Origin: Candidatus Cloacimonadales bacterium
GTDB lineage: Bacteria > Cloacimonadota > Cloacimonadia > Cloacimonadales > JAFGVF01
Length of the DNA stretch: 64,000 nt
Assembly (NCBI GenBank): GCA_963678315.1
Contig: OY782781.1
Coordinates: 1,710,071 to 1,774,070 of the forward strand
Direction of reading: 5' to 3'
The position numbers were made by a program, and so were the translations under genes. How positions within the stretch are numbered: the first letter of the stretch is position 1; every line of letters starts with the position of its first letter. Of this stretch, positions 1 to 64,000 are shown in pieces. Under the pieces are notes generated by a model, which was not told the DNA's origin, searched no databases, and saw nothing but the letters and a program-made list of their open reading frames with translations.

Positions 1-360
1 CTCTTTGTTGATTAACCCTTACAGGGTATCAATGGATTTGGGATTGTAGCCATCCCTGGCTACGAAAAGATTTGCGTAAGCATGAATAAAGTTCAGCCTA
101 TCGGCGGATGCTTACACTCCTATGGTTAAACTGGGATTGTAGCCATCAGTCTTCGCCTGACACGGTTCCAGTTTGTCAATATTACCCCAACGGGGTAAAT
201 TATCCAAAGCCCATGATTTCAATCATGGGTAGCAATAGTCCCCAATATTACTAGTCCTAGAGGGACTTCTTTATCAAATATATAGCTAGCCAACATCAGA
301 AAAGTACTTTCAGCACTATCTAACAATTATATGCTCTTACCTAGCTTTAAAAAGCTAGGC
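1..360. repeat. Mosaic hairpin-module repeat cluster R1, left part (cut by window edge, split by the IS at 361)
   Basis: Same ordered modules as 6251-7428 and 14805-15431: GGATTG-gtagcca/tggctac hairpin-GAAAAG (41-69), gcgtaagcat/atgcttac stem (74-115), aaactggga/tccagttt stem (128-174), ccccaacgggg, 20-bp palindrome cccatgatttcaatcatggg (210-229), agtcc-tagag-ggact, and cctagcttt-aa-aaagctagg (340-359). Confidence 0.9.
339..360. repeat. Left copy of the 22-bp direct duplication flanking the IS (hairpin-containing target)
   Basis: ACCTAGCTTTAAAAAGCTAGGC is identical to 2032-2053. Empty-site copies of the host repeat (e.g. 6498-6519) have it only once. Confidence 0.85.
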
Positions 361-2031
361 CAGACTGCTGACAAAGTAGAAAAAAGGTGTTTACAGCCAA
401 TTTTAGTTTTCATCTGATAGTTGATAGATTTTTTAGTATTGGTGATGATATTGTTGCATAAGTTCACTATGGGAGACAATATACCCAAAATAATCAAAAA
501 ATTTGAGTATTTTTGTTAAAATAGAACCCTTTTTTAGCTTTTTATTGATTCTCTTAAAGTATTTAACTAATTTTACTAAATTTTGAGTACAAGCTGTCAT
601 TAGAGCTTGTTCTTTAACTTTTTCAAGTCCTCTATATCGTGCATATCGATATCCATGATTTTGTTTTGCATTAGCAAAACTCCTCTCAATAGTCTCTTTT
701 CGTCGCTTATAAATCTCTTTACCACAGAATGTTAAACGATTCATATTTATCTTGTCTTTATATTTTTCCCAGACATGCCGATTTAGTACTTTCCTCCTTG
801 TTTTATTTGAAGTACATTTAGATAAATGAGGACAGTTTTTACAGTCTTCAGCATTTGATACGTATTCTTTGTAGCCCTCTCTTCTTGTTGTTTTGTAATG
901 TAATAATTTGTTATTTGGACAAATATATTGGTCGTTGACTGAGTCAAATTTGAATTTATTCTTGCTGAAAAATCCTTTTTTATGGCTACCTCTTTTGTAC
1001 CCTATTACCCCCATTATTCCTTTTTCACATAAAAAACGACAATTATCTACAGTATTATACCCAGCATCTAAGCCTACAGCTATAACATTAAAATTAAACC
1101 TTTCAATCTGCCGAAGAAGACGAGATTTATATACCACTGCATCATTTATATTCCCAGGTGTTATAAATACATCTGTTATAAAATTACATTTAGGATCCGT
1201 TGTCCTATGGTCTAAATAAAAGAAGCCTTGTGGTTTGCGGTCTCGTGCCATAAAACCACTGTCTGGATCTGTTGTGCTGGATTTAATTGTCTTGGTTTCT
1301 TCCTGTGGTTCCTTAGGAGGAAGTGGTTTTATATTGTGTTTTTTTCTGTCTTCTGCGACTGCTTCATCCAAATCTTTAATATATTCTTTTGTAGTTCTTT
1401 TTACTACAATTTTTATGAACTTATTCTTATTCGCATTAGCTTTTATATGGGTTGAGTCTGTATATAAAATTTTCCCATTAACTAAACCATTTTCAATGCC
1501 TAACTTAACAATATTATCAAAAATCTCTTGAAATAAATCATTATTAGCAAATCGTCTTTTACGAGTTTTACTTATAATTGAATGGTGAGGAATTTTATCA
1601 TTAAATCCGAACCCTAAAAACCATCTATATGCAAGATTAACTTGTATTTCTTTAAATATTTGACGTTCTGATTTAATACCAAAGAGATAACCTATTAATA
1701 TTATTTTAAAAAGAGTTATTGGATTAATAGCAGGTCTACCAAAAGTCTCATTGTATGTGTCTTTCATTATATCATAAACGAAAGAGAAATCTATATATTC
1801 ATCAAAAAACCTAAGGATATGATCGTCTGGAACCTGTTCTTCTAAATTTACAAGCTCGAATTCGTATTGTTTTCTATATTCTTCTTTAATCATTTTATCA
1901 CCTCTAATTATATGCCTATCATATAATAAGGAGTAATATTGTCAAGTCTATTTGTGCTTTTTCTGGGTTGTTTAGTACAGAAAAAACATACGAAAATCAC
2001 ACATTGATTACATGACTTTGTCAGCAGTCTG
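361..2031 (-). mobile_element. IS1182-family (IS5-like) insertion sequence, 1671 bp
   Basis: Perfect 17-bp terminal inverted repeats CAGACTGCTGACAAAGT (361-377 and reverse complement of 2015-2031). Single transposase ORF. Flanked by a 22-bp direct duplication ACCTAGCTTTAAAAAGCTAGGC (339-360 and 2032-2053) that is single-copy in the uninterrupted repeat units. Confidence 0.9.
433..1893 (-). CDS. DDE transposase, IS1182/IS5-type (InsH-like N-terminal domain plus C-terminal DDE domain)
   Basis: 486-aa ORF. N-terminal FGRPAINPITLFKIILIGYLFGIKSERQIFKEIQVNLAYRWFLGF is the typical IS5/IS1182 N-domain. C-terminal ...YKRRKETIERSFANAKQNHGYRYARYRG signature. RBS GAGGTGA lies upstream of the ATG. Confidence 0.9.
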   Translation of the reverse strand: MIKEEYRKQYEFELVNLEEQVPDDHILRFFDEYIDFSFVYDIMKDTYNETFGRPAINPITLFKIILIGYLFGIKSERQIFKEIQVNLAYRWFLGFGFNDKIPHHSIISKTRKRRFANNDLFQEIFDNIVKLGIENGLVNGKILYTDSTHIKANANKNKFIKIVVKRTTKEYIKDLDEAVAEDRKKHNIKPLPPKEPQEETKTIKSSTTDPDSGFMARDRKPQGFFYLDHRTTDPKCNFITDVFITPGNINDAVVYKSRLLRQIERFNFNVIAVGLDAGYNTVDNCRFLCEKGIMGVIGYKRGSHKKGFFSKNKFKFDSVNDQYICPNNKLLHYKTTRREGYKEYVSNAEDCKNCPHLSKCTSNKTRRKVLNRHVWEKYKDKINMNRLTFCGKEIYKRRKETIERSFANAKQNHGYRYARYRGLEKVKEQALMTACTQNLVKLVKYFKRINKKLKKGSILTKILKFFDYFGYIVSHSELMQQYHHQY

Positions 2032-2236
2032 ACCTAGCTTTAAAAAGCTAGGCTTTGGACAACTAATCCTTTCAGGATAACATCTGAAACTCTTGCCTTT
2101 AGTCCGGCTGCATTCAAGCATGATTAAAGATGCACATTCAGAAAGGACTGTGATCGGCGAAGACGATTGAATGCACCCCCTCCAAAAAAGGATTGCAAGC
2201 ATCCCTGGCTACGAAAAGATTTGCGTAAGCATGAAC
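2032..2236. repeat. Repeat cluster R1, right part (continues the unit interrupted by the IS)
   Basis: Continues ...cctagctttaaaaagctaggctttggacaa-atcctttcaggat-...tagtccggctg, then the gcat(t/g)caagcatgatt(a/g)aagatgc(a/g)cattcagaaaggactgtgatcggcgaagacgattgaatgcac module, then ggattgcaagcatccctggctacgaaaagatttgcgtaagcatgaa. Collinear with 7184-7395 and 15283-15431. Confidence 0.9.
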
Positions 2237-2285
2237 TTAGGTACACAGGGAAAGTTTATAGTTAATAAAATAATGTATAAATATA

Positions 2286-2314
2286 TTGACAATATAAAAT
2301 TACTAATAATATTT
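2286..2314 (+). promoter_or_regulatory. Putative sigma70-type promoter for the 2439 gene
   Basis: TTGACA at 2286-2291 followed by an A/T-rich -10 candidate (TAATAT/ATATTT) 15-17 nt downstream. The -10 assignment is ambiguous. Confidence 0.3.
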
Positions 2315-2438
2315 AGTTAAAACTTGTTTTGGAAAGATATTTTACAATAGGTATTTGAGAAAGTTTGGTATTGTAGAAATTGTAGTATCAATATTATGGG
2401 CAAAAAAATACTTGGTAACCTAATCAGGAGGCAGATAA

Positions 2439-5400
2439 ATGAAGAAAATAGCTTTAACTTTTTTATTAATAGTTATTGTAGTAGAAGTTTTTTGTATAAG
2501 TCATGAAGAAGGCGATTTAGTAGAGTTTTTCTTTGGAGAAGAGAACAATTGTGAATATGATAACTGGGTATCTCATGTATCGGAAAAACAGAATTTTAAT
2601 AGTCAAAATACTTATGCTCCCTTTGATGTACAAACGAATGGATTTGGCCAATTTACAATGGCAAGTTCTCAGCAATTAACTTCATGGCAAAGTGCAGTGG
2701 ATTTATTTTTCAATGAAGAGTATGAGCTAGCTCAAGAAACTTTAATAGCATCTAATATTCCATATAAAGTTGTAGGGTTTATATATAATGATCAAGAATA
2801 TATGATGCTAAGGGAAGATATTAATTTGCAATACAATGATGATAATAATACAGACGATGAAAGCGATGATGAATTGGGTGCATTTGATTTTGGTTGGGGA
2901 ATATTTATATATAATCCAGCATCAGGGAGCCCTGCTATGGTGTCAGTTCCTCATCCTAACGATAGTTTTGTAGGAACTTATCTAAGTGTTCAAGCATTTC
3001 TAGATTGCAATTGTAAATATCTTATGATTAATGGGACAGGTAGAGAGTTAAATACAAATCAATGTGACCCAACAAGAAACAGTAATCATCCTTATGTCTA
3101 TTTCTATGAAAAGGCAGCTAATCAAATAAGATTGACCCAAGAAAGACATGAGATTGCTTTGCAGTTTGAATCATACGATTGGGACAAACATGAAGCTATG
3201 GCAAGTGTTCAGTTATCAGGTAAAATCGAATCACCCTTGGGACTTCCAGTTAGAGACTGGTCTAGTAGTCATAATGATGTAATTCAAAATACTGATTACA
3301 TTGTGTTTGAAGAAGATTACTTTGGTAATAATAGTTTAGTTAACTTGAACGAATATTATGGACTTTATGAAAAGTATTCTATACCAACTATTTATCACGA
3401 TTCTCTATTTACATCTGGTCCTATCGATATTGTTGGATATACTGGATCTTCATTGACTGAAGTAAATATCCAGGATTATAATTATTGGTCATCTTATAGT
3501 CCCTTTATACATATTGCAGTAGATGAATTTCCAAACTGTTTTGAGCAAACAGAAGAAAATTATTTCTGGTTTTATGGCTATAATAATATGGATAATACTT
3601 GGGATTGGGAAAATAGATATAGCAATTGTGTTGAATATTATCATCCATTCATGACCGCATTAAATGAAGCACTAAATTGCTTTACTCAAATGGAGGATGG
3701 GGATAATCTCCCTCCAGCAGTAACTAATTTAAATTCTGAAAATACATTTAATGGTGTGAAGTTAAGTTGGCAAGGCCAAACTCCCTATGATTTTGATTCT
3801 TATCTACTTTATGTTTCAGAAACTCCGATAAGTAATGGTAATTATACGGTCTATGATAGTTCAGAAGAGAATGGATTGTATCAGCTAGGTTTTCCAGGTA
3901 CAAAGAATGTTCTTATAGAAGATCTAAATGTGGGAACAGATTATTATTTCGCCATTGCTCAGCGTGATGTTTACGGCAATGTTTCAGAAATCTCGAATGA
4001 AAGCAACTCTACAACTTTACAAGCTTCTTTTAATAGATTTAGAACTATTGTAAAACAAGACACTATCGTTGTTGAAGCTTTTATTGAGGAAAGCACAAAT
4101 TGTTCTTTATTTAGGCTTTACAGGAAAGAAGAAGGTCAAGAATATCAAGAATTATATAGTGGGAATTATATAAATCGCTACTATGATTCTGATATAGAAA
4201 ATGATCTTGTTTATTCTTATAAGGTTTGTGCAATTAGCAACCTAAATGAGTTAATTCAAGTTTCACCTGAGTTGACAGCTTCTTGTCCTACATATCACAA
4301 GCTACAGTTGTCTGGTGGTAATCTTTTAACCGATTTTACTTTTGGCAAAAGCTCATGTGCAACAGATGGCTATGATTTAGGTTATGATCAAAACTATGAT
4401 ACTATGAATAGTTTTGAACTTTACTCGGAAATAGACTATTTGCAGGTCGCGAATGGGCAGGTAGAAAGAGAAGTTATTGGTGAATTTGATAGTAATGAAA
4501 CATACCATAAATTTGATTTACATTTATACGCTCCTTATATAGGAACTTCTGATCTAGTCTTCTCTATGAGTAGTGATGATCTTGCTAATACAACAGACAA
4601 ATTCTATATTTCCTACAATAATGAGCTTTATAATCTAAGAGAGGGAGATATCCAGCTTTCTGTCGAAACAACTAACCATGCTTTTGAACTATATTGGGGT
4701 AATCTCCCTGCAAATGTAAGCTTTGCTAATGATTCAGGAATCATTAGTGGAAGAGGTATCTCAGATTCAATTGAGTGGACAAGCCAGTTTCCTGAACTAG
4801 TTGATTCTTATTCTGTATATTTCAAGAATGAGCAAGATTCTATATTAGTAGCTGATAACTTATCATCAGATATATCTAGCATTGACTGGGAATATCAAGG
4901 CAATGAAACTATAAGATCAATCAATTGCTATGTTATGGTTCACACTTTACAAGGGCAAGATATTGTCTTTAAGAATAACCACTCTTCTTTACTTTTGGGT
5001 AATTTAGATAATATAATTTTAGATAATGAAGAATCTTCGAACTGGTTAGTATCATATCCTTTTTCTCAAGCTCAGAATATCAATGAAATTAGTAATCTAG
5101 ATCAAGTATATTCTTTTAACAATGGCGAATATCTTCAGCAGGATAACATCATTAATAATGAAGGATATCTCGCTGTTATCAATGGATCTGTTGAAATCTC
5201 TATTTTAGGTGAATGTCTAGTTGATGAAAATACTATCTTTTTAAATCAAGGTTGGAATTTAATTGCTAATCCTCATCCTATAGAATATAATGTGTCAGAC
5301 TTACTATTCTACTATGGAAACACTTTTAGGTCACCTAGTTACGTTATAACTCAAGAAGCAATTTCTCCTTACTTTATGGGGATTAGAAATGATTCTTACA

Positions 5401-6236
5401 GCGAAATAAGGACAATAAAGTCTTATGAAAGTGTGTTTGTTTATGTCTTAACTGATGAGATGATAGGGCTACAATTTAATCCTAACCACCAAGAAAACTT
5501 TAACATAACTGAAGAATCAGGTCAATATGCTAGTCTAGAATTTTCCACTATTACTGGAGCAAAAGATCAAATTACTATTGGAGTTTCTGGTAATCAGTTT
5601 GGGCAGTTTGATACATTCAATCAACTTGTTAAACCGCCCTCAAGACCAATAAGTGGTTTAAATGAAGTATGTCTGTTAGACTTGAATGATGAGAGTATTA
5701 AGCTGCAAAAGCAACTTCTTCCACAGGAACTTGATGGAGAATATTCTTGGAATTATGCTTTTACTAATAGTCAAGATGCCAATGTTCAGGTTAAGATAGT
5801 AGACCATAATCTTAATTCAAATTCTAGTGTAGAATTAGCTCTTAATGGACAGATCTATAATATTACTGAAAACCCAATAACTATTGATTGTAATAATACT
5901 CCTGGTAACTACCAAGGATGCTTGTATCTCGATTCTCCTACTTCAAATTCTCATGATAGTGAAGCTGTAACTGGTGTTTTATCAGTTTACCCAAATCCAT
6001 CATCCAAAAAGTTTAACATTGAGGTTGTAAGCTCTAAATCAAATTACCAAGTATCTATCTATAACATCAAAGGACAAAGAGTTAAAAAGTTCAATGTGAG
6101 GGATAATAAATCATCAAGAAATACTCTTACTTGGGGAAAAGATAACTCATTAAATAACATCGCTTCAGGAATTTACTTTGTTAAATATTCTGATAAAGAT
6201 ACAAGTGATATAAGGAAGATCTGTTTGATTAAGTAG
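2439..6236 (+). CDS. Giant secreted surface protein (1265 aa) with FN3-like domain and T9SS C-terminal sorting domain
   Basis: RBS AGGAGG and an N-terminal signal peptide (MKKIALTFLLIVIVVEVF). FN3-like segment PPAVTNLNSENTFNGVKLSWQG...YYFAIAQRDVYGNVS. C-terminal tail VYPNPSSKKFNIEV...SIYNIKGQRVKKF...SGIYFVKY is typical of Por_Secre_tail. Confidence 0.85.
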   Translation: MKKIALTFLLIVIVVEVFCISHEEGDLVEFFFGEENNCEYDNWVSHVSEKQNFNSQNTYAPFDVQTNGFGQFTMASSQQLTSWQSAVDLFFNEEYELAQETLIASNIPYKVVGFIYNDQEYMMLREDINLQYNDDNNTDDESDDELGAFDFGWGIFIYNPASGSPAMVSVPHPNDSFVGTYLSVQAFLDCNCKYLMINGTGRELNTNQCDPTRNSNHPYVYFYEKAANQIRLTQERHEIALQFESYDWDKHEAMASVQLSGKIESPLGLPVRDWSSSHNDVIQNTDYIVFEEDYFGNNSLVNLNEYYGLYEKYSIPTIYHDSLFTSGPIDIVGYTGSSLTEVNIQDYNYWSSYSPFIHIAVDEFPNCFEQTEENYFWFYGYNNMDNTWDWENRYSNCVEYYHPFMTALNEALNCFTQMEDGDNLPPAVTNLNSENTFNGVKLSWQGQTPYDFDSYLLYVSETPISNGNYTVYDSSEENGLYQLGFPGTKNVLIEDLNVGTDYYFAIAQRDVYGNVSEISNESNSTTLQASFNRFRTIVKQDTIVVEAFIEESTNCSLFRLYRKEEGQEYQELYSGNYINRYYDSDIENDLVYSYKVCAISNLNELIQVSPELTASCPTYHKLQLSGGNLLTDFTFGKSSCATDGYDLGYDQNYDTMNSFELYSEIDYLQVANGQVEREVIGEFDSNETYHKFDLHLYAPYIGTSDLVFSMSSDDLANTTDKFYISYNNELYNLREGDIQLSVETTNHAFELYWGNLPANVSFANDSGIISGRGISDSIEWTSQFPELVDSYSVYFKNEQDSILVADNLSSDISSIDWEYQGNETIRSINCYVMVHTLQGQDIVFKNNHSSLLLGNLDNIILDNEESSNWLVSYPFSQAQNINEISNLDQVYSFNNGEYLQQDNIINNEGYLAVINGSVEISILGECLVDENTIFLNQGWNLIANPHPIEYNVSDLLFYYGNTFRSPSYVITQEAISPYFMGIRNDSYSEIRTIKSYESVFVYVLTDEMIGLQFNPNHQENFNITEESGQYASLEFSTITGAKDQITIGVSGNQFGQFDTFNQLVKPPSRPISGLNEVCLLDLNDESIKLQKQLLPQELDGEYSWNYAFTNSQDANVQVKIVDHNLNSNSSVELALNGQIYNITENPITIDCNNTPGNYQGCLYLDSPTSNSHDSEAVTGVLSVYPNPSSKKFNIEVVSSKSNYQVSIYNIKGQRVKKFNVRDNKSSRNTLTWGKDNSLNNIASGIYFVKYSDKDTSDIRKICLIK

Positions 6237-6311
6237 TAATCGTTTCTATGGGTTGCAGTCAGCTTGACTGCGAAAGTATTTAACTGGGATTGTAGTGTAG
6301 CCATAAGTCTG

Positions 6312-7270
6312 AGTCTCACACGGTCCCAGTTTGTCCATAAAACCCCAACGGGGTAAATTATCCAAAGCCCATGATTTCAATCATGGGTAGCAATAGCCCC
6401 CAATATTACTAGTCCTAGAGGGACTTCTTTATCATATATATAACTACCCAACATCAGAAAAGTACTTTCAGCACTATCTCAACAATTATATGCTCTTACC
6501 TAGCTTTAAAAAGCTAGGCTTTGGACAATTAATCCTTTCAGGATAACATCTGAAACCCTTGCCTTTAGTCCGGCTGAGTTTCACACGGTCCCAGTTTGTC
6601 TATAATACCCCAACGGGGTAAATTATCCAAAGCCCATGATTTCAATCATGGGTAGCAATAGACCCCAATATTACTAGTCCTAGAGGGACTTCTTTATCAT
6701 ATATTTAGCTAGCCAACATCAGAAAAGTACTTTCAGCACTATCTTACAATTATATGCTCCTACCTAGCTTTAAAAAGCTAGGCTTTGGACAATTAATCCT
6801 TTCAGGATAACATCTGAAACTCTTGCCTGTAGTCCGGCTGAGTTTCACACGGTCCTAGTTTGTCCATAATACCCCAACGGGGTAAATTATCCAAAGCCCA
6901 TGATTTCAATCATGGGTAGCAACAGATCCCAATATTACTAGTCCTAGAGGGACTTCTTTATCATATATATAACTAGCCAACATCAGAAAAGTACTTTCAG
7001 CACTATCTAACAATTATCCCAGATGATGCATTAGGTTTGACGAAAATAGTGGAGATTATTTCAGCAAAATAGCTTCCAGAATCGAAGCTTGAATAATATA
7101 TATTCTAGTTGAGATTATGGAAGTTATTCTTGCCAAATAATATAGTGCTATTTTTCAAGTCCTAGTGCATTATTTGGGATTATATGCTCTTACCTAGCTT
7201 TAAAAAGCTAGGCTTTGGACAATTAATCCTTTTAGGATAACATCTGAAACTCTTGCCTTTGGTCCAGCTG
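6312..7270. repeat. Tandem array of three 264-265-bp units (6312-6576, 6577-6840, 6841-7270 with a MITE at 7018-7178)
   Basis: The units align end to end with only scattered substitutions. Each carries ccccaacgggg, cccatgatttcaatcatggg, agtcctagagggact, aaagtacttt, cctagctttaaaaagctagg and atcctttcaggat. Confidence 0.95.
7018..7178. mobile_element. 161-bp MITE-like non-autonomous element inserted into repeat unit 3
   Basis: Imperfect terminal inverted repeats of about 34 bp (cccagatgatgcattaggtttgacgaaaatagtg vs reverse complement of agtgctatttttcaagtcctagtgcattatttggg). No ORF. Flanked by a 5-bp duplication ATTAT (7013-7017 and 7179-7183) that is single in uninterrupted units (acaattatatgctc). 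Confidence 0.8.
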
Positions 7271-7498
7271 CATGCAAGCATGATTGAAGATGCGCATTCA
7301 GAAAGGACTGTGATCTGCGAAGACGATTGAATGCACTCCTACAAAAAAGGATTGCAAGCATCCCTGGCTACGAAAAGATTTGAGTAAGCATGAACAAATT
7401 TCAGCCTATCGGCGGATGCTTACACTCCAATAGTGGCAGCAAACAACCAAAACAATAGCAAATAGTTAACAACTATCAACCTTTTCATAAAAAAAGTA

Positions 7499-7527
7499 TT
7501 GACAACCTCCAGAAATAAAAATATAAA
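7499..7527 (+). promoter_or_regulatory. Putative sigma70-type promoter for the 7588 operon
   Basis: TTGACA (7499-7504), 17-nt spacer, TATAAA (7522-7527), about 60 nt upstream of the RBS AGGAGG and ATG. Confidence 0.5.
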
Positions 7528-7587
7528 CAAATAAGGTTATATATTCGAGAGATAGGAAAATAAAATAAAAAAATACAGGAGGAAAAA

Positions 7588-10500
7588 ATGAAAAAATCTC
7601 TTTTAGTTTCATTTTTTTGTTTACTAACACTTATGCTTTTTAGTGAAGCAGTTGAACTAGATATACATGAATTAGATTTTGGTCAAGTAACAGTTAATAC
7701 ATCTCTTACTCAAACAGTTATAATTACTTCTCAGATTAGTCAAAATATTACCTTAGATTATACTTTAGAAGATTTTGCATTCAATATAACACCAGCATTT
7801 TTTGAAATAGAGGCAGGACAAAGTCAAGCCATCGAAATCACTTTTACTCCAGATGCTGAGAATAATTTTAGTAAATTTGTTATGGTCTCTGGTTCAGTTT
7901 ATGGAAATGACCAATTAAATATAAGTGGCACTGGTATTGTTGCTAATATTGATGTAGATTTAGAAAGTTACGATTTCGGTCCTGTAGCTATTAATACTGT
8001 AGATAGTACCCAAGTAACTGTCACTAACAGTGGATCAGGAAACCTTCTTGCTAGTATTAGCTCAGACAACCAAGCCTTTGATCTTTCAAAGACTAACTTA
8101 GACATTAGTCCAAACAATTCAGATTCCTTTTGGATAAGATTTTCTCCCCAATGGTTAGCTGAAGAGAATGCTACAATAACCATAGTTTCAAATGCCTTTA
8201 ACAATCCAAACTATGAGATAGATCTAACAGGCTCAGGAAGGAGTGATATGTCGGGACAAGTTTCTGGAATCTGGTCACTTGCTAACAGCCCATATTATAT
8301 CATAGAAAATACTATAGTGCCGGATGGACAAAGTCTAACTATTGAGCCAGGGGTAGAAGTTGTATTTGCTGGTCATTATGGATTTGTTATTGAAGGATCA
8401 CTGATAGCTCAAGGCACTGTCACAGATTCTATCTATTTTCATGGACAAGACAATGTTAAACAAGGTTTTATTGTTATAGATGATGCAGATAATGAGATTG
8501 AATTAAATTACTGTCAGTTTAGATATTTATCAAATAATAGGTATTATTTCTCTGATGATTTTGAAGATTACAATTTCGCTGATAACTGGACAGGATCGGG
8601 ATATTCATATGGCAGGACTAATAATGACCATTATCAAGGACATTATGGAGCTCGTGTTTGGGCCTATGGTCAAGATACCTATATTATGTCCAGACCTATT
8701 ACAGTCTTAAAATCGTGTGTTATATCCTACTGGTTTAAGATTACCAGTTCTCATAATAGCTGTAACTCAAGGGTTGAGTTTCGGGTTAATGGTGGAGCAT
8801 GGCAGAGATTGTATTATACTAATAATGGAACAACTTACGGTTGGACCTACAAAGAGCATGATATTTCATCCTATGTTAACAATGGTGATGAAATACAATT
8901 AAGGTTCTATAGTAATGAATATTCCACAGATTATTCTCATTATGATCAATCTATGTATATTGATGAAGTAAAAGTCTTTAGTACTTCAACAATTTTTGTT
9001 GAAGATTCAATTGTTGGCTTTTCAAATTCAATTTTAGAACATTGTACTGGAAATGCAATTTTCTTTGAAGGAGAATCTAACTGCGATATCTCTAACACTT
9101 CGATTGTAAATAATGATGGAGATGTTTTAGTTTCTGCAGGCCCGGTAAATATCTTCAGTTCAAAAATATCTCATAACAATGGTAATGGAATATATGTTTC
9201 AAGCGATTTAACTATTACTAATACAATAGTATCTAACAATAACGGCTATGGAATAAATTCTTCGAATGCATTAGATATTAACCATGCCGTAATAGCAAAT
9301 AATTATGATAGGGGTATTTATTTAGATGGAAGCGATTTTTCTCTAATAACTAACTCAATAATTTACAATAATGATAATGATGAGCATAGACAAATTGATT
9401 TAGGGTCTGGTGCTACTTTGAATACTAGTTATTCTTGTGTAGAATCTTATACGGAATATGGAATTTCAAATATTGGAAACTTTTATTGGGGTGAAGGTTG
9501 TATCGAGTCTTACCCTCAATTCATAGATTGCGATTATCATCTGTCTCCAAATTCACCATGTGTAGATGGTGGTTTTCCTTGGGAGCATGATGGCAATATG
9601 CCTTACGGTTTAGGCACAGTTGTCTCTGATATGGGGGCTTATGGTGGATCTAACAACACTTATTGGGGTGGAAATCCAATACCTGATGGGGCTCCTGTAA
9701 TTGATAATATAGTAGATTTACCTAATGACCAGGGGGGATTAGTTGGAATACAGTTTAATGGTTCTATCTTTGATTATGAACATTCTGGCTATGATATAAG
9801 TCATTACTCATTTTGGAGGGAGATGAATATTGATCCTAGAACTGATGAAGTTAGTAATTCTGATGCTAGGAGTAACAAATATGCACCACGAGTTCTAACA
9901 AGGGATGGTGAGTATTGGGAATATGTAGGTCAGGTGCAAGCGCAAGGTTTTGAAAACTATGGGTACTCTGCTGAGACACTAGCTGATTCAACAATTTATG
10001 GTGATTTTGCCTCTAGCTTTATTGTAATAGCTCATACTGAGGATGATGATATATACTTTACATCATCTCCTTTATCTGGATCTTCTATAGATAACTTAGC
10101 ACCAGACCAACCAAGTAGAATCTTGGCTGATGGTGCTTATGGTCAAATGACTTTTGAATGGACTCCTAGTCAATCTGAAGATTTGCATTACTATAAGCTT
10201 TACAGAGGAAATGAAGAAAACAACTGGGATAGAAGTTATCAGGTTAATGATACAACATTTGTTGATCTTGAGGCTCAAGTAGATAATCAATACTACTATT
10301 GTTTGAAAGCTGTAGATATTCATGGTAATGAGAGTGATGGTCAGTCTCTTGCTATGGAGTTAAATTACTCAGCTTATGATTTGCATGAGGGAGCAAACTT
10401 ACTTTCATTTAGGTTTATTGATGAAGATAGTAGTTTAGATAATATGTTAGCAGATTTAGGTTCTTCTATTGTTAAAGTAATTGGAGAGGGACAAGTTGCT

Positions 10501-11523
10501 ATTAAGAATGATGATGGTCAATGGATTGGTTCATTAACAGAGCTTACTTATGATAAAGGTTACTGGTTAATTATGAATAATGAAGAAAGACTGGAACTCA
10601 TGGGATCAAGAAATACTAGTAGTGCTAGCTACAGTTTGCATGAGAATGCTAATCTAATATCTTATCCATACGCTTGGGGCAATGACCTTGCTTCAGCTCT
10701 TCCAGATGATGTTGAAGCTTGTATCTCAGCTATTATCGGAGAGGGACAGGCTTGTATGAGATTGGAAGATGGTAGATGGTTAGGCTCTTTAACCCATTTC
10801 GAGAAAGAAAAAGCTTATTGGGTAATTGCTAACCAAGATATTGAACTTGAGTTTAATATGCCTAGTGAAGATAGAAGAAGTAATCGTAATGATGCGGAAT
10901 TACCACAAATGTTTACTTATAAGCAATCTGCTAATCAAGCTTTTTACTTAACTGGAATAGTAGAAATGAATGGTGTTGAGTTGACATTAGAAGATTATTT
11001 GCTTGTTTATAAAGATGATGTTGTTATTGGAGCTAGCAAATATATTGGTGAGCAAACTACCTTAGCTGCCATGGGTAACGATGGAAATGAGCTTACTTAC
11101 AACTATGCTAATCAAGGTGATTTAGTCTCTATTAAGATTTGGAAAGCTGAAACTAATCAACTCTATGATACTAATGTAAATATTGACTGGGCAAACAACA
11201 CAATATCCAGAGTTGAAATTGCTTCTGTTACAGAAAATGATGAAAACTTAATCCTTCCTGTTGTTGATTTTGTCGGACAAAACTATCCTAATCCATTTAA
11301 TCCAGAGACTACTATTAACTTTGGAATTAAAAAGAATTCTCATGTAAAAGTTACAGTTTATAACATTAAGGGACAGAAGATAAAGACTATCTTAGACCAG
11401 AATATGAAAGCTGGTTATCATAATGTAGTTTTTGAAGCTGGAAAATATGCTTCAGGGCTATATTTATATAGAATAGAGACTCCTGACTTTAGTGAAACTA
11501 AATCAATGATTTTAATAAAATAG
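7588..11523 (+). CDS. Giant secreted surface protein (1311 aa): Ig-like (ASH/HYDIN-type) repeats, right-handed parallel beta-helix, choice-of-anchor-J-like domain, FN3, T9SS C-terminal domain
   Basis: Signal peptide present. Repeated ELDFGQV/YDFGPV Ig-like modules. Beta-helix repeats (NNDGDVLVS...SHNNGNGIYVSS...VSNNNGYGINSS...IANNYDRGIYLDG...IIYNN). Tail NYPNPFNPETTINF...VTVYNIKGQKIKTI...SGLYLYRIET. Confidence 0.85.
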   Translation: MKKSLLVSFFCLLTLMLFSEAVELDIHELDFGQVTVNTSLTQTVIITSQISQNITLDYTLEDFAFNITPAFFEIEAGQSQAIEITFTPDAENNFSKFVMVSGSVYGNDQLNISGTGIVANIDVDLESYDFGPVAINTVDSTQVTVTNSGSGNLLASISSDNQAFDLSKTNLDISPNNSDSFWIRFSPQWLAEENATITIVSNAFNNPNYEIDLTGSGRSDMSGQVSGIWSLANSPYYIIENTIVPDGQSLTIEPGVEVVFAGHYGFVIEGSLIAQGTVTDSIYFHGQDNVKQGFIVIDDADNEIELNYCQFRYLSNNRYYFSDDFEDYNFADNWTGSGYSYGRTNNDHYQGHYGARVWAYGQDTYIMSRPITVLKSCVISYWFKITSSHNSCNSRVEFRVNGGAWQRLYYTNNGTTYGWTYKEHDISSYVNNGDEIQLRFYSNEYSTDYSHYDQSMYIDEVKVFSTSTIFVEDSIVGFSNSILEHCTGNAIFFEGESNCDISNTSIVNNDGDVLVSAGPVNIFSSKISHNNGNGIYVSSDLTITNTIVSNNNGYGINSSNALDINHAVIANNYDRGIYLDGSDFSLITNSIIYNNDNDEHRQIDLGSGATLNTSYSCVESYTEYGISNIGNFYWGEGCIESYPQFIDCDYHLSPNSPCVDGGFPWEHDGNMPYGLGTVVSDMGAYGGSNNTYWGGNPIPDGAPVIDNIVDLPNDQGGLVGIQFNGSIFDYEHSGYDISHYSFWREMNIDPRTDEVSNSDARSNKYAPRVLTRDGEYWEYVGQVQAQGFENYGYSAETLADSTIYGDFASSFIVIAHTEDDDIYFTSSPLSGSSIDNLAPDQPSRILADGAYGQMTFEWTPSQSEDLHYYKLYRGNEENNWDRSYQVNDTTFVDLEAQVDNQYYYCLKAVDIHGNESDGQSLAMELNYSAYDLHEGANLLSFRFIDEDSSLDNMLADLGSSIVKVIGEGQVAIKNDDGQWIGSLTELTYDKGYWLIMNNEERLELMGSRNTSSASYSLHENANLISYPYAWGNDLASALPDDVEACISAIIGEGQACMRLEDGRWLGSLTHFEKEKAYWVIANQDIELEFNMPSEDRRSNRNDAELPQMFTYKQSANQAFYLTGIVEMNGVELTLEDYLLVYKDDVVIGASKYIGEQTTLAAMGNDGNELTYNYANQGDLVSIKIWKAETNQLYDTNVNIDWANNTISRVEIASVTENDENLILPVVDFVGQNYPNPFNPETTINFGIKKNSHVKVTVYNIKGQKIKTILDQNMKAGYHNVVFEAGKYASGLYLYRIETPDFSETKSMILIK

Positions 11524-11576
11524 AACAAAGCAAGGTCATGCGATTGTGTAATCGTATGACCTTAAAGGATATAAAA

Positions 11577-13394
11577 ATGAAATATAGACTTTTATTACTA
11601 TTATCGATAGCTTGTGTTCTATTAGTTGCTGAAACTCCGGCTAACTTTGTTTATAATCAATCTTCTCAACAGTGTTTCTATTTTATAGAGACTGCAAAGC
11701 TTGATGATCTTGTTCTTTCTGAGAACGATTGGATTGGAGCATTTAAAGATGGAACATGTGTTGGAAGTGCTCAATGGGTCGGAGAAAATACAACTATTCC
11801 ACTAATGGGAGATGATGGCTTTGAATATTCTAGTGGTTATTGTCAAACTGGTGATATTCCTCAGTTTAAGGTATGGGACAGTGAGACAGATTGTTATTGG
11901 GATTGTAGTCAAACATCTGAACTAAATAGCTGGACTAATAATGGAACCTATCTTGTTTCTTACCTATATGCTTATAGTAGCAGTCCAATGATAGAAGTCT
12001 CTCAAGAGAATATCAATCTGGGAGAAATAGTTGTTGGACAATCAGCTTTAAAAGAAATCGTGATAACTAATTCTGGGGATGAATTGCTGATTGGTCAGCT
12101 TCAGGTAAGTGGAGATTTTTATATAAGCAGCGATAATGCTTCTTTCCAGATAGAATCTTCAGATTCGATAATAGTTAGCATTGCTATCTTGCCAGAAGAA
12201 GAAATTTTGTATCAGGGAAGCCTGCAAATAGCGAGTGATTCAGCAATAAATTCCTTGATTGAAATAGCTGTTTCAGCAAGTGGAATTATGGCTCATATAT
12301 CTAGTGATATCAGACTTATGCAGTTTAACAATGTTTGGAAAGATCATCAAGTTGCTAAGTCTTTAACTCTTCTCAATGATGGCTCTTCTGAATTAACTAT
12401 TGATGGTTATTCTTTTTCAGATGATTGCTATTCTATAGAAGACGGTCCTACAACAATCTTTCCAGGACAAAGTCAAGAATTAACAATCATATTCCAGCCT
12501 GATGATTTCAACCAACACAATGGAAGCTTGGATATATCAACAAATATAGGAAACTATTCTATTGATTTAGCCGGTAATGGTTATCTGTTAGATGCAGATT
12601 TTGTTACAGCTATAGATTCTATTGAAATTGGTAATCCCATGCAATTTATAAATAACAGCCAAGGTGATATTCTCAGTTACTCTTGGGATTTCGCGCAACT
12701 AGCTAGCTCAGATCAAGAAAATCCAGAATATCTTTTTCCACAGATAGGAAGCTATCAGGTAGTCTTACAAGTCAGCGATGAATATTTCACAGATGAAATA
12801 AGTAAAGATATTCTAGTCTATGGAGTAGCAGAAGGGGAAACATCCACTCAAGAACTAGAATTTTCAAGCAATTATATAGGAGTAGTTTCTGATACGCTTA
12901 GATTAGCAATATATGCAAGAAGAACAGGTGACTTGATAATTGATGAACTTTCTTTTAGAAATGATATTGGAGCATACTCAATTCCGAATATAAATCTACC
13001 AGTGTCTTTAGCTCCAAACGATAGTTTATGTCTTGATATCATATTTACACCAGTAGCTTCTGGTAATAATATAGACTTTCTAGATATGACAACTAATGCA
13101 GGTCAATTTTCTTGTTTCTTAGAAGGTCTCGGTTTGATTGCACCAGCTAAAGCAGTGACAGGAATAAATATATTACCTGTTGAGGGAAATGTTTATCTTG
13201 AATGGGAGCCAGTAGTTGAGACTATACTTGATACACCAGTAACTATTAGTTATTATAAAATTGAAGCAAGTACAACGCCTAATGGACCTTATGTTTGGAT
13301 TGGTATATCTCCAACAAACAGCTTTACTCAGTTTGGAGTAGCCAACTTTTCTAAAAGATATTTTTATAGAATAATTGCTGTATCAGAGGACTAG
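11577..13394 (+). CDS. Secreted surface protein with Ig-like (ASH-type) modules, a PKD-like domain and a C-terminal FN3-like module; no T9SS tail
   Basis: The ORF track gives 11538. The preferred start is ATG 11577 (MKYRLLLLLSIACVLL signal peptide, AAAGGA RBS). It begins 54 nt after the stop of the upstream gene, so probably the same operon. Modules INLGEIVVGQS.., MQFNNVWKDH.. are Ig-like. PKD-like segment FINNSQGDILSYSWDF...YQVVLQVSDE. Confidence 0.8.
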   Translation: MKYRLLLLLSIACVLLVAETPANFVYNQSSQQCFYFIETAKLDDLVLSENDWIGAFKDGTCVGSAQWVGENTTIPLMGDDGFEYSSGYCQTGDIPQFKVWDSETDCYWDCSQTSELNSWTNNGTYLVSYLYAYSSSPMIEVSQENINLGEIVVGQSALKEIVITNSGDELLIGQLQVSGDFYISSDNASFQIESSDSIIVSIAILPEEEILYQGSLQIASDSAINSLIEIAVSASGIMAHISSDIRLMQFNNVWKDHQVAKSLTLLNDGSSELTIDGYSFSDDCYSIEDGPTTIFPGQSQELTIIFQPDDFNQHNGSLDISTNIGNYSIDLAGNGYLLDADFVTAIDSIEIGNPMQFINNSQGDILSYSWDFAQLASSDQENPEYLFPQIGSYQVVLQVSDEYFTDEISKDILVYGVAEGETSTQELEFSSNYIGVVSDTLRLAIYARRTGDLIIDELSFRNDIGAYSIPNINLPVSLAPNDSLCLDIIFTPVASGNNIDFLDMTTNAGQFSCFLEGLGLIAPAKAVTGINILPVEGNVYLEWEPVVETILDTPVTISYYKIEASTTPNGPYVWIGISPTNSFTQFGVANFSKRYFYRIIAVSED

Positions 13395-13398
13395 TGGA

Positions 13399-14793
13399 CA
13401 ATGTCATTAAGTTAAGATTTGACTAAAATAATTAACTATAAAAACTATGTAATAAATGAATAATTAGGGTCATAATGAAAAAAAAATATTGAAATTAATA
13501 AGTTATGTGTTAGGTTTAGATTCAACTGTAAATAAATATAAAATAGGAGAAAAGTCTTTCTTGAGAAAACGTAAATTTAGCTTTAAATCATTAGCAATAC
13601 TCGTTCTTATGAAAAGTGTAAAATCACTTCAGATTAGACTTAATGAGTTCTTTGATAGATTTGTAGAAGGCTGCGAAACAGTAAGTTCAAGTGCTTTTAC
13701 TCAAGCACGTCGAAAATTTTCTTACAAACTATTTGTAGACTTAAATAAAGATATAATTGTAAAAGAGTTTTATAATGATAAAAGTTATAAAAGGTATAAG
13801 GGTTTCCGATTAATAGCCATAGATGGTACACGCGTCTCAGTTCCAGATAACCAAGAAACTAGAGAATATTTTAATACAATTCCTACCCAGACTCCAAGTG
13901 GAAAAGTTGGTGAGCACGTAAGAGCAATAGCCTCAGTAGCATATGACGTTATGAATAATATAGTAATCGATTCCACAATTACACACTCAAGAGAATCAGA
14001 AAGAGCTCTTGCCATAAATCATTTAAAACATCTCGGTAAAGAAGATCTTGTAATTTTAGATAGAGGTTATCCATCTTATGAACTTGTAAGTGATTGCTAT
14101 GATAAAGGAATAAATTTTTTAATCAGGTGTGGTACCTCTTGGATAAAAGAAATATCTTTGATGAAGAACAGTAATAAAGAGAGTGAAATTATTACTCTAA
14201 AGAGATCTAGACTTAGAGTACAAAAGAATAAGACTAACCTTACAGATGAGATACAGTTAAGATTAGTAAAAGTTATTTTAGATTCTGGTGAAGTTGAGAT
14301 ACTAGCGACATCTTTGTTAGATGAAGAACTTTATCCTACAGAAGAGTTTAAACGTTTATATTGGCAAAGATGGGGAGTCGAAACATTTTATGGCGTTATT
14401 AAGGGACGTTTATCTTTAGAAAACTTTACAGGTAAATCAGTTGAATCAATAAAGCAAGATTTTTATTCAACTATTTTTCTATCTAATCTAGAAACAATAC
14501 TTACCGAAGATGCTGAGAATGAATTAAAAAAGAGAAGCCAAAACAATAAATATAAACAGAAAGTAAATAAAGCTATCTCATTTAATGCTATAAAAGACAA
14601 TCTTTTTTATTTATTATGCACAGAAAGTGATATAGATAAACTGATTATTAAATTAAATAAAATATTTATACAAACACCTGTTCCAATAAGACCTAATAGA
14701 AAATTTGAACGGTCGAAAGGTAAAGCATATCAATGGCTTTGCTTTTGGAAGAGGAATAAGAAAAATGTATATTAGCTTAACTTAATGACATTG
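13399..14793 (+). mobile_element. IS4-family insertion sequence, 1395 bp
   Basis: Perfect 18-bp terminal inverted repeats CAATGTCATTAAGTTAAG (13399-13416 and reverse complement of 14776-14793). 11-bp target-site duplication GGACTAGTGGA (13388-13398 and 14794-14804). Single DDE transposase ORF. Confidence 0.9.
13489..14775 (+). CDS. IS4-family DDE transposase
   Basis: 428-aa ORF with an exact Y(2)R(3)E(6)K signature (YWQRWGVETFYGVIKG) and DDE-region motifs (LIAIDGT, VILDRGY). The annotated start is TTG. An ATG plus A9 tract at 13475-13486 lies in another frame (see findings). Confidence 0.9.
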   Translation: MKLISYVLGLDSTVNKYKIGEKSFLRKRKFSFKSLAILVLMKSVKSLQIRLNEFFDRFVEGCETVSSSAFTQARRKFSYKLFVDLNKDIIVKEFYNDKSYKRYKGFRLIAIDGTRVSVPDNQETREYFNTIPTQTPSGKVGEHVRAIASVAYDVMNNIVIDSTITHSRESERALAINHLKHLGKEDLVILDRGYPSYELVSDCYDKGINFLIRCGTSWIKEISLMKNSNKESEIITLKRSRLRVQKNKTNLTDEIQLRLVKVILDSGEVEILATSLLDEELYPTEEFKRLYWQRWGVETFYGVIKGRLSLENFTGKSVESIKQDFYSTIFLSNLETILTEDAENELKKRSQNNKYKQKVNKAISFNAIKDNLFYLLCTESDIDKLIIKLNKIFIQTPVPIRPNRKFERSKGKAYQWLCFWKRNKKNVY

Positions 14794-14804
14794 GGACTAG
14801 TGGA

Positions 14805-15431
14805 TATGGTTGCAAACTGGGATTGCAAGCATCCTTGCTTGCGAAGGTATGTTAGGATTGTAGCCATCCCTGGCTACGAAAAGATTTGCGTAAGCATGAA
14901 CAAAGTTCAGCCTATCGGCGGATGCTTACACTCCGATGGTTAAACTGGGATTGTAAGCAACAGTCTAGCCTGACACGGTCCCTACATGCGAAAGACCATT
15001 CTCAATTCTGGATACTTCTGAGTTGTGGTAAAAATCTATGTCGTCCCTTTGGGACTCAAATCATTTATGTCATTGTACATGGGGTACAAGACCCCATGCT
15101 AATACATGTCGTCCCTTTGGGACTAATACCCCAACGGGGTAAATTATCCAAAGCCCATGATTTCAATCATGGGTAGCAATAGATCCCAATATTACTAGTC
15201 CTAGAGGGACTTCTTTATCATATATATAACTACCCAACATCAGAAAAGTACTTTCAGCACTATCTCAACAATTATATGCTCTTACCTAGCTTTAAAAAGC
15301 TAGGCTTTGGACAATTAATCCTTTCAGGATAACATCTGAAACCCTTGCCTTTAGTCCGGCTGCATGCAAGCATGATTGAAGATGCGCATTCAGAAAGGAC
15401 TGTGATCGGCGAAGACGATTGAATGCACTCC
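14805..15431. repeat. Repeat cluster R3
   Basis: Two tandem GGATTG-hairpin-GAA words (gcaagca/tgcttgc, then gtagcca/tggctac). Next the gcgtaagcat/atgcttac module and extra words gtccctttgggac (x2) and catggggtacaagaccccatg. Then one full 264-bp-type unit and the catgcaagcatg...gaatgcactcc module. Confidence 0.95.
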
Positions 15432-15481
15432 ATTTTTTAATTAATCTTTACAGGGAAAATAAGATAAAATTAAAATTGTTC

Positions 15482-15662
15482 TTGACATAATTGTTGAAGT
15501 GATAAAACTAACATAAATTAAAGATATTAGATTATCTACCTAGCGATTCTGCCCTTTTACAGATATTGGATAGGTTAATTAAGTTTTAGAAATATTAAGA
15601 AGAAACTTTATAATATATTAACAAAGAAGGGCGGATAGTAAAATATCCGCCCTTTTTATTTT
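15482..15662 (+). promoter_or_regulatory. infC operon leader: putative promoter plus terminator/antiterminator attenuator (candidate L20-responsive leader)
   Basis: TTGACA at 15482-15487. The intrinsic terminator at 15627-15662 lies only about 20 nt before the infC RBS. The upstream segment TCTGCCCTTTT (15548-15558) mimics the 3' terminator arm and can pair with the 5' arm AAGGGCGGA, giving mutually exclusive structures. Confidence 0.5.
15627..15662 (+). terminator. Rho-independent terminator inside the infC leader
   Basis: AAGGGCGGATA (15627-15637), loop, TATCCGCCCTT (15644-15654), followed by TTTTATTTT. Confidence 0.8.
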
Positions 15663-15692
15663 AGAAGATAACTCAAAAAATGGAGGTTTCTT

Positions 15693-16313
15693 ATAATAAG
15701 GATAAGAAAAGGTAAGGCTAAGACAAAAGAAGTCGTACCAAAAGAGAACATTAATGAACATATTAGAGCTAGAGAAGTTAGACTAATTGGTTCAGACGGG
15801 AATCAAGTTGGAGTAGTCTCTATTAATAGAGCTAGAGAGATTGCTGAACAAAGTGGAATGGATTTGGTAGAAATATCACCAAATGCAAAACCACCTGTAT
15901 GTAAGGTAATGGATTTTAGCAAATACTATTATCAAAAAGAACGTAAAGCACGTGATGCAAGAAAGAATAGACATGAAGTTCAGGTTAAAGAAGTTAAATT
16001 TGGACCAAACACAGAAGAACATGACTATTTGTTTAAGAAAAAGAATGCTTTAAAATTCTTATTACAACATCACAAAGTAAAGTTTACTGTAAGATTTAGA
16101 GGCCGACAAATGGCTCATAAAGATATTGGTCAAGACCTTTTAGAAAAATTATCTAAAGAGTTAAAGCCTTTAGTTGATGTCGATCAACCAATAAGAGCAG
16201 AGCATAGAATTATGTCAGTAGTCGTTTCTCCAAAGAAAGATATTGAAGCAATAGCTAAAGATTATAATGAATTCGGTGAAAAAATAGAAACTGAATCAGA
16301 AACAGAAGAATAA
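15693..16313 (+). CDS. infC: Translation initiation factor IF-3, non-AUG (AUA) start
   Basis: The ORF track starts at internal Met 15858. The same frame is open back to 15672 and encodes the conserved IF-3 N-domain (..NINEHIRAREVRLIGSDGNQVGVVSINRAREIAEQSGMDLVEISPNAKPPVCKVMDF). No ATG, GTG or TTG occurs in that stretch. GGAGG (15683-15687) precedes ATA codons at 15693 and 15696. Confidence 0.85.
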   Translation: MIRIRKGKAKTKEVVPKENINEHIRAREVRLIGSDGNQVGVVSINRAREIAEQSGMDLVEISPNAKPPVCKVMDFSKYYYQKERKARDARKNRHEVQVKEVKFGPNTEEHDYLFKKKNALKFLLQHHKVKFTVRFRGRQMAHKDIGQDLLEKLSKELKPLVDVDQPIRAEHRIMSVVVSPKKDIEAIAKDYNEFGEKIETESETEE

Positions 16314-16344
16314 ATAAAAAGATTAAATTATAGATGGAGGAATA

Positions 16345-16542
16345 ATGCCAAAAATCAAAACTCATAGAGCTGCGGCTAAAAGATTTAAGGTTACTAGTAA
16401 AGGTAAGATTAAAAGACATCATGCTAAATCAGCTCACATCAAAACAAAGAAAAGTCCTAAGTTAAAAAGACATTTAAGAGATTCTGCTATTGTAACAAAA
16501 GCGGATACACCAAGAGTAAAAAAGATGCTCGCTGGATTATAG
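16345..16542 (+). CDS. rpmI: 50S ribosomal protein L35
   Basis: [24 protein letters not shown]... is a canonical L35. Position in the infC-rpmI-rplT order. Confidence 0.97.
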
Positions 16543-16560
16543 AGAAAAAGGAGACAGAAC

Positions 16561-16920
16561 ATGGCAAGATCTAAAAATTTAGTAGCATCACGTGCTAGAA
16601 AGAAAGCGAAACTTAAATTAGCGAAAGGGTATAGAGGCTCCAGACATAGACTATATAGAATTGCAGCTCAATCAGTAGAAAAAGGTTGGGGTTACGCATA
16701 TAGAGATAGAAAACAAAAGAAAAGAAATTTCAGAAGATTATGGATCACTCGTATCAATGCTGCTTGTAGAGCTGAAGGTATTTCATATAGCAAATTCATT
16801 AATGCATTACACAAAGCTGAAATCAATGTTAACAGAAAAGTGTTAGCTAACTTAGCATGGCATGACCAAGAAGCTTTTGCACAATTAGTTGAGATTGCGA
16901 AGAAGAACTTGGAAGCATAA
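16561..16920 (+). CDS. rplT: 50S ribosomal protein L20
   Basis: [28 protein letters not shown]...[21 protein letters not shown] is a canonical L20. Confidence 0.97.
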
Positions 16921-17943
16921 ATGAAACAAAAACTTGAGCAGATAATAAAAAAAGCTGAAGAGGAATTAGACAAAGTTGTAAAGAAACATGATTTATTAAA
17001 TCTTAAATCTCATTTAGTGGGAAAGAAGAGTGAAATCAATGCTTTGATGCAACAAATGAAAGATATTCCAAAAGAACAGCGCCGAGAAGTTGGACAACTT
17101 ATAAACAAGTCTAAGAATTATCTGCAGGATTTGATTGATAAAAGACATAAAATTATCGATGAAATTATATATAAAGAACAGATAGAATCTTCCCGCATAG
17201 ATTTAACTATGCCGGGAAGAAGAACTGTTCAAGGTGGACTACATCCTCTTACAAAGATATGGAGAGAGATAGAGGACACCTTTATTAGTATGGGCTTTGA
17301 AATAGCCGACGGGTTTGATGTAGAAAACGAATTTCATAATTTTGATGCTTTAAATACTCCTGCAGACCATCCATCTCGTAATTTAGCAGATACATTTTAT
17401 ATACAAGACAATATATTATTAAGAACCCAAACTTCTACAGTTCAAATAAGAACTATGGAATCACATCAACCTCCAATAAAGATTATTGCGCCAGGTAGAT
17501 GTTATCGTAATGATAAAATGGATGCGTCTCATTCTCCAGTTTTCCACCAAGTAGAGGCATTGGTTGTAGATGAAAACACAACTTTTGCAGACTTAAAAGA
17601 TACTTTAAACATATTTGTTAAACTTATGTTTGGTGACAATATAAAATCACGTATTAGACCTCACTTTTTCCCATTTACAGAACCAAGTGCAGAGATAGAT
17701 ATCTCATGTGTTAACTGTGGGGGAGAAGGCTGTAGAATTTGTTCTGGTTCTGGTTGGTTAGAAATGGGTGGTGCTGGAATGGTTGACCCAGCAGTTTTAG
17801 AAAAAGTTGGAATAGATTCTGAAAAGTATACAGGTTTTGCTTTCGGTTTAGGTATTGATAGAATTACTATGCTGAAATACAATATTCCTGATATTAGAAT
17901 ATTGTTTGAAAACGATATTAGATTCTTGAAACAATATAGATAA
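16921..17943 (+). CDS. pheS: Phenylalanine--tRNA ligase alpha subunit
   Basis: Class II aaRS motifs (HPLT, DTFY, LLRTQTS, RCYRND, FHQVEALV, GGAGMVDP, GFAFGLGIDR). Confidence 0.97.
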   Translation: MKQKLEQIIKKAEEELDKVVKKHDLLNLKSHLVGKKSEINALMQQMKDIPKEQRREVGQLINKSKNYLQDLIDKRHKIIDEIIYKEQIESSRIDLTMPGRRTVQGGLHPLTKIWREIEDTFISMGFEIADGFDVENEFHNFDALNTPADHPSRNLADTFYIQDNILLRTQTSTVQIRTMESHQPPIKIIAPGRCYRNDKMDASHSPVFHQVEALVVDENTTFADLKDTLNIFVKLMFGDNIKSRIRPHFFPFTEPSAEIDISCVNCGGEGCRICSGSGWLEMGGAGMVDPAVLEKVGIDSEKYTGFAFGLGIDRITMLKYNIPDIRILFENDIRFLKQYR

Positions 17944-17957
17944 TAACTGAGGGAATA

Positions 17958-20366
17958 ATGAAAATAAGTTATAATTGGTTAAAAGATTATATTAACATAG
18001 ATGTTGATCCAAAGACTTTAGAAGACCATTTGACATTTGCTGGTATAGAAGTTGAATCTATCGAAAAAATGGGACAAGAACTAAGTCAATTTGTGGTTGG
18101 AAAAGTTCTTTCAGCTGAGAAAATTGAGGGTTCTGACCATTTACAAAAATGTCAAGTAGATGCAGGTACAGGTGAAGTATTACCTGTTGTTTGTGGAGCT
18201 CCAAATTGTAGAAAAGATTTAAAGATTGCTTTTGCCCCAGTTGGAACAATTATTGGTGGCGAGTTTAAGATAAAAAAAGCAAAGCTCAAGGGTAATCCAT
18301 CTCACGGAATGATTTGTTCTGAAAAAGAACTAGGTTTATCTGAAGAACATGACGGTATCATGGAATTAGCTGATGATGCTGTAATTGGTACAGACTTAGC
18401 AACATATTTTGGCTATAATGACATTGTTTATGATGTAGAAATTACTCCTAATAGACCAGATTTACTCGGTATGTTTGGGGTTGCTAGAGATTTATCAGCT
18501 CTATATAACATTGATTTCAAAATGCCAGAATTACATGACCATGATAGTCAGGGAAAGATTGAGTCAGACTTGTCTTTAGAAAATAATTCAGAGAAATGCA
18601 GTCGTTATGTGGCTACAGTAATAAAAGACGTTGAGATTAAAGAGTCTCCTGAATGGATTAAAAAGAGGCTTTTGTCAGCAGGTTTAAGACCCATTAATAA
18701 TGTAGTAGATATTACGAACTTTATTTTAATGGAAACAGGCCATCCTCTTCATGCTTTTGATTATGACAAACTTGAGGGTAAGGTTATCAAGATAAGAGAT
18801 GCTAAAGAAGGCGAAGTCTTCCCAGCATTAGACGGTCAAGAATACAAACTTTCTACAGAGGACTTAGTTATTGCTGACGCTAACAGAGCTGTTGCTTTGG
18901 CCGGTGTAATTGGTGGAGCTAATTCTGAAATTACTTCTGAGACAAAGAACATAGTTATAGAGGCAGCTTGCTTTAATTATCAAACAGTTCGTAGAACGTC
19001 ACAAAGACATAAAATATTTACAGATTCTTCTTATCGTTTTGAAAGAGGAATGTCTAAAGAAACACCTTCATTTGCTACGAAAAGAGCGATAGATTTGATT
19101 CTTGAGAACGCAGGTGGAATTCTAATTAGTGGAAATCTAGATAGTTATCCAAATCCTGATTCTAAAGATAGTTTTGTTGATTTACGTCCAAGCAGGGTTA
19201 ATAGGCTACTTGGTACTGATATTCCAGTAGAGGAGATTAAAGCATATTTGTCTGCTTTAGGATTGAAGCTTATTGAAAGTTCTGAAGATAATTTACGCTA
19301 TCAAGCTCCTAGTTATAGGGGAGACCTTACTAGAGAGATTGATTTGATTGAAGAGATTGTTAGACTTCATGGCTATAATAAAATCCCTATCAGACAAAAG
19401 CGCCAAAATATAATGAACTTTGATGAGTTCTATGCTAAGAGAAAAGTTCAAGATATTATGGTTAGTGCTGGTCTATATGAGACCATTAATATAACTCTTT
19501 TTGACCCAGAAACTCTGGATAAATTAACCATTCCTGAAGATAATCATCGACGTAATCTAGTAGAGTTGATGAATCCGCAAAGCAATTTACTTTCTGCAAT
19601 GCGTTCTACTTTAATTCCTCATATTATTACTACTGCAGAATACAATATTAATAGAGGAAATAAAGACGTTCGGATTTTTGAAATGAACAAAGTAATTACT
19701 AAAGATAGTAAAGATATGTCATTTGAAGAATTTAATATCGCAGCATTATTAACAGGCAATAGATTTGATAATTATTGGAAGGATAACAAGCAAAAATGTG
19801 ATTTTTATGATATTAAAGGTATTGCTGAAGATATCATGGAATTAAGTAATCTCAAATATAGCTTCAAAGCATCAGATGAAAAATTCTATACTGTAAATCA
19901 TGCTTTGGATATATATATCAAAAAAGACAAGATAGGTTCTTTTGGACAAATTGATCCTAAGGTTGCTAAGAGTTTTTCAATTAATACTGTTGAATTAAAG
20001 CAGGATGTTTATGTTTTAGATATCAATCTTTCATTGCTATTTAAATATATGACTTTTGAAGATAGAACTTTTAAAGCAATCCCTGTATTCCCTAACATGC
20101 AAAGAGATATCTCTATCTTAGTAGATAAACAGATTCAAGTAGAAGACATTGTAAATGCTATATATTCTGTTAATAAAGCAGTTACAAAAAATGTTGAATT
20201 GATAGATGAATACCAAGGTAAGAATACTCCAGAAAACAAACGATCTTTAACTTTTGGAATGACCTTTAATTCTGAGAATAAAACATTGACAGATAAATTT
20301 GTTGAACGTTTAATGCAACAAGTTATTAAAAAACTAGAAAATTCATATAATATTGAAATGAGGTAG
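17958..20366 (+). CDS. pheT: Phenylalanine--tRNA ligase beta subunit
   Basis: MKISYNWLKDYI start, tRNA-binding domain, B3/4 and B5 domains and FDX-ACB C-terminus. Synteny with pheS. Confidence 0.97.
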   Translation: MKISYNWLKDYINIDVDPKTLEDHLTFAGIEVESIEKMGQELSQFVVGKVLSAEKIEGSDHLQKCQVDAGTGEVLPVVCGAPNCRKDLKIAFAPVGTIIGGEFKIKKAKLKGNPSHGMICSEKELGLSEEHDGIMELADDAVIGTDLATYFGYNDIVYDVEITPNRPDLLGMFGVARDLSALYNIDFKMPELHDHDSQGKIESDLSLENNSEKCSRYVATVIKDVEIKESPEWIKKRLLSAGLRPINNVVDITNFILMETGHPLHAFDYDKLEGKVIKIRDAKEGEVFPALDGQEYKLSTEDLVIADANRAVALAGVIGGANSEITSETKNIVIEAACFNYQTVRRTSQRHKIFTDSSYRFERGMSKETPSFATKRAIDLILENAGGILISGNLDSYPNPDSKDSFVDLRPSRVNRLLGTDIPVEEIKAYLSALGLKLIESSEDNLRYQAPSYRGDLTREIDLIEEIVRLHGYNKIPIRQKRQNIMNFDEFYAKRKVQDIMVSAGLYETINITLFDPETLDKLTIPEDNHRRNLVELMNPQSNLLSAMRSTLIPHIITTAEYNINRGNKDVRIFEMNKVITKDSKDMSFEEFNIAALLTGNRFDNYWKDNKQKCDFYDIKGIAEDIMELSNLKYSFKASDEKFYTVNHALDIYIKKDKIGSFGQIDPKVAKSFSINTVELKQDVYVLDINLSLLFKYMTFEDRTFKAIPVFPNMQRDISILVDKQIQVEDIVNAIYSVNKAVTKNVELIDEYQGKNTPENKRSLTFGMTFNSENKTLTDKFVERLMQQVIKKLENSYNIEMR

Positions 20367-20370
20367 AAAG

Positions 20371-20736
20371 ATGAATAATGCGAACATGAATAATATAAAT
20401 GCTAAAATTCAAAAATTGATTGAAAAATATCATATTTTGGAAGCAGAAAATAAGAACAATTTAGAAACAATTGCTAAGCTTGAAGGTGTAGTAGAAAATC
20501 AGCACAACTCAATTAACCAATTAGAAGAAAATGTTAAATCTTTAAATAGTAATATCGAAGATAAAGAACTTGCTATTATGGAAAAAGATGATACTATTAA
20601 TGGTTTAAACGGAAGAGTAGCTGAACTTGAAACAAAGAAAACAGAATTAGAAAACACTTTAGATGAAATTAAAAATACTGCTACTGAGATTGAAGACAAT
20701 CTTAGTAACATGTTCCCAGAACTAGATAATATTTAA
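20371..20736 (+). CDS. Coiled-coil protein, ZapB-like (tentative)
   Basis: 121 aa, heptad-rich and acidic (..LEAENKNNLETIAKLEG..ELETKKTELENTLDEIKN..), immediately upstream of zapA. Function is inferred from composition and position only. Confidence 0.4.
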   Translation: MNNANMNNINAKIQKLIEKYHILEAENKNNLETIAKLEGVVENQHNSINQLEENVKSLNSNIEDKELAIMEKDDTINGLNGRVAELETKKTELENTLDEIKNTATEIEDNLSNMFPELDNI

Positions 20737-20738
20737 AA

Positions 20739-21017
20739 GTGGAATCAATGAAACAGGAAGTCCAATTTGATTTAATGGGAAAAAGATTTTCAGTAATTAC
20801 TGATAACCCCCAAAAATTGGAAAAAACAGTTAATGTTGTAAAAAAAATATTGAGTGAATCAGCAGTGGAATTTAAACCGCTAGATTTTAATAAGTTCTTA
20901 TTGTATAATTTATTAAAACTAGCTGAAAAATTGATTGATACTCAAGCTGAATTAGCAACGTACAAAAGCCAGTTAGATTTACTTGACAATGATATTGATT
21001 CTATTTTAGATACATAA
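20739..21017 (+). CDS. zapA: Cell division protein ZapA
   Basis: About 90 aa. The pattern VQFDLMGKRFSVITDNPQKLEKTVNVV... followed by a C-terminal coiled coil is typical of ZapA. The start could be GTG 20739 or ATG 20748. Confidence 0.7.
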   Translation: MESMKQEVQFDLMGKRFSVITDNPQKLEKTVNVVKKILSESAVEFKPLDFNKFLLYNLLKLAEKLIDTQAELATYKSQLDLLDNDIDSILDT

Positions 21018-21019
21018 AG

Positions 21020-21200
21020 AGTTTCTTCTGCAATATTCGTGTTCTATTTTTGTTTAAGAACTACATATTACTAGGGAGTCGAGCCATTGGTGGCACTCAA
21101 GCCGGCGTAGTCTCGGATCAGTAAAACTAATAAGGTAGATGCCCACCTTGAAAAAGGTTCTAGTATCAAAACCAGACACGGTATTGCGGATTCTCAACAA
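21020..21200 (+). ncRNA. ssrS: Candidate 6S RNA
   Basis: A roughly 180-nt ORF-free gap directly downstream of zapA, the classical zapA-ssrS synteny. Long interrupted helix: 21030-21045 GCAAUAUUCGUGUUCU pairs with 21174-21187 AGACACGGUAUUGC (with G-U pairs). UUUUG (21048-52) pairs with CAAAA (21167-71), AGAAC (21057-61) with GUUCU (21157-61), and GGUGG (21089-93) with CCACC (21143-47). An unpaired central region remains. Confidence 0.5.
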
Positions 21201-21260
21201 TTTTCATTTACAAGTGTTGAATTGATCCAATTGGATATAATTATAGATAAGCGAGGAAAT

Positions 21261-22817
21261 ATGACTCAAGGTATTATTATTGGTATTTTTGCCGGTATTT
21301 TCATAATGGGGATTGTTTATATAATCCTAAGAAAAAAGACTTTTAGACAAATCAGTGAAACACAATTAATAGCTGATCAAATTATAAAAGAAGCAGAAGA
21401 AAAAGCTAGAACTCTTAAAAAAGAAAAGATTCTAGAAGGTAAAGAAGAGTGGTTTCAACAAAAGAAAGTATTTGAAGATGAAATCAAAGAACGCCAACGT
21501 GAGTTGAGAAAACTTGAAAAAACTTCAAATGATCGTCTGGCTTCTCTTGACAAAAGACTAGACTCACTAGAAAGAAAAGAACAAAATCTAATACAATTAG
21601 AAAAGAATAATAGAAAACTTGAAGACAATTTAAACAGACGTTCTGATGAAATTGATGAACTTATTCAAGAACAGAACAATAAATTATCCCAGATAGCAGG
21701 ATTAACAAGAGAAGAAGCACTTCAAAGATTGAAAGATGAGCTTTTAAATAAAGCTAAAAGACATATCTCTGGGGAAGTTAGACAAACTATTGAACAAGTT
21801 AAAGCTGAAGCAACTACAAAATCTGCCCATATCTTAGCAACTGCTGTTCAAAGAATGGCTGTAGATTATGTTTCTGAAACTACAGTATCAGTTGTATCTT
21901 TACCTTCAGATGAAATGAAAGGTAGAATCATTGGTAGAGAAGGTAGAAATATCAGATCATTCGAAAAGGCATCAGGTGTTGACTTAATTATTGATGATAC
22001 TCCAGAAGCAGTTGTATTATCATGCTTCGACCCAATAAGAAGAGAAATAGCTAGATTATCTCTGGAAAAACTTATTTCAGATGGAAGAATACATCCAGGA
22101 AGAATAGAAGAAGTTATCTCTAAAACAAGAAAAGAGATGGATGAGCATCTTATGAAAGTTGGTGAAAAAGCATTCTTAGAAGCTAATATTCATAATATCT
22201 CACCAAACATTGTTAAACTTCTTGGTAGATTAAAATATAGAACTTCTTATGGACAAAATGTTTTACAACACTCAGAAGAAACTGCTTGGATCTGTGGAAT
22301 TATGGCTGCAGAACTTGGACTTGACCAAGAGATCGCAAGACGTGCTGGTCTTTTACATGATATAGGTAAAGCAATTGACCATGAATATGATGGTTCTCAT
22401 GCTGTTATTGGTGCTAATGTTGCAAGAAAAAATGGTGAAACAAAAATTGTTATTAACGCTATTGAAGCTCACCATGAAGATGTTGCACCAAAATCTGTTT
22501 ATGCAGTTCTTGTACAAGCTTCAGATGCGATTTCAGGTGCTAGACCAGGTGCTAGAAGAGAAATGCTCGAATCTTATATGAAGAGATTAAATAAACTTGA
22601 AGAAATTGCTGGCTCAATCGAAGGTGTTAATAAATCTTATGCTATCCAGGCAGGTAGAGAATTAAGAATTATTGTTGAACCGTCTTTAGTGAATGACGAC
22701 AATGCAGCATTTATCTCTCAAGATATTGCAGAGAAGATAGAGAAAGAAGTTCAATATCCAGGAACAATAAAAGTAACTGTTATAAGAGAAACTCGCCAAA
22801 TAGCTGTTGCTAAATAA
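21261..22817 (+). CDS. rny: Ribonuclease Y
   Basis: N-terminal TM helix, long coiled coil, KH domain (GRIIGREGRNIRSFE) and HD domain (LLHDIGKA...HH). The preferred start is ATG 21261 (RBS GAGGAA) rather than the TTG at 21222. Confidence 0.95.
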   Translation: MTQGIIIGIFAGIFIMGIVYIILRKKTFRQISETQLIADQIIKEAEEKARTLKKEKILEGKEEWFQQKKVFEDEIKERQRELRKLEKTSNDRLASLDKRLDSLERKEQNLIQLEKNNRKLEDNLNRRSDEIDELIQEQNNKLSQIAGLTREEALQRLKDELLNKAKRHISGEVRQTIEQVKAEATTKSAHILATAVQRMAVDYVSETTVSVVSLPSDEMKGRIIGREGRNIRSFEKASGVDLIIDDTPEAVVLSCFDPIRREIARLSLEKLISDGRIHPGRIEEVISKTRKEMDEHLMKVGEKAFLEANIHNISPNIVKLLGRLKYRTSYGQNVLQHSEETAWICGIMAAELGLDQEIARRAGLLHDIGKAIDHEYDGSHAVIGANVARKNGETKIVINAIEAHHEDVAPKSVYAVLVQASDAISGARPGARREMLESYMKRLNKLEEIAGSIEGVNKSYAIQAGRELRIIVEPSLVNDDNAAFISQDIAEKIEKEVQYPGTIKVTVIRETRQIAVAK

Positions 22818-23599
22818 TGATTGTTAATGTATTGTTTATTGGAGATGTTTTTGGCAAACCTGGAAGAGAAATTCTTCACAAACATCTTAAACATATCAAA
22901 AAAGAGTTTAAAATAGATCTTTGTATAGCTAATCTAGAGAATTTGTCTGATGGCAAAGGTATTACTGAGAATGAAGCAAAGAAATGCTTTTCATACGGAG
23001 TAGATTTAGCCACAGGTGGGAACCATATTTGGGATAGACTAGAATCACATGAGTATCTTGAAAAAGAAAGAAGAATTTGTTGTCCTCTTAACAAACCTAC
23101 TCCCAAGATTGGGAGAAGATATGCCCAAACTTCTATAAAAGGCTTTAAGATTAATGTTGTTAATCTGCTCGGACAAGTTTATATGAATCCTACAGATTCT
23201 CCTTTTGAAGCTATTGACAAATTTGTCCAAGATCATAGTGATGAAGTGACTATTGTAGATTTCCATGCAGAAGCTACTGGAGAAAAAAGAGCTTTGGCCT
23301 GGTTTCTTGATGGCAGAGTTTCTGCTGTTATTGGCACACACACACATATTCAAACAGCGGATGAAGAAATTCTTCCTCATAGTACAGCCTATCTAACCGA
23401 CGTTGGCATGACAGGTCCACATAATTCAGTTATTGGTGTTACGAAAAGTTCTATACTCTCGAAAATGGTTGAAGGTATACATAAGGTGCAGTTTTGTGCT
23501 CAAGAAGGACTTCAACTAAATGCAGTTGTTTTAACAATAAACTTAGAAAACAAAGAAACTTTAAAAATACAAAGAATTAGGAGATGCTTTGATGAGTGA
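22817..23599 (+). CDS. ymdB: YmdB-family metallophosphoesterase (2',3'-cyclic-nucleotide 2'-phosphodiesterase-like)
   Basis: VLFIGDVFGKPGR..., GGNHIWD, DFHAEATGEK and GTHTHIQTADE motifs. rny-ymdB synteny. TAATG stop/start overlap with rny. Confidence 0.9.
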   Translation: MIVNVLFIGDVFGKPGREILHKHLKHIKKEFKIDLCIANLENLSDGKGITENEAKKCFSYGVDLATGGNHIWDRLESHEYLEKERRICCPLNKPTPKIGRRYAQTSIKGFKINVVNLLGQVYMNPTDSPFEAIDKFVQDHSDEVTIVDFHAEATGEKRALAWFLDGRVSAVIGTHTHIQTADEEILPHSTAYLTDVGMTGPHNSVIGVTKSSILSKMVEGIHKVQFCAQEGLQLNAVVLTINLENKETLKIQRIRRCFDE

Positions 23600-24458
23600 T
23601 TTGCTTAAAGCTAAACCTCTGATACAAACAAAATATAGTGAACTTAAGACCACATTAGAAGCTCTTGATGAAACTCTAAAGATGGTTGTTGTAAGAGTAG
23701 GTATTGATCCTGCTTCTACATTCTATGTCCAAAATATTGTCAAACGTGGTAAAAAGCTAGGTGTGATTGTTGAACTTATTGATCTAGCTGAAGATACTTC
23801 TCAAGAAGTTTTAGAAGAAACAATCCAAGATTATAATTCAGATAGCAGTATTCATGGAATTATGATTCAAAAACCGTTACCTAGCCAAATCAATGAACAG
23901 AAGATTAATTCATTGATTAGTCCTAATAAAGATGTCGATGGTTTTAATCCTGTAAACCTTGGTAAAATAATTTTAGAAGAAGATGGACTCTTCCCTTGTA
24001 CTCCTACAGCATGTACAACAATTCTAGACTATTATAATATTGAAACTTCAGGTAAGAACATTGTTGTTCTTGGAAGAAGTGCAGTTGTGGGGAAACCTCT
24101 TGCTAATATGCTTCTTAGTAAAAGCAAGACAGGTAATGCAACAGTAACAGTATGCCATAGCAGGACTCAGAATTTGAGTGAGATTACCAAGAGAGCAGAT
24201 ATTTTGATTGCTGCTATAGGTAGAGCAAACTTTGTTACATCTGAGTTTGTTAATGAAGACGCTATTGTTATTGATGTTGGAATTAATGAGATTCAGGATG
24301 CAGATGGAAAAAATATCTATGTTGGAGATGTAGATTTTGATTCTTGCAAAGAAATTGTTAAAGCTATTACTCCAGTTCCTGGAGGAGTTGGCTCAGTAAC
24401 AACTTATGAATTATTCAAGAATTTACTTAGAGCATATCAGCTAAGTAAAGATATCTAG
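23589..24458 (+). CDS. folD: Bifunctional methylenetetrahydrofolate dehydrogenase/methenyl-THF cyclohydrolase
   Basis: Motifs VRVGIDPASTFYVQNIVK, HGIMIQKPLP, DVDGF, PCTP, VVLGRSAVVGKPLANML and TPVPGGVG. Confidence 0.95.
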   Translation: MMSDLLKAKPLIQTKYSELKTTLEALDETLKMVVVRVGIDPASTFYVQNIVKRGKKLGVIVELIDLAEDTSQEVLEETIQDYNSDSSIHGIMIQKPLPSQINEQKINSLISPNKDVDGFNPVNLGKIILEEDGLFPCTPTACTTILDYYNIETSGKNIVVLGRSAVVGKPLANMLLSKSKTGNATVTVCHSRTQNLSEITKRADILIAAIGRANFVTSEFVNEDAIVIDVGINEIQDADGKNIYVGDVDFDSCKEIVKAITPVPGGVGSVTTYELFKNLLRAYQLSKDI

Positions 24459-24600
24459 TAATAATTATACTTTTTTTAACTATTATTAGATTAAAAAATA
24501 AATAAATAATTAAAAAAAGAATAAAATTATTGACTTTTTTTAGAAAAAATGATTTTTTAACATTAAGAAGATTAATATAAACGACCTTGGGAGGAGATTA

Positions 24601-27057
24601 ATGCGTAAAGCTTTAAAACCGAGTTTATTTCTAGTGGTTGCAATAACCCTATTAACTCTTATGGCTTGTGGAATTGACGGTGATTACAAAAGTAACCAAT
24701 CACCTGAAATCTCTATAACTTCATGGGAGGGCTATGACTCATTAGATGTTCACACGATTCATGACTCACTTGTTTTTCAACAAAAGATTTATTGGAATAG
24801 TTTTGACACTGATGGTACTGTAGAAGGTATAGCATATAGAATTTTAGATGAAAATAATGAACCTTTAAGTTCTCCAGGAAACGAAGTAATTGATGAAAAC
24901 GGAGATGTTGAAACATTAACTATTAGTGGTGCTGAAGAAACTGGTTGGGTTCTTCACTATAAAGATGGTGCAAATGAAAATATCCCTCTTTCTAGTGCAA
25001 ACGCTTCAAAAACAATTTGGACTAATGAACAGTACGCTTTAGTTAATTTCCCTGCTGCTGATGAAGACGGAAACCCTGTAATTAGAGACTACACTTTTGA
25101 AGTTGTATGTATTGATAACAGAGGTGCTGTTTCAAATATAGCTAGCAAAGAATTTAAAGCAAAATCAGACAGACCTAACTGTCTCTTATCAACTTCTAAA
25201 GGTAACCCTAATGGAAGACAAGTTGGTACAGGTATTGAAATCACTTTCGCTATGACTAATCCTGATGATAGTGATTTTGTTGCTCCTGGTGCTTCAAACT
25301 ATGAATTCAAAATTCTTAAAAAAGAATTTGTTGATGGTGATGAAGAAGAAGATAACGAAGATTATTCAAATGATAACGTAGTGTTTGAATCAGAATGGAT
25401 TTCAACTAACAATTTCAGTGATATGGAATCATTCCGTTTAACTCAAAACACTGATAAGAACTTCAACAATATCCTTGCTACAGGTGATGAAATCTATCCA
25501 ATGGACACTGACTTCGATGGTGAAGATGAAGATGCTAATCAATTTAGATATACTGAAATTATGGCAAAAGCTTATAATCTTGCTGGTGTAGCTTCTGATG
25601 TTGATACAATCAGATTTGCAGTTAAAAAAGGTTTCTATCCTAAAACTCTTATCTATCAACAAAAAACTTACGCTTTAGGTGATTATCATTTCGTAGATTA
25701 TCCACGTGCATCTGATAAAGAAGTTTATCCATACATTGACATGGAAGAACCAAATCCAGATAAATCTGCTGTAAGAATGTTCACAAATATGGATGGAAAA
25801 AAATCAGTTATTAACTCAGCAAACTTAAAAACTTATGTAAAATGGGGTTACCATGGTGAATATGGTATTCCACCAACAGGAACTGCTGTAGCTTATGTTA
25901 TTTCTGATAATCCTTATGATAAAAAGATTAATCAATTACTAGATGAAAGAACTAACCAAAACTATTACTCAGAAATCATTGCATATCATATCAGACTTGA
26001 TGATGCAGCTTACGATTTCTTTGCTCTTCAAGACAATATTGTAACACATGAAGATGATGGTGTTATTACAGAATGGCTTGAAGTACCTGTAAACAGTGTT
26101 TGGAATATTTCACAAAGTCTTGAATTGTTAAACTTAGAACCAGGTGACCATAAACTTGAAATTTCAGCTTTTGACCTTCAAGACCAATATGACCCAACTC
26201 CTGCAGTAGTAGAATTCACTATTGAAAATTATACTCCAAAAGAAGAGAGAAGTGGAATCCTTATGATTGATGCTGATGAATTAAGAGAAGCTGGTGCTCC
26301 TAGCTTTGATTACTCAGAATCACGTTCACAAGAAATTTATGCTGCTGCAATGGAACAATTTGGTGATAATGTTACTTATGTTAACAGAGCTGAAGTTATT
26401 GCAAATAATGAAATGAATGATACAGATTGTGCTTTTGCTCCATCTGATTTACTTAAATATAAAACTATTATCTATAGAAATGAAGCATTCACTTCTTCAA
26501 CATTCAACTATGATAATGATGCTTTAAATATTTTCCTTTCAGAAGGTGGTAATCTTATACTTATTGGTACAAAGAATATCAAAGCTATCAATGATGATAT
26601 GTATAATACATCAAAGAAATTGATGAGAGATTATTTTGGTATTGTTTATGATACAGAATCAGTAGATATCGTTAGTAATAGTTCAGCTCAAAACCCATTC
26701 TTCTTGGGTGCTACATCAGCTGAAGTTTATCCAGAATTAAATCTTGATCTCAGTGCAAATGCAATATCTTTCCTAATTGATTTAAAACAAGGTTTAGGTG
26801 GTATTGGATTCTTTACTGATATTGCTATTGACCCTGAAGATTATATTACTAAACCTATCTATAACTTTACTTGTAAGGCTGTTGATGATGCTGATATTGC
26901 GGCTCCTTCACAAGAACAGTTTGATACTTTTAGTCAAAAACCAGTAGCTCTTTCTAGAGTAACTGAAGATAATAAGTGTTACATCTTTACATTCCCATTA
27001 TCATATATGGAACAAGATGATTTAACAAGTTTATTAGGACAAATCGTAGAACCATAA
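24601..27057 (+). CDS. Large lipoprotein of unknown function (818 aa), acidic
   Basis: RBS GGGAGGAG. Signal peptide with lipobox LTLMAC-G. Asp/Glu-rich tracts. No recognisable catalytic motif. Confidence 0.7.
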   Translation: MRKALKPSLFLVVAITLLTLMACGIDGDYKSNQSPEISITSWEGYDSLDVHTIHDSLVFQQKIYWNSFDTDGTVEGIAYRILDENNEPLSSPGNEVIDENGDVETLTISGAEETGWVLHYKDGANENIPLSSANASKTIWTNEQYALVNFPAADEDGNPVIRDYTFEVVCIDNRGAVSNIASKEFKAKSDRPNCLLSTSKGNPNGRQVGTGIEITFAMTNPDDSDFVAPGASNYEFKILKKEFVDGDEEEDNEDYSNDNVVFESEWISTNNFSDMESFRLTQNTDKNFNNILATGDEIYPMDTDFDGEDEDANQFRYTEIMAKAYNLAGVASDVDTIRFAVKKGFYPKTLIYQQKTYALGDYHFVDYPRASDKEVYPYIDMEEPNPDKSAVRMFTNMDGKKSVINSANLKTYVKWGYHGEYGIPPTGTAVAYVISDNPYDKKINQLLDERTNQNYYSEIIAYHIRLDDAAYDFFALQDNIVTHEDDGVITEWLEVPVNSVWNISQSLELLNLEPGDHKLEISAFDLQDQYDPTPAVVEFTIENYTPKEERSGILMIDADELREAGAPSFDYSESRSQEIYAAAMEQFGDNVTYVNRAEVIANNEMNDTDCAFAPSDLLKYKTIIYRNEAFTSSTFNYDNDALNIFLSEGGNLILIGTKNIKAINDDMYNTSKKLMRDYFGIVYDTESVDIVSNSSAQNPFFLGATSAEVYPELNLDLSANAISFLIDLKQGLGGIGFFTDIAIDPEDYITKPIYNFTCKAVDDADIAAPSQEQFDTFSQKPVALSRVTEDNKCYIFTFPLSYMEQDDLTSLLGQIVEP

Positions 27058-27078
27058 ACTTGTAACATATAATATATC

Positions 27079-27112
27079 GAGCAGGTAAGTTTATAACTAC
27101 CTGCTCTTTTTG
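27079..27112 (+). terminator. Rho-independent terminator after the lipoprotein gene
   Basis: GAGCAGGTA (27079-27087), loop, TACCTGCTC (27098-27106), followed by TTTTTG. Confidence 0.8.
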
Positions 27113-27223
27113 TTTGATGGGATATCCAGAAATATAATATGGAAAAATATCCTAACAAAATCTTGACTTAAAATTCACTTGACTTCAAACATAGCTAGTA
27201 ATTAATAATCATAAGGAATATGT

Positions 27224-27763
27224 ATGAATCATAATAAATTAAAAGATACTAACATGAAATACGTTATTGAAAGTAGTTATTTTACAGCATTAGCTAGTAT
27301 ATTAGCAATAGTAGAATCATTGATACCCAAGCCTCTTCCATTTATAAGAATTGGTTTTGCTAATGTGATTTTATTACTGCTAGTAACTAATAGAAAGTAC
27401 CTAACTGCACTGATTGTCTTGTTTGCAAAGACAATTATTGGAGGTGTAGTTGTTGGTACACTCCTATTACCAACAACGATAATTTCTTTAGGAGCTGGCC
27501 TTACTTCCTTGACTGTAATGTATCTTGTTTCCAAATATAATAATGGTTTTACTTTATTAGGAATAAGTATTCTTGGGGCAGTTAGTCACAATATTATGCA
27601 GTTGTTTATTGTTAGGAATATTCTTATTTTTAGTGATTCATTGTTTAATCTTGTTCCGATAATGATACTTCTAGCTATCCTAACTGGATCTGTGACAGGC
27701 GTGATTGTTACATTAATAAATAATAACTTTAAAGAGGTGCTAAATGAAAAAGTCTTTGCCTAA
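27224..27763 (+). CDS. Gx transporter family / heptaprenyl-diphosphate-synthase-component-I-like membrane protein
   Basis: 179 aa with about 5 TM helices. The motif PLPFIRIGFANVILLLLV is typical of this family. The start could be ATG 27254. Confidence 0.6.
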   Translation: MNHNKLKDTNMKYVIESSYFTALASILAIVESLIPKPLPFIRIGFANVILLLLVTNRKYLTALIVLFAKTIIGGVVVGTLLLPTTIISLGAGLTSLTVMYLVSKYNNGFTLLGISILGAVSHNIMQLFIVRNILIFSDSLFNLVPIMILLAILTGSVTGVIVTLINNNFKEVLNEKVFA

Positions 27764-30017
27764 AAAGAAAAAACTATTTAACTTAGTTGTTTTATATTTT
27801 AGTATCTTATGTCTATTATCAATTTCTATTGGTTTTGTTGTATATAAAGCTTTCTTAAAATTCTCTGACAATTTACCATCTCCTGATGATATTGTTAATT
27901 ATGAAATTGCAATACCATCAAAGGTGTTTGACTGTAGAGGGAATTTGATTCATACTTTCGCTAAAGAGAAAAGAGTCTTGGTTAGTTATAATGAAATTCC
28001 TCAATCATTCAAAGATGCAATTAAGGCTACTGAAGATAGAAACTTCGAGACTCACTTTGGTATTGACTTATTAGGAACTGTAAGAGCTGCCTTAACCAAT
28101 CTAAAAGCAGGTGATACTACTCAAGGAGCAAGCACGCTTACTCAGCAACTTGCAAGGAATCTATTTCTGAGTCATGAGCGTTCTTTTTCTCGTAAGATTA
28201 AAGAAGCTATGGTTACTTTCTTAATTGAAGATAAGTTCTCTAAAGAAGAAATTATGGAGATTTACTTCAACAAGATTTATCTTGGTGATGGTATTTATGG
28301 AATTGGGAGAGCTTCTGAGTATTACTTTGGTAAGGACTTCAAAGATGTTTCCATTGCTGAAGCCGCCACTTTAGTTGGTATGTTACAGAGACCTAATTTC
28401 TTTGACCCTAGAAACAGGAAGGAAAGAACAAAACAAAGACGTGATTTAGTATTAAATAGAATGTATGTTACTGGAAAACTAGACAAGGAGTCTTTTAAGA
28501 AGGAATTAAATAGAGACTTAGTTTGCGTTGATCCAGAAAATACTGATTTGAACTCTTACTACTTATATCATATAGGTAATGAGCTGGGCAATAAATATGG
28601 TTGGAAGACTCTATATGAAGATGGTTTATCTATTTACTTATCTCTTGATTGGGACTTAACACTTCATGCTGATACTTTATTGAATGAACAGCTTACCAAG
28701 ATAGAAGATGAAATGGAGTATTCAATACGATATGATGAACTGCCAACTGATACTACTGATATTGCTACTAGATATTTACAAGGTGGTATATTAGTTATGG
28801 ATGCCCATACAGGTCATGTAAAAACAATGATTGGTGGTAGAAACTTCAAACATAGTAAACTAAACCGAATTATGCAATCTCGAAGACAAGTCGGATCTTC
28901 TATCAAGCCTGTATTATATACTGCTGCTTTAGAGAATGGTTACACTGCATCAACTGTTATAAGAGATGATACATTGAAGATTAAAATGTTCGGTTATGAT
29001 GATATTCCAAAAATAGAAGATCTTCCGGATTCTCTTCTCGCTGATACGACATTGGTTGATTCTTTAAGAAAGCTAGAAAAGAAGTATCTATATTCTCCTA
29101 AGAACTATTCTAAACGGGCTGGTGGTTATATTACTTTAAGAAGAGCTCTTAGAAATTCGTATAATGTCTATGCTGTTAAAACAATGTATGACATAGGTAA
29201 AGCAACAGTCTCAAAAAAATCTGAACTCTTTGGAATAAAAGTGCCACCATACTATTCATCAGCACTGGGAACTCCAGAATTAAAACCTATCGACATAATA
29301 ACAGCATATACGGCATTCCCAAACCAAGGAAAGAGAGTTAAACCAATATTCATTAACAAGGTTTATGATAGATATGGTAATTTATTGGAAGAACCTACCA
29401 CCGAAAATATACAAGTATGCGAACCGGATATAGCATACATTATGAGTGATATTATGAAATCTGTAACTAGACTCGGAGGTACTGCAGGAAGATCTTTTAG
29501 TGATAAAAAGATATACCCTTGGGAATCGGCTGGTAAAACTGGTACAACGGATGACTATAAAGATGCCTGGTTTGTTGGATTCAATGGAAAGTATGTGATA
29601 GGTATTTGGACTGGTTTTGATAATTATTCAGCAGTTTCTGAAGACACATTAGGAGTTCAGTTTGATAGCTTAGGATATAAAATATCAGGCATGGGAAAAG
29701 GTATCGGCGGTGGTCATGCTTGTGCACCAATTGCAAGCAGGATTTTAAGAAGATTAATTTTAAATGATAATAATCAAGAGGAACCATTAGCTGATGATCC
29801 AAGATATTGTTTCCAAAAACCAGATAATGTTGTGGAACTAATGGTTGATAGAAAAACAGGATTTAGAACATCTAACAGTAGTAATTGGAAAAAAGAAGTT
29901 TTTTCAACAAGATTTCCTTTCCCTCAGTTTGGAAGGCCTGGTTTGAAGTACAACTTCCCTCCAAGATATAGCTATGATGATCCTAATCCATTAATTGTTA
30001 ATGAACTAAATAACTAG
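27744..30017 (+). CDS. mrcA: Class A penicillin-binding protein (PBP1A-type transglycosylase/transpeptidase)
   Basis: GT51 motifs EDRNFETHFGID and GASTLTQQLARN. Transpeptidase motifs SSIKP (SxxK) and KTGTT. N-terminal membrane anchor. Confidence 0.93.
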   Translation: MKKSLPKKKKLFNLVVLYFSILCLLSISIGFVVYKAFLKFSDNLPSPDDIVNYEIAIPSKVFDCRGNLIHTFAKEKRVLVSYNEIPQSFKDAIKATEDRNFETHFGIDLLGTVRAALTNLKAGDTTQGASTLTQQLARNLFLSHERSFSRKIKEAMVTFLIEDKFSKEEIMEIYFNKIYLGDGIYGIGRASEYYFGKDFKDVSIAEAATLVGMLQRPNFFDPRNRKERTKQRRDLVLNRMYVTGKLDKESFKKELNRDLVCVDPENTDLNSYYLYHIGNELGNKYGWKTLYEDGLSIYLSLDWDLTLHADTLLNEQLTKIEDEMEYSIRYDELPTDTTDIATRYLQGGILVMDAHTGHVKTMIGGRNFKHSKLNRIMQSRRQVGSSIKPVLYTAALENGYTASTVIRDDTLKIKMFGYDDIPKIEDLPDSLLADTTLVDSLRKLEKKYLYSPKNYSKRAGGYITLRRALRNSYNVYAVKTMYDIGKATVSKKSELFGIKVPPYYSSALGTPELKPIDIITAYTAFPNQGKRVKPIFINKVYDRYGNLLEEPTTENIQVCEPDIAYIMSDIMKSVTRLGGTAGRSFSDKKIYPWESAGKTGTTDDYKDAWFVGFNGKYVIGIWTGFDNYSAVSEDTLGVQFDSLGYKISGMGKGIGGGHACAPIASRILRRLILNDNNQEEPLADDPRYCFQKPDNVVELMVDRKTGFRTSNSSNWKKEVFSTRFPFPQFGRPGLKYNFPPRYSYDDPNPLIVNELNN

Positions 30018-30027
30018 ATAGGGTGCT

Positions 30028-31185
30028 ATGGAAAACATTATTCTGTTAGTAACATTGATTTCAGGGCTTCTATATTTTGCTCTTTCATTAACCTATTCAT
30101 GGGCATTGAATCATGTGAAAGTTAAGAAATCACCAAAGAAACGAAGAGTTTCAGTTATTATAGCTTGTAGAAATGAAGAAGAAACACTCCCCGAACTGCT
30201 AACTATATTAACTAATCAAACATATCCATCTGATTTATATGAAGTGATTATTGCTAATGATGAATCTTCTGATAAATCTGAAGAGATTCTTCAATCTTTT
30301 TCACGTAAATATAATAATATTATTTATTTCAATGTAGCAGGTCGTTCTAATGCAATTTCCCCCAAAAAGAATGCTCTAACACAAGCGATACAAAGAGCTC
30401 AAGGTGAGATACTATTGTTAACTGATGCAGATTGTTTTCCTAAATCTACTTGGATTGAATCCATGGTTCAAGCATTTAAAGATGATGTTTCAATGGTTGC
30501 TGGTTATTCTTATACAAATATTGATTGGAAGAAAGCTAGTTTTGTTCAAAAATTTGAATTCATTGACCTCTTATGTTTGTATATTGGTTTAGCAGGTGGA
30601 TTTGCTTTAGGTAGAAAATTTACTTGTATAGGGCAAAATCTTGCATATACTAAAGCTGCTTTTGAACAAGTAGGTGGTTTTAGCAAGATTAAGAATTATA
30701 TTTCTGGTGATGATTGCAATTTTATGCAGTTAGTTAGAAAAGAAAAATTGAAAATAGAATTTAATTTTGATGAAAAGAGTTTTGTGAAAACAAAGCCTAT
30801 TCAACGATGGAAGAAATTATTTAATCAACATAGCAGATGGTTTTCCAACTTAAAACTCATGTTTAAACTAAACACAGAATTCTTTATAATTTTAAGTCTT
30901 TTGTTTATCTATTATGTCGGTATTGTAACATCACTTTTTATTGATTGGAGATTCTTTGTCTTATTCTTAGCATTGAAGTTTGTTGGAGAGATGCAAATGT
31001 TCTTTTTCTCTTATCCTATTTTCAAAGTTAGTAGAAAACTAATTTATTTTTACCCTATTTGGATGGCTATACAAACTATTTTTAATATTTTGACAATATT
31101 CATTGGACAATTTAACATGTTTGTATGGCATGGTAAAAAACAGAAAGTAGTAAAAGGGAAAGCGAATGAAGTATTTGATACTTGA
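30028..31185 (+). CDS. Family 2 glycosyltransferase, membrane-bound
   Basis: VSVIIACRNEEETLPELL..., IANDESSDKS and LTDADC motifs, then C-terminal TM helices. Confidence 0.85.
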   Translation: MENIILLVTLISGLLYFALSLTYSWALNHVKVKKSPKKRRVSVIIACRNEEETLPELLTILTNQTYPSDLYEVIIANDESSDKSEEILQSFSRKYNNIIYFNVAGRSNAISPKKNALTQAIQRAQGEILLLTDADCFPKSTWIESMVQAFKDDVSMVAGYSYTNIDWKKASFVQKFEFIDLLCLYIGLAGGFALGRKFTCIGQNLAYTKAAFEQVGGFSKIKNYISGDDCNFMQLVRKEKLKIEFNFDEKSFVKTKPIQRWKKLFNQHSRWFSNLKLMFKLNTEFFIILSLLFIYYVGIVTSLFIDWRFFVLFLALKFVGEMQMFFFSYPIFKVSRKLIYFYPIWMAIQTIFNILTIFIGQFNMFVWHGKKQKVVKGKANEVFDT

Positions 31186-32239
31186 TGATTTAAAATTAGA
31201 TCAAGGTAAAGTTAGTCCTCTTCGATCTCAATTCGATTTAAGAGCAGGAATTTTAAAATTAAGACAGAAGATAGAAGGTTTATTCGGTATAGAAGATAGT
31301 TACTTGATAGTTAGCAGAAAGCTGGAAGATGTTTATACAGAAAGATTTCCTAACAAGACTATAAACACATTACCATTTGGTGATGTTTGTATTATTAATG
31401 CACGTATTAAACTCGATTCTAAAGCAATTGATATAATAGAACAACTGGAAAACAACGTTATAGCAGTTAATGAATTAAATGAACTGCTAGCAGTAAAATA
31501 TAACAATTCTAATGAATCTAAAGTTGATTCTGATGAATTTGAGGAAAGAGACTTTTCTAATTTAACGACTGTAAAGCGTGATATTAAATTATGGCAATCT
31601 GTTGATGAAATTGTTCAATGCAATTCTGAACTAATTTGCAAAGATTATAATGAATTCTTTTATGAAAAAGATAACTTTTTCGAAACTGAGCAGGGTGTTA
31701 CTGTTTTAAATCCTTATAATGTTTGGATTGGGGAAGGAGCAGTTTTGAAACATGGAGTAGTTATCGATGCTTCAGATGGTCCTGTTGTTATTGATGAAAA
31801 CTCGGTAATAGGACTAAATTCAACAATTGAAGGACCTGCCTATATTGGTAAGAATACAATCATAAAAGCTTCTACAAATATTTTTCCAGGAACATCTATT
31901 GGCCCTGAATCAATGATATCTGGTCAAATCCAAAACTCAATTCTTCAAGCTTTCTGTTTTAAACCATTTACAGGTGTTTTTAATCTATGCTATGTTGGTG
32001 AATGGACTAAAATTGAAGCAGGAGTTAATGTAGATTCTGATTTCTTTAATGATGGGGAAGTTACAATTATCAGGGATTTAACAAAATCATTCAACTTCAG
32101 TCAAAACTCAGAGAATCTTATTTGTCAATACCAAGAGATGAGACTTAATAAGATTAAGGCTATGAAGTTTGACAAAAACATTGAACTAACTAAAATTGAA
32201 TCTTGTGTATTAAAAGATTATTTAAATGAGGATAGCTAA
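31166..32239 (+). CDS. Putative sugar nucleotidyltransferase-like protein with left-handed beta-helix (GlmU-like C-terminus)
   Basis: N-terminus MKYLILDD...PLRSQFDLRAGILKLRQKIE. Hexapeptide-repeat region (VWIGEGAVLKHGVVIDASDGPVVIDENSVIGLNSTIEGPAYIGKNTIIK). Confidence 0.6.
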   Translation: MKYLILDDLKLDQGKVSPLRSQFDLRAGILKLRQKIEGLFGIEDSYLIVSRKLEDVYTERFPNKTINTLPFGDVCIINARIKLDSKAIDIIEQLENNVIAVNELNELLAVKYNNSNESKVDSDEFEERDFSNLTTVKRDIKLWQSVDEIVQCNSELICKDYNEFFYEKDNFFETEQGVTVLNPYNVWIGEGAVLKHGVVIDASDGPVVIDENSVIGLNSTIEGPAYIGKNTIIKASTNIFPGTSIGPESMISGQIQNSILQAFCFKPFTGVFNLCYVGEWTKIEAGVNVDSDFFNDGEVTIIRDLTKSFNFSQNSENLICQYQEMRLNKIKAMKFDKNIELTKIESCVLKDYLNEDS

Positions 32240-33102
32240 TGGAAAAATATATAGAAATAGAGTTTAGATCGGGTAAAATAGCTTATATTAAAGTACCCCA
32301 AGATCTTGAACTTAAACCAGACGATTGTCTGATTATTGAAGTTGAACGAGGTATTGACTTTTGTCAGGTACTCACATCAAATGTTCCTGATGAACAGATT
32401 GAAAAACTTAGATCTGAGTATAAAGAATATAAATATGTAAGAATGTCTGAAGATAATGACATAAAAGCATTAGATATTATTAAGTCAAAAGAAGAAAAAG
32501 CTTCAGAGATCTTTATTGATACTCTTTCACGTTATGACTTTGAAATGAAACTAATAAGTACAGTTTATCAATATGATGGAAATAAGTTAACTTTCAATTT
32601 CACTGCTGATGGACGTATTGACTTTAGACTATTTGTAAGAGAACTAGCAAATGTCTTTAAAACTAGAATCGAGCTACATCAAACTACTGGTAGAGATGAA
32701 GCTAAAATGCTTGGTGGATTTGGCATGTGTGGAAAAGTTTATTGCTGTAATTCCTTTATGAGGAAGTTCAACCAAGTTACTATAAAGATGGCAAAGGACC
32801 AAAACTTAGCTGGAAACCTATCTAAGATTTCCGGTCCATGTGGTAGGTTGTTATGTTGCCTTCAGTTTGAAGAAGATTATTATGAAGAAATAGCAAAAGA
32901 CTTTCCAGTTATTGGAACCAAATGCCTGTTAAATAAACAAATGTGGTATGTTTTTAAAAACGACTATTACAATAAAAAAGTATATCTATCTGCAGAAGAT
33001 CAATCTATGGAAGTTATTCCTTTAGCTGAGTTTGATAAGAAAGCTAAGATTAAGTATGTACCAAAGGACGATGAAATTGCACAAATCCCAGGACGCTATT
33101 AA
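32239..33102 (+). CDS. PSP1 domain protein (YaaT/RicT-like)
   Basis: PSP1 C-terminal region with the Cys cluster GGFGMCGKVYCCNSFM...GPCGRLLCCLQFE. Confidence 0.85.
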   Translation: MEKYIEIEFRSGKIAYIKVPQDLELKPDDCLIIEVERGIDFCQVLTSNVPDEQIEKLRSEYKEYKYVRMSEDNDIKALDIIKSKEEKASEIFIDTLSRYDFEMKLISTVYQYDGNKLTFNFTADGRIDFRLFVRELANVFKTRIELHQTTGRDEAKMLGGFGMCGKVYCCNSFMRKFNQVTIKMAKDQNLAGNLSKISGPCGRLLCCLQFEEDYYEEIAKDFPVIGTKCLLNKQMWYVFKNDYYNKKVYLSAEDQSMEVIPLAEFDKKAKIKYVPKDDEIAQIPGRY

Positions 33103-34126
33103 TATATTAGACTTAACTCCAGAAGAAGTTTATGATAAAATAAAGGAGTTAGGTGAAAGTAAATTTAGAGCTAGCCAGCTATTAGATTGGATTTATAAAA
33201 AGCACATATTTAACTATGATGAGATGCTTAACCTATCAAAAAAGCTTAGAATAAAGCTCTCTCAAGAATTGAAATTAAAGTTACCTAAAGTAGTAGAATC
33301 ATATAAATCATCAGATGGCTCAGTAAAATTCTTATTGTCATTAAGAGATAATGAGAATATTGAAATGGTACTAATGCCTAATGAAAAAACTGCTACCTTA
33401 TGTATTTCTTCTCAAGTAGGTTGTGCTAGAAAGTGCCAGTTTTGTGCTACAGCTCAATTAGGATTAACAAGAAATCTTGAGACTTCAGAAATAGTAGGAC
33501 AACTACTAGTAGTACAAAAATACCTAAAATATAGAAAGCTATCGAATGTAGTTTTCATGGGAATGGGAGAACCCCTAGATAATTTCGATAATGTTATTCA
33601 AGCATTAAGGATTATAACTCACGAACAAGGCCTTAACTTAAGCTCTAGGAAAATTACTGTTTCAACTTGTGGTATTATCCCTAATATCAATAAATTAGCT
33701 CAGTCAGACGTTAAAGTAAAATTAGCTGTTTCACTTAATGCAGCTTTAGATAAGAAAAGAGATATCTTAATGCCTGTTAATCAAATCTATTCACTTCCAG
33801 AATTGAAAAAGTGTTTGCTTGATTTTAGAAAAAAGACAGCATATAGAATAACTTTTGAGTATGTTTTAATAAAGAATTTCAATATGGGGATAGAAGATAT
33901 TATTGCTTTAAATAAGTTCTTAGGTGATCAATCATGTAAATTAAATCTTATTGCCTGGAATGAGGTTGAAGGTCTTGATTATAAATCTCCATCTGAACAA
34001 GATATAGAAGACTTCAGAGCTTCATTAGATAAATTAAAATGCCCAATAATCCTTCGTGATAGTAGAGGTAATGATATCAATGCTGCTTGTGGACAGTTAG
34101 CACTTAAAAATAAAAGAGAGGAGTAA
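33071..34126 (+). CDS. rlmN: 23S rRNA/tRNA (adenine-C2)-methyltransferase RlmN (radical SAM)
   Basis: FRASQLLDWIYKK, the radical-SAM CxxxCxxC motif (GCARKCQFCATA), GMGEPLDN and ACGQL. The start is uncertain (33032 in the track, 33071 preferred); either overlaps the PSP1 gene. Confidence 0.93.
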   Translation: MKLHKSQDAINILDLTPEEVYDKIKELGESKFRASQLLDWIYKKHIFNYDEMLNLSKKLRIKLSQELKLKLPKVVESYKSSDGSVKFLLSLRDNENIEMVLMPNEKTATLCISSQVGCARKCQFCATAQLGLTRNLETSEIVGQLLVVQKYLKYRKLSNVVFMGMGEPLDNFDNVIQALRIITHEQGLNLSSRKITVSTCGIIPNINKLAQSDVKVKLAVSLNAALDKKRDILMPVNQIYSLPELKKCLLDFRKKTAYRITFEYVLIKNFNMGIEDIIALNKFLGDQSCKLNLIAWNEVEGLDYKSPSEQDIEDFRASLDKLKCPIILRDSRGNDINAACGQLALKNKREE

Positions 34127-34128
34127 TC

Positions 34129-34911
34129 ATGACTAGTACAAAAAGTTTAGCTATACAATTATTTGACCTTGATGAGAATTTAGCTTGTAAATGTAATGGT
34201 AATCATGAGGTGTGTTTAAACTGTAGAGTTTGCAGAGCACTTCAACCGAATCAACTAGCTACAGATTTTGATAATTTAGCACAATACATTGACCATACAG
34301 CCCTGAAAGCTGAAACAACAAATAACGATATTGAAAAACTATGCAATGAAGCTGACCAACTGGCAACTAAATCAGTATGTGTTAACCCTTTGTATGTTAA
34401 GAAAGCAAGTTCTTTATTAAAGAAAGCACTAACATGTACAGTTGTAGGTTTTCCTTTATCTAATTCATTAAGCTCCACTATTGTTGATGAAACCTTAAGA
34501 GCTATTAAAGATGGTGCTACTGAAATTGATATGGTCCTTAAAGTAGGATGGCTTAAAGATAAAAGATATGATGATATTGTAAAAGAGATTAGTCTTGTAT
34601 CTCAAGCATGTGAGCAAAATGGAGCTATTCTAAAGGTTATTTTCGAAAACTGTTTACTTACAAAAGAAGAAATTGCAATTGCAAGCTTATTAAGTAAGAA
34701 AGCTGGAGCTGAGTTTGTTAAAACTTCAACTGGTTTTAATAAGAGTGGGGCAGATGTCGAAGATGTAGCAATTATGCGTGGAGTTGTAGGTCCTCATTAC
34801 GGAGTAAAAGCAGCTGGTGGCATTAGAGATAAAGAAACTGCAATTTCTATGCTAAAAGCTGGCGCTAATAGAATTGGAGCTAGTGCTACAATTAAAATTG
34901 TAAAGGGATAA
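34129..34911 (+). CDS. deoC: Deoxyribose-phosphate aldolase with a roughly 50-aa Cys-rich N-terminal extension
   Basis: Core IDHTALKAETT, VCVNP, VVGFPLS, EIDMV, KVIFE, FVKTSTGF (Schiff-base Lys) and VKAAGGIR. Strong RBS GAGGAG at ATG 34129. There is no alternative in-frame start before the core. Confidence 0.9.
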   Translation: MTSTKSLAIQLFDLDENLACKCNGNHEVCLNCRVCRALQPNQLATDFDNLAQYIDHTALKAETTNNDIEKLCNEADQLATKSVCVNPLYVKKASSLLKKALTCTVVGFPLSNSLSSTIVDETLRAIKDGATEIDMVLKVGWLKDKRYDDIVKEISLVSQACEQNGAILKVIFENCLLTKEEIAIASLLSKKAGAEFVKTSTGFNKSGADVEDVAIMRGVVGPHYGVKAAGGIRDKETAISMLKAGANRIGASATIKIVKG

Positions 34912-34912
34912 G

Positions 34913-36277
34913 ATGAAAGTACGTATTGCCGGATATAATATAGATAAATCTTTAATGAGTGGATTAGATAAGCATCAGGCAACTCCTGAAGTAATTTCGG
35001 CTGCCTATGCTAGAATAAGCAGAAGCTCAAAAGATGTTACTTCCTTAAGGAAACAAGCCCTAAATGAAGTTGAGAAAGCTAGGACATCTAATGAAAGTAT
35101 AATCTTTGGTATGGGGCATGGCTCTATAGCTGAGCATGCTGTATTTAACATTGATTTATTAGGAGTAACTAGATTTATTACCGAATTCATTCAAAAATCT
35201 AGACTTGCCTCCTTTACAGAAAAATCTCAACGCTATGTTACTTTAAAAAGTGATTATCTTATTCCTAGTGATTTACCAAAGATTCTAAAGCAGGAATATA
35301 TCGAGTTAATGACCTACCTTTTTAATACTTACCATGAATTCTACGAAGTTGCCAAGCAAGCACTTATAGATTCTGATTTTAAAGGTCCCAAAAGAGATTT
35401 GGAAGGTAAAGCTAAAGAAGATGCAAGATACATCTTACCGCTTTCTACATTATCTCAAATGGGAATGACAATCAATGCAAGAAGTCTGGAAAGATTGCTA
35501 AAAAGACTAGATAAAACTCATTTAGAAGAAGCAAAGACATTGAAAGAAGAATTGTATAAACTAGTTAGTGAGATTTCTCCTTCGGTAGTAAAATATGTTG
35601 ATGCTGAAGCTTATGATTTCAATGTAATCACAAAACCAATTTTTTCTGAATTTGATAATGATTTTGTTTGGAAACTAATATCTCATTCTACAAGTCCAGA
35701 TATCAATATCTTAGCTTATCTGATTTTTGAACAAACTGGAGAGTCTGTTGACTCTATCAAGCAATACCTTGAAACATTGAATTCAGATGAACTTAAACAG
35801 ATGTTCAATAATATCTTTGATAACATGAAAGCATATCATCTTCCTATAAAAGCTTTTGAAGCTTCTGAGTTCGAATTCCAATTGGATATGTCATCATCAT
35901 GCTTTGCTCAATTAAAAAGACATAGAATGGCTACTATTATCAAATCTGATTATAATCCTGAACATGGCTATGTTATCCCACCTCAAATTACTGAGTTAGG
36001 ACTTGAAGGTAAATTCAATGAAGCCTGTTCAAGAGTAAGTTCTTTCTTTAAGAAGCTTGATGCTAATATTGCTCCTTATGTTCTAACCAATTCACACAAA
36101 GTACGTGTTTTATTTAAAGCTAATTTACGTGAATTATATCATTTTAGTAGATTAAGAAGTGATAAACATGCTCAATGGGAAATACAGAACATTTCAGATT
36201 TTATCATTTCCGAAATTAAGAAAGTAGCTCCTTTATCTGCTTCACTAATGATGGGTAAACACCAATTCAATAAATAG
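34913..36277 (+). CDS. thyX: FAD-dependent thymidylate synthase, duplicated (two-ThyX-domain) form
   Basis: 454 aa. N-half has HGSIAEH and a degenerate KSRLASFTEKSQRY. C-half has RHRMATIIKSDY and HFSRLRSDKHAQWEI. Confidence 0.85.
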   Translation: MKVRIAGYNIDKSLMSGLDKHQATPEVISAAYARISRSSKDVTSLRKQALNEVEKARTSNESIIFGMGHGSIAEHAVFNIDLLGVTRFITEFIQKSRLASFTEKSQRYVTLKSDYLIPSDLPKILKQEYIELMTYLFNTYHEFYEVAKQALIDSDFKGPKRDLEGKAKEDARYILPLSTLSQMGMTINARSLERLLKRLDKTHLEEAKTLKEELYKLVSEISPSVVKYVDAEAYDFNVITKPIFSEFDNDFVWKLISHSTSPDINILAYLIFEQTGESVDSIKQYLETLNSDELKQMFNNIFDNMKAYHLPIKAFEASEFEFQLDMSSSCFAQLKRHRMATIIKSDYNPEHGYVIPPQITELGLEGKFNEACSRVSSFFKKLDANIAPYVLTNSHKVRVLFKANLRELYHFSRLRSDKHAQWEIQNISDFIISEIKKVAPLSASLMMGKHQFNK

Positions 36278-36297
36278 AATTATAATAAATTATATTT

Positions 36298-36330
36298 AGA
36301 GCTCTTGTTTTTTTGCAAGAGCTTTATTAT
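36298..36330 (+). terminator. Rho-independent terminator after thyX
   Basis: AGCTCTTG (36300-36307), T-rich loop, CAAGAGCT (36316-36323), followed by TTATTATT. Confidence 0.7.
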
Positions 36331-36369
36331 TAGGCTTAATATTCTGGAAATCCCATATTTCGTTTAAAT

Positions 36370-36580
36370 CCAGATGATGCATTAGTCTTGGAGAAAATAG
36401 TGCATATCCCGTCTGAGCCGGGCACGGTCTTTCAGCAAAATAAGTTGCAGAATCGAAGCTTGAATAATATATATTCCTGTTGAGGTTATGGAACTTATTC
36501 TAGCCATGAGTCTTCTCTAAAGCTTTGCCTTCACAGGAATAATATAGTACTATTTTTCAAGTTCTAGTGTATTATTTGGG
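36370..36580. mobile_element. Second, expanded copy (211 bp) of the MITE-like element (repeat cluster R4)
   Basis: Collinear with 7018-7178 (ccagatgatgcattag...cagaatcgaagcttgaataatatatattc...ctagtgtattatttggg). It carries two extra inserts (atcccgtctgagccgggcacggtc and gccatgagtcttctctaaagctttgccttcacagg) that resemble cluster words. It ends 1 nt before the stop codon of the minus-strand gene at 36582. Confidence 0.8.
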
Positions 36581-36581
36581 T

Positions 36582-38240
36582 TTAATGTTTAATAATAAAT
36601 TTTGTTGATGAAATTTCTCTATGTTTTCCAATTTTGATGTTAGCAATGTAGATTCCCGATGCTATATTAGCTATTTCGAAAGAACCTGTTTTACTTTTGA
36701 TAGAAGATTTACTAATTACTTTTCCATATACTTTTTGACCTTTGAGATTATAGACGGTCAAAATACTATTTTCGACATTCTTGGGTAAGTCACCTACTAG
36801 TTCAAACTTGATATTGTTAGCTTTAGTAGGGTTTGGGTAAATATTTAGTTTTATTTTATTAGCAGGTATTGGCTCTACATCATTGTCTGCGTTAGGAACT
36901 GTTGTATCGCTTAATTGGTCAGAACCTGCAAAAATATAGACCTTACCAGGTGTGTTGTTTCCTCCGTTATCTTCAAATGGAGCTGAGATAGCAATATCAT
37001 CAAAACCATCATTATTATAATCTCCAACTGCCATCCTATAACCAAAATGAGCAAATATCTCTAAAGCTTCCAGCTTTATATCACACATACCATTGGCTTG
37101 CTCTCTACCTAGCCAGATGCCTGCTACTCCATCATCTAGAGCGTATTCTGGATTTGCTCCCACAAAATCAGAGTAACCATCACCGTTAAAATCCCCATGT
37201 TTGATATATCTACCTAGATAAGCTCCTGTAGTAATATGCATATCAGTATAGGGGTTTTCCCTAACTATTGGGATACCTCTAGCTTGATCCAAAGTCTCCC
37301 CCATAAACATGAGACCATAAGTTCCATTGTTATGATTATCCTCTCTTGGATAAATAAAATCTTGATAACCATCTCCATTTACATCACCTACTCCTAAAGA
37401 ACCTGTAAACCAGTATTGCGATGTTGGGGTTGCTGTATATTGGCAGATATAATCATACTGAGAAAAGCTCATATCAGCATCGCCCCAATAGACAAATGTG
37501 TGAGTATAAGTAAGGCGAGAATTTTCACCAGGAACTATATAACCGATAGAAATATCATCATAACCATCATTGTTCAGGTCACCTAATGGCTCAATTGTTC
37601 CTAATCCTATATAATCATTTTCTGGAATAATTGGAATGATACTAAAATCTCCTCCAACTAAAACAGAGATACCGTAAAGATCATCATTCCTATGAATAAG
37701 CAAGCCGTTATCGTCATAACCATCTCCATTTAAATCACCTAAACAAGATGTTATTTTATCTGGGTCCTCATAAATCCCATTATAACCACATGGATAAGAT
37801 AGTTGATAGTCAGATTGGTAGTCTGGTTCAGGACCTCCGTAGTAGAAGCGTAAAAGATAATTTGTGCAGGCTGGGATATGTTCTGGGCTTAAACCAAGAG
37901 CAGCAAAGTCATCAAAACCATCTCCATTGATATCTCCACAGGCATGAAGAGAATTACCTATAGAAGGGGATCCAAAGATTTGATAATCTGGAACAGAGGA
38001 AAAACCATCTCCTCCATAATGAATATCAATACATCCGTTGTAAGTTTCTTGATCTCCAAAATGAGAAATCATTAAATCGTCGATACCGTCTGCATTAAAG
38101 TCTAGTGAAATAATATCACGACCATATTTAGATTCCACCCAAGGTCCTTCAAAAGTGTACATGAGCTCTATTTCGTTTTCAGAGTAGAGTAGTCTAAATG
38201 ATATAAAAATCAGTAAAATTGTTAGAATAATTTTCTGCAT
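36582..38240 (-). CDS. FG-GAP/VCBS-repeat secreted protein with T9SS C-terminal domain
   Basis: Signal peptide present. Repeated D(I/L/F)NGDGxDD calcium-binding FG-GAP motifs (about 8 copies). Tail IYPNPTKANNIKFEL...LTVYNLKGQKVYG...SGIYIANIK. Confidence 0.9.
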   Translation of the reverse strand: MQKIILTILLIFISFRLLYSENEIELMYTFEGPWVESKYGRDIISLDFNADGIDDLMISHFGDQETYNGCIDIHYGGDGFSSVPDYQIFGSPSIGNSLHACGDINGDGFDDFAALGLSPEHIPACTNYLLRFYYGGPEPDYQSDYQLSYPCGYNGIYEDPDKITSCLGDLNGDGYDDNGLLIHRNDDLYGISVLVGGDFSIIPIIPENDYIGLGTIEPLGDLNNDGYDDISIGYIVPGENSRLTYTHTFVYWGDADMSFSQYDYICQYTATPTSQYWFTGSLGVGDVNGDGYQDFIYPREDNHNNGTYGLMFMGETLDQARGIPIVRENPYTDMHITTGAYLGRYIKHGDFNGDGYSDFVGANPEYALDDGVAGIWLGREQANGMCDIKLEALEIFAHFGYRMAVGDYNNDGFDDIAISAPFEDNGGNNTPGKVYIFAGSDQLSDTTVPNADNDVEPIPANKIKLNIYPNPTKANNIKFELVGDLPKNVENSILTVYNLKGQKVYGKVISKSSIKSKTGSFEIANIASGIYIANIKIGKHREISSTKFIIKH

Positions 38241-38652
38241 AGTAACTCCCTATTTCTAAAATAGAATCTGCTACATACTTTGATTCTATATATTATACAA
38301 TATAATAAACTTAACTGTTAACTAAATATAATTTGAAAAGTAATGAGTTAATATGTCAAGTAATTAATAAAAATAAGCATACCCCATTTTTTTTAAGTAA
38401 AATTGAGACGTAGTTGCAACTTATCATTATATTCACCTTTATAAGGTACATTTTGTTCAATACATTTTTTATTTATACTAAGTATTTTGGACTAGAAACA
38501 AGATGTTACTGCTAGCTATTCAGTGATTTCTAGTAAGATAGATTTTCTATTACACTTAAACATATAATTTTCTTATCAAGTTTTTTCTTTTTATTGACAT
38601 CAATCTCGTTATTATATAATTGTTTATAAACTAACATTAATAGGAGTTAAAC

Positions 38653-39024
38653 ATGAAAGTTATAGCTACACAAAAAGCACCTGCAGCAGTAGGACCTTAC
38701 TCACAAGCAGTATTAGCAAACGGTTTTTTATTTGTTTCTGGTCAATTAGGTATTAATCCTGAGACTGGTAAATTTGAAGATACATTTGAAGCTCAAGCAG
38801 AAAGAGTATTCTCAAACCTAAAAGCGATTCTTGAAGAAGCAGGTATGGGATTTGAAAATGTTGTTAAAGCTGAAGTATTCTTAAAAGATTTAGCTCAATT
38901 CAAAGCTGTAAATGAAATATATGCAAAATATTTTACTGCACCATTTCCTGCTAGATATGCTTTCCAAGTTGCTGAACTACCTCTTGGTGGTTTAGTAGAA
39001 ATTTCAGTAACAGCTACAAAGTAG
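38653..39024 (+). CDS. ridA: RidA/YjgF-family reactive-intermediate deaminase
   Basis: APAAVGPYSQAVLANGFLFVSGQLGINPETG... and ARYAFQVAELPLGGLVEI are canonical for the family. Confidence 0.93.
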   Translation: MKVIATQKAPAAVGPYSQAVLANGFLFVSGQLGINPETGKFEDTFEAQAERVFSNLKAILEEAGMGFENVVKAEVFLKDLAQFKAVNEIYAKYFTAPFPARYAFQVAELPLGGLVEISVTATK

Positions 39025-39030
39025 GATAAA

Positions 39031-39576
39031 ATGAGTATTTCCACCAAAGGAGGAGATAAAGGTAAAACTAGTCTCTGGTCAGGTCAAAGAATTTGGAAAT
39101 CTGATATAAGAGTTGAATCTTATGGAACTGTTGATGAACTTGATTCTCATATTGGAGAAGCCAAACACTTTGTCAAAATTGAGCACGTTAGGAATATACT
39201 TACAGAACTTCAAAACAAGCTGATGCGTGTTATGGGTGAGCTAGCTTCTGTGGAAAAGAAATTCACTAACCCAATTACTGTAGAAGATTTAGAAAAAGTT
39301 ACTGACTGCGTTCATGATTTTGAAAGTAAAGTTCCTTTAAAAGGTTTTGTTGTTCCTGGTAATACAATTCAATCATCTAAGTTAGATATTTGTAGAACTA
39401 TTGCCAGACGTGCAGAAAGAAGAATCATCCAGCTTAATCAAGATAATCCAGTAAATCCAAATCTGATAGGTTTTGTAAATAGGCTTTCAGACCTTTTCTT
39501 CATAATGGCTAGAGCTGAAGAGCAAAATGATGGTGGAATTAGATATAAAGATATAGACACAGAATTAAACTGTTAA
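39031..39576 (+). CDS. PduO-type ATP:cob(I)alamin adenosyltransferase
   Basis: [11 protein letters not shown]...[12 protein letters not shown]...[11 protein letters not shown]... are family signatures. Confidence 0.9.
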
Positions 39577-39587
39577 AAGGAGAATTA

Positions 39588-40334
39588 ATGTATAAAGTTG
39601 TACTTATCAGACACGGAGAATCAGTCTGGAACAAAGCAAACAAATTCACAGGATGGACAGATGTTGAACTTTCAGAAAAGGGTAACGATGAAGCTCAAAA
39701 AGCGGGTTTACTTCTAAAAGAAGAAGGTTTTACATTTGACAAAGCTTACACTTCTGTTTTAAAAAGAGCAATAAAAACACTATGGCATGTTTTAGAACAA
39801 ACTGATTTAATGTGGATTCCAGTTGAAAGATGCTGGCAGTTAAATGAACGTCATTATGGTGCTTTACAAGGCTTAAATAAAGCAGAAACAGCTCAAGAGT
39901 TCGGCGATGACCAAGTTCTTATCTGGCGAAGAAGCTATAATATTGCTCCACCTGCTTTAGAAGAATCTGATGATAGATTCCCTGGAAAAGATAAAAGATA
40001 TGCTTGTCTATCTAAAGAACAACTACCATTTACAGAGTGCCTAGAAGATACAGTTGCTAGAGTAGTTCCTTTCTGGGAAAATACAATAGTTCCTGATATC
40101 AAAGCTGGTAAGAAAATTATTATTGCTGCTCATGGCAATAGCTTAAGAGCCCTAGTTAAATATTTAGATAACATCTCTGAAGAAGATATTTTAAAACTTA
40201 ATATTCCTACAGGTGTTCCACTAGTTTATGAATTAGATGAAAATCTAAAAGCAATCAAAAGCTCTTACTTAGGAGACCAAGAAGCAATAGCAAAAGCTCA
40301 AGCTGCTGTTGCTAATCAAGGTAAAGCTAAATAA
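39588..40334 (+). CDS. gpmA: 2,3-bisphosphoglycerate-dependent phosphoglycerate mutase
   Basis: [37 protein letters not shown] and [15 protein letters not shown]. Confidence 0.96.
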
Positions 40335-40362
40335 TTATTCATACAATATAAGTAATTTAAAC

Positions 40363-40391
40363 AAAAGACGTACTTAAGTGCGTCTTTTTTC
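40363..40391 (+). terminator. Rho-independent terminator after gpmA
   Basis: AGACGTAC (40366-73), loop TTAA, GTGCGTCT (40378-85, one G-U pair), followed by a T6 run. Confidence 0.8.
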
Positions 40392-40419
40392 AGTTCTGCC
40401 GAACATTGATATAGATTAT

Positions 40420-40700
40420 ATGCCAATATTTATGCCGTCCCTTCGGGACTAATACATGTCGCCCTTTCAGGGCTTTTTTTATTTTTTAACTATTACATGG
40501 AGGGCAAGCCTCCATGCTTAGTATATGCCACCCCTTCGGGGTTTTTATGGATAGCATCTCCTCAATTCTCCACTCCTATTTCCTAACTCCTCACTCCTAA
40601 CTCCTCACTCCTCACTCCTCACTTCTAACTCCTAACTTACGCCCCTCCTTGAAAAATCGGCTTTTTTTCAAGGTGGCAAGTAAGGGTGTAGAGACCTCGA
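40420..40700. repeat. Repeat cluster R5 (hairpin words, heptamer array and a long hairpin)
   Basis: Words gtcccttcgggac, gccctttcagggc+T-run, ggagggcaagcctcc and ccccttcgggg+T-run. Then the (CCTMACT)n array. Then cttacgcccctccttgaaaaa-tcggct-ttttttcaaggtggcaagtaaggg, which recurs inverted at 55575-55640. Confidence 0.85.
40582..40637. repeat. Tandem heptamer array (CCT[C/A]ACT) x8; reverse strand reads AGT[G/T]AGG, i.e. SD-like AGGAG every 7 nt
   Basis: Eight contiguous 7-bp units were counted base by base, with degenerate units from 40568. The inverted homologous locus (55638-55663) has only about 3 units. Confidence 0.9.
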
Positions 40701-40707
40701 AAACATA

Positions 40708-40749
40708 TAAAAAAAATAACCGATACTCAAGATTGAAATATCGGTTATT
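40708..40749 (-). terminator. Rho-independent terminator of the minus-strand vWA gene
   Basis: On the minus strand: ATAACCGATA, loop, TATCGGTTAT, followed by T8 (plus-strand coordinates 40716-40748 with the A-run at 40709-40716). Confidence 0.8.
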
Positions 40750-40765
40750 AATATTTAGTTCATAT

Positions 40766-43700
40766 TTATTCTAGTGACAAGTATTTGTCAGCTTTAATCA
40801 ATGTTATCTTTTTCTTGATTCTGCTACTATCTGTAGTTTCAGTAGAAGCTTTAATATAAAAGAATTTCATTTCTTCTGTTGCTGGATGTAGCCAAGTAAC
40901 CCTGTTTCCTGAAGTACTAAATTGGAATCTATCATTTGAGACAAGTGTATATTCTCCATCAGGACTATCACAAGCATATATCAAATAGCTTTGAGCATTT
41001 TCTACTACATCGAAAGATAGAATTATGTCTGAATTATTCACTTGCATGTTAACATTCTCTGGTATAGAAAGTTCAATAATTGGCATTTCTACAACATTTA
41101 ATGTAATAGGTATCAAATAATTCGGTTCATCCAAATCATTAGATTCAATACAAACATCAGCTTGATAACTAGCTATTTCTAAGTTGTAACTTCTAAAATC
41201 TAATTCTACTGTTTGGTCTAAAGATGGTTGTAAAATACCGCAGTTTATGTTCGGTCTAACCCAACTGAGAGCATTATTATATACTTTTACATCATCTATG
41301 AACCAACCTGGGAAATTATTATTGAAGTTATCTTGTGTGTAGAAAGTGAAACGAATTTGAACTGTTTCCCCAACATACTCACTAATATTATAACAAGATT
41401 GAATCCAACCTCCTGAGTTACCTGCTGGAGTACCTGCAGAAACAGAAAGATAGTTTCCTCTAAGTTCTTGCCAGTTATAACCATCATTAGTTATTGCTAC
41501 AGCACATCTGTCATAATTTGTTTCAGTAATATAGTTTTCCTGGAATTCAAGATATACATTTTCATTGTTAGCTGGAATTTCTATTTCAGGAGTGATTAGT
41601 GCATTATGAACAAGCTGTCCATTGTTATATGAATATGTATCAGGAACACTGCAGGACCATGCATGGTTATCACTATTGTAAGTCTCATCTTGTAGATGCC
41701 ATAAATCACTTCCAGCATAGTTAACAGTTTCCCAGTCTGATATTTCACCTTCCATATCATCAAAGAAAATTGTATATCTAGAATTATCTCTGTTTTCAGA
41801 ATCTTGCATTAGAGCTTCTTGACTAGTCTTGTTTATTCTTGGAAGAACATTGCTAGAGTATCTTTTAGAATTTGCTAATACATTGCTTTTTCTTGGTCTA
41901 TTTGCATTATTATATGTATTTCTATTATTAATAACTTTGACATTATATTCTAAGTCTGCATCTCCAATATTCTCGAAAGATATAGAACTAGAATCATTTT
42001 GATCAGGATAGAGAGTCATAGTAATTCCTTCAGATGTAGAGTGAATATCTGGATTACCTTCAACGTCTTCAACTAGGATATAATTATCTTTTGTACAAAC
42101 ATCATAACCATTATCATTTGTAACTTTTAGTTTTACATTATAGTAACCAGGTTGCTCATAAGAGTGAATAGGATTTTGTTGATAGCTAACACTACCGTCA
42201 CCAAAGCTCCATTTCCATTGATTACAAGTCCTAAGTTGATTACTTTCTATGTCTGCTTCATGACTGTTTCTTGTATCATTAGGTTCTGACTGACTAATGC
42301 TGTTTACAGGAATAAATTCTTGCATGTAGCCATTGAAATTACCAATATGCCAATAACCACCTAGCTCAGTAGATGTAAGTGTAACTTCATCAATCAACAC
42401 ATCTGCACGATATATCTTAGCTTGTAAATTCAAGACTTCTGATATTTCTTGGTCATTTAAAAATGATTGAGCATAGAACATGTAAGTTGTATTCATAAAT
42501 TGATTTAAAACAATGGTTCTTTCATGAATATTCATACTTGATTGATAATATGCGTAAGGTAAAGAGTCATCACTACCCCATAAGCCATCAAATTGATCTA
42601 CGTAGTACATTTCATTACCAATATTGGCTTTCATCATTAAACCAATAAATTCATCAGAATCCCAAGAAAGTTTAACTATCAAATCACCTGTTGGAGGCAT
42701 ATCATCGAGATAGAAATTCATGGAGTTTACGTTATTTTCATGTATGCTAACATTACTAGAATAATAATCAATATAATCGTCAGCATGAGCAGTCACTGTG
42801 TATTTGTTATCGTATGATAAATCAGTAAAATGAATATCCAATGGGTTCATACCACTAAACTGATCGGCAGTAAAGTTGGCGTGAATCTCTGATAAAGGGA
42901 TATCTAATATTTCATAGAAACCTAATGAATCTGTTGTAGTTGTTAAATTACCTACAGATACTTGAGCATTAACAATAGGCTGGTTATCTTCAAGAGATTT
43001 AACATATCCTTGTAAGATTGTAGTTTCCATAACCTGAATTAAAATCGGTTGGTCAGGAGAGCCATAGTGTGATGAAACGTTGAAGTTATCAGTAGCCTTG
43101 ATATAGTATTCTGTTCCACCCATGTTGTTAGATGCGATATGTATATTTCCTGTATAAAGATTACCACTAACCAATGTCATCTCTTCTTCTTGGAAAAGGA
43201 GTTCACCTTGAGCTCTGTGATAAAGTGATACGCTTGTGATATAGTTGGTAGTATCAATTACACTAGCATTCACCGTGACATCAGTGTTTAATCCAGCACT
43301 CTGGATTGGGATGTGAGATATTACAGGGGCTACATTTGGTAATATAGCTATTTGGAAAGGATTTGAGTTTGGCTCAACAGCAGGTAGAGAAGATGTACTT
43401 TGACCATCAGTTGCAGTAAAGTAATAGTCTAGCCCTGGACTTAATACTGCAGTGTAAGGAATTTCAGCTTGCCATATATTCCCACCAATATTAGTTAAGT
43501 TTATTGTTGAATAATAGCTTTCAGAACTGTTTTTATAATATAGTTTAGCACTTTGGGTAAATGGTTCTATGGAGTCTTCTATTAGAGCTTCTATCATAAA
43601 AGTACTTTCTTCAGCCCAAGCTTGATTATGGTAAGCAAGAGTGTTTCCTGTTCTAGTGATATCGGGAGATGTTCCAGGAGTATAAGAAGCAGTAGCAGTG

Positions 43701-45115
43701 TCAATAGCTCCTAGATAATTTGCTGTTATATCAACTATTCTTTCAAGTCCATTAAAAGCAATATCACTTGATCTATAACGTACGACGTATGTGTTAGATA
43801 CTTGTGATGAAATGGCAGTTAATATATCATCAAATGGAGAATAAATATCCATATATTCACCATTGGTTTGTTCAGAAATATACCCATAATCCTGAATTGA
43901 ACCGGAATCTGTAGAGATTAATGAAAAAGTAGTAATTGTGCTATTGTTTAGTATAGTCAGAGCTTCTTGTTGACTATAATGTCCCTGATTGCTATATTGA
44001 CAGTTTTCATCAGTGATAAGGATAAAGATTTTTTGTGAACCAGGTCTAAAACTAAATTGTGTTGCAGAATCATAAAGAGCGTCCCATCCTGGCTCAAAGC
44101 CTCCACTGGTATGGTTTCTTGTCCATATACTGTTCTTGAAATAATCAGTATCAGAAGTAAGAAGTCCATTTTCTTCAATTATAGGATAACCGCTGTTTTC
44201 TCCACCGAATCTACATAATCCTAGGGCACAATCAACACCTGTAGCGTTCAACTGGTCTATGAAATCACTGACGTTATTTGAAACAGCATTCTGTTCGTCA
44301 GACATACTTCCGCTATTGTCCATTAAAAACACAATATCAGCCAATCTAGAAGAACCACCAGAAGCAGGAGGAACCACTTCATAAAAGTCTTCTTGTAAAA
44401 CACCGTTTTCATATACAGAAAAATCGGAAGAAGATAGTGATGATATTCCAACTCCTGAACTATCAACAGCTACATTCATATAGATGAATGGGAAGTTTTG
44501 TGAGTTAAGACTTGTAATATTCACACTGAGAGAATCTCTATCTACTCTAGATACAGTTACATCTTCAATAGTCCATCCCTCGAATTCAATAGAATCATCA
44601 ATTTGGTATTCAAACATTAATCTCATGCTTGTGTGATTGTTATTTTTAGCATGAACAGTCGTTGTTCTCGTTGATGATTTACCAGAAACTTGGGCAATAG
44701 TTTGCCAATTGTCTTTGTTGTCGAATGATACTTTAACAAAGCCTTTATCATATTCTGACTCTATCTCAAAAGATTCTATATAGTCTATTTTTAACAAGTC
44801 ACAATTTGAGATGTCGATCATTGGTGAAATAAGCTGGGATTTTAATTGCTTAACTTGAGTGTTTTTGGATGTGCTAAATGAACTAATACTCTTGATATCA
44901 GTATCGTCTTGTTGCCAAGAACCATTTGATTTCCATCCACTTTTATTTGTAAGATTGTTAATTAAAACTTTGCAATTATCACTTTTGTTGCTATTCTTTA
45001 TTCCAGATTTGATACTGTGAGCTTGTAATAATTGACCTTTCTCTATTGCTAAATCGTTAGCAAAAACACTGAACATTGTAAAAACAAAAACTAATAATAC
45101 TGTAATAAACTTCAT
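40766..45115 (-). CDS. Giant secreted protein (about 1449 aa) with vWA domain, two choice-of-anchor-J/MAM-like domains, PKD domain and C-terminal FN3-like module
   Basis: The preferred start is ATG 45115 (MKFITVLLVFVFTMFSVFA signal peptide, RBS AGAGG). vWA MIDAS motif DIVFLMDNSGSMSDEQ. GWTIEDVTVSRV and GWFIDDVKVYNN ends of anchor-J-like domains. PKD-like WKWSFGDGSVS..YNVKLKVTNDNG. No Por_Secre_tail. Confidence 0.85.
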   Translation of the reverse strand: MKFITVLLVFVFTMFSVFANDLAIEKGQLLQAHSIKSGIKNSNKSDNCKVLINNLTNKSGWKSNGSWQQDDTDIKSISSFSTSKNTQVKQLKSQLISPMIDISNCDLLKIDYIESFEIESEYDKGFVKVSFDNKDNWQTIAQVSGKSSTRTTTVHAKNNNHTSMRLMFEYQIDDSIEFEGWTIEDVTVSRVDRDSLSVNITSLNSQNFPFIYMNVAVDSSGVGISSLSSSDFSVYENGVLQEDFYEVVPPASGGSSRLADIVFLMDNSGSMSDEQNAVSNNVSDFIDQLNATGVDCALGLCRFGGENSGYPIIEENGLLTSDTDYFKNSIWTRNHTSGGFEPGWDALYDSATQFSFRPGSQKIFILITDENCQYSNQGHYSQQEALTILNNSTITTFSLISTDSGSIQDYGYISEQTNGEYMDIYSPFDDILTAISSQVSNTYVVRYRSSDIAFNGLERIVDITANYLGAIDTATASYTPGTSPDITRTGNTLAYHNQAWAEESTFMIEALIEDSIEPFTQSAKLYYKNSSESYYSTINLTNIGGNIWQAEIPYTAVLSPGLDYYFTATDGQSTSSLPAVEPNSNPFQIAILPNVAPVISHIPIQSAGLNTDVTVNASVIDTTNYITSVSLYHRAQGELLFQEEEMTLVSGNLYTGNIHIASNNMGGTEYYIKATDNFNVSSHYGSPDQPILIQVMETTILQGYVKSLEDNQPIVNAQVSVGNLTTTTDSLGFYEILDIPLSEIHANFTADQFSGMNPLDIHFTDLSYDNKYTVTAHADDYIDYYSSNVSIHENNVNSMNFYLDDMPPTGDLIVKLSWDSDEFIGLMMKANIGNEMYYVDQFDGLWGSDDSLPYAYYQSSMNIHERTIVLNQFMNTTYMFYAQSFLNDQEISEVLNLQAKIYRADVLIDEVTLTSTELGGYWHIGNFNGYMQEFIPVNSISQSEPNDTRNSHEADIESNQLRTCNQWKWSFGDGSVSYQQNPIHSYEQPGYYNVKLKVTNDNGYDVCTKDNYILVEDVEGNPDIHSTSEGITMTLYPDQNDSSSISFENIGDADLEYNVKVINNRNTYNNANRPRKSNVLANSKRYSSNVLPRINKTSQEALMQDSENRDNSRYTIFFDDMEGEISDWETVNYAGSDLWHLQDETYNSDNHAWSCSVPDTYSYNNGQLVHNALITPEIEIPANNENVYLEFQENYITETNYDRCAVAITNDGYNWQELRGNYLSVSAGTPAGNSGGWIQSCYNISEYVGETVQIRFTFYTQDNFNNNFPGWFIDDVKVYNNALSWVRPNINCGILQPSLDQTVELDFRSYNLEIASYQADVCIESNDLDEPNYLIPITLNVVEMPIIELSIPENVNMQVNNSDIILSFDVVENAQSYLIYACDSPDGEYTLVSNDRFQFSTSGNRVTWLHPATEEMKFFYIKASTETTDSSRIKKKITLIKADKYLSLE

Positions 45116-45282
45116 TATAACCTCTTTTCTCCATTTTATCTTTAACATATTTATTTAACAGTAGTTAACCTAACCAGTACCAAACTATTATGTGTTTTTT
45201 TCTTAATCTTGTCTAGTGTTTTTTTTACTATTATAGAATAGAGTTATAAGAAATAAATAATTGATTATAATCACAATTTAAA

Positions 45283-45311
45283 TTGACATATTAATTAAAG
45301 ACTTTATAGAT
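45283..45311 (+). promoter_or_regulatory. Putative sigma70-type promoter for the cyclase-STAND gene
   Basis: TTGACA (45283-45288), 16-nt spacer, TATAGA (45305-45310). Confidence 0.4.
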
Positions 45312-45329
45312 ATGAGTTGATAGAACTAT

Positions 45330-48300
45330 ATGTATATTGCAAAGAACAAAGGAATAGCCATGAAAAAGGAAAATTTGAGTAAATTATCAGCATACGTACC
45401 AAGGATTATTGAGAAGATTATTAGCGATAATAACTTATGTGAGCTTCCAGCTTACTTTGAAAGTTTGCAAAATGCAGGAATTATATTCTTTGATATAAGC
45501 GGATTTACCTCTATTACCGAAAGAGTTACATCTGAAGGCTACTATGGAGTAGAAGTTATAACAAATATTTTAAACTCATATTTCGATATAATGGTTCCTT
45601 TGATTCATAAAAACGGTGGTTCGATAGTTAAGTTTAGTGGAGATGCTTTTCTAGCTATGTTCCCACTTGAGAAGACAAGATTCTTTACTAGAATGACTGC
45701 CTATAAAGAGGAGGTTGCACAATGCTTATCAGAGTTAAATAAGCAATTCCAGGATCTGTATAATTTTGAGATATCCATACATGGTGGCTATTCTTATGGT
45801 CAAGTAAAAGTACAGTTAGTTTCAAATCGAAAGCAAATATATGATTATATCGTGATAGGAAATGCAGTCTCTGAAGCCTATGAATTATGTAATCAAGCAC
45901 AGACAGGGGAAATTCTAGGAAATGAAATAGTAGATGTTGATGTTTTTGAACAGAATAGGCCTAGCTTATTGGAACTTACAGAAGTCAGATCTTCATTAAT
46001 TGAGTCTTTTATTACAAAAGAAGTTGGATCAAAGCTTACTGAAGCATTGTTTGAGGCTGAATTACGCTTTTGTTCAATTTTGTTTGTTGGTATAGTTCCT
46101 ATAAGCAACGAGTTCTTCACAGTTGAACAGTTGCAAAGATGCTACCAAGCTGTCAGTGATGTTGTAGCTACAACTGGAGGAATGATCAATAAAATTGATT
46201 ATACTGATAAGGGCTATATGCTAATAATTACTTATGGGCAGTTAGTCATCTATGATGATCAAATCATGCGTGCAGTGAAATGTGCACAAGAACTTACCAA
46301 GATTGAAGATAAAGATTTTTATTTCAAGATTGGATTCACTACAGGGTCAATATATTCTGGAAAGATTGGTTCGAATATTAGGGCTGAATTTGGAATCATT
46401 GGTAATGCAATAAACATTTCTGCTCGTTTAATGAGTTTGTGCAAAGCAAATGAAGTTACATTCTCACAACAGATTTTATCCTCTATCCGCAAATATACAA
46501 GTTATAATTTCATTGGTAAACAGAAACTAAAAGGTATAAAAGATGATATAGAAGTATATAAATTATCAGTCGGAAAGAATGTAACTAAGAGTTTATACGA
46601 TAATAGATATAAAGATGTTAAATATGTTGAAATATATGAACAACTTAACTTCGCTAATATTGATAAAATTAATAAAGTGACAGCTATATATGGTGATTCT
46701 GGTATGGGGAAATCTTTATCCATATATAAAATCCTTGATAACTTAGATTCTAATGAATTTTTCCTTAGTGAACTATATGAGTTTAACAAATATAAAATCT
46801 ATGGTTTTATTGAATCCTTGCTATCTTCAATAATTGGAATTATATCTATGAGGTTACAGTATGAAGATATATATAAATTTGCTGAGGATAATAATATTGT
46901 TATAGATAGAACGCTTCTGCAAAATGTTTTCTTAAATGAGAATGCAAATCTATCAGAAGCTGAGATGGAGATTGTTGATAATTTCTTTGTTGAAGTAATT
47001 TACATCTATATTAGCCAATACAAATTTCTTCTTATTGATAACTTTGATTATATTGATAGTAAGTCCAAAATCATTGTTGAAAGACTTATTAAAAAACTAA
47101 CTAACAGCGATATCAAAATAATCTTAACAAGTCATTCTAAATTGTCATCTGAGATAATTGCAAGCTCACTTATAGAAAATATTGAACTAACTTCTCTTGA
47201 TGATAATAAATCAGAGTCATATATAAGAAGTCAAATTCCTAACATATCTGATGGTGCTGTGGCAAGGTTAGCTAAAATAGCAAATGGAAATATTCTTAAT
47301 CTTACTGAATTATGTAACCAAATATTATCTGTTAAGCAGGGAAGCTTGCAGATAATTAATAATGATAATTTGAATATGATGTTTAAAGAAGGTAAGGTAG
47401 CTAACTCTATTGAAAGTTATTATCTTAGGTCTTATGATAAGTTAAATGAGGAGATGAAAACTATCTTGAAGATTGCATCGATAATTGGAAGCATGTTTCA
47501 ATTTGAGTTTGTGCAAAACCTATCTTCCCAAGTTGTGAATAAACTAGATGAAGACTTGTTAGAACATCTCTGCCAAGGACAATATCTAAGACTTCATTCT
47601 AAGAATCCAGAGAGCTTTTATGTATTCAAGAATCAGCTCTTTCATCAGGCGGTCTATAAAACTATTCCTTTAAATGAAAAGATTAAATATCATAAATCAA
47701 TAGCCCAATACTTAGAATCAAAATATGAAGATTCTTTAAAAGACTATTATGAAATTATAGCACAACATTTCTATTTCTCAAAGAATAAAGATAAAACTGC
47801 TAAATATGCCTTATTAGCTGCAGAAAAGAGCTTAAGTTTATGCTTATATAATCAATGTTATTATTTCTGTAAAATGGTTATATCTTCCAAACAAGATAAT
47901 GCTGTATTGGCTAAAATAATAGCTATCGAAGTTCTAACACTTGTAAAAAGAAAAGATTTAGCTAAGCAGTATATTGATGAAATCTCTGATCTTGTGACAG
48001 GTGAGTTAATCTGTAGGTATTATTATGCTCAAGCATTGTACTATTTTAGCAATTCTGATTACTCCAAGGTCCTTTCTTTATCTCTTGATCGAAGTTTTTG
48101 TAATGAATTCTATTTTATTCGAACTCAGTTGTTTGTTCTTGATAGTTATCGTTTTCTAAATAGAAAAGTGGATTTCACACGACTAGTTAAAAATATTGAA
48201 AAAGTCTTAACTAAAGATAGTCTTTTGCTTGTCCAATTAAAAAATATCTATGCACAATACTATATAGATACTTCTCAGTTTGAACTTTCTTTAATAACAT

Positions 48301-49115
48301 ACTGTCAAGCAATTGAAGTATCACAGAATATAAACAATAAATTCAATGAGAAGATAGCATCAATAGGGGCCGGCGTTGCCTGTATGAACATGGGTAAACT
48401 ATCAAAAGCAAAGACTTATTTATTTAAGGCTAAGGAGATTGCACAGAATATTGGAGATATAACAGGTTTGAACAGGATATTATTAGAGCTTGCTATTATT
48501 GAACGTAAGGAAGGCAATAAAGATAAAGCTCTAGCTACATATCAGGAAATCTATGTCTCTGCTATGGATGAAGGTGATTTACAGCATGCTTCTACTATAT
48601 TATATAATATAGCCGAGTACTATTATTCCAATGAAGACAATGATTCAGCCTTAGAATATCTATCAAAAGCTCTCAAAATCCAAGAACGTATCAATGATAA
48701 AGCAAGTATTTGCTATAGCTATGACATGATGGGGGATATATATTTCTCTAATGGAGACTTAGAAAAAGCAGAATCTATCTATTCACAGAATATTAATAGG
48801 CAAAAAGAAGTTGGAGATAATGTAGGGCTTGCTCACAGTAATATGAATCTTGCCAACATCCTACTTTCTCGTAAAGAATTTGATAAGTCTTTACCACTAT
48901 ATTTAGAGCAAATTAGAATTCTTGAAAGCTTGAAAGATGTAGAAGGTCAAGGTAAGGCAAACTATAATGTTGGGGTCAACTTTTATTATCTAAAGGATTT
49001 AGATAATTGTATAAAGCATCTAAGGTTAGCAGAAGAGAAATTCATTGAATGTAATAATAAAGATCTTCTTGCATCTGTGCAAGCTTTATTAGGGAAACTT
49101 GTTCCTAAATCATAA
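45330..49115 (+). CDS. Multidomain signalling protein: two class III nucleotidyl cyclase homology domains, P-loop STAND/AAA NTPase and TPR array
   Basis: CHD1 has FFDISGFT and KFSGDAF. CHD2 has GIIGNAINISARLMS. Walker A is IYGDSGMGKS. The C-terminal third is TPR-like (repeated ..A..Y..AL.I....GD..G...). The start may be ATG 45360 (AAGGA RBS). Confidence 0.85.
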   Translation: MYIAKNKGIAMKKENLSKLSAYVPRIIEKIISDNNLCELPAYFESLQNAGIIFFDISGFTSITERVTSEGYYGVEVITNILNSYFDIMVPLIHKNGGSIVKFSGDAFLAMFPLEKTRFFTRMTAYKEEVAQCLSELNKQFQDLYNFEISIHGGYSYGQVKVQLVSNRKQIYDYIVIGNAVSEAYELCNQAQTGEILGNEIVDVDVFEQNRPSLLELTEVRSSLIESFITKEVGSKLTEALFEAELRFCSILFVGIVPISNEFFTVEQLQRCYQAVSDVVATTGGMINKIDYTDKGYMLIITYGQLVIYDDQIMRAVKCAQELTKIEDKDFYFKIGFTTGSIYSGKIGSNIRAEFGIIGNAINISARLMSLCKANEVTFSQQILSSIRKYTSYNFIGKQKLKGIKDDIEVYKLSVGKNVTKSLYDNRYKDVKYVEIYEQLNFANIDKINKVTAIYGDSGMGKSLSIYKILDNLDSNEFFLSELYEFNKYKIYGFIESLLSSIIGIISMRLQYEDIYKFAEDNNIVIDRTLLQNVFLNENANLSEAEMEIVDNFFVEVIYIYISQYKFLLIDNFDYIDSKSKIIVERLIKKLTNSDIKIILTSHSKLSSEIIASSLIENIELTSLDDNKSESYIRSQIPNISDGAVARLAKIANGNILNLTELCNQILSVKQGSLQIINNDNLNMMFKEGKVANSIESYYLRSYDKLNEEMKTILKIASIIGSMFQFEFVQNLSSQVVNKLDEDLLEHLCQGQYLRLHSKNPESFYVFKNQLFHQAVYKTIPLNEKIKYHKSIAQYLESKYEDSLKDYYEIIAQHFYFSKNKDKTAKYALLAAEKSLSLCLYNQCYYFCKMVISSKQDNAVLAKIIAIEVLTLVKRKDLAKQYIDEISDLVTGELICRYYYAQALYYFSNSDYSKVLSLSLDRSFCNEFYFIRTQLFVLDSYRFLNRKVDFTRLVKNIEKVLTKDSLLLVQLKNIYAQYYIDTSQFELSLITYCQAIEVSQNINNKFNEKIASIGAGVACMNMGKLSKAKTYLFKAKEIAQNIGDITGLNRILLELAIIERKEGNKDKALATYQEIYVSAMDEGDLQHASTILYNIAEYYYSNEDNDSALEYLSKALKIQERINDKASICYSYDMMGDIYFSNGDLEKAESIYSQNINRQKEVGDNVGLAHSNMNLANILLSRKEFDKSLPLYLEQIRILESLKDVEGQGKANYNVGVNFYYLKDLDNCIKHLRLAEEKFIECNNKDLLASVQALLGKLVPKS

Positions 49116-49132
49116 CTAAAATGAGGTTAAAT

Positions 49133-49543
49133 ATGAAAATAAAACTAGTAAATACAGTTGTTCATGCTGAGAATTTTGAATTAGTTAAGAATTGGTATGT
49201 AAAAACCTTTGATTTGAGCGTAACTGAATATCCAGAAGAAGCAGGGAACTATGTTGACTTATCTTCAGAGGGGCAAGACATTGTTGGAATTGCTCAAAAT
49301 GATAATAAGAATCATCCTTTACCATCACCTAGAAGCAATGGGCAATATCTGCAAATATCTTGTTCACATATATTTACTATATTTGAAAGAGTTAAAGCTA
49401 ATGGTGGTAGTGTTACTTGGGGACCAGAACGTGGTAATGGTTATTGGTGTGGGGAAGTACTTGATATAGAAGGTAATCAGATATGGTTATTCACTCCTGA
49501 TTCAGATTTAGTAGAAAAAGTCCCCGATCGATATAAAAGTTAA
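49133..49543 (+). CDS. VOC/glyoxalase-family small protein
   Basis: About 136 aa. The pattern VVHAENFELVKNWYVKTFDL...GYWCGEVLDIEGNQIWLF is typical of the glyoxalase/bleomycin-resistance fold. The track start 49121 is less likely than ATG 49133. Confidence 0.65.
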   Translation: MKIKLVNTVVHAENFELVKNWYVKTFDLSVTEYPEEAGNYVDLSSEGQDIVGIAQNDNKNHPLPSPRSNGQYLQISCSHIFTIFERVKANGGSVTWGPERGNGYWCGEVLDIEGNQIWLFTPDSDLVEKVPDRYKS

Positions 49544-49557
49544 TTAGTTAAAGATAA

Positions 49558-49597
49558 ATAAAAAGTACCGATGTTATTTAACACCGGTACTTTTGTT
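49558..49597. terminator. Bidirectional intrinsic terminator between convergent genes
   Basis: AAAAGTACCGATGTT (49561-75), loop, AACACCGGTACTTTT (49580-94), with an A-run on one side and a T-run on the other. Confidence 0.8.
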
Positions 49598-49611
49598 ATT
49601 CTATGTTTTAT

Positions 49612-52600
49612 TTATTTTTTAGATCTTCTTTCAAAGGGTTCAATATATCTTCTATAGTCTTTGATATTATCATAGCTTCTATAAGATTTTCTCTTTATAG
49701 CTTTACTCTGAGATAAGTTCTTCTTGCTAGCATTTACAGTATGTCTTGTAGGAACATATTTCACTTTATAGAATCTTAAATCATCTGTTGATACAATATT
49801 GAACCATAAATCACTACTTGATCCTATTTGCTCATAGTCTGATAAGTTGTGGCTCTCATATATTTGGTAAGTCACATTACGACTTTCAACATCTTCTGGT
49901 TGTTGCCAGCTAATATGTACCTGATTATTTCTTTCAGTAATATCAAGATCATTTATCCATTTAGCTGTACCTGCCTCTTCTTCTTCTTCTTCAGTATGAA
50001 TAATGTCTAGACCTTGAATGTCAACATGACTTTCATAATTTCCAAGAGAGAAATGTAATCTTAGATCAACATTATATCCTGCATATTCATTAAATTTCAC
50101 AATTAGTTTTGGTGAGTTTGGACTACTAAAATCTACATATAATGTGTCAAAGCCTAAGCCCATGTTAGACAATGCTTGTTGGTCATAGCAATCTATTTCA
50201 TATAGATTAATTAGTGTATCTTCAGGCATATAGTATTCACCATAGATGGTAAAATAATTTAGCATCAAAGGTGGTTCATCAATACCACTCCAACCCCAAG
50301 AAGCCTGATCTACCCATTCAAAGTTGTATTGAGTTTCAATAACTACTTCTTTACCAATCTCTAATTGCGGATAAAGTAGTTCATCTGTATCATTGTCATC
50401 ATCAATATCGTTGAAATCTTGTAAAGTTTGATACTCATAATACCAGCTTGTTCCATGCTGATATTCAAAATTAAAGCCTTCAACTATGTAAGATGAATAA
50501 TAACCATCATAGTAGTAGTCTGTCTCTTCAACATTTTTTAACATTCCATGCCATTCAATATTATGGTGTTTTGCACCAATTCCCAAGCCTGTTATTCCTG
50601 TGCTTGGATCTGGTGTATAATCATGATTATTGGTGTCTATGAACATAGGATTATCATAGATATTTGAATATCCATAAATGCCAGTTTCACCAGAATTAAT
50701 CAATGAATAGTTGATTGAAATTTCTTGATTTTCTCCAATGAATGGTGCTTCAGAATATTCTTCACTCCAAAAAATAGACCTATGAGCATATATTTGAGAG
50801 TTATCTAGAATTCCGAATGTTTGATAATTAGAAAAAGTAGACTCATATATACTAATAGTACTATTGTTTGTTAAATCAAGTGGAATATAGCCTTCATCAA
50901 TATCGTAATCATCATAGAATATAGAGCCCCACATTTCAGCAATACTATTATTAAGAGCAATTGAAGTGTTACAATAAGCATAAGTACAATAACTTAAATC
51001 ATCACCATATCCCTCTGAAATGCTAACAGCTTCCTGTAGTTGATTATAACTATTATATCTTAAGTTACTATAAGCTCCTATTGTATTAATTCCTATACCA
51101 GGGTTATTAGGTCCTCTACCGTTTATGACAGTATTTTCAACCCTAATTTCAACATCAGAGAGATAGATTGCTTGGCTGTGAATAGCAGTATGATATCCAT
51201 TAATTACACAATTATCTATATATGTGTCTGATATATCATATAAGCCAAATCCGATTGAGGATTCTGAGTCTTCTGCAAAATAGCTTAGTCTTAAACCCCA
51301 GAAATTAGCTTGATTGACAAATTCAATTCCACTTGAATTATAACTTATTCCCTTAGGATAGTTGGAAATAGCACCTGTTTGAACATTCAAAAGTACATTT
51401 CCTAAGCCATGAATACCAATTTCATCATAGTCTGGGAAGTCGTAAGAACGATTTAAATTAATGTTACTTATGTCCGCTGATGTTTGAATTTCTGTATTCT
51501 GATTAATGATATTGATAGCTGTTTTTGTAGAATCTATATCAATATAATCCATGGTTACATTATATAGACCATAGAGAACAATACCACTACTAGAATTTTC
51601 ATAATTGTTTCTAATTGTAATATTGTTGAAGGTCGGTTCAGAAACAAGAGTGAAATCGTTTCCTGTTTCAAAATAGATACCATTGGTAAAACCTCTAATC
51701 TCCATATCTTCTAATGTTGGAGATGCTGGACAGTCAAATCTAATACCAGCATTATCAGTTCTTGAAGAGTTAGAAGAATTTTTAACTCTAACACCTGTCA
51801 TCAATGGAGCTATCAAATCTTCATTATCATCAAGGAATTCATTAAAATAGATACCATAATCATAACCTTCAATATCAATATCATCTATTTCAGGAGAGCA
51901 CTTGTAATCAACAAAAATACCATATTGACCACCACGTGAAGAGTTAGAAGAATTTTTTACTCTAACACCTGTCATTAGTGGGATTAACTCCTGAGTATCA
52001 TCATAAGTTCCATGATTATTCTTTAACTCAATACCTATATCATAATCTTCAATATCAACATTATTAATTTGCGGTGCAGATGCATAACCAACTGCTATAC
52101 CTCGGGAAGTAGTACGTGAAGAATTAGAAGAATTCTTAACTCTAACACCTGTCATTAAAGGAATATCTAGGCCTTCATCATCTAAGAAAGAACCATTGTT
52201 ATCTATATCAATACCAGTTGAGAAACCTTCAATATTTATGTTTTCTATTTCAACTTTATAAGAACCCAGAGCTTTAATTCCTGTTCTTTCATTTCTAGTT
52301 TCTTCTGTGTTTATTAGGTTTGTGTCTCTAATTTTAACTTGATTAGATTGTAGTTCAGATTCATTACTTAGAACAATACCTTGTTCTACATTGATTAAGG
52401 AATCTGCAGCAATTTCTATATTCCTAACATTAGCAACTTTAATACCAATTCTATCAGTACGTGATGAGTTTGAAGAATTTTTAACTCTAACACCAGTCAT
52501 CAATGTTAAATCTAAACCATCATTATCATCTAATTCAATACCTATATCGTAGCCTGATATGTCTATACCATTAGTTGAAATTTGAGTATTGCTTACTTTC

Positions 52601-55296
52601 AGACCTGAACTTGAAGCACCACCATCAGCTTTACTTAGCTTTACATTATTAAGAGTTACATTAGAACGGTTTCTTGTATTATCTGTAGAAGTTAATTCAA
52701 TACCGCCAGCAAAATTGTTAAACTCTGAATTGTTTATAATTATATCAGAATCTTCTACATAAAGACCTTTACCAGAGTTTAAACTATCTTGACTGCTTAA
52801 CTTAATATGGTCCAGTGAACTAATATTACGAGTTCTACTTTCAGATCCAATAATTCTAATACCTTCATTATATCCAGCTATCTCCAATGAATCTATTGTA
52901 ATAGCACCGTTATTAATAACTTGAATTGCGTATCGTTCACCTTCTTCTTGATTAACTCTAGATATCATACAATGAGACAAGTTTAGTTCTGCATGGTCAA
53001 CAATAATTGCTGTTGAAGCATCTTCGAAAGAACAATCTTCAAGCATACTTTCTCTTTGGTCATTTGAGAAATACATGCCTTCCCAGCCATTTCCATTAGA
53101 TCTGAAATTAACATTCTGAGCCTCAACAGTTCCCTCAATATTTAAACTAGCCCCCTCTGAAAGAATAACTTCAGCTCCTGCTTGAATGACAAGAGTTGAA
53201 TCTTCGTCAATAGTATGATTTTGTGTAATAGCAATTGAGCCCTGCCAGTTGTTTGACTCAGGGTTTTCTTTAGGAACAACATTTACTATAATAGAAGATG
53301 TTGATTGATACATTTGATTTGCTACAGTTAAATCAACTTGATATTGACCTTGGAACATAAATGTATAAGCTGGATTCTCTTCGAAAGATATTTCACCTGC
53401 AAGGTTCCATTGAGATGAAGTATATACACCAGTAGAAGCATTTACAAATTGTATCTCTGTACCTGCTTCAACATCTAATGTTATATCTAGGTTACTTACT
53501 TCGATAATACTTTGTACTTCTCCAAATGTAGAAATATAATCTGTCATAACTAAAGTGTTAGTTTCATCATAAGCATTGGTAACTGTTAATGATACACTAT
53601 AATGTGACGAAGTTTCATAACTATAAGAAGGATTTTGTTCATAGGAATCTATATTTCCATCATTATCAAAATCCCACTCCCATGATATAGGGTCTCCACC
53701 AGATAAGTCAGTAAATTGCACCATCTCTCCAATTTCTGGACTTTGATTATTAACTGTGAAATTTGCTATGAGTTGATCTATCACAACTACTTGTCGTGTA
53801 TATATAGATTCTCTGTTATTGTCTGTATCTCTAACAGTTAAAGTGACGGTATAATCTCCTACCTCACTAAACTGATACATAGGGTTAGTAGCATTAGAAT
53901 CTATTATCCCATCACTATTAAAATCCCACATAAACATAATATTGTCATTAATTGAGAAAACATCTGTTCCACTTAAAGCTTCAAATTGAGTGTTATTAAC
54001 CAAGTATATTGGTTCTATATCTAATGAAATTCTTGCTGAAACCCATGGTAAATATGGCATAGCCCCATCGATTAACCAGATATCATTAAAATTAAATCCA
54101 TAATTACTATAAGTTATTTGGTCTGTAGATTCAAAAATATCCATTTGCTGAACATTTGAATTTCCAGATTGATTGAAGCCCATACCTAATTCATTATTAA
54201 CATAATCTGGGTCTGTGTTTAAATATAGAACATTTTCTATTGTAGAATCTCCTCCATTAAAACCAGCAAACAAACCGACATTAGTGTATCCTGTAACATT
54301 TCCTGTAGAATAACAATGCTCTATATTAGCATTATTACTGTTTGAAGCAACAAAACCACCACTGTTTATTCCAGAAGCATTGACATTACCAGTTGCATAG
54401 CAGTTTTCTATATTTCCACCATTATTCTCACCAACAAAGCCACCTATTCTACTATTACCAGTGACGTCTCCTTCTGCATAACTGTTTATTATTGCTCCAT
54501 CATTTTTACCAATAAGTCCACCAACATAATCGTAACCATTGATATTTCCTGAGCTTGAACAGTTTTGAATTGTTGAATTATGAACTGATTCACCTGTAAT
54601 TCCACCAATGAAATAATACAGACCTGTTACATCTGACATTGAAGAACAGTTTGATATAGATGAATTATACCATAATGCACCGGCAATACCACCTACTTTC
54701 TTATAATCACCATTGATTGTAGCATTACTTGTTGATAAGTATATTTCAGAATTATGTGAAACTAAACCAGTAATTCCACCTAAAAGTTGAGAATGTGCTA
54801 CTATATTTCCAGTTACAGAACACCCTTCAATACAAGCATATTCAGTTATAAGCCCAGCTACAGCACCAACTGCACTTTGTCCATTTATATCAACATTTTC
54901 TAACTCAAGATTTCGAATCTTTCCACCTAAAACATAACCAAACAAACCTATATTGCTATGATTTGGTCTGTTTATAAATAGATTTGTAATCTTGTAACCG
55001 TTACCATTGTAGTTACCAGAGAATTTATTCGAATCATAGTTGTTGTAATTATCACCAATTGGTTTAAATCCCATTCCATTATTTAAAGCCAATGATGCAG
55101 ATGCATCAATATCATTAACTTGGATAAAATAGCTATTCCAACAGGCTTGATTGTTACTAATCCAAACTAAATTGTCTAAGCTTTCTACCTGATAAGGTGC
55201 TTCAGATGTACCTTCACCACTTTGTGGCATTACACCTTGAGCAAAAAAAGTTAATGTAAAACATATGACAAATAACATTAACAAATTTCTTTTCAT
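49612..55296 (-). CDS. Giant secreted protein (1894 aa): N-terminal GLUG-motif repeats, three PKD domains, long parallel beta-helix with near-identical internal repeats, C-terminal FN3-like module and basic tail
   Basis: Signal peptide present. GLUG-type repeats (VGAVAGLI, LGGITGLV, VGGIAGAL, IGGITGES, VGGLIGKN, IGGFVGEN). PKD-like FMWDFNSDG..YTVTLTVRD and WEWDFDNDG..YSVSLTVTN. Four copies of LMTGVRVKNSSNSSR. No Por_Secre_tail. Confidence 0.85.
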   Translation of the reverse strand: MKRNLLMLFVICFTLTFFAQGVMPQSGEGTSEAPYQVESLDNLVWISNNQACWNSYFIQVNDIDASASLALNNGMGFKPIGDNYNNYDSNKFSGNYNGNGYKITNLFINRPNHSNIGLFGYVLGGKIRNLELENVDINGQSAVGAVAGLITEYACIEGCSVTGNIVAHSQLLGGITGLVSHNSEIYLSTSNATINGDYKKVGGIAGALWYNSSISNCSSMSDVTGLYYFIGGITGESVHNSTIQNCSSSGNINGYDYVGGLIGKNDGAIINSYAEGDVTGNSRIGGFVGENNGGNIENCYATGNVNASGINSGGFVASNSNNANIEHCYSTGNVTGYTNVGLFAGFNGGDSTIENVLYLNTDPDYVNNELGMGFNQSGNSNVQQMDIFESTDQITYSNYGFNFNDIWLIDGAMPYLPWVSARISLDIEPIYLVNNTQFEALSGTDVFSINDNIMFMWDFNSDGIIDSNATNPMYQFSEVGDYTVTLTVRDTDNNRESIYTRQVVVIDQLIANFTVNNQSPEIGEMVQFTDLSGGDPISWEWDFDNDGNIDSYEQNPSYSYETSSHYSVSLTVTNAYDETNTLVMTDYISTFGEVQSIIEVSNLDITLDVEAGTEIQFVNASTGVYTSSQWNLAGEISFEENPAYTFMFQGQYQVDLTVANQMYQSTSSIIVNVVPKENPESNNWQGSIAITQNHTIDEDSTLVIQAGAEVILSEGASLNIEGTVEAQNVNFRSNGNGWEGMYFSNDQRESMLEDCSFEDASTAIIVDHAELNLSHCMISRVNQEEGERYAIQVINNGAITIDSLEIAGYNEGIRIIGSESRTRNISSLDHIKLSSQDSLNSGKGLYVEDSDIIINNSEFNNFAGGIELTSTDNTRNRSNVTLNNVKLSKADGGASSSGLKVSNTQISTNGIDISGYDIGIELDDNDGLDLTLMTGVRVKNSSNSSRTDRIGIKVANVRNIEIAADSLINVEQGIVLSNESELQSNQVKIRDTNLINTEETRNERTGIKALGSYKVEIENINIEGFSTGIDIDNNGSFLDDEGLDIPLMTGVRVKNSSNSSRTTSRGIAVGYASAPQINNVDIEDYDIGIELKNNHGTYDDTQELIPLMTGVRVKNSSNSSRGGQYGIFVDYKCSPEIDDIDIEGYDYGIYFNEFLDDNEDLIAPLMTGVRVKNSSNSSRTDNAGIRFDCPASPTLEDMEIRGFTNGIYFETGNDFTLVSEPTFNNITIRNNYENSSSGIVLYGLYNVTMDYIDIDSTKTAINIINQNTEIQTSADISNINLNRSYDFPDYDEIGIHGLGNVLLNVQTGAISNYPKGISYNSSGIEFVNQANFWGLRLSYFAEDSESSIGFGLYDISDTYIDNCVINGYHTAIHSQAIYLSDVEIRVENTVINGRGPNNPGIGINTIGAYSNLRYNSYNQLQEAVSISEGYGDDLSYCTYAYCNTSIALNNSIAEMWGSIFYDDYDIDEGYIPLDLTNNSTISIYESTFSNYQTFGILDNSQIYAHRSIFWSEEYSEAPFIGENQEISINYSLINSGETGIYGYSNIYDNPMFIDTNNHDYTPDPSTGITGLGIGAKHHNIEWHGMLKNVEETDYYYDGYYSSYIVEGFNFEYQHGTSWYYEYQTLQDFNDIDDDNDTDELLYPQLEIGKEVVIETQYNFEWVDQASWGWSGIDEPPLMLNYFTIYGEYYMPEDTLINLYEIDCYDQQALSNMGLGFDTLYVDFSSPNSPKLIVKFNEYAGYNVDLRLHFSLGNYESHVDIQGLDIIHTEEEEEEAGTAKWINDLDITERNNQVHISWQQPEDVESRNVTYQIYESHNLSDYEQIGSSSDLWFNIVSTDDLRFYKVKYVPTRHTVNASKKNLSQSKAIKRKSYRSYDNIKDYRRYIEPFERRSKK
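51750..52510 (-). repeat. Four intragenic repeats encoding (P)LMTGVRVKNSSNSSR, conserved at nucleotide level
   Basis: Roughly 45-nt cores at about 51761, 51934, 52114 and 52459 (plus-strand c(g/t)tga(a/t)ga(g/a)tt(a/t)gaagaatt(c/t)tt(a/t)actctaacacc(t/a)gtcat). The flanking repeat sequence has diverged. Confidence 0.85.
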
Positions 55297-55574
55297 AATT
55301 ATACTCCTTGATTATAATTCATTATTAACGATCAAAACACAATACTAATTATCTACTAAATAATAAAATAGGCAATCTTTTTTTTAATAAATATTTCTTA
55401 ACTAAGGTCCTTTCTTTACACATTAAGTTTTTAAGAATTACTGCGAAATCTGATAAAAGGAGCTTATGTACTAATAATAGTCATCATTAACAATTTAGCA
55501 TTTATGATTTATCTGATATAAAATGAGTTTTCTTTCAGCAAAGATATGACTTTTTGACTGTAATTTATATTAGT

Positions 55575-56262
55575 GGTAAGGTCGTGCTTACTGGCCTCTT
55601 TGAAAAAAAGCCGATTTTTCAATGAGGCAAGTAAGGGAGGAGTTAGGAGTGAGTTTAGGAGTGTAAGCATCCACCGAAGGTTGAAGGAACTTCATGCTTA
55701 CGCAAACTATAGAGACGAACGAATGTTCGTCTAAATCAAAAATGAAGGAAGAGAGTTGAGATGAGATCCATTTTATCACCCATGGTTAAACCATGGGCTC
55801 TTTATTGATTTACCCTTACAGGGTATAAATACCTTTATGTCCCTTGGGGACATCTCACCACAAAGCCCATGATTTCAATCGTGGGTGATGTTAGAAGTTA
55901 GGACATACTGGTACCGCCTGCCTCTTTTAGGGGTGGTTTCAATCGTCTTAGCCGATTACGGTCCCTTCTGAATGCGCATCTTTAAACATGCTTGCATGGT
56001 TAAAGAGAAAAAACTTATCTTTTGGAGTGCATTCATCCCTGAATGCGCATCTTTAAACATGCTTGCATGGTTAAAGAGAAGATACTTTAACATCATTCTT
56101 GATGAATGATGTTTCGCAAGCAAGGACTGTGACAGGCGAAGACTGTTGCTGGCAAGCCAAAGTGAATTTGTAGAGACGTTCTGCAAAAGGTCTCAAACGT
56201 AATCTACAGTCTTTACTGTCACAGTACTATTTTTGTAAAAGCTAATGCATCATCTGGGATAA
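55575..56262. repeat. Repeat cluster R6 (inverted orientation relative to R1-R3 and R5)
   Basis: Contains reverse complements of the long ccttgaaaaa/tttttcaagg-type hairpin, a short heptamer array, the gcgtaagcat/atgcttac module, cccatggttaaaccatggg, tacccttacagggta, gtcccttggggac, cccatgatttcaatcgtggg and the atgcgcat/catgcttgcatg module (duplicated). It ends with a solo MITE end (56221-56258). Confidence 0.9.
55968..56079. repeat. 41-bp direct repeat x2 (period 71 bp) inside R6
   Basis: ctgaatgcgcatctttaaacatgcttgcatggttaaagaga occurs at 55968-56008 and 56039-56079. Each copy contains the nested hairpin tctttaa-a-catg-cttg-catg-g-ttaaaga. Confidence 0.9.
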
Positions 56263-56383
56263 TAGGCATAAAAAACAGAAAAATGGGATAAAATGCAATT
56301 ATGATTTGACAATAATAACAATTAGCTTAAATTTTTATAGTAATATTGATTAATATATTAAATAAAATAAAAGAAAGGGGATT

Positions 56384-57304
56384 ATGAAGAACATTTTACT
56401 CAAACAAGCGATGATGAATAAAGTATTGTATGCTTTAATACCATCGATAATATTTTCAGTTTTCTTGTTTGGTTGGAGATCTTTAGTAGTGATATTATTC
56501 ACAAACACGATAGCTTTTCTAACTGAATACATGTTTATACGTAAGAAGAAAATGGGAAAAGTTTCCATGGCAGTATTTGTTACAGGAACACTTTTAGCTA
56601 TGTCTTTGCCTCCAACTATTCCATTATGGATAGCGGGAGTTGGTGCTGTTATTGCAGTAGCCTTTGGTAAGATGGTGTTTGGTGGATTTGGTATGAATAT
56701 CTTTAATCCAGCAATTGTGGGTAGAACATTTATCTATGTTTCATTCCCACAGCAAATGACAATTAACTGGTTAAAACCTTTTACAAGTTTTCCTGGTGGT
56801 TTTTTACATTATCAGAATGGGATTGATATGCAAACATCAGCAACAATTCTATCTTCTTCTAAGCTAGGTCAAACAAGTGGGTACAGTTTTGTAGATGCGC
56901 TTATAGGTCTTATTCCAGGATCTATTGGTGAGACTTCAGCCATATTAATTATTCTTGGTGGTTTATATTTAATCTTAACTAAAACAGCCAAGTGGCAAGC
57001 AATGCTAGCTACATTAGCTTCTTTATATCTATTTAATGGATTCTTCTATGGATTTAGCGAGGCTCTTTATTATCTAGTGAGTGGTGGAGCTTTATTTGGG
57101 ATAGTTTACATGGTAACCGATCCTGTTTCACAAGCAAAAACCAAAAATGGATTATGGATTTATGGAATAATGATTGGATTCCTGACAGTATTTATAAGAA
57201 AATACTCCTTGTTTAGTGAAGGCTTCATGTTTGCTATTCTGCTAGCAAATACATTTATGCCTATCATTGAATATTATCTTAAACCTAAGAAGAAAGGAGC
57301 ATAA
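56384..57304 (+). CDS. nqrB: NqrB/RnfD-family membrane subunit (short, RnfD-length)
   Basis: FGGFGMNIFNPA, SATIL (flavinylation-region analogue of SGATPL), GSIGETSAILIILGGLYL and YMVTDPVS. 306 aa. Confidence 0.9.
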   Translation: MKNILLKQAMMNKVLYALIPSIIFSVFLFGWRSLVVILFTNTIAFLTEYMFIRKKKMGKVSMAVFVTGTLLAMSLPPTIPLWIAGVGAVIAVAFGKMVFGGFGMNIFNPAIVGRTFIYVSFPQQMTINWLKPFTSFPGGFLHYQNGIDMQTSATILSSSKLGQTSGYSFVDALIGLIPGSIGETSAILIILGGLYLILTKTAKWQAMLATLASLYLFNGFFYGFSEALYYLVSGGALFGIVYMVTDPVSQAKTKNGLWIYGIMIGFLTVFIRKYSLFSEGFMFAILLANTFMPIIEYYLKPKKKGA

Positions 57305-57306
57305 AA

Positions 57307-58008
57307 ATGGCTAAAGAGAAAAAGTTGTTTAGAGAAACAGCGATTTATCCTATCTTCTTTATGGTTATTATCACAATAATATTTGTTGGGGTTCTTTCTG
57401 TTTTATATAACAGTCAAAAGCCAAAAATAGAAGAAAATCAAAGAGTTCTATATTATAAGAATATTCTTGATGTTTTTAAAGATAAAATAACTAGCATAAA
57501 AGTATCTGATCTGCAGGATAATGAAATTGAAGATGTAAGAAAAGATTTCTTAGAAAGTGGAGAAATAGAGACAGATCTTGGGAATAAAAGGTATTTTATT
57601 GTAAAAGAAAATAATGAAGTTATCGGCTACTGTTTTGATATAACAGGAAGCGGATTGTGGGGAACAATGAAGGCTGTAGTCGGCTTTGCTCCAGATATGC
57701 AGACATTGATTGACTTCAATGTTTATGAACAAGTTGAAACCCCTGGTCTTGGTGGTAAAATATCTGAACCAGCAGAGAAACTTAATTTGAGAGCTGACTT
57801 TATTGATAGTAAATTCTTCAAGGAAGATGGATCAATAACTGAATATAAACTCATTGCTGATTCTTCTAATAGAGGAAGTGATAATGAGATAAGACAAATA
57901 ACAGGAGCTACAATCACTAGTTCTTCATTCCTTAAAATGCTATCCAAAGAAATGAATATGATAAGGCCAGTTTTTATGGAAAAAGTACTTAATGGAGGGA
58001 GCAAGTAA
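57307..58008 (+). CDS. nqrC: NqrC/RnfG-family FMN-binding subunit
   Basis: N-terminal TM anchor. Covalent-FMN motif region ITGATITS. ETPGLGGKI. Confidence 0.9.
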   Translation: MAKEKKLFRETAIYPIFFMVIITIIFVGVLSVLYNSQKPKIEENQRVLYYKNILDVFKDKITSIKVSDLQDNEIEDVRKDFLESGEIETDLGNKRYFIVKENNEVIGYCFDITGSGLWGTMKAVVGFAPDMQTLIDFNVYEQVETPGLGGKISEPAEKLNLRADFIDSKFFKEDGSITEYKLIADSSNRGSDNEIRQITGATITSSSFLKMLSKEMNMIRPVFMEKVLNGGSK

Positions 58009-58604
58009 TGACTAAAAAACAGATATTTATGAATAGTGCATTTACAGAAAACTCCATTTGGAAGCAAGTTTTAGGTATTTGTTCATCTCTTGCTGTAACT
58101 AATCTATTGATGAATAGTTTAGTTATGGGTTTAGGTGTTATTTTTGCCATTGGATTAGCTAATTTCACTATTTCTCTAATTAGAGAATATACTCCAAAAT
58201 CTGTACGAATGATGGTGCAAATTCTGATAATAGCCGCTTTTGTGATTGTGGTAGATATAGTGCTAAAAGCTTACCTTCCTGCTGTAAGTAAAAGCTTAGG
58301 TCCTTATGTTGGCTTAATTATAACTAACTGTATATTAATGGGTAGGGCAGAAGCATTTGCTTCGAAGAATAAACCATTAGATTCAATGATAGATGGAATA
58401 GGTGCAGGTTTTGGTTACACTATAGTGTTGTTAATGATTGCTTTTGTAAGAGAATTATTTGGCTTTGGAACATTGTTTGGAATCCAAATCCTTGGAGATT
58501 GGTGGGTTAAATGGTCTATAATGGTCATGGCTCCTTCAGCTTTCTTCTTACTAGCAATCCTCATTTGGATAATTAATAATAAACTAAACGCAGAGAAAAA
58601 GTAG
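58008..58604 (+). CDS. nqrD: NqrD/RnfE-family membrane subunit
   Basis: ENSIWKQVLGICSSLAVT..., GPYVGLIITNCILMGRAEAFA. 198 aa. ATGA overlap with nqrC. Confidence 0.92.
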   Translation: MTKKQIFMNSAFTENSIWKQVLGICSSLAVTNLLMNSLVMGLGVIFAIGLANFTISLIREYTPKSVRMMVQILIIAAFVIVVDIVLKAYLPAVSKSLGPYVGLIITNCILMGRAEAFASKNKPLDSMIDGIGAGFGYTIVLLMIAFVRELFGFGTLFGIQILGDWWVKWSIMVMAPSAFFLLAILIWIINNKLNAEKK

Positions 58605-58615
58605 AGGAGTAAATA

Positions 58616-59203
58616 ATGGAAATTAATTCATGGGTTCTTTTTTGGGCTTCAATTTTTACTAGCAATATATTGTTGACCAATTTTCTAGGTATGTGCTCCT
58701 ATCTTTCAGTTTCAAAGGAAGTAGAATCTTCATTTGGATTAGGAACTGCTGTTTTCTTTGTAACAACTGCTACAACTGCAATTAACTGGGCAGTTTATCA
58801 TTTTATAATTGTACCTGCTGATATTGTTTATCTGCAATATATTATTTTCATTATTGTTATAGCTGCTTTTGTACAGCTCACAGAAATAATAATTGAGAGA
58901 TTCTCTCCTGCTCTATATTACTCATTGGGTATTTTCTTACCTTTGATTACTGTAAACTGTGCTATTCTGGGTATTAGTTTATTTATGATAATCAGAGACT
59001 ATAGTTTTATCCAATCTGTAGCTTTTGGTGCTGGTTCAGGCTTAGGTTGGCTATTGGCTATCCTACTTCTTGCTGGTATTAGAACAAGATTAAGAGAGAA
59101 GTTCATCCCTACAGGTCTACAAGGTGCCGGCATGAGTCTTTTGATTACTGGTATAATGGCTTTAGCATTTATCGGTTTTTCCGGTATTGTTAATGTTCAG
59201 TAA
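58616..59203 (+). CDS. nqrE: NqrE/RnfA-family membrane subunit
   Basis: NILLTNFLGMCSYLSVSK..., GIFLPLITVNCAILG. 195 aa. Confidence 0.92.
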   Translation: MEINSWVLFWASIFTSNILLTNFLGMCSYLSVSKEVESSFGLGTAVFFVTTATTAINWAVYHFIIVPADIVYLQYIIFIIVIAAFVQLTEIIIERFSPALYYSLGIFLPLITVNCAILGISLFMIIRDYSFIQSVAFGAGSGLGWLLAILLLAGIRTRLREKFIPTGLQGAGMSLLITGIMALAFIGFSGIVNVQ

Positions 59204-59215
59204 TTAGGAGGATAA

Positions 59216-60322
59216 GTGGATTATAACAAAATTCTTATTGAGATATTGATTTTAGCTGGAATAAGTGGAGTTTTATCCATACTAATTGTTGTTGCTAAAA
59301 AGATATTCGAAAACTATGGTGAATGTGAGATAGATATTAATGGTAAGCGCAAAGTCAAAGTAGAGGGAGGAAGTTCATTACTTACTTCTTTAGCTGAACA
59401 CGAAATATATATTCCTTCTGCTTGTGGTGGTCGTGGTTCTTGTGGAGCATGTAAATGTAAAGTTCATGAAGGTGGTGGACCAGTATTACCTACAGAAAAA
59501 CCATTCTTTAATGCTAAGGAACTAGCAGAGAACTACAGGCTTTCTTGCCAAGTAAAGGTTAAAAATGATATTAAAATTGAAATTCCTGAAGAAATATTTA
59601 ATATTAGAAAGTATAAAGCCACAATAGAAGAAATTGTAGATTATACCTACGATATTAAAGGAATTACTTTCAAATTTGAAGCTGGTGCAAGTATTGACTT
59701 CAAGGCGGGGCAATATATGCAACTTAGAGCTCCAAAATATGGCAAGATAAGAGAATCAGTTGTTAGAGCTTATTCAATATCATCAAAGCCTAGTTTAAAC
59801 GATAGAGTGCAATTAATAATTAGAAGAGTACCAGAAGGTATCTGTACAACTTGGGTTCATGATTATGTAAAAGAAGGGGATCAAGTTGAATTAACAGGAC
59901 CTTATGGAGATTTCTTTATAAGAGACACCGATGCTGACATTATCTTTGTTGCAGGTGGTTCTGGTAAAGCTCCGATTAAATCAATGTTGGAAGACCTTCA
60001 AGAAAAAGGATGTAATAGAAAAATGTCTTATTTCTTTGGAGCAAAGACTACTAAAGATTTATATTTAACTGATTATATGAATAGTTTCAGTGAGGTATTC
60101 CCTGACTTTTCTTACATTCCTGTATTATCTGATCCTGAACCAGACGATAATTGGACTGGTAAAACTGGCTGGATAATGCCACACTTCAAAGATGTGTTAA
60201 GAGACCCAAAAAATACTGAAGCTTACTTATGTGGCTCACCAGGTATGCTGGCTGCTGTTACAAAGAGCTTAGTTGAAATGGGGATTCCAGAAGAAAAAAT
60301 CTATTATGACTCATTTGCTTAG
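59216..60322 (+). CDS. nqrF: NqrF-type subunit (TM anchor, plant-type 2Fe-2S ferredoxin, FNR-like FAD/NADH domain)
   Basis: GTG start after AGGAGG. CGGRGSCGACKC...C cluster ligands, RAYSISS (FAD), FVAGGSGKAPI (NAD) and CGSPGM. Confidence 0.9.
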   Translation: MDYNKILIEILILAGISGVLSILIVVAKKIFENYGECEIDINGKRKVKVEGGSSLLTSLAEHEIYIPSACGGRGSCGACKCKVHEGGGPVLPTEKPFFNAKELAENYRLSCQVKVKNDIKIEIPEEIFNIRKYKATIEEIVDYTYDIKGITFKFEAGASIDFKAGQYMQLRAPKYGKIRESVVRAYSISSKPSLNDRVQLIIRRVPEGICTTWVHDYVKEGDQVELTGPYGDFFIRDTDADIIFVAGGSGKAPIKSMLEDLQEKGCNRKMSYFFGAKTTKDLYLTDYMNSFSEVFPDFSYIPVLSDPEPDDNWTGKTGWIMPHFKDVLRDPKNTEAYLCGSPGMLAAVTKSLVEMGIPEEKIYYDSFA

Positions 60323-60331
60323 GAGGAAAAG

Positions 60332-60787
60332 ATGAAATTAAGTCCTACAGAAAAAGTAATCCAAGAGAAAATGAAAGCAGGAGTACTTACTTATGAAGGC
60401 TTCTTGGGAAATGATAAAAGAAACTATCTTGATATTATAGCTGATGATAAAAAGATAATAAATAGTTTTGATAAGTCTCTACAAGAAATTGCAGAAAAAA
60501 TGAAATATTTAATGGAAAAATCTTTTCAATCCTATGATGGTTCAATAGTAATTGATAAGAAATTTGAAGTAGAATATACTTCTTTTAGAGGTATTCTGAT
60601 AAGTCCATTCCCTGGTGCAGGTAAGTTTGGCAAAGCTATCATTCGTGTAACAAACTTAGAAAATAACAAGAGTGTAATGTGGACTCCTTTACATGTTCAT
60701 TTTATCAAAGATTATGGTTTCTTTGAAGGACAAGGTTCTAAGTTTAGGATTGATCCTCAATTACTTTATCAGGTTCTTTTTGGATAA
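60332..60787 (+). CDS. Hypothetical protein (151 aa), no recognisable motif
   Basis: Strong RBS AGGAGGAAAAG. Its stop overlaps the photolyase start (TAATG). Coding-like composition. Confidence 0.6.
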   Translation: MKLSPTEKVIQEKMKAGVLTYEGFLGNDKRNYLDIIADDKKIINSFDKSLQEIAEKMKYLMEKSFQSYDGSIVIDKKFEVEYTSFRGILISPFPGAGKFGKAIIRVTNLENNKSVMWTPLHVHFIKDYGFFEGQGSKFRIDPQLLYQVLFG

Positions 60788-62118
60788 TGAAGTATATTGA
60801 TAGAATCAAAAGATTAAATAGCAAACTCCCCCGAAATGGGGAGTTTGTTCTATATTGGATGCAGCAATCTCAACGAATAAACTATAATCATGCCTTGAAT
60901 ATAAGCATTAAGATAGCAAATAAGAGACGAATACCCTTAGTCGTATTATTTGTATTGAATAAGAATTTCCCTCATGCTAATCTAAGGCATTTTACCTTTA
61001 TGGTTCAAGGTCTAAAAGAACTTGAAGATAACTTTAGGGATAGAAAAATTACTTTTATCATCGAAGAAGGTGACTTTCAAGAAGTAGTTCCAGCTTATGC
61101 TAAAAAGTCAGTAATGCTATTAACCGACAGAGGCTATCTGAGCTTTCAAAGAGCTATTCGAGAAAATATTGCTAAAAGTGTTGACCTTGCTATGTATCAA
61201 GTAGAATCAGATATTGTTGTACCAGTAGAAATTGCCTCAGATAAAGAAGAATATATGGCTCGAACTATTAGAAAGAAAATTAATAAACTTCGAGAATTCT
61301 TTCTAACTCCATTACGACCAGAAGAATATAAAATGGGATTCTATAAAAAAGTGCCTTACTTAAATTTTGAATCCTTTCTGGATAAGCTAGATACTACTGT
61401 AAAGCCTTCGATAGACTTTGTAGGAGGATATTCTCAAGCAATAAAGAGATTAGACTTCTTTCTTGAAGATTTACTTGAAAACTATGACCAAACAAATAAG
61501 AGTTTGGTAGAAAGTAACTTTTCAAAACTGAGTCCTTATTTACATTTTGGACAGATTTCACCTCTTGAGATAGCTATGAGAGTCCTGAATTCAAATGCGA
61601 GAGATGAAGCCAAAGAAGCTTTTCTCGAACAGTTAATTGTTAGACGTGAACTTGCTATTAATTTCTGTTACTATAATACTTCTTACGAGGATTTGCTTTC
61701 TTTCCTACCAAAGTGGGCAAGTCAGAGCTTACTTAATCATGTTGATGATTCTAGAGAGTTTATTTATTCTATTAAAGATCTGGAAGAGGCTAAAACACAT
61801 GACCATGCGTGGAATGCTTGCCAAAAACAGCTTACTAAAACAGGTTATATGGAAAATTACATGCGAATGTATTGGGGTAAGAAAGTCATTGAATGGACTC
61901 TACATCCTCAAGAAGCCTACGAAATTCTTATATATTTAAATGATAAGTACGAACTTGATGGGAGAGATGCTAATGGCTATACGGGAGTTGCTTGGTGTTT
62001 TGGAAAGCATGATACAGCTTGGAAAGAAAGACCTATTTTCGGGAAAACTCGCTATATGAACTTCAAGGGACTTAAAAGAAAATTTGATATTCAAGCTTAT
62101 ATAAATAAGTGGCTATAG
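60787..62118 (+). CDS. phr: Class II CPD deoxyribodipyrimidine photolyase
   Basis: Class II pattern FVLYWMQQSQRINYNHAL, ARTIRKKINKL, SPYLHFGQIS, RRELAINFCYYN and MENYMRMYWGKK. Confidence 0.88.
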   Translation: MKYIDRIKRLNSKLPRNGEFVLYWMQQSQRINYNHALNISIKIANKRRIPLVVLFVLNKNFPHANLRHFTFMVQGLKELEDNFRDRKITFIIEEGDFQEVVPAYAKKSVMLLTDRGYLSFQRAIRENIAKSVDLAMYQVESDIVVPVEIASDKEEYMARTIRKKINKLREFFLTPLRPEEYKMGFYKKVPYLNFESFLDKLDTTVKPSIDFVGGYSQAIKRLDFFLEDLLENYDQTNKSLVESNFSKLSPYLHFGQISPLEIAMRVLNSNARDEAKEAFLEQLIVRRELAINFCYYNTSYEDLLSFLPKWASQSLLNHVDDSREFIYSIKDLEEAKTHDHAWNACQKQLTKTGYMENYMRMYWGKKVIEWTLHPQEAYEILIYLNDKYELDGRDANGYTGVAWCFGKHDTAWKERPIFGKTRYMNFKGLKRKFDIQAYINKWL

Positions 62119-62164
62119 TATTTTTAGATAAGCTACTAATTAATAAAAAACTACTAAATAATGG

Positions 62165-62193
62165 TTGACATGTCATGACAATTAACAGATAAT
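62165..62193 (+). promoter_or_regulatory. Putative sigma70-type promoter for the 62233 gene
   Basis: TTGACA (62165-62170), 17-nt spacer, GATAAT (62188-62193). Confidence 0.5.
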
Positions 62194-62232
62194 ATACCAA
62201 ATCATAATTGATTATCTTTATGAGGAGAAAAG

Positions 62233-62919
62233 ATGAAGAAAATAATGTTTTGGTTTATACTATTAATTACTTTTGGACAAGTTTGTGCTGACCAATCTAA
62301 GTTAACTTATGAAGAAAATCTTATATATGATAAGCTTGTTGATGAATCAGTCTGTCATTTGTATGAAAGTTTCCTTAAAATCCCAGACTCTAAGTTTGTA
62401 GGAAAAGATGGTAGAGAAATACAAGGGTTTGGAATCGTATTTGAAAGCGATTTGGAAGATAAAGTATCGGATAAGTTTAGACAGAAGTTTACCAAGACAA
62501 AATTCAAGGTTTATAGAAAGGAAGGTGTCGATAAACTACTTGAAGAGCAAGCAATACAATCGCAAGATTTTTATTCAAAAGCAGGTAGATTAAAGATAGG
62601 TCAATTAACTCAATGGAAAGGCTATTTAGTTGGAAAGATTAATTATAGACTTGATAATCACTTGTTCAAGAAGAGTGTATATGTTGATATAACTAGTGAC
62701 TTTTTTAACCTCGAAGATGGCAATCTTATATGGAGCGATAAGTATACTAATTCTTATAAAGTAAAATTACCAATAAAAGTATATTTGATAGGTCTTGCTG
62801 TTGTCCTAATTCTAACAATATTGTTTAACATTCTTACTAGAGGCAAGTCAACTACTTTAATAATGGGATTAGCTCTTGTAGGCGTAACTTCCTATTCAAT
62901 ATGGTTTTTTGTTTTATAG
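62233..62919 (+). CDS. Hypothetical exported/membrane protein (signal peptide plus two C-terminal TM helices)
   Basis: RBS GAGGAG, N-terminal signal peptide and a C-terminal hydrophobic pair (VYLIGLAVVLILTILFNIL.., LIMGLALVGVTSYSIWFFVL). Confidence 0.6.
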   Translation: MKKIMFWFILLITFGQVCADQSKLTYEENLIYDKLVDESVCHLYESFLKIPDSKFVGKDGREIQGFGIVFESDLEDKVSDKFRQKFTKTKFKVYRKEGVDKLLEEQAIQSQDFYSKAGRLKIGQLTQWKGYLVGKINYRLDNHLFKKSVYVDITSDFFNLEDGNLIWSDKYTNSYKVKLPIKVYLIGLAVVLILTILFNILTRGKSTTLIMGLALVGVTSYSIWFFVL

Positions 62920-62927
62920 GAGGACTT

Positions 62928-64000
62928 ATGAAAAGACCTTTAATATTATGCATGTTTGTTCTTCTAAGCATGGTTATGATTTCTTGTTCAAGTAATGTAG
63001 ATACAATAAAACAAGCTGAACAAACTATTCCTGAATGGTATCTAAACCCTCCGCAAGTGAATGATTTATTTGTTTACGCTACTGCTTCTGGTTATTCAGT
63101 TGATATTGCTTCTAAAAATGCAAAGAGTAAGATTTCTGAATATTATAGATCTTACATTGAGTCTGAATACCTTGAAGCAATACATTCTTCTATTAATAAT
63201 GATAAAGAGAATCTAGAGCAGTATGTTTCAAGCAAAATAAGTTTGCTTTCTAATTTAGAGATTCCTGGTATTACTATTTCAAAGGCTAAAGAAGTGAATG
63301 GCTTATTCTATGTGCTTGCTGTAATGGATAGAGATGTCTTCGAACAAAGGCAGAATGATATCCGCAACAAAATGATTGCTCTAGTAAAAGATGGCGATAT
63401 TGCAAAAGATATTGGAAATAAGCTAAGTACATACTACTTAAGTGCTTCTTTGTTACCTAAACTACTTACTCCAACAATATATAATGATCAACTTATGTAT
63501 GCTTATCTGAAGAAGCAAATCAATAAGATTGTATCTGCTATAAATGTTAATTATACTTTTCATAAATACTCTCAAGTTTCTGATTATGAAGCTTTAGTTA
63601 TAACAATCAAGTCTGATGGGAAATGTCTGAAAGGTATTTCATTTCTAATTGATGGTCAATCGAACTATTCTGATGAAGCAGGTAAGTTCTATCTCCAAAA
63701 TGATGAACAAGAACCTTTTGATATAACTGTGAAAATTGATCTTGATAATATTAACTTATCCAGTGAACTACAAGGTAAGGAAATTCAACAAGCAAAGGAA
63801 ATTATTAATTTGATGACTTCCTTTAAGCAAAACATACATATAATTCCTCCTGTTGAATATAAAGCATATATAAGAGTAAATAGCTATATTGATCAGCTTT
63901 CTTCTAATAATAGCCAGCTTGAAAATATGATAAAGCAATATTTTCTAACTAAGAATACAAAGATTACTGATGATAAAGACAATGCTAATCTAGTTATTGA
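62928..64000 (+). CDS. Lipoprotein of unknown function, 3' end outside the window (LPP20-like N-terminal region, tentative)
   Basis: Not in the ORF track because it has no stop in the window. ATG 62928 follows AGGAGG. MKRPLILCMFVLLSMVMISC-SSN has a lipobox. I translated the frame by eye to 64000 and saw no stop. Confidence 0.65.
   Translation, partial: MKRPLILCMFVLLSMVMISCSSNVDTIKQAEQTIPEWYLNPPQVNDLFVYATASGYSVDIASKNAKSKISEYYRSYIESEYLEAIHSSINNDKENLEQYVSSKISLLSNLEIPGITISKAKEVNGLFYVLAVMDRDVFEQRQNDIRNKMIALVKDGDIAKDIGNKLSTYYLSASLLPKLLTPTIYNDQLMYAYLKKQINKIVSAINVNYTFHKYSQVSDYEALVITIKSDGKCLKGISFLIDGQSNYSDEAGKFYLQNDEQEPFDITVKIDLDNINLSSELQGKEIQQAKEIINLMTSFKQNIHIIPPVEYKAYIRVNSYIDQLSSNNSQLENMIKQYFLTKNTKITDDKDNANLVI

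Follow-up and report, generated by a model that had tools for sequence, protein, structure and literature searches.

Six clusters of short repeats (R1 to R6) are present in the window, the 64,000-nt stretch of Candidatus Cloacimonadales DNA analysed here, at the sites given in an earlier note on this sequence, and all of these placements held on re-checking. The most probable reading (about 0.6) is that the clusters are selfish hairpin arrays, preferentially located by dispensable surface-protein genes, which act as recombination substrates and insertion targets. Comparison with a sister strain shows that it is in the arrays that gene cassettes and insertion sequences are gained or lost. They resemble the NIME arrays of Neisseria and the BIMEs of E. 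coli, that is, a known kind of element with a new member in Cloacimonadota. The clusters and the mobile elements associated with them are as follows.

1 to 360, plus strand: left part of R1, with a two-hairpin unit fragment (1-33) and modules A (38-122), B (123-171) and C (172-360)
361 to 2031, minus strand: IS1182-like insertion sequence, with its transposase ORF (433-1893) on the minus strand and perfect 17-bp terminal inverted repeats (361-377 and 2015-2031)
2032 to 2236, plus strand: right part of R1, which precedes the 2439 gene and has modules D (2054-2110), E (2111-2179) and A' (2183-2236)
6237 to 7460, plus strand: R2, between the 2439 and 7588 genes, with a 264-bp tandem (6309-7017), a MITE (7018-7178) and modules D-E-A (7179-7434)
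7018 to 7178, plus strand: MITE with terminal inverted repeats CCCAGATGATGCATTAG and CCCAAATAATGCACTAG and a target duplication of about 5 bp (ATTAT), inserted at the C/D junction
13399 to 14793, plus strand: IS4-like insertion sequence with 18-bp terminal inverted repeats, CAATGTCATTAAGTTAAG
14805 to 15431, plus strand: R3, which precedes the infC promoter region and carries modules A, B', C, D and E together with two-hairpin units
36326 to 36581, plus strand: R4, essentially a single MITE copy (36369-36580)
40391 to 40719, plus strand: R5, with small G+C hairpins, a two-hairpin unit (40496-40543), a heptamer repeat (40572-40637) and long hairpin X (40636-40691)
55587 to 56263, minus strand: R6, with long hairpin X, module A, several hairpins, two copies of module E and a MITE end, most modules lying on the minus strand

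The clusters are mosaics: their small non-coding DNA elements, selfish or neutral, form hairpins and lie outside transcription units. The parts are several REP-type hairpin families, with many of the hairpins set in two-hairpin units (a stem of 8 bp followed by CT, about 12 nt of spacer and a G+C stem of 4-6 bp), longer palindromes, the tandem 264-bp composite unit and the MITE. G+C content is 35-44% in the clusters against 15-27% in the remaining spacers, with the 6S RNA spacer (37%) as the exception. Perfect hairpins with a stem of at least 7 bp are concentrated in the cluster spacers, which hold 26 of the 33 in 7.9% of the window (binomial p about 6e-23), and predicted DNA folding of the clusters gave z-scores from −4.3 to −13.7. 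The REP-type hairpin CCCATGATTTCAATCATGGG, found at 210-229 inside module C of R1, occurs in five exact copies and one near-exact copy, and CCTAGCTTTAAAAAGCTAGG in six copies, all of them in spacers. Modules of R1 to R3 are 91-98% identical and follow a constant order; those of R6 match them at 82-87% on the opposite strand, and R6 further includes a REP two-hairpin unit at 55837-55886 and, at 56246-56258, an isolated MITE end. Tandem arrays were seen in R2 (2.7 copies of the 264-bp unit, 95% matches) and, with a 281-bp unit, in R1 of the sister strain. The clusters are heterogeneous: R4 is a MITE only, and R5 has in common with the others just one long hairpin, the heptamer repeat (ACTCCTA, 9.4 copies at 40572-40637) and small hairpins.

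With respect to the neighboring genes, R4 has the terminator-like hairpin downstream of thyX (36300-36323) on one side and the FG-GAP stop codon (36582-36584) on the other, its MITE stopping 1 base short of that codon. R5 is flanked by the terminator-like hairpins of gpmA and of the vWA gene, and R6 separates the 5' ends of two genes, the GLUG gene, also on the minus strand, and an rnfD/nqrB-like gene. The IS4-like element stands between R3 and the 11577 gene. Its 11-bp target duplication, GGACTAGTGGA, at 13388-13398 and 14794-14804, overlaps the 11577 stop codon, and R3 therefore once adjoined the 11577 gene directly. The earlier note had also described the housekeeping run as free of clusters, and neither self-BLAST nor BLAST against a library of sister-strain clusters found any cluster sequence at 15.86-36.28 kb.

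It was further proposed in that note that all mobile elements of the window lie inside or against clusters, and that the clusters are insertion hot spots. The locations of both insertion sequences and of the MITE were confirmed, and the idea of hot spots gains support from the following observations. First, R1 is interrupted at 361-2031 by the IS1182-like element, whose 22-bp target duplication, ACCTAGCTTTAAAAAGCTAGGC, at 339-360 and 2032-2053, is a whole array palindrome. A 98.4% identical copy is carried by a related contig (L030), where the target duplication is a different 22-bp palindrome. The IS1182-like element is thus hairpin-seeking, since a whole palindrome was duplicated in two independent insertions. 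Secondly, both insertion sequences are strain-specific: the IS1182-like element is missing from the sister strain, and the IS4-like transposase was seen in the source genome only. Thirdly, the MITE site in R1 is empty in the window and is filled at the equivalent C/D site in the sister R1, about 25 bp from the insertion point of the IS1182-like element in the window. The terminal motif of the MITE, CCCARATRRTGCA, is found at both ends of the 7018-7178 and 36369-36580 copies and at the solitary end at 56246-56258, which makes five sites where 0.54 are expected. Further copies lie in the sister locus L024 (3490-3662) and in L032 (9816-9991), and a 66-bp relative was found in another genus. The element is classed as a MITE because it is short (161-212 bp) and non-coding, has terminal inverted repeats and a target duplication, and occurs in several copies with presence/absence polymorphism. 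Judged from the DNA, the IS1182-like element, the IS4-like element and the MITE have evidently all inserted in or against arrays.

The arrays were then compared over about 60 kb with the sister strain, which is 97.5-99% identical. The features needed for this comparison are given below.

2439 to 6236, plus strand: 2439 gene, present in both strains, whose 1265-aa product carries a signal peptide and a T9SS C-terminal domain
7588 to 13394, plus strand: two-gene accessory cassette, both genes missing from the sister strain
7588 to 11523, plus strand: 7588 gene, encoding a 1311-aa beta-helix / HYDIN-type Ig / T9SS-tail protein
11577 to 13394, plus strand: 11577 gene, encoding a 605-aa Ig/PKD protein
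6338 to 6576, plus strand: left copy of a 239-bp direct repeat (C-D module, in R2) that bounds the 8.8-kb block
15124 to 15362, plus strand: right copy of the direct repeat (in R3), 98.7% identical to 6338-6576

All indels of at least 3 bp over the compared sequence fall in clusters, save a copy-number change of the FG-GAP tandem paralogs. Unequal crossing-over between the tandem paralogs, and not the R4 cluster, explains this difference beside R4. Among the compared spacers, 5-6 of the 6 with a cluster vary between the strains and none of the 5 others does (p = 0.002-0.013), and all six cluster regions either differ structurally or adjoin such a difference, in agreement with the proposal that the clusters are recombination sites. 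The R5 spacer measures 431 bp in the window and 1089 bp in the sister strain, and an internal segment of R6 measures 482 bp and 156 bp, respectively. Array content thus differs greatly while the flanking genes are 98-99% identical, and it is evident, on the DNA compared, that arrays gain, lose and reorder modules between strains about 98% identical.

The comparison of syntenic loci that the earlier note had suggested revealed one larger event. The 8.8-kb block comprising the 7588 gene, the 11577 gene and the IS4-like element is missing from the sister strain, and the junction falls inside the 239-bp module common to R2 and R3: the sister locus L024 fuses window positions 2028-6576 to 15124-25023 via one copy of this module, with no extra bases. 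Neither the 7588, the 11577 nor the IS4 protein has a relative of at least 90% identity in the sister genome, and no homologue of the 7588 protein came from that genome. The event was observed once (n = 1), and it may have been either an insertion or a deletion. In a marine relative belonging to another species, a homologous gene pair is found at a different locus between direct repeats of about 150-175 bp (96-98% identity), which are composed of that species' own hairpin modules. The claim that every cluster marks a core/accessory boundary therefore stands for the R2/R3 module, where the block junction lies, but not for R5 and R6, which vary internally only and whose flanking genes are present in both strains. 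Near-identical modules at separate spacers are substrates for homologous recombination, one event of which added or removed the 8.8-kb two-gene adhesin block. The junction, read at the level of the sequence, clearly fits such a role of the modules in this one event.

A first alternative is coincidence, namely that the arrays fill any long unconstrained spacer and have no special role in variation, and that the window happens to contain many monocistronic giant genes. The window has 12 spacers of 100 bp or longer; a cluster is present in 6 of the 8 that adjoin surface-protein genes, compared with 0 of the 4 others (Fisher p = only 0.03). When spacers of this size were pooled, elements were found in 9 of the 12 beside T9SS or giant genes and in 3-5 of the 12-14 others, an odds ratio of 5-9 with p = 0.02-0.05 in a sample of about 25 spacers, four regions and one species, partly confounded with the monocistronic nature of surface-protein genes. 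The link of arrays to surface-protein genes is thus a modest enrichment, only marginally significant and not a rule; it is suggestive rather than strong. Coincidence would also fit several cases in which arrays adjoin housekeeping genes. In the sister strain asnS has a lone MITE on the side of exbB and a lone long hairpin on the side of an 808-aa gene, and a 350-bp cluster (L032) separates a deacetylase gene from a sigma-factor gene. Clusters on the related contig L030 adjoin ahpC and an RND pump gene. Moreover, two giant-gene 5' spacers with divergent promoters, 38241-38652 and 45149-45329, contain no array. The earlier statement that every cluster abuts a giant secreted-protein gene accordingly holds for the positions inside the window; it fails for size, the FG-GAP protein having just 552 aa, and for "every" outside the window. 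Exclusivity to giant adhesin genes is contradicted by the odds ratio of only 5-9 and by the exbB/asnS, L032 and L030 cases. What the adjacent genes share is captured better by a signal peptide, which a T9SS C-terminal domain may or may not accompany, than by giant size. Nevertheless, coincidence seems unlikely. Two T9SS loci of the sister genome, picked without regard to repeats, have array modules on 3 of their 4 flanks, both loci being flanked, whereas most other spacers in the same 43 kb are without modules. In addition, the cassette junction lies exactly within a shared module, and the structural differences between strains, the paralog event aside, are all in arrays. In the preferred reading of selfish arrays, they would accumulate preferentially in spacers flanking stand-alone, dispensable secreted or T9SS surface-protein genes and would lack a functional tie to the giant genes.

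How the hairpins might spread is suggested by their relatives in other genomes. The genome collection contains exact matches to the 22-mer GCCCATGATTTCAATCRTGGGT at 20 loci, where chance would give about 0.14; they lie in Verrucomicrobiota, Bacteroidota, Ignavibacteria, Balneolaceae, Methylobacter and Cloacimonadota, often in several copies per locus. Over its full 50 nt, the two-hairpin unit of R6 shares 86% identity with Akkermansiaceae copies. At three loci (L003, L002 and L009) the hairpin lies within about 100 bp of an IS200-like (RAYT-type) transposase ORF that it flanks; the ORF of L003 matches Pfam Y1_Tnp at 5.4e-22, and those of L002 and L009 match the ORF of L003. The hairpin is on this ground a REP-type element. 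Since genes of this type in other phyla have the same hairpin at their flanks, the hairpins of the arrays may be spread in trans by a RAYT-type transposase encoded elsewhere in the genome; tblastn found no Y1_Tnp gene in the window or in the fetched sister loci, the only regions searched. The transposase link rests on the cross-phylum hairpin, and modules A, B, D, E and X are without a demonstrated one.

REP palindromes of the REP/BIME-RAYT/REPIN type stand in inverted orientation on either side of a single IS200-like Y1 transposase gene (PMC2817692, PMC3116915), and two hairpin copies flank the Y1 gene in this manner in L009; this locus, L003 and L002 belong to lineages other than the source genome. 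The array elements are, like REPs, short extragenic G+C-rich imperfect palindromes (about 20-40 nt) in high copy number, clustered in mosaics. REPs carry a conserved GTAG or CGTC tetranucleotide at one palindrome end (PMC3733652), but no clear GTAG tag is seen at the cross-phylum hairpin, which is followed by TAG (GGGTAGC) in the Cloacimonadales genome and by TAT, TCA or CTA in other lineages; a different array hairpin, GTAGCCATCCCTGGCTAC, begins with GTAG. The exact 22-nt hairpin is common to several phyla, whereas REPs are usually lineage-specific. Unlike BIMEs, the modules of R1 to R3 are mostly direct repeats in constant order with no regular alternation, and the only inverted hairpin pair was seen in the sister R5.

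A further alternative is a dedicated, selected exchange system, in which the arrays would be working parts that move T9SS adhesin cassettes, flanked by arrays, within and between genomes of Cloacimonadota. A structure- or site-specific enzyme, for example a domesticated Y1 (RAYT) transposase or another recombinase, would recognise the cross-phylum two-hairpin unit, and the direct repeats bracketing the same two-gene cassette at different loci in two species would be produced by this enzyme and would not arise incidentally from ordinary homologous recombination. The high conservation of the hairpin across phyla, its link to a Y1 transposase and the enrichment of elements beside T9SS genes are consistent with this, as is the finding that E-A modules stand in the same orientation 150-300 bp upstream of the giant genes 2439, 7588 and GLUG; a mechanism of this kind has been hypothesised for the dRS3/NIME arrays of Neisseria and offers a model (PMC1797815). 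However, the junction segment is the entire 239-bp repeat, as plain RecA-type recombination leaves, with no short core site identifiable. There is no recombinase gene in or beside the cassette, arrays are also found away from surface-protein genes, and R5 and R6 vary without cassette change. We therefore regard a dedicated system as very unlikely.

Least probable, and not favoured on the sequence, is a regulatory or architectural role as terminators, mRNA stabilisers, nucleoid-protein or gyrase sites (insulators) or small structured RNA genes: it would suit the strong predicted folding, the binding of IHF and gyrase and the stabilisation of mRNA by E. coli REP/BIME (PMC2817692, PMC3733652) and a match to the Rfam Acido-Lenti-1 RNA (RF01687) at 15078-15124 in R3 (40.5 bits, threshold 37; five related units score 21-23 bits, under the threshold), but arrays are found both 5' and 3' of genes and on either strand with respect to their neighbors, R4 and R5 are located past the terminator-like hairpins of the genes on both sides, likely promoters read directly from the sequence lie in unique DNA between array and gene (a consensus scan, with 93 sites against 76 expected, is uninformative in A+T-rich DNA), content varies greatly between strains with nearly identical flanking genes, and the REP-type hairpin shared with other phyla borders a transposase gene there.

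As selfish arrays, the clusters can be compared with further known systems. NIME arrays of Neisseria consist of RS elements flanked by dRS3 repeats, are associated with surface genes, vary between strains, receive opportunistic IS insertions and were proposed to promote exchange of adjacent genes, the reported effect being elevated allelic divergence of flanking genes (PMC1797815). The Cloacimonadota arrays are likewise long intergenic arrays of many short repeat families, enriched beside surface-protein genes, variable between strains in length and content (R1, R2/R3, R5 and R6) and host to secondary insertions of other repeats and IS elements. They differ in being built from REP-type hairpins and two-hairpin units, no match with at most one mismatch to the dRS3 motif ATTCCCN8GGGAAT having been found, in their host and T9SS-type adjacent genes, and in bounding the presence or absence of a whole gene block instead of allelic divergence. 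Minimal mobile elements of Neisseria are small gene blocks exchanged by homologous recombination between conserved genes (PMC1797815). The 8.8-kb block similarly resembles these and repeat-flanked islets in having no mobility genes and in being present or absent at a fixed site between conserved genes, but the homology is provided by the repeat array (the 239-bp direct repeats) and not by the conserved flanking genes. Structured imperfect palindromes at cassette boundaries recall the attC sites of integrons. Integrons, however, have an IntI integrase with an attI site and promoterless cassettes that each end in attC, whereas the 8.8-kb cassette has its own promoter region; the modules are composites of 150-240 bp, also present far from any cassette, and no integrase domain was found in the annotated ORFs of at least 150 aa. 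IS1397 and ISKpn1 of enterobacteria are IS elements that target REP/BIME palindromes. The IS1182-like element also inserts in array palindromes, in two different hairpins, but it belongs to a different family (DDE, IS1182-type) and duplicates the whole 22-bp palindrome rather than a few loop bases.

The window was compared with a second complete contig from a sister strain (ERZ21831104 ctg97479l, 3,016,564 bp), of which three fetched loci, 97.5-99.3% identical to the window, together span positions 2028-43942 and 46060-64000. The gene content set out in the earlier note agrees with the gene annotation of the window; G+C is about 32%, and all large proteins carry a signal peptide at the N-terminus.

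Genes, mobile elements and repeat clusters of the window (strand where noted)
433-1893, minus strand: IS1182-type DDE transposase
2439-6236: 1265-aa protein with T9SS tail
7588-11523: 1311-aa protein, beta-helix, HYDIN-Ig and T9SS tail
11577-13394: 605-aa Ig/PKD protein
13507-14775: IS4-type transposase
Housekeeping run: infC, rpmI, rplT, pheS, pheT, 6S RNA, rny, ymdB, folD, 818-aa lipoprotein, PBP1A, glycosyltransferases, ricT, rlmN, deoC, thyX
36582-38240, minus strand: FG-GAP T9SS protein, 552 aa
After the FG-GAP gene: ridA, pduO, gpmA
40766-45148, minus strand: vWA/PKD/MAM protein, 1460 aa
Between the vWA and GLUG genes: cyclase-TPR protein
49612-55296, minus strand: GLUG/PKD protein, 1894 aa
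Last: rnfD/nqrB-like operon
7018-7178, 36369-36580 and a solitary end at 56246-56258: MITE with 17-bp inverted ends and a target duplication of about 5 bp
Repeat clusters: R1, 1-360 and 2032-2236; R2, 6237-7460; R3, 14805-15431; R4, 36326-36581; R5, 40391-40719; R6, 55587-56263

In the sister contig, the match to window 2028-6576 runs straight into the match to 15124-25023, with an overlap of 238 bp, and a three-way alignment reads the sister as R2, then a shared module, then R3. Since the sister joins both flanks through one module, the window carries a repeat-bounded block of 8,786 bp, which lies between 239-bp direct repeats of 98.7% identity (6338-6576 and 15124-15362). No relative of the 7588, 11577 or IS4 proteins with at least 90% identity was found in the sister genome, and none of the homologues of the 7588 protein came from it. 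These results show that a single pair of array modules bounds a two-gene adhesin block that one strain has and the other lacks. The earlier note had proposed that the clusters shuffle adhesin cassettes, and a breakpoint of the kind it proposed to look for in syntenic loci was found: the block with the 7588 and 11577 genes is missing in the sister, and the junction falls within the module shared by R2 and R3.

The other clusters vary as well. R1 holds the IS1182-like element in the window and a MITE in the sister, at sites about 25 bp apart, and a 281-bp tandem array is a further feature of the sister R1. With extra modules, the R5 spacer reaches 1089 bp in the sister, against 431 bp in the window; for an internal segment of R6 the lengths are 156 bp (sister) and 482 bp (window), with a changed module order. 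Outside the clusters no indel of at least 3 bp was detected, except for a few 3-5-bp gaps within the alignment of FG-GAP paralogs. Structural variability was seen in 5-6 of 6 cluster spacers versus 0 of 5 other spacers (p = 0.013-0.002). Nearly all structural difference between these 98%-identical strains falls in the arrays, one change adding or removing a two-gene T9SS adhesin block. Recombination between arrays would be of the RecA type. Cloacimonadota, which are abundant and uncultured members of anaerobic digesters and sediments, meet substrates and phages through their surface proteins; the arrays offer a concrete, testable mechanism for turnover of this surface repertoire. Point divergence between the two strains is patchy, with 50 mismatches per kb at 33000-34000 (rlmN) against 1-6 per kb in the rest of that run, and further divergent patches at 23-25, 46-47 and 61-63 kb. 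Such a mosaic suggests that import by recombination between strains is frequent.

A similar cassette was found in another organism. The 7588 protein has one close homologue only, P0141 (60% identity), which lies together with a 605-aa partner on contigs of other samples, one of them labelled marine metagenome. The pair has another chromosomal position, with a Gate-domain gene on one side and leuS on the other, and is likewise bracketed by direct repeats of about 150-175 bp (96-98% identity) made of that organism's own hairpin modules.

Self-comparison located repeated DNA at 1-377, 2015-2236, 6279-7434, 14852-15431, 36370-36584, 40606-40686 and 55587-56263, the only sites apart from coding repeats; likewise, when a library of sister-strain clusters was matched to the window, the matches were confined to cluster spacers. 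R1, R2 and R3 are built from common modules in the constant order A-B-C-D-E-A (91-98% identity), and R2 contains a 264-bp unit in 2.7 tandem copies. R6 carries the modules of R1-R3 on the opposite strand at 82-87% identity, R4 is a single MITE copy, and R5 has in common with the other clusters only the long hairpin X, a heptamer repeat and small hairpins. Perfect hairpins are concentrated in the clusters (26 of 33, within 7.9% of the window; p about 6e-23), and the clusters fold far more stably than shuffled sequence (z-scores -4.3 to -13.7). In G+C content they reach 35-44%, as compared with 15-27% in other spacers except the 6S RNA spacer (37%). Many hairpins form two-hairpin units, in which an 8-bp stem is followed by CT, a spacer of about 12 nt and a G+C stem of 4-6 bp, the stem sequences varying between families. 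Beside X in R5 stand 9.4 tandem copies of the heptamer ACTCCTA (40572-40637), and its complement (GGAGTTAGGAGTGAG...) adjoins X in R6 (55638-55665) and also in the sister strain; hairpin and tract therefore travel as one module. A scan for promoter consensus sequences (93 sites versus 76 expected) was uninformative in such A+T-rich DNA.

The hairpins themselves point to a known class of repeat. They would be spread by a RAYT (REP-associated tyrosine transposase), and a Y1_Tnp (PF01797) gene with CCCATGATTTCAATCATGGG around it in inverted orientation would then be expected in the genome. The 22-mer GCCCATGATTTCAATCRTGGGT occurs at 20 exact loci in a species-representative genome set, versus about 0.14 expected by chance, in Verrucomicrobiota, Bacteroidota, Ignavibacteria, Balneolaceae, Methylobacter and Cloacimonadota, the last with one short contig only. 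Several of these loci are multi-copy, and many matches lie at contig ends; the arrays account for the breaks of short-read assemblies at such loci. A metagenome scan with a second palindrome gave one 24-nt match only, which was unrelated. At one locus from another phylum (L003), an ORF with a match to Pfam Y1_Tnp (IS200-like; 5.4e-22) has hairpin copies on its flanks; related ORFs at two more (L002 and L009) are likewise flanked by the hairpin, with one copy per side in inverted orientation at L009. Palindromes that flank a RAYT transposase gene are the defining arrangement of REP sequences (PMC2817692). Akkermansiaceae copies match the R6 two-hairpin unit (50 nt) at 86% identity. Taken together, the arrays are shown to be mosaics of REP-type hairpins and a MITE.

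The hairpin CCCAYGATTKMAATCRTGGG, in some lineages with the whole 50-nt two-hairpin unit, is kept almost base-for-base across these lineages, and it flanks Y1_Tnp genes (L003, 2040-3000; L009, 5455-6035; L002, 4735-5340; compare window 55837-55886). This conservation is the most unusual detail here. REPs are usually lineage-specific, and the cross-phylum identity therefore suggests that a RAYT/REP system has spread horizontally; it bears on how such systems spread.

Other known systems were considered. The window hairpins fit the REP/RAYT kind, but they lack the alternating architecture of BIMEs, and no RAYT gene was seen in the window or the fetched sister loci; a search of the accessible literature found no paper linking REP elements with Cloacimonadota. 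Of the known systems, the NIME arrays of Neisseria come nearest: they resemble the present arrays in their association with surface-protein genes, their dynamism from strain to strain and their secondary IS insertions (PMC1797815). However, the dRS3 motif that defines NIMEs is absent from the window arrays, which rules out this identification. Nor does a known RNA family account for the clusters: at Rfam gathering thresholds the window gave only 6S RNA and one Acido-Lenti-1 match, with no riboswitch, ribozyme, large ncRNA or tRNA to explain them. A CRISPR was rejected for want of a repeat-spacer structure, and an integron for want of an integrase.

The Acido-Lenti-1 model fits the two-hairpin units, at 15078-15124 above threshold and at five others with 21-23 bits (sub-threshold matches listed at 2033-2079, 6499-6545, 6763-6809 and 15285-15331). 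At L009, two inverted matches to whalefall-1 RNA (7701-7843) lie 1.7 kb from the RAYT gene. The Acido-Lenti-1 and whalefall-1 motifs may be DNA-level repeats rather than RNAs, which would apply to at least one Rfam "RNA motif" (Acido-Lenti-1).

The mosaics of REP-type hairpins are in turn targets for insertion, and the earlier idea of insertion hot spots held up on this point. The IS1182-like element (361-2031) has perfect 17-bp inverted ends, and the 22-bp duplication at its flanks is the whole palindrome ACCTAGCTTTAAAAAGCTAGGC. Its copy on a related contig (L030), 98.4% identical, lies inside a hairpin cluster and duplicated a different 22-bp palindrome, GAGACGTTTGGAAAAACGTCTC. Two insertions that each duplicate a whole palindrome indicate that the element seeks hairpins; palindromes of the arrays are thus shown to be targeted by an IS. 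A literature search on IS1182 targeting of palindromes returned nothing usable. In addition, the MITE site is empty in the window R1 and filled in that of the sister, and the sister strain has neither type of IS. The IS4-like element (13399-14793; 18-bp inverted ends) produced an 11-bp duplication that overlaps the stop codon of the 11577 gene, and R3 therefore formerly touched that gene. Within this element (13475-13510), an ATG with nine consecutive A after it precedes the transposase ORF by 14 nt and is out of frame with it. One added A would join the two, and the public gene call begins at GTG 13507; this arrangement may represent a frameshifted or slippage-dependent start.

The earlier note had placed every cluster beside a giant secreted-protein gene. 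Because similarity of the C-terminal domain did not single out same-genome proteins in a search with the 7588 protein, two more sister T9SS loci (L031 and L032) were picked through FG-GAP paralogs, with repeats disregarded. At L031, hairpin X lies against the last stop codon of four tandem FG-GAP genes, the 5' side being without modules. At L032, a MITE is directly upstream of the FG-GAP gene, with modules and a partial MITE directly downstream; a further 350-bp cluster stands between a deacetylase gene and a sigma-factor gene. The remaining spacers of these loci (43 kb) are A+T-rich and hairpin-free, except for a 33-nt match at L032 18568-18600. Counter-examples were also seen: the sister has a MITE on its own in the exbB-asnS spacer and X on its own in the spacer from asnS to an 808-aa gene, and clusters in L030 adjoin ahpC and an RND pump gene. 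Among pooled spacers of at least 100 bp, elements were present in 9 of 12 beside T9SS or giant secreted genes versus 3-5 of 12-14 others (odds ratio 5-9, one-sided p 0.02-0.05). The association therefore stands as an enrichment and not as a rule, and "every" fails at the exbB/asnS, ahpC, RND pump and deacetylase sites. Arrays would gather beside surface-protein genes because these are stand-alone and dispensable. The alternative that the arrays are regulatory or insulating elements of the adjacent genes is not favoured: they occur on both 5' and 3' sides and on both strands, lie beyond terminator-like hairpins at R4 and R5, and are very different in the two strains despite near-identity of the flanking genes.

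The window has one FG-GAP gene here, the sister a tandem pair. The two sister copies are nearly identical over the 3' 500 bp and divergent over the 5' two-thirds, where they can be distinguished and where the window gene is b-like. This paralog pattern points to unequal crossing-over between paralogs as the cause of the copy-number difference, and R4 was rejected in that role. Such tandem arrays hold one copy in the window (36582-38240), two in the sister (L022, 11670-15005) and four at L031 (10001-16522, with 18-bp spacers), and over their 3' 500 bp the paralogs seem to have been homogenised. Another genus, whose ThyX is 66% identical, retains the block that ends in thyX; after it come a MITE of the same family (66 bp) and then lptB and rpoN, and an FG-GAP gene is missing, which fits a synteny break at R4. 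This 66-bp element (L029, 11409-11473) has the inverted ends of the MITE and lies just after thyX, the place of R4 in the window.

Some features of the housekeeping run were also noted. The 6S (SsrS) RNA gene (21022-21196; 53.8 bits, threshold 46.4) has rny on one side and, on the other, a small ORF that follows pheT; it explains why one spacer of the run, the only one of this kind, is long and fairly G+C-rich. In the infC region (15700-15860), the ORF as listed enters the IF-3 model at profile position 43; the true start is therefore upstream and probably uses a non-standard codon, as infC usually does. The infC leader region holds a strong hairpin with an 11-bp stem (15627-15654). ThyX (34913-36277) has 454 aa, about double the usual length, and is matched by the thyX model in two stretches, so that it looks like a fused tandem duplication; the Cloacimonadota ThyX homologues listed are similar in size (449-477 aa).

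Follow-up and report, generated by a model that had tools for sequence, protein, structure and literature searches.

What are the stacks of small hairpins that fill intergenic gaps in this part of a Cloacimonadota genome? Six such clusters (R1–R6) lie in the window, the whole 64-kb stretch of DNA analysed here. Most likely they are selfish DNA that reshuffles between near-identical strains, and we put at roughly 60% the probability that they are nests of non-autonomous, hairpin-based mobile repeats, a REP/BIME-like system together with MITEs, acting at the DNA level. On our best reading, the clusters act as targets for IS elements and as substrates for recombination. The readable DNA of the species comes to ∼110 kb including near-identical strains: the window, ∼26 kb of extra sister-strain flank (loci L004 and L011) and the 12.5-kb locus L073.

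The six clusters with common repeats proposed in the initial annotation are indeed there, far beyond what chance allows. Self-comparison links R1, R2 and R3 (1–360, 2015–2236, 6217–7460 and 14813–15431; 63–100% identity to the reference copies) and reveals R6 (55587–56263) as an inverted copy with 85–87% identity. The only common module of R4 (36370–36584) is the 161 nt of 7018–7178 (84–91% over three blocks), and R5 has a ∼60-nt palindrome in common with R6 and small hairpin words in common with R3. Chance is excluded: where 0.00 sites are expected, the 20-mer CCCATGATTTCAATCATGGG is found at 6, and the pattern of the insert S21, described below, is found at 8 where 0.04 are expected. Perfect hairpins number 6.8 per kb of intergenic DNA versus 2.7 per kb of coding DNA, and no ORF longer than 54 aa is present in 6237–7587. 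Together the clusters make up ∼3.5 kb of the window rather than the ∼4 kb first claimed: the limits originally drawn sum to ∼3.55 kb, and blastn self-similarity covers ∼2.8 kb. The stem-loop 'words' first described are also real, but most are not independent within the window: they lie co-linearly in one composite, which was copied as a unit and whose copies are 95–100% identical. We resolved five layers: a hairpin family (H), the S21 insert, a MITE (X), two-hairpin modules of the Acido-Lenti-1 type, and heptamer arrays with a 60-nt palindrome. Clusters also adjoin the housekeeping genes infC, nqr and thyX. A blastn comparison of R2 with plasmid and phage collections gave no match, a scan of a genome collection for CCTAGCTTTAAAAAGCTAGGC gave one, unrelated match, and JGI metagenomes scanned for the repeats gave nothing or only chance coding matches. 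Viral contigs scanned for H, S21 and the ends of X yielded one true match, locus L017, the remainder being chance.

H is a REP-like family of 33-nt hairpins (GGA-NN-G-stem-ATCCY-stem) with a conserved 5′ GGA flank and ATCCY loop; more than 12 fully compensated stems occur across four related genomes, in both orientations. Among 11 hand-collected variants 96.8% of positions are paired and both partners vary in 6 of the 9 pairs, something that none of 500 shuffles attains. The covariance model gives 51 matches (E≤1) in 205 kb of Cloacimonadota loci, and 40 distinct sequences have 91.6% of cells paired. The 14 matches in the window all fall within R1, R2, R3 and R6 and include both strands. Unrelated control DNA (568 kb) scored 19.2 bits at best, as against 20 matches with 28 bits or more in the Cloacimonadota loci. 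Palindrome-templated repair could also yield 'compensated' stems without selection. H is common to genomes whose PheS is only 83% identical, and most other words are not shared between them.

The likeness to REPs and BIMEs first noticed for these clusters holds for the unit itself, with its GGA flank, ATCCY loop and compensated stems, and for its arrangement, with H in both orientations within clusters and bracketing other modules. It does not hold for the GTAG start: only variant v1 begins in this way, the others beginning with GCAA, GCAT, GCAG, GCGG, GCCA or GTGG, and the conserved flank is GGA-NN. Variant v1 (GTAGCCA-TCCC-TGGCTAC, 5′ flank GGGATT, 3′ GAAAAG) lies at 46–63 on the + strand (40 bits with the covariance model) and at 14860–14877. 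An inverse H (GTAAGCA..TGCTTAC) with a ∼23-nt loop insert occupies 76–115, 7384–7423 and 14890–14929 on the − strand, and its R6 copy (55654–55707) is on the + strand. Variant v4 (GCAGTCA-GCT-TGACTGC; 6246–6277, + strand, 29.2 bits) follows the stop codon of gene 2439–6236 by 19 nt. Inverted pairs of H occur in the window at 37–124, 7345–7432 and 14851–14938, and in L017 at 212–318; there are direct neighbours (14816/14851) and singlets too, the copies being too few for a doublet ratio. Each cluster has 2–5 H units among many unrelated hairpins, irregularly spaced (35–93 nt) and variable in sequence. We rejected a CRISPR array as the source of the hairpin-plus-GAAAG unit on the grounds of this irregular spacing and variable sequence, the mixed orientation and a lack of cas domains. 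The hairpin GCAAGCA-TCCC-TGGCTAC (7354–7371) is a non-pairing hybrid that combines the v2 left arm with the v1 right arm and records a join within the loop. At the tail of R1, one strain has a 27-nt H unit that is precisely missing from the other. The few imperfect H stems have three G.T and no A.C on the strand with the TCCY loop, a bias that fits single-stranded DNA and RNA equally.

Most of the words belong to a larger composite, which consists of a 264-nt core with head and tail modules and is carried by R1, R2 and R3, with an inverted, diverged copy in R6. Within R2 the core forms a tandem array of 2.7 copies with 95% matches (6309–7017, + strand; TRF). Each 264-nt unit comprises CCCC-AAC-GGGG, CCCATGATT-TC-AATCATGGG, AGTCC-TAGAG-GGACT, AAAGTACTTT, and the pair CCTAGC..GCTAGG plus ATCC-TTTC-AGGAT. 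A coding tandem repeat (264=3 × 88) was rejected, every frame being closed. The left end of the core composite (134–170, + strand), an H left arm followed by the 20-nt S21 (AGTCTTCGCCTGACACGGTTC), is an imperfect inverted repeat of 2140–2185, so that the whole core composite (134–2185 minus the IS) has a ∼38-nt imperfect inverted repeat of H arm and S21 at its two ends; we found no target duplication and no empty orthologous site for it. The composites owe their large size to the nesting and tandem duplication of several kinds of element that are unrelated to one another: a classical MITE that has a target-site duplication, a 20-nt insert in hairpin loops, arrays of heptamers and two IS elements.

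Three of the four composites begin 19–30 nt 3′ of the stop codon of an upstream co-oriented gene, and in all four cases the downstream gene has the orientation of the composite. Set against a mobile-repeat origin, this placement could indicate a role in RNA. REP elements in E. coli have cis-acting roles in mRNA, and the hairpins might likewise be cis-acting elements in the UTRs of neighbouring mRNAs, serving 3′ protection, termination or insulation, or mRNA processing, and repeated through selection for that role. This account, which we consider unlikely, draws further support from the many small hairpins whose sense-strand loops are of the UUCG, UUUG or GCAA type, from AGTCC-TAGAG-GGACT followed by TCTTTATCAT, which together score as terminator-like (4 sites versus 1.1 expected), and from the G.U rather than A.C pairs on one strand of imperfect H stems. 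However, H and Acido-Lenti-1 units run both ways round within single clusters, and folding energy departs equally from expectation on either strand (z −3.8 and −3.5), so that it is uninformative for the strand of action. Several words, among them AAAGTACTTT and ATGCGCAT, are zero-loop palindromes and therefore cannot form RNA hairpins. Cluster content differs greatly between 99%-identical strains, word sequences are not conserved among related species, and the genes adjoining R4 and R5 already have ordinary terminators.

The 20-nt S21 occupies exactly the loop position in three distinct H variants and also lies within X as found in R4, and empty versions of the S21-bearing H hairpins exist. 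The resemblance of S21 (CAGTCTTCGCCTGACACGG) to an IS1182-like end (CAGACTGCTGACAAAGT) is too weak to use. X is a 161-nt element (7018–7178, + strand) with inverted ends CCCAGATGATGCATTAGG and CCTAGTGCATTATTTGGG of 18–23 bp (19 of 23 positions match) and the direct repeat ATTAT at 7013–7017 and 7179–7183. ATTAT lies on both sides of filled X sites and is single at three empty ones. With no ORF, copies at three loci in the window and a presence/absence difference between two strains at the orthologous R1 site, X is a MITE: inverted ends, target duplication, non-coding sequence, multiple copies, and filled and empty sites are all observed. Modules other than X have no target duplications. There is no autonomous partner with ends matching X in the window, where the two resident IS elements have other ends. 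Rfam matches of NsiR8 and plant miRNAs over X were dismissed (20–25 bits versus gathering scores of 44–100).

The hairpins are themselves targets for full-size elements. An IS1182-like IS with a 486-aa DDE transposase (433–1893) is inserted at a palindrome in R1 (361–2032, − strand) and has duplicated the whole 20-bp palindrome (340–360 and 2033–2053); the sister-strain site is empty. Elsewhere, two copies of another hairpin word, 22 bp long, flank a copy of this IS that is 98.4% identical. The IS1182-like element thus inserts at hairpin words and duplicates the entire hairpin. An IS4-like IS (DDE_Tnp_1; 13398–14793, + strand) with a 10-bp duplication, GGACTAGTGG, lies on the stop codon of gene 11538–13394, directly before R3.

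The layers can be followed through each cluster. The 5′ part of R1 (1–360, + strand), cut by the window edge, has head modules and one core unit, ends in the 20-bp palindrome at 340–359 and is 97–99% identical to L004 4484–4815 of the sister strain. The IS at 361–2032 splits R1, whose 3′ part (2033–2236, + strand) has an Acido-Lenti-1-like pair, a tail with inverse H and S21 (2128–2185), and the hybrid hairpin at 2195–2212. The tail of R2 (7185–7434, + strand) carries an Acido-Lenti-1-like pair, an inverse H v3 with S21 in its loop (7288–7343), the hybrid hairpin (7354–7371) and an inverse H (7384–7423). R3 (14804–15431, + strand) contains H v2 (14825–14842), H v1, an inverse H, an H left arm with S21 (14944–14982), an Acido-Lenti-1 module, one core unit and a tail. 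R4 (36370–36584, + strand) is a second copy of X with an extra S21-like 20-mer at 36411–36430, and R5 (40420–40700, + strand) has small ATGYCG-hairpin-ACT units, an ACTCCTA heptamer array (40572–40637) and the ∼60-nt palindrome P (40636–40691). R6 (55575–56263, − strand), an inverted and diverged copy of head, tail and other modules, includes an empty H v3 (56029–56046), an H v2 with S21 in its loop (56117–56160), palindrome P (55587–55653) and a left-end fragment of X (56226–56263).

Comparison with the sister strain reveals how quickly the clusters change. Flanking DNA is 98.9–99.3% identical, and structural differences lie almost only inside clusters. A 281-nt head unit is tandem threefold, the R5 spacer measures 1,090 nt versus 432 nt and the R6 spacer 763 nt versus 1,088 nt, and one module found in R6 of one strain is in R5 of the other. 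An 8.5-kb indel comprises two genes for Ig-like-domain proteins, the first with a T9SS sorting tail, and an IS, with a 238-nt direct repeat of the core at its bounds. Outside the clusters the single structural difference seen is a second tandem FG-GAP gene in the sister strain. Genes 2439–6236 and 7588–13394 each lie between direct copies of the composite, and the sister strain lacks the second block. An integron- or shufflon-like system dedicated to site-specific recombination might insert, excise and reorder surface-protein gene cassettes in this way, with strand exchange in the H loop; this we think highly unlikely. The bracketed genes and the missing block speak for it, as do the hybrid hairpin joined in the loop and the alternative continuations after the same ...CATC junction. 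However, ∼90 kb contain no integrase or recombinase gene, nor does any ORF of the window encode such a domain, as an integron-type cassette array would require; clusters stand beside infC, nqr and thyX as well; and with 238 nt of homology at its bounds, the indel needs no more than ordinary homologous recombination.

One module belongs to an already described family, an outcome that the initial annotation had named as a refutation and that applies here in part, to this module. It is Acido-Lenti-1 (RF01687), at 15078–15124 (+ strand; CATGGGG-TACAAGA-CCCCATG, linker CTAATACATGTCG, TCCC-TTTG-GGGA-CT), with 40.5 bits against a gathering score of 37 (E 9.9e-06); a second match above that score, 43.9 bits, lies at L008 11861–11907 (−). 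Acido-Lenti-1 was described from Acidobacteria, Lentisphaerae and metagenomes alone and classed as a candidate sRNA without a known function; Weinberg et al. (2010, PMC2864571) considered it likely to be an RNA, with covariation. The modules at 15078–15124 and L008 11861–11907 share both its hairpins, the linker CUAAUnUAUGYCGU and the 3′ ACU, and the CCUAGC/GCUAGG stem of the 20-bp palindrome in the window is that of the seed consensus. The CCTAGC..GCTAGG and ATCC-TTTC-AGGAT pair is related, at scores below the threshold of 37 (22.9, 22.9 and 20.9 bits in the window, 22.7 bits in L004). One such two-hairpin module lies at 6499–6545 (+ strand, 22.9 bits), with further Acido-Lenti-1-like copies at 6763–6809, 7193–7223, 15285–15330, and 340–359 joined to 2053–2078. 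Seed members are largely tandem copies 69–200 nt apart in Lentisphaera, embedded among other hairpin words just as here, and come from several phyla, as expected of horizontally spread repeats. In Cloacimonadota, by contrast, the family is one module of a larger mosaic, and the commonest copy in the window is sub-threshold.

The slimmest chance of all we give to trans-acting structured small RNAs, the class that Rfam assigns to Acido-Lenti-1, possibly as multi-hairpin CsrA-type protein sponges: the above-threshold Rfam matches and published covariation favour them, and the complement of the H loop is CA(G/A)GGATG in all variants, giving on the opposite strand CARGGAUG, which we take to match the CsrA-binding consensus, but no promoter or terminator frames the units, which are tandem, nested, IS-interrupted and strain-variable, merely 2–5 H occur per cluster amid many unrelated hairpins, and the sponge reading is further demoted because wobble pairs on the TCCY strand become A.C mismatches on the GGA-loop strand.

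For nested mobile repeats, our preferred reading, we propose the following course of events. Small palindromic units (the 33-nt H, the 20-nt S21, the ∼46-nt Acido-Lenti-1-type pair and the 161-nt MITE X) would spread into intergenic DNA, new ones inserting preferentially in or beside hairpins of earlier copies. Successive insertions would build composites of 260–700 bp, which would then be copied as entire units, multiplied in tandem through unequal crossing-over between short common words, and recombined with one another, their hairpins also drawing full-size IS elements. The outcome would be rapid structural turnover among strains, including gain and loss of large T9SS cargo genes between two copies. 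Nesting, target duplications, filled and empty sites, compensated stems, differences between strains, IS insertion at hairpins and gene indels between repeats are all seen directly. What we infer is a trans-acting enzyme, of the HUH/Y1 type or another, that would recognize a hairpin on one DNA strand and move H, S21 and the Acido-Lenti-1 units. No transposase or recombinase for them was found in the loci read. The initial annotation had seen no RAYT gene in the window, and Pfam domain tables agree, for the window and its ∼26-kb flanks alike; Y1_Tnp (PF01797) is absent from the window and from L004, L008, L011, L013, L017 and L071–L073. Going further, though we doubt it, H, S21 and Acido-Lenti-1 might together form an undescribed class of 20–50-nt micro-mobile DNA, copied into loops or flanks of single-stranded DNA hairpins by a hypothetical enzyme, and spread across FCB, PVC and Acidobacteria. 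Acido-Lenti-1 would then be a transposition substrate and not an RNA gene, and the mutually complementary GGA flank and ATCC loop would be the signals for recognition and cleavage.

The hairpin clusters represent a bacterial repeat of a known kind in a local variant, and one piece of them is already catalogued as Acido-Lenti-1. REP, BIME and REPIN elements of Proteobacteria are mobilized by RAYT (Y1 HUH) transposases (Bertels & Rainey 2011, PMC3116915). Like H, they are short extragenic imperfect palindromes with conserved flanking bases, in both orientations and inverted doublets, joined with linker motifs into clusters of several hundred bp, with new copies in or beside old ones and in tandem arrays. 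They are also targeted by IS elements, for example IS1397 and IS621. By contrast, the Cloacimonadota repeats belong to another phylum and have no sequence similarity to them; the flank is GGA-NN and not GTAG, the H stem is 7–9 bp with a conserved ATCCY loop, the loci read contain no RAYT, and the stem varies freely (more than 12 compensated variants) where REPs have one to three 'flavours'. Elhai and colleagues reportedly described small dispersed repeats (SDR), heptamer STRR arrays and MITEs in heterocystous cyanobacteria in 2008. As here, SDR are very small hairpin-related units of 20–27 nt, nested within each other and within MITEs and adjoining tandem arrays of heptamers, with compensatory changes and with insertion polymorphism in the absence of a known transposase; however, the phylum is unrelated and the sequences are probably so too, and the insertions in Cloacimonadota are specifically in the loop of a conserved hairpin family. 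SDR are mentioned in PMC3116915. X, in turn, resembles classical MITEs, which depend on a DDE transposase, in being 161 bp long and non-coding, with terminal inverted repeats, a 5-bp direct duplication and several copies.

These results give a first dissection of the interspersed repeats of Cloacimonadota, which are known almost exclusively from metagenomes; a full-text search of the literature for such repeats in the phylum found nothing. An IS1182-family element is seen to target hairpins as structures and to duplicate them whole. The orphan Rfam family Acido-Lenti-1 is re-read as a module of tandem and dispersed repeat arrays, which matters for sRNA annotation. Clusters of this kind also explain contig breaks in short-read assemblies, and hence bear on assembly and binning; Logan contigs of the organism are only 1.3–3.3 kb. 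Repeats and not point mutations make up nearly all the structural difference between the two 99%-identical strains, including the turnover of large genes for secreted proteins.

All the repeats listed in the initial annotation were found in the window, and its vocabulary of stem-loop words shared by six intergenic clusters (R1–R6) is borne out. The words are not, however, shuffled independently of one another in the window: most are fixed within one composite, copies of which are 95–100% identical. A repeat search of the window linked 1–360, 2015–2236, 6217–7460 and 14813–15431 in direct orientation, and tied 55587–56263 (R6) to the other clusters as an inverted copy with 85–87% identity. R4 (36370–36584) has one module only in common with R2, and R5 is connected to R6 by a palindrome of ∼60 nt, called P and found at four loci, and to R3 by small hairpin units. 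One 20-mer word occurs at 6 sites (0.00 expected), the density of perfect hairpins in intergenic DNA is 2.5 times that in coding DNA, and no ORF above 54 amino acids was found in the R2 region. Direct repeats inside coding genes, with periods of 174–180 nt (51670–52576, in a 1,894-residue gene) and 156–198 nt (36990–37939, in an FG-GAP gene), are ordinary domain repeats of coding sequence and have no relation to the intergenic family.

The composite is carried by R1, R2 and R3. Read 5' to 3' on the plus strand, it consists of one to three copies of a 33-nt hairpin unit (H), an inverse, large-looped H unit, a single ACTCCTA heptamer, half an H unit fused to a 20-nt insert (S21), the 264-nt core unit in one or more copies, a tail that includes an inverse H unit holding S21 in the loop, and more H units. 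Its two S21-bearing ends are imperfect inverted repeats of each other over ∼38 nt. Each core unit carries two modules, both built as large hairpin, linker and small hairpin; at 6309–7017 the 264-nt unit is repeated 2.7 times with 95% matches (TRF). Tandem heptamer arrays adjoin H units or P, and their copy number differs between two near-identical strains: ACTCCTA is repeated 9.4 times at 40572–40637 and the array is shorter in the sister strain (L008 12600–12640). GAGAATT arrays adjoin H units at L017 362–455 and L071 4880–4915.

The DNA compared came from several genomes. The window has a G+C content of 33%, and numerous large proteins encoded in it carry a C-terminal T9SS sorting domain. 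Its PheS matches one from an ENA metagenome-assembled genome at 100% identity; the closest named relative, 83% identical, is annotated 'Candidatus Cloacimonetes bacterium 4572_65', which makes the organism an uncultured representative of Candidatus Cloacimonadota. Exact-protein look-ups led to a sister strain (ena ERZ21831104 ctg97479l, 3.02 Mb), whose loci L004, L008 and L011 cover the whole window and whose flanking DNA is 98.9–99.3% identical to it. Three more distant genomes (PheS 83%) supplied loci L013, L071 and L072, L017 came from an IMG/VR contig, and L073 from another contig, belonging to the window's own species or one very close to it.

Of all the words, H alone is clearly conserved between genomes that differ in the others. 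Its consensus is NNT-N-GGA-NN-G-[5 variable bases]-CA-TCCY-TG-[5 complementary bases]-C-GAA, with stems GTAGCCA, GCAAGCA, GCATTCA, GCAGTCA and GTAAGCA in the window and, among others, GCGGGCA, GTGGGCT, GTGGACA, GCCAGCA, GCCATCA, GCTGGCC and GGAAGCG in other genomes. In a hand-made alignment of 11 variants, which had been selected as hairpins, 96.8% of cells pair and six of nine pairs show changes on both sides; none of 500 shuffles reaches the observed pairing. A covariance model built from these variants found 51 matches (E<=1) in 205 kb of Cloacimonadota DNA, and all 14 matches in the window lie inside R1, R2, R3 and R6, on both strands. Among 40 distinct H sequences, in an alignment fitted to the model, 91.6% pair and both-side changes affect eight of nine pairs. 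The maximum in 568 kb of unrelated control loci, many of them chosen for containing half of the motif, was 19.2 bits, against 20 matches of at least 28 bits in Cloacimonadota loci. Despite the caveats on both alignments, the shared flank and loop argue for homology of the H units. The few imperfect stems hold three G.T and no A.C pairs on the TCCY strand, too few for significance.

H loops carry inserts. S21, (T/A)CAGTCTTCGCCTG(A/T)CAC(G/A)G, matches eight times (0.04 expected) and sits exactly between the left arm and the loop TCC of three H variants. Filled loops lie at L004 3938–3990; at 56117–56160, with an orthologue at L011 7440–7492 and also at L073 2608–2660; and at 7288–7343, 15380–15435 and 2128–2185. 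Empty versions of these hairpins are found at 46–63, 14825–14842 and 56029–56046. At the R1 tail, a 27-nt H unit of the window is precisely missing in the sister strain; this unit is a hybrid: its left arm comes from one variant and its right arm from another, the two no longer pair, and it marks a join inside the loop. Loop inserts, such a join and the presence or absence of the R1-tail unit are what very small mobile or recombining units would be expected to show. In the inverse H unit (76–115, 7384–7423, 14890–14929 and 55654–55707), the loop insert has a mini-stem of its own, compensated between copies (GCC..GGC versus ACC..GGT).

Larger elements occupy the clusters as well. A 161-nt module, X (7018–7178), has inverted ends CCCAGATGATGCATTAGG / CCTAGTGCATTATTTGGG and ATTAT on both sides, with a single ATTAT at the same point in three other core-unit copies; X is a classical MITE. 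It recurs in R4, in R6 as a fragment and in R1 of the sister strain, at a site that is empty in the window, and its end CATTATTTGGGATTAT is also found in L013. A 20-mer related to S21 is present in the R4 copy and missing from the R2 copy. Sub-threshold matches of X to NsiR8 (25 bits versus 61) and to plant miRNA precursors (7042–7211; L004 4840–5009) were attributed to the chance similarity of a long hairpin.

An IS1182-like element (361–2032; with repeats 340–2053) is flanked by two complete copies of a 20-bp palindrome, which is single at the sister strain's orthologous site and in five other copies. Its 98.4%-identical counterpart in L073 (880–2610) lies between two full-length copies of GAGACGTTTGGAAAAACGTCTC, a different hairpin word of 22 bp. 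Because two different hairpin words are each duplicated entire, target choice is structure-directed: the element targets the hairpin as a structure, and all 20–22 bp of the hairpin become the target-site duplication. An IS4-like element (DDE_Tnp_1; 13388–14803), which has a 10-bp duplication, GGACTAGTGG, is inserted precisely over the stop codon of the gene at 11538–13394, the TAG of which lies inside the duplicated sequence. In L013, a frameshifted DUF559 gene (1278–1602, minus strand; Vsr-like PD-(D/E)XK nuclease, 82.6 bits) has inverted repeats of ∼56 nt on its sides, within a 361-nt tandem repeat. This arrangement may represent a small mobile element that carries a nuclease, and is a candidate lead for an enzyme acting on the repeats.

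Nearly all large differences between window and sister strain fall in the clusters, including the IS and MITE X polymorphisms. The sister strain has a 281-nt head unit in three copies; its R5 spacer measures 1,090 nt (432 nt in the window) and its R6 spacer 763 nt (1,088 nt). A 180-nt module of the window's R6 is found in R5 instead in the sister strain, with 86% identity. The sister strain also lacks an 8.5-kb segment (7588–14775 plus repeat halves) that holds two genes for Ig-like-domain proteins, the first with a T9SS sorting tail, and the IS4-like element. The segment has a direct repeat of 238 nt from the core unit at its two ends, which is the signature of homologous recombination between two core copies. 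The sole structural difference noticed outside the clusters is one of gene copy number for a secreted protein: two tandem FG-GAP/T9SS paralogues of 554 and 552 residues in the sister strain (L008 6253–9588) versus one in the window (36582–38240).

Part of the vocabulary had already been described, as a candidate sRNA: one module matches Acido-Lenti-1 (RF01687). At gathering thresholds, an Rfam search of the whole window returned only 6S RNA and this one repeat-related match, at 15078–15124 (40.5 bits; gathering score 37); the sister strain's R5 region scores 43.9 bits. The match covers the single-stranded linker CUAAUnUAUGYCGU and the 3' ACU besides both stems. The abundant core-unit pair CCTAGC..GCTAGG and ATCC-TTTC-AGGAT reaches 22.9 bits, its first stem equalling the seed consensus. 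Most of the 89 seed sequences come from Lentisphaera araneosa, the rest from Koribacter, Rhodopirellula, a Geobacter and marine and soil metagenomes, and many share a contig at spacings of 69, 74, 110, 115, 192 or 200 nt (PMC2864571). The flanks printed in that paper's supplement are strings of other hairpin words; the authors' description is limited to two phyla and an occasional proximity to group II introns (PMC2864571). Taken together, these sequences suggest that the Acido-Lenti-1 'sRNA' is a module of repeat arrays.

The 6S RNA gene (RF00013, 53.8 bits; 21022–21196, plus strand) lies directly downstream of an ORF at 20371–20736, an arrangement shared with L013 and L071. A conserved leader precedes infC (15530–15860; L071 8290–8610; L013 8640–8830), in the order CTACCTAGCGATTCTGCCC, a GC-rich hairpin AAGGGCGGA..TCCGCCCTT and ATGGAGGTTTCTTATAATAAGGATAAGAAAAGG. 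The ATG-initiated infC ORF spans part of IF3_N only, pointing to a non-ATG start codon, the usual case for infC.

The simplest account of the clusters, to which we give a probability of about 0.6, is layered selfish DNA. Hairpin-based units would insert into or beside earlier hairpins, and the resulting composites would then be copied, duplicated in tandem and recombined, and would attract IS elements. Cyanobacteria carry small dispersed repeats and heptamer arrays, and the layered repeats of the window resemble both. They would also work in a similar way to REP/BIME/REPIN systems, for which higher-order clusters, nested insertions and tandem arrays are documented (PMC3116915). The BIME-like mosaic logic proposed in the initial annotation stands, but the clusters are not members of the REP/RAYT family as defined: the GTAG start once taken as REP-like is not conserved among H stems, and no RAYT gene, already reported as missing from the window, was seen in the ∼90 kb read.

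A role of the clusters at the RNA level in neighbouring mRNAs is unlikely. All four composites point the same way as the gene that follows them, and they often start right after a stop codon. Against such a role, individual units are found in either orientation, the two strands cannot be told apart by folding, several of the words are palindromes with no loop, and the clusters turn over very rapidly between strains and between species. Two minor alternatives to layered selfish DNA are a trans-acting sRNA or sponge and a dedicated system for recombining cassettes.

The kind of element is already known, from extragenic palindromic repeats, MITEs and an Rfam motif; a full-text search found no paper on such repeats in Cloacimonadota. 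The H family itself, its loop-specific 20-nt insert and the hairpin-duplicating behaviour of the IS1182-like element appear to be new, as does the re-reading of Acido-Lenti-1 as a repeat module that occurs in a further phylum.

Follow-up and report, generated by a model that had tools for sequence, protein, structure and literature searches.

The interval at 40.4-56.3 kb of the window, by which we mean the whole 64-kb stretch of DNA analysed, is most probably ordinary, vertically inherited chromosome of a low-G+C bacterium, itself probably a member of the Cloacimonadota, lying between two mosaic repeat clusters, R5 and R6, whose bracketing of it is coincidental (probability about 0.72). Each cluster holds one copy of a dispersed composite module of ~130 nt, the two in opposite orientations. 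The modules may have multiplied as miniature elements, whether selfish or neutral, or through gene conversion among clusters, and with about one copy per 20 kb, in either orientation, an inverted pair 15 kb apart would be expected by chance. The four genes in between would be native, comprising two lineage-specific secreted giants, a soluble-adenylyl-cyclase-type sensor and a small VOC protein. Because the evidence points to coincidence, we attach no significance to the interval as an island or as an invertible switch. The features discussed below are as follows.

39588..40334, + strand: gpmA (2,3-bisphosphoglycerate-dependent phosphoglycerate mutase), left flank; NF010713, 435 bits, full length
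40363..40388, + strand: terminator-type hairpin and T-run just after gpmA; inverted repeat I2, 13-nt arms, 92% complementary, then TTTTTT
40431..40543, + strand: left part of R5, four small G+C-rich hairpins forming two-hairpin units that resemble the Acido-Lenti-1 motif; direct-repeat family D2, fold z = -3.97
40572..40637, + strand: R5 heptamer array ACTCCTM; Tandem Repeats Finder (period 7, 9.4 copies) and pattern search
40636..40684, + strand: R5 long hairpin, 21-nt arms and 7-nt loop, core of the module shared with R6; inverted repeat I1, DNA fold -11.6 kcal/mol, z = -3.5
40715..40749, - strand: intrinsic-terminator-like hairpin of the vWA gene; terminator scan, 14-pair stem then T-run
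40766..45148, - strand: secreted giant of 1460 aa with VWA, CarboxypepD_reg, PKD and InhA-like MAM domains; Pfam, hydrophobic N-terminal signal-like segment
45330..49115, + strand: cyclase of 1261 aa with C1 (~45-200), C2 (~245-410), P-loop NTPase and TPR (~980-1240); Pfam, NCBIfam and structure matches
49121..49543, + strand: VOC/glyoxalase-fold protein of 140 aa; PF00903, 21.6 bits against a cut-off of 20.6 (borderline)
49562..49600, no strand assigned: terminator-like hairpin where the convergent VOC and GLUG genes meet, shared by both; sequence AAAAAGTACCGATG...CACCGGTACTTTT
49612..55296, - strand: secreted giant of 1894 aa with M26_N/GLUG N-terminus, PKD domains and a repetitive region (~700-1400); Pfam
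55587..55660, - strand: R6 copy of the composite module, long hairpin (55587-55635) then ~3 degenerate heptamers; DNA fold -14.4 kcal/mol, z = -5.3
55661..56263, no strand assigned: remaining R6 mosaic, with small hairpins (55708-55891) and modules common to other clusters; self-blast and repeat finder
56384..57304, + strand: RnfD/NqrB-family gene of 306 aa, right flank; TIGR01946, 244 bits against a cut-off of 207, nqrB models below their cut-offs

The first-pass annotation had placed the four genes between gpmA and nqrB. The identity of gpmA was confirmed; the gene on the other side passes the cut-off for rnfD only, and it heads an rnfD-rnfG-nqrD-nqrE-nqrF-like operon in which no nqrA was found. 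The domain labels given to the four genes held for VWA, the cyclase pair, TPR, GLUG and PKD, with VOC borderline, and a beta-helix assignment found no backing in Pfam. Residues 700-1894 of the GLUG giant had no Pfam match, though the region is internally repetitive. The species is represented by just one further genome, L081, in which the vWA giant has an orthologue of 98.6% identity; full-length orthologues of the GLUG giant were found only in these two genomes. The VOC gene starts 5 nt past the cyclase stop codon and, judged from this spacing, is probably co-transcribed with the cyclase.

Alignment by blastn bore out the proposal that R5 and R6 carry a common module, heptamer array plus 49-nt hairpin, in opposite orientations. 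Positions 40618-40684 of R5 (+) align to 55653-55587 of R6 (-) over 67 nt at 85% identity (E 1e-12), and the window contains just two exact copies of the 23-nt core TTGAAAAATCGGCTTTTTTTCAA, one on each strand, while 100 shuffles contain none. That the two copies are truly inverted follows from the asymmetric loop (TCGGCT versus AGCCGA) and from the side that carries the heptamers. The folds of the long hairpins score z = -3.5 to -5.4. The ACTCCTM heptamers are unequal, with 9.4 copies in R5 (40572-40637) and only ~3 degenerate copies in R6 (55636-55660). In full, the composite module spans ~130 nt in the order small G+C-rich hairpin, GATCCCAGTA, heptamer array and 49-nt hairpin. Self-blastn detected no other similarity between R5 and R6 inside the window beyond this module; further R6 modules recur in the clusters at 1-377, 2015-2236, 6296-7428 and 14854-15431. 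R6 also holds a 49-nt repeat in two copies, 71 nt apart, within 55968-56087, and its small hairpins at 55708-55891 have an inverted counterpart in the R5 of the sister strain.

The composite module is a multi-copy dispersed repeat. Repeat modules fill seven of the eight intergenic spacers of the window longer than 250 nt and are shared between clusters. At an unrelated locus of the same species group (L129, 12.5 kb), the sole extra locus obtained by sampling through IS1182, module copies lie at 576-713 (-) and 10225-10379 (+) and bracket 9.6 kb of unrelated genes (IS1182, AhpC, TetR and RND). The hairpins of that pair point outwards, not inwards, hence there is no fixed architecture. Four copies in 76 kb, with one sampled locus picked through an IS element, give a genome-wide copy-number estimate of ~100 or more. 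The caveat of the first-pass annotation that the bracketing might be coincidental is thus supported by the dispersal of the module and by this second inverted pair. The clusters occupy sites where they do little damage: R5 is enclosed by two convergent terminators, as given by the hairpin after gpmA and the vWA-gene terminator at 40715..40749 (-), and R6 lies between divergent promoters and gene starts. A metagenome scan with the 19-nt hairpin core returned 39 matches, all of them unrelated chance matches lacking the module, so that the module was unseen outside the species. By blastn, the window clusters share no sequence similarity with clusters at other Cloacimonadota loci, and the likeness is one of style. 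In the Cloacimonadales relative L005, for example, arrays of heptamers (unit CAATTAG) and double hairpins flank gpmA on both sides. An Rfam search of R6 gave nothing credible.

The clusters change fast, through gain and loss of whole modules and shifts in heptamer copy number. The strain comparison covers the two genomes of the species, which are ~99% identical and agree in gene content, order and orientation across the interval. R5 measures 431 nt in the window versus 1089 nt in L081, and R6 1087 nt versus 762 nt, the differences being insertions or deletions of entire modules; the R5 heptamer array has ~4.5 copies in L081 versus 9.4 in the window. The R5 of L081 further shares a colinear composite of ~330 nt with the R6 of the window, and from this length we infer that both clusters stem from one inverted duplication rather than from two independent 130-nt insertions. 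This point speaks against the preferred reading, since a rearrangement in the past, or an event involving a composite element, would fit it too.

Turning to the genes themselves, the cyclase is, by its domain content, a full-length soluble-adenylyl-cyclase-type protein predicted to combine C1-C2, P-loop NTPase and TPR. Its true start is probably 45360 (1251 aa), on the basis of the protein P0001, which has that length. The best solved-structure matches are to human ADCY10, with both domains aligned to C1/C2 (E 1e-24), and the catalytic residues are conserved: Asp in FFDISGF and in KFSGDA, Lys in DKGY, and Asn and Arg in NISAR. A Walker A motif (GDSGMGKS) lies at 455-462, the NTPase region matches TIGR03903 at 562-849, and TPR_12 and TPR_MalT match at 1007-1204. 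At the bicarbonate site the equivalent of Lys95 is kept and that of Arg176 is Tyr; we take the roles of these two residues to be those seen in ADCY10 structures. Anti-phage defence of the Pycsar/Avs type was considered and rejected, PADLOC giving only generic PycC cyclase-domain and TPR matches (best E 1e-16), and no match in the three neighbouring genes.

The earlier suggestion that the cyclase regulates the giants retains some support. In such a scheme, which is independent of the repeats and which we regard as possible but unlikely, the cyclase (with the VOC protein) and the neighbouring giants would work together; for instance, a cytoplasmic cue sensed by the NTPase/TPR part could trigger cAMP synthesis, and the cAMP could in turn control the production or handling of the giants. 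The cyclase family has roughly 300 full-length members. In favour of the scheme, three of eight independent neighbourhoods of cyclase homologues have an adjoining giant PKD protein with a homologous repetitive region, and in a fourth other giants adjoin. Two other lineages have homologues with giants as immediate neighbours, namely L124/L125 (27% identity; a Cloacimonetes genome with a G+C content of 58%) and L128 (28% identity in tblastn), and the three giant-adjoining cyclases sit on separate deep branches of the family tree. The L124 and L128 giants (2154 aa and 1614 aa) are mutually homologous (35% over 745 aa, E 2e-125) and both match the GLUG giant in its repetitive, non-PKD region (E-values of 6e-38 and 1e-26). 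One gene further in L124 is an M26_N/GLUG protein 41-43% identical to the GLUG N-terminus. The repetitive region was absent from the other giants tested, namely three further ones from the window, two from L126 and one from L128. The catalytic residues of the cyclase are kept, as described above.

The adjacency nevertheless gives a weak lead for a functional link. The neighbourhoods in L082, L083 and L123 have a different conserved set instead (radical SAM, a ~1089-aa protein and a TPR protein), and in L127 a two-component system lies upstream of the cyclase with no adjoining giant. Relative orientation differs each time (convergent, convergent, same strand). Giants make up ~8-9% of the window genes, so that chance adjacency is fairly likely, and a rough binomial test gives p ~0.03 for four of eight. 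The vWA giant has only the PKD domain in common with any neighbour, no cAMP-receptor gene or binding site was found, and a search upstream of the two giants for a shared regulatory site gave nothing convincing. An exhaustive protein search with GLUG residues 500-1400 returned 21,982 matches, was swamped by PKD, and gave no usable frequency estimate for the repetitive region. We consider it doubtful, and somewhat less probable than the link itself, that there is an old, recurrent partnership in Cloacimonadota and related lineages of soluble-adenylyl-cyclase-type sensors with giant PKD/repetitive-region proteins, in which the cyclase-VOC operon would be dedicated to cAMP control of the GLUG giant, and perhaps of the vWA giant as well. 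If true, this would be a cAMP counterpart of c-di-GMP control over giant adhesins, which is known in proteobacteria.

The first-pass annotation had also raised the possibility of an accessory or exchangeable island, a claim not sustained by our data. Such an island, a 15-kb segment imported or movable as a unit between two inverted miniature elements of ~330 nt, much as certain segments are mobilised by a pair of miniature inverted-repeat elements around them, is in our judgment very unlikely. The segment is indeed bounded by inverted copies whose ancestral arms were at least 330 nt long, and close orthologues of the giants and of this cyclase paralogue are confined to the species; on sequence grounds, the absence of full-length orthologues of the giants elsewhere would also fit accessory status. 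Its composition is native, however, with a GC3 of 0.213 in the interval versus 0.212 in the background, a codon-use correlation of r = 0.94 (background range 0.80-0.96), a tetranucleotide correlation of r = 0.96, and a flat GC profile over the interval (0.30-0.36 throughout). No integrase, transposase or recombinase was found by Pfam and NCBIfam in the four genes and no tRNA in the 64-kb window, and the border repeats are inverted, not direct. Colinearity with L081 also argues against an island, as does the flank-like divergence: 1.39% inside the interval, compared with flanking values of 1.2% and 0.68%, and without any step at either cluster. The arms share only 85% identity and decay differently between strains, and the outward-facing pair in L129 shows no fixed architecture.

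The comparison with related genomes proposed earlier showed neither inversion nor absence in L081 and was uninformative at the greater distance of L005. The latter came from a gpmA search of the genome collection that returned 80 loci, 79 of them in unrelated phyla because the protein is too conserved. L005 keeps the rid-pduO-gpmA block and has other genes (alpha-2-macroglobulin and PBP1C) downstream of gpmA, as an island would predict; its genes differ on both sides of the block, upstream as well, so the difference is not specific to the segment.

Least probable of all, and hardly credible, is an invertible segment in which recombination of R5 with R6 flips the 15 kb and alters which genes and promoters face each other, for although genuine inverted repeats flank the segment (67 nt at 85% identity with the 23-nt exact core, and up to ~150 nt in the sister strain), the two assemblies agree in orientation, the longest exact identity of ~23 nt is at or below the minimal efficient processing segment required for RecA-dependent exchange in E. 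coli, the arms are not homogenised as frequently recombining repeats become, no invertase or tyrosine recombinase gene lies nearby (no recombinase by Pfam/NCBIfam among the ORFs scanned, at 1-22.8 kb and 34.9-62.9 kb), and R5 lies beyond two terminators, such that a flip would swap promoters in no obvious way.

Coincidental bracketing of native chromosome thus remains the preferred reading, and the interest of the locus lies elsewhere. In this lineage, which probably belongs to the Cloacimonadota, a group known mostly from metagenomes, nearly all long spacers are full of fast-changing mosaics of hairpins and heptamers. These mosaics can serve as strain markers, pose a hazard to assembly and small-RNA calling (Acido-Lenti-1 acts here as a repeat unit), and provide a system for studying the spread of elements without a known transposase. 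As to the cyclase, bacterial full-length homologues of soluble adenylyl cyclase are not known to have assigned partners, and the repeated presence of one class of giant secreted proteins beside them offers a testable lead.

The repeat is a lineage-specific member of a known repeat type. With hairpin arrays in seven of the eight long spacers and modules shared among them, the short palindrome clusters of the window resemble REP/BIME repeats. A candidate REP-transposase, a 64-codon ORF (MGHTLVKNYHHFVFSTKKG...) in the R5 of L081 with a seeming likeness to the N-terminus of IS200/RAYT proteins, was set aside, having neither Pfam nor tblastn support. REP/BIME elements are found in enterobacteria and pseudomonads (PMC2817692, PMC3733652), and REP palindromes bear a GTAG or CGTC tag at one end (PMC3733652). 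Like them, the window repeats are short imperfect palindromes, intergenic only, mixed with other motifs into mosaic clusters, frequently downstream of a gene or between a convergent pair, variable from strain to strain, and targets or neighbours of insertion sequences. Unlike them, most window hairpins have no GTAG/CGTC tag: GTAGAGAC occurs three times versus 1.26 expected, no commoner than chance, with a single full GTAGAGAC...GTCTC palindrome at 56170-56194, and the main hairpins are preceded by ATGYC. The two-hairpin units here also run head to tail on one strand, whereas REP orientation alternates, no REP-associated tyrosine transposase was found in the sequences scanned, and heptamer arrays belong to the window clusters.

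Those arrays recall the STRR heptamer sequences, reportedly described by Mazel et al. in 1990 from heterocystous cyanobacteria, in being tandem 7-nt arrays that are intergenic, dispersed and variable in copy number. They differ in phylum and in unit (ACTCCTM here, CAATTAG in L005), and in the window the array and a specific 49-nt hairpin are physically linked into a single module. The two-hairpin unit, for its part, matches the model of Acido-Lenti-1 RNA (RF01687), a candidate small RNA of Acidobacteria and Lentisphaerae (PMC2864571). Against the Rfam gathering threshold of 37 bits there is one match above it, outside R5 and R6 (15078-15124, 40.5 bits), and there are eight weaker ones in the window, two of them in R5 (40438-40474, 26.9 bits; 40496-40543, 20.7 bits). 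In contrast to the described RNA, the unit behaves here as a multi-copy building block of repeat clusters in a probable Cloacimonadota genome, with most copies below threshold.

The interval as a whole resembles site-specific invertible segments and genomic islands in having inverted repeats around a multi-gene block that encodes surface proteins; it differs from them in showing no recombinase, alternative orientation, compositional signature, tRNA or direct-repeat borders, and from islands also in showing no presence/absence polymorphism between the window and L081, a single comparison. A Chloroflexus enzyme is given as a bacterial relative of mammalian soluble adenylyl cyclase in PMC11006738, which cites Kobayashi et al. 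2004. The cyclase of the window has only ~25-30% identity to ADCY10 and its bacterial relatives, and the second residue of its bicarbonate site is Tyr in place of Arg176. Like ADCY10, the window protein carries C1 and C2 in tandem on a single chain, with a P-loop NTPase and TPR-type repeats after them, and it keeps the metal-binding Asp residues, the Lys95 equivalent, the Lys of C2, and the Asn and Arg.

The 15 kb between gpmA and the rnfD-like gene are bounded by two intergenic repeat clusters, R5 on the left and R6 on the right. Positions are those of the window:

39588-40334, + strand: gpmA, the left flank of the interval
R5 spacer, 431 nt, between gpmA and the vWA giant
40766-45148, - strand: VWA/PKD/MAM protein of 1460 aa (vWA giant)
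45330-49115, + strand: protein of 1261 aa with two cyclase domains, an NTPase and TPR repeats (cyclase)
49121-49543, + strand: VOC-fold protein of 140 aa, starting 5 nt past the cyclase gene
49612-55296, - strand: M26_N/GLUG/PKD protein of 1894 aa (GLUG giant)
R6 spacer, 1087 nt, between the GLUG giant and the RnfD/NqrB-family gene
56384-60322, right of R6: operon whose first gene encodes an RnfD/NqrB-family protein of 306 aa

G+C content is uniformly low in the window (0.29-0.38 per kb), and both giants, as we call very large secreted proteins, start with a hydrophobic signal-like segment. The first-pass annotation had placed four genes between gpmA and nqrB; the four genes are present, but the supposed nqrB is RnfD-like, its product lacking the NqrB N-terminus and passing the rnfD cut-off only. 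The operon that it opens is a hybrid, in which RnfD-like and RnfG/NqrC-like genes are followed by NqrD-, NqrE- and NqrF-like genes, with no nqrA, rnfB or rnfC adjoining.

R5 and R6 do have heptamers and a long hairpin in common, in opposite orientations, as had been noticed. Self-comparison of the window aligned 40618-40684 in R5 with 55653-55587 in R6 (67 nt, 85% identical, E 1e-12), and the 23-nt core TTGAAAAATCGGCTTTTTTTCAA was found at just two sites in the 64 kb, one in each cluster (0/100 shuffles). The common piece consists of a 49-nt hairpin with 21-nt arms and the adjacent heptamers; its fold is much more stable than those of shuffled sequences (z = -3.5 to -5.4). The ACTCCTM heptamer array runs to 9.4 copies in R5, against ~3 copies, all degenerate, in R6. 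With a small G+C-rich hairpin these elements form a composite module of ~130 nt. R5 is flanked by the terminator-like hairpins of two convergent genes, and R6 separates the starts of two divergent genes, with promoter DNA free of repeats (278 nt and 120 nt) on its two sides.

A cyclase homologue with 99% identity was found on a 3.0-Mb metagenomic contig (L081) from a second genome of the species. In this one genome of the same species, the segment, for which presence, absence or inversion among relatives had been envisaged, has the same genes in the same order and orientation (gpmA-vWA-cyclase-VOC-GLUG-rnfD). Per kb, the two genomes diverge unevenly (0.2-3.4%) but show no jump at either cluster; the mean is 1.39% within the interval and 1.2% and 0.68% in the flanks. 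The spacers of L081 measure 1089 nt (R5) and 762 nt (R6), and they differ from those of the window by whole modules, the R5 heptamer array having ~4.5 copies there. Because the extra DNA of the L081 R5 contains an inverted copy of window 55708-55891, this spacer is colinear with the R6 of the window over ~330 nt (~85% identity). Given that colinearity, R5 and R6 go back to a single inverted duplication, whose later decay took a different course in each strain.

The strains differ in other details as well. The outer part of one R6 hairpin arm differs at 4/13 positions (L081 20229-20260 vs window 55620-55637) in genomes otherwise ~99% identical, a difference that suggests conversion from another genomic copy; pairing was maintained or improved by the changes. 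A second, tandem FG-GAP secretion-tail paralogue (~77% nucleotide identity) occupies L081 1-552; the corresponding stretch of the window (36278-36581) is a 304-nt spacer that holds a repeat cluster. The L081 R5 also holds a 64-codon ORF (4501-4695, - strand, start MGHTLVKNYHHFVFSTKKG) truncated by a hairpin repeat; its start resembles the N-terminus of IS200/RAYT-type transposases, a likeness supported by neither Pfam nor tblastn.

Two further composite modules were found in L129, a 12.5-kb locus (33% G+C) from another genomic region in a third sample of the same species group, retrieved via a variant of the IS1182 transposase. They lie at 576-713 (-) and 10225-10379 (+), the latter with a variant long hairpin, and are mutually inverted around 9.6 kb with IS1182, AhpC, TetR and RND efflux genes. 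Their hairpins face outwards whereas those of the window pair face inwards, and therefore no fixed "bracket" architecture is seen. Extrapolated roughly from four copies in ~76 kb, a sample that is small and in part biased, a genome would have some 100 copies, so dense that an inverted pair at a distance of 15 kb is nothing unusual. The suspicion that the bracketing is coincidental was thus supported by a dispersed module and a second inverted pair enclosing unrelated genes. Set against R5 and R6, the long hairpin of the L129 copy at 586-650 (compared with window 55587-55660) has a 7-nt loop that is inverted with respect to its heptamer side, which looks like a small loop flip inside a conserved stem. 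A metagenome scan with the hairpin core returned chance matches only, and no sequence similarity was found between the window clusters and those of other loci. In L005, a Cloacimonadales relative, rid-pduO-gpmA is kept (88%, 72% and 78% amino-acid identity), and CAATTAG heptamer arrays and 49-nt double-hairpin arrays lie on both sides of gpmA; cluster style, not sequence, is common to the window and L005. On the strength of L005 and of homologues that their sources label Cloacimonetes, the window probably belongs to Cloacimonadota.

The best solved relatives of the cyclase are structures of human soluble adenylyl cyclase ADCY10, with which both C1 and C2 align (E 1e-24). The metal-binding Asp, the Lys95 equivalent, the C2 Lys and the transition-state-site Asn and Arg are conserved, and Tyr stands at the Arg176 equivalent, these roles being ones that we assume from the ADCY10 structures. 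With a Walker A motif at 455-462 and a C-terminus filled with TPR repeats, the predicted architecture is that of a full-length soluble adenylyl cyclase, already known in bacteria such as Chloroflexus (PMC11006738). PADLOC gave only generic domain matches for this protein. The window's own contig (2,988,751 bp) encodes, outside the window, a second paralogue of this type (P0024, 1242 aa, 29% identical); for the sister genome, no copy of it with at least 90% identity is recorded.

Could the cyclase be a dedicated regulator of the giants beside it, as first proposed? Reading the neighbourhoods of eight independent family members (window and L081 counting as one), we found co-occurrence in four. 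A giant lies on each side of the cyclase in window/L081; L124/L125 have a convergent PKD/LRR giant (2154 aa) and then an M26_N/GLUG protein; in L128 a PKD giant (1614 aa) precedes the cyclase by 86 nt on its strand; and L126 has two giants (2494 and 1372 aa) among the three secreted proteins encoded upstream. The others go without: L127 has a two-component system on the upstream side and, downstream, a gene for a small secreted protein, and L082, L083 and L123 (13.7-19.9 kb) have a conserved trio after the cyclase, comprising a radical SAM gene that overlaps the stop codon of the cyclase gene, then genes for a protein of ~1089 aa that has no annotation and for a TPR protein of ~572 aa. The L124 and L128 giants are homologous (35% over 745 aa, E 2e-125), and each of them aligns with the part of the GLUG giant that is internally repetitive and non-PKD (E 6e-38 and 1e-26), as did none of the other giants tested; in the family tree, the cyclases of the window, L124 and L128 belong to three different deep branches. 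The association is a suggestive but thin, low-probability lead because gene orientation is different in each case, giants are common in such genomes (~8-9% of genes in the window), a rough binomial for 4/8 neighbourhoods gives p ~0.03, and an exhaustive search for the baseline frequency of the repetitive region was swamped by PKD matches.

The proposal of an accessory island was not supported. The interval matches its background in GC3 (0.213 vs 0.212), codon use (r = 0.94, within the background range) and tetranucleotide usage (r = 0.96), contains no integrase, transposase or tRNA, and is bordered by inverted rather than direct repeats. Full-length orthologues of the GLUG giant were confined to the species (its two genomes), every other match covering <=30%; surface proteins that evolve fast commonly show such a distribution, and it is alone no proof of accessory status. 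In L005, the genes 3' of gpmA encode alpha-2-macroglobulin and PBP1C, and Fe-hydrogenases lie 5' of rid-pduO-gpmA, where the window has thyX and an FG-GAP protein; synteny is lost on both sides, and the loss is therefore general at that distance and uninformative on the segment. The 15 kb between R5 and R6 behaves as native chromosome. Inversion by recombination between R5 and R6 is likewise unsupported and, except perhaps as a rare event, unlikely: the segment is oriented alike in the two assemblies, the arms share 85% identity (longest exact identity ~23 nt) and are unhomogenised, and the ORFs scanned (1-22.8 kb and 34.9-62.9 kb) include no recombinase gene near the interval.

Elsewhere in the window, the thyX frame (34913-36277) encodes 454 aa with two ThyX-domain stretches, ~2x the usual length, which suggests internal duplication or fusion, and a full-length 6S RNA gene (21022-21196, 53.8 bits) lies upstream of the RNase Y gene.

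The R5 and R6 repeats are members of a dispersed, fast-evolving, lineage-specific mosaic intergenic family. Self-comparison revealed mosaic clusters at 1-377, 2015-2236, 6296-7428, 14854-15431 and 36430-36584 besides R5 and R6, occupying 7/8 intergenic spacers >250 nt (the apparent last spacer, shown to be coding, is left out); the eighth, 38241-38652, is simply a promoter region rich in A+T. What varies from cluster to cluster is the combination of small G+C-rich hairpins, short-period arrays and longer hairpins. An IS1182-family transposase (433-1893, -) and an IS4-like transposase (13489-14775, +) each lie within a cluster and adjoin a copy of the same 126-nt repeat (41-166 and 14855-14979, respectively); the window's genome has three variants of the IS1182 protein, none at least 90% identical in the sister genome. 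The 1.35-kb spacer between two large secretion-tail protein genes carries a 264-nt unit in 2.7 tandem copies (95% identical, 6309-7017).

One component, a two-hairpin unit with two sub-families, matches Rfam Acido-Lenti-1 (RF01687), whose listed phyla do not include the probable one of the window. One copy (15078-15124) exceeds the gathering threshold and eight weaker ones fall below it, among them those starting at 2033, 6499, 6763, 7193, 15285, 40438 and 40496, two being in R5; all are on the + strand within repeat clusters. In this window the "small RNA" thus has the look of a unit from which repeat clusters are built. Among known kinds of repeat, REP/BIME clusters, cyanobacterial heptamer arrays and the Acido-Lenti-1 motif come closest to the window repeats, most of whose hairpins lack the defining GTAG tag and for which no transposase is known.
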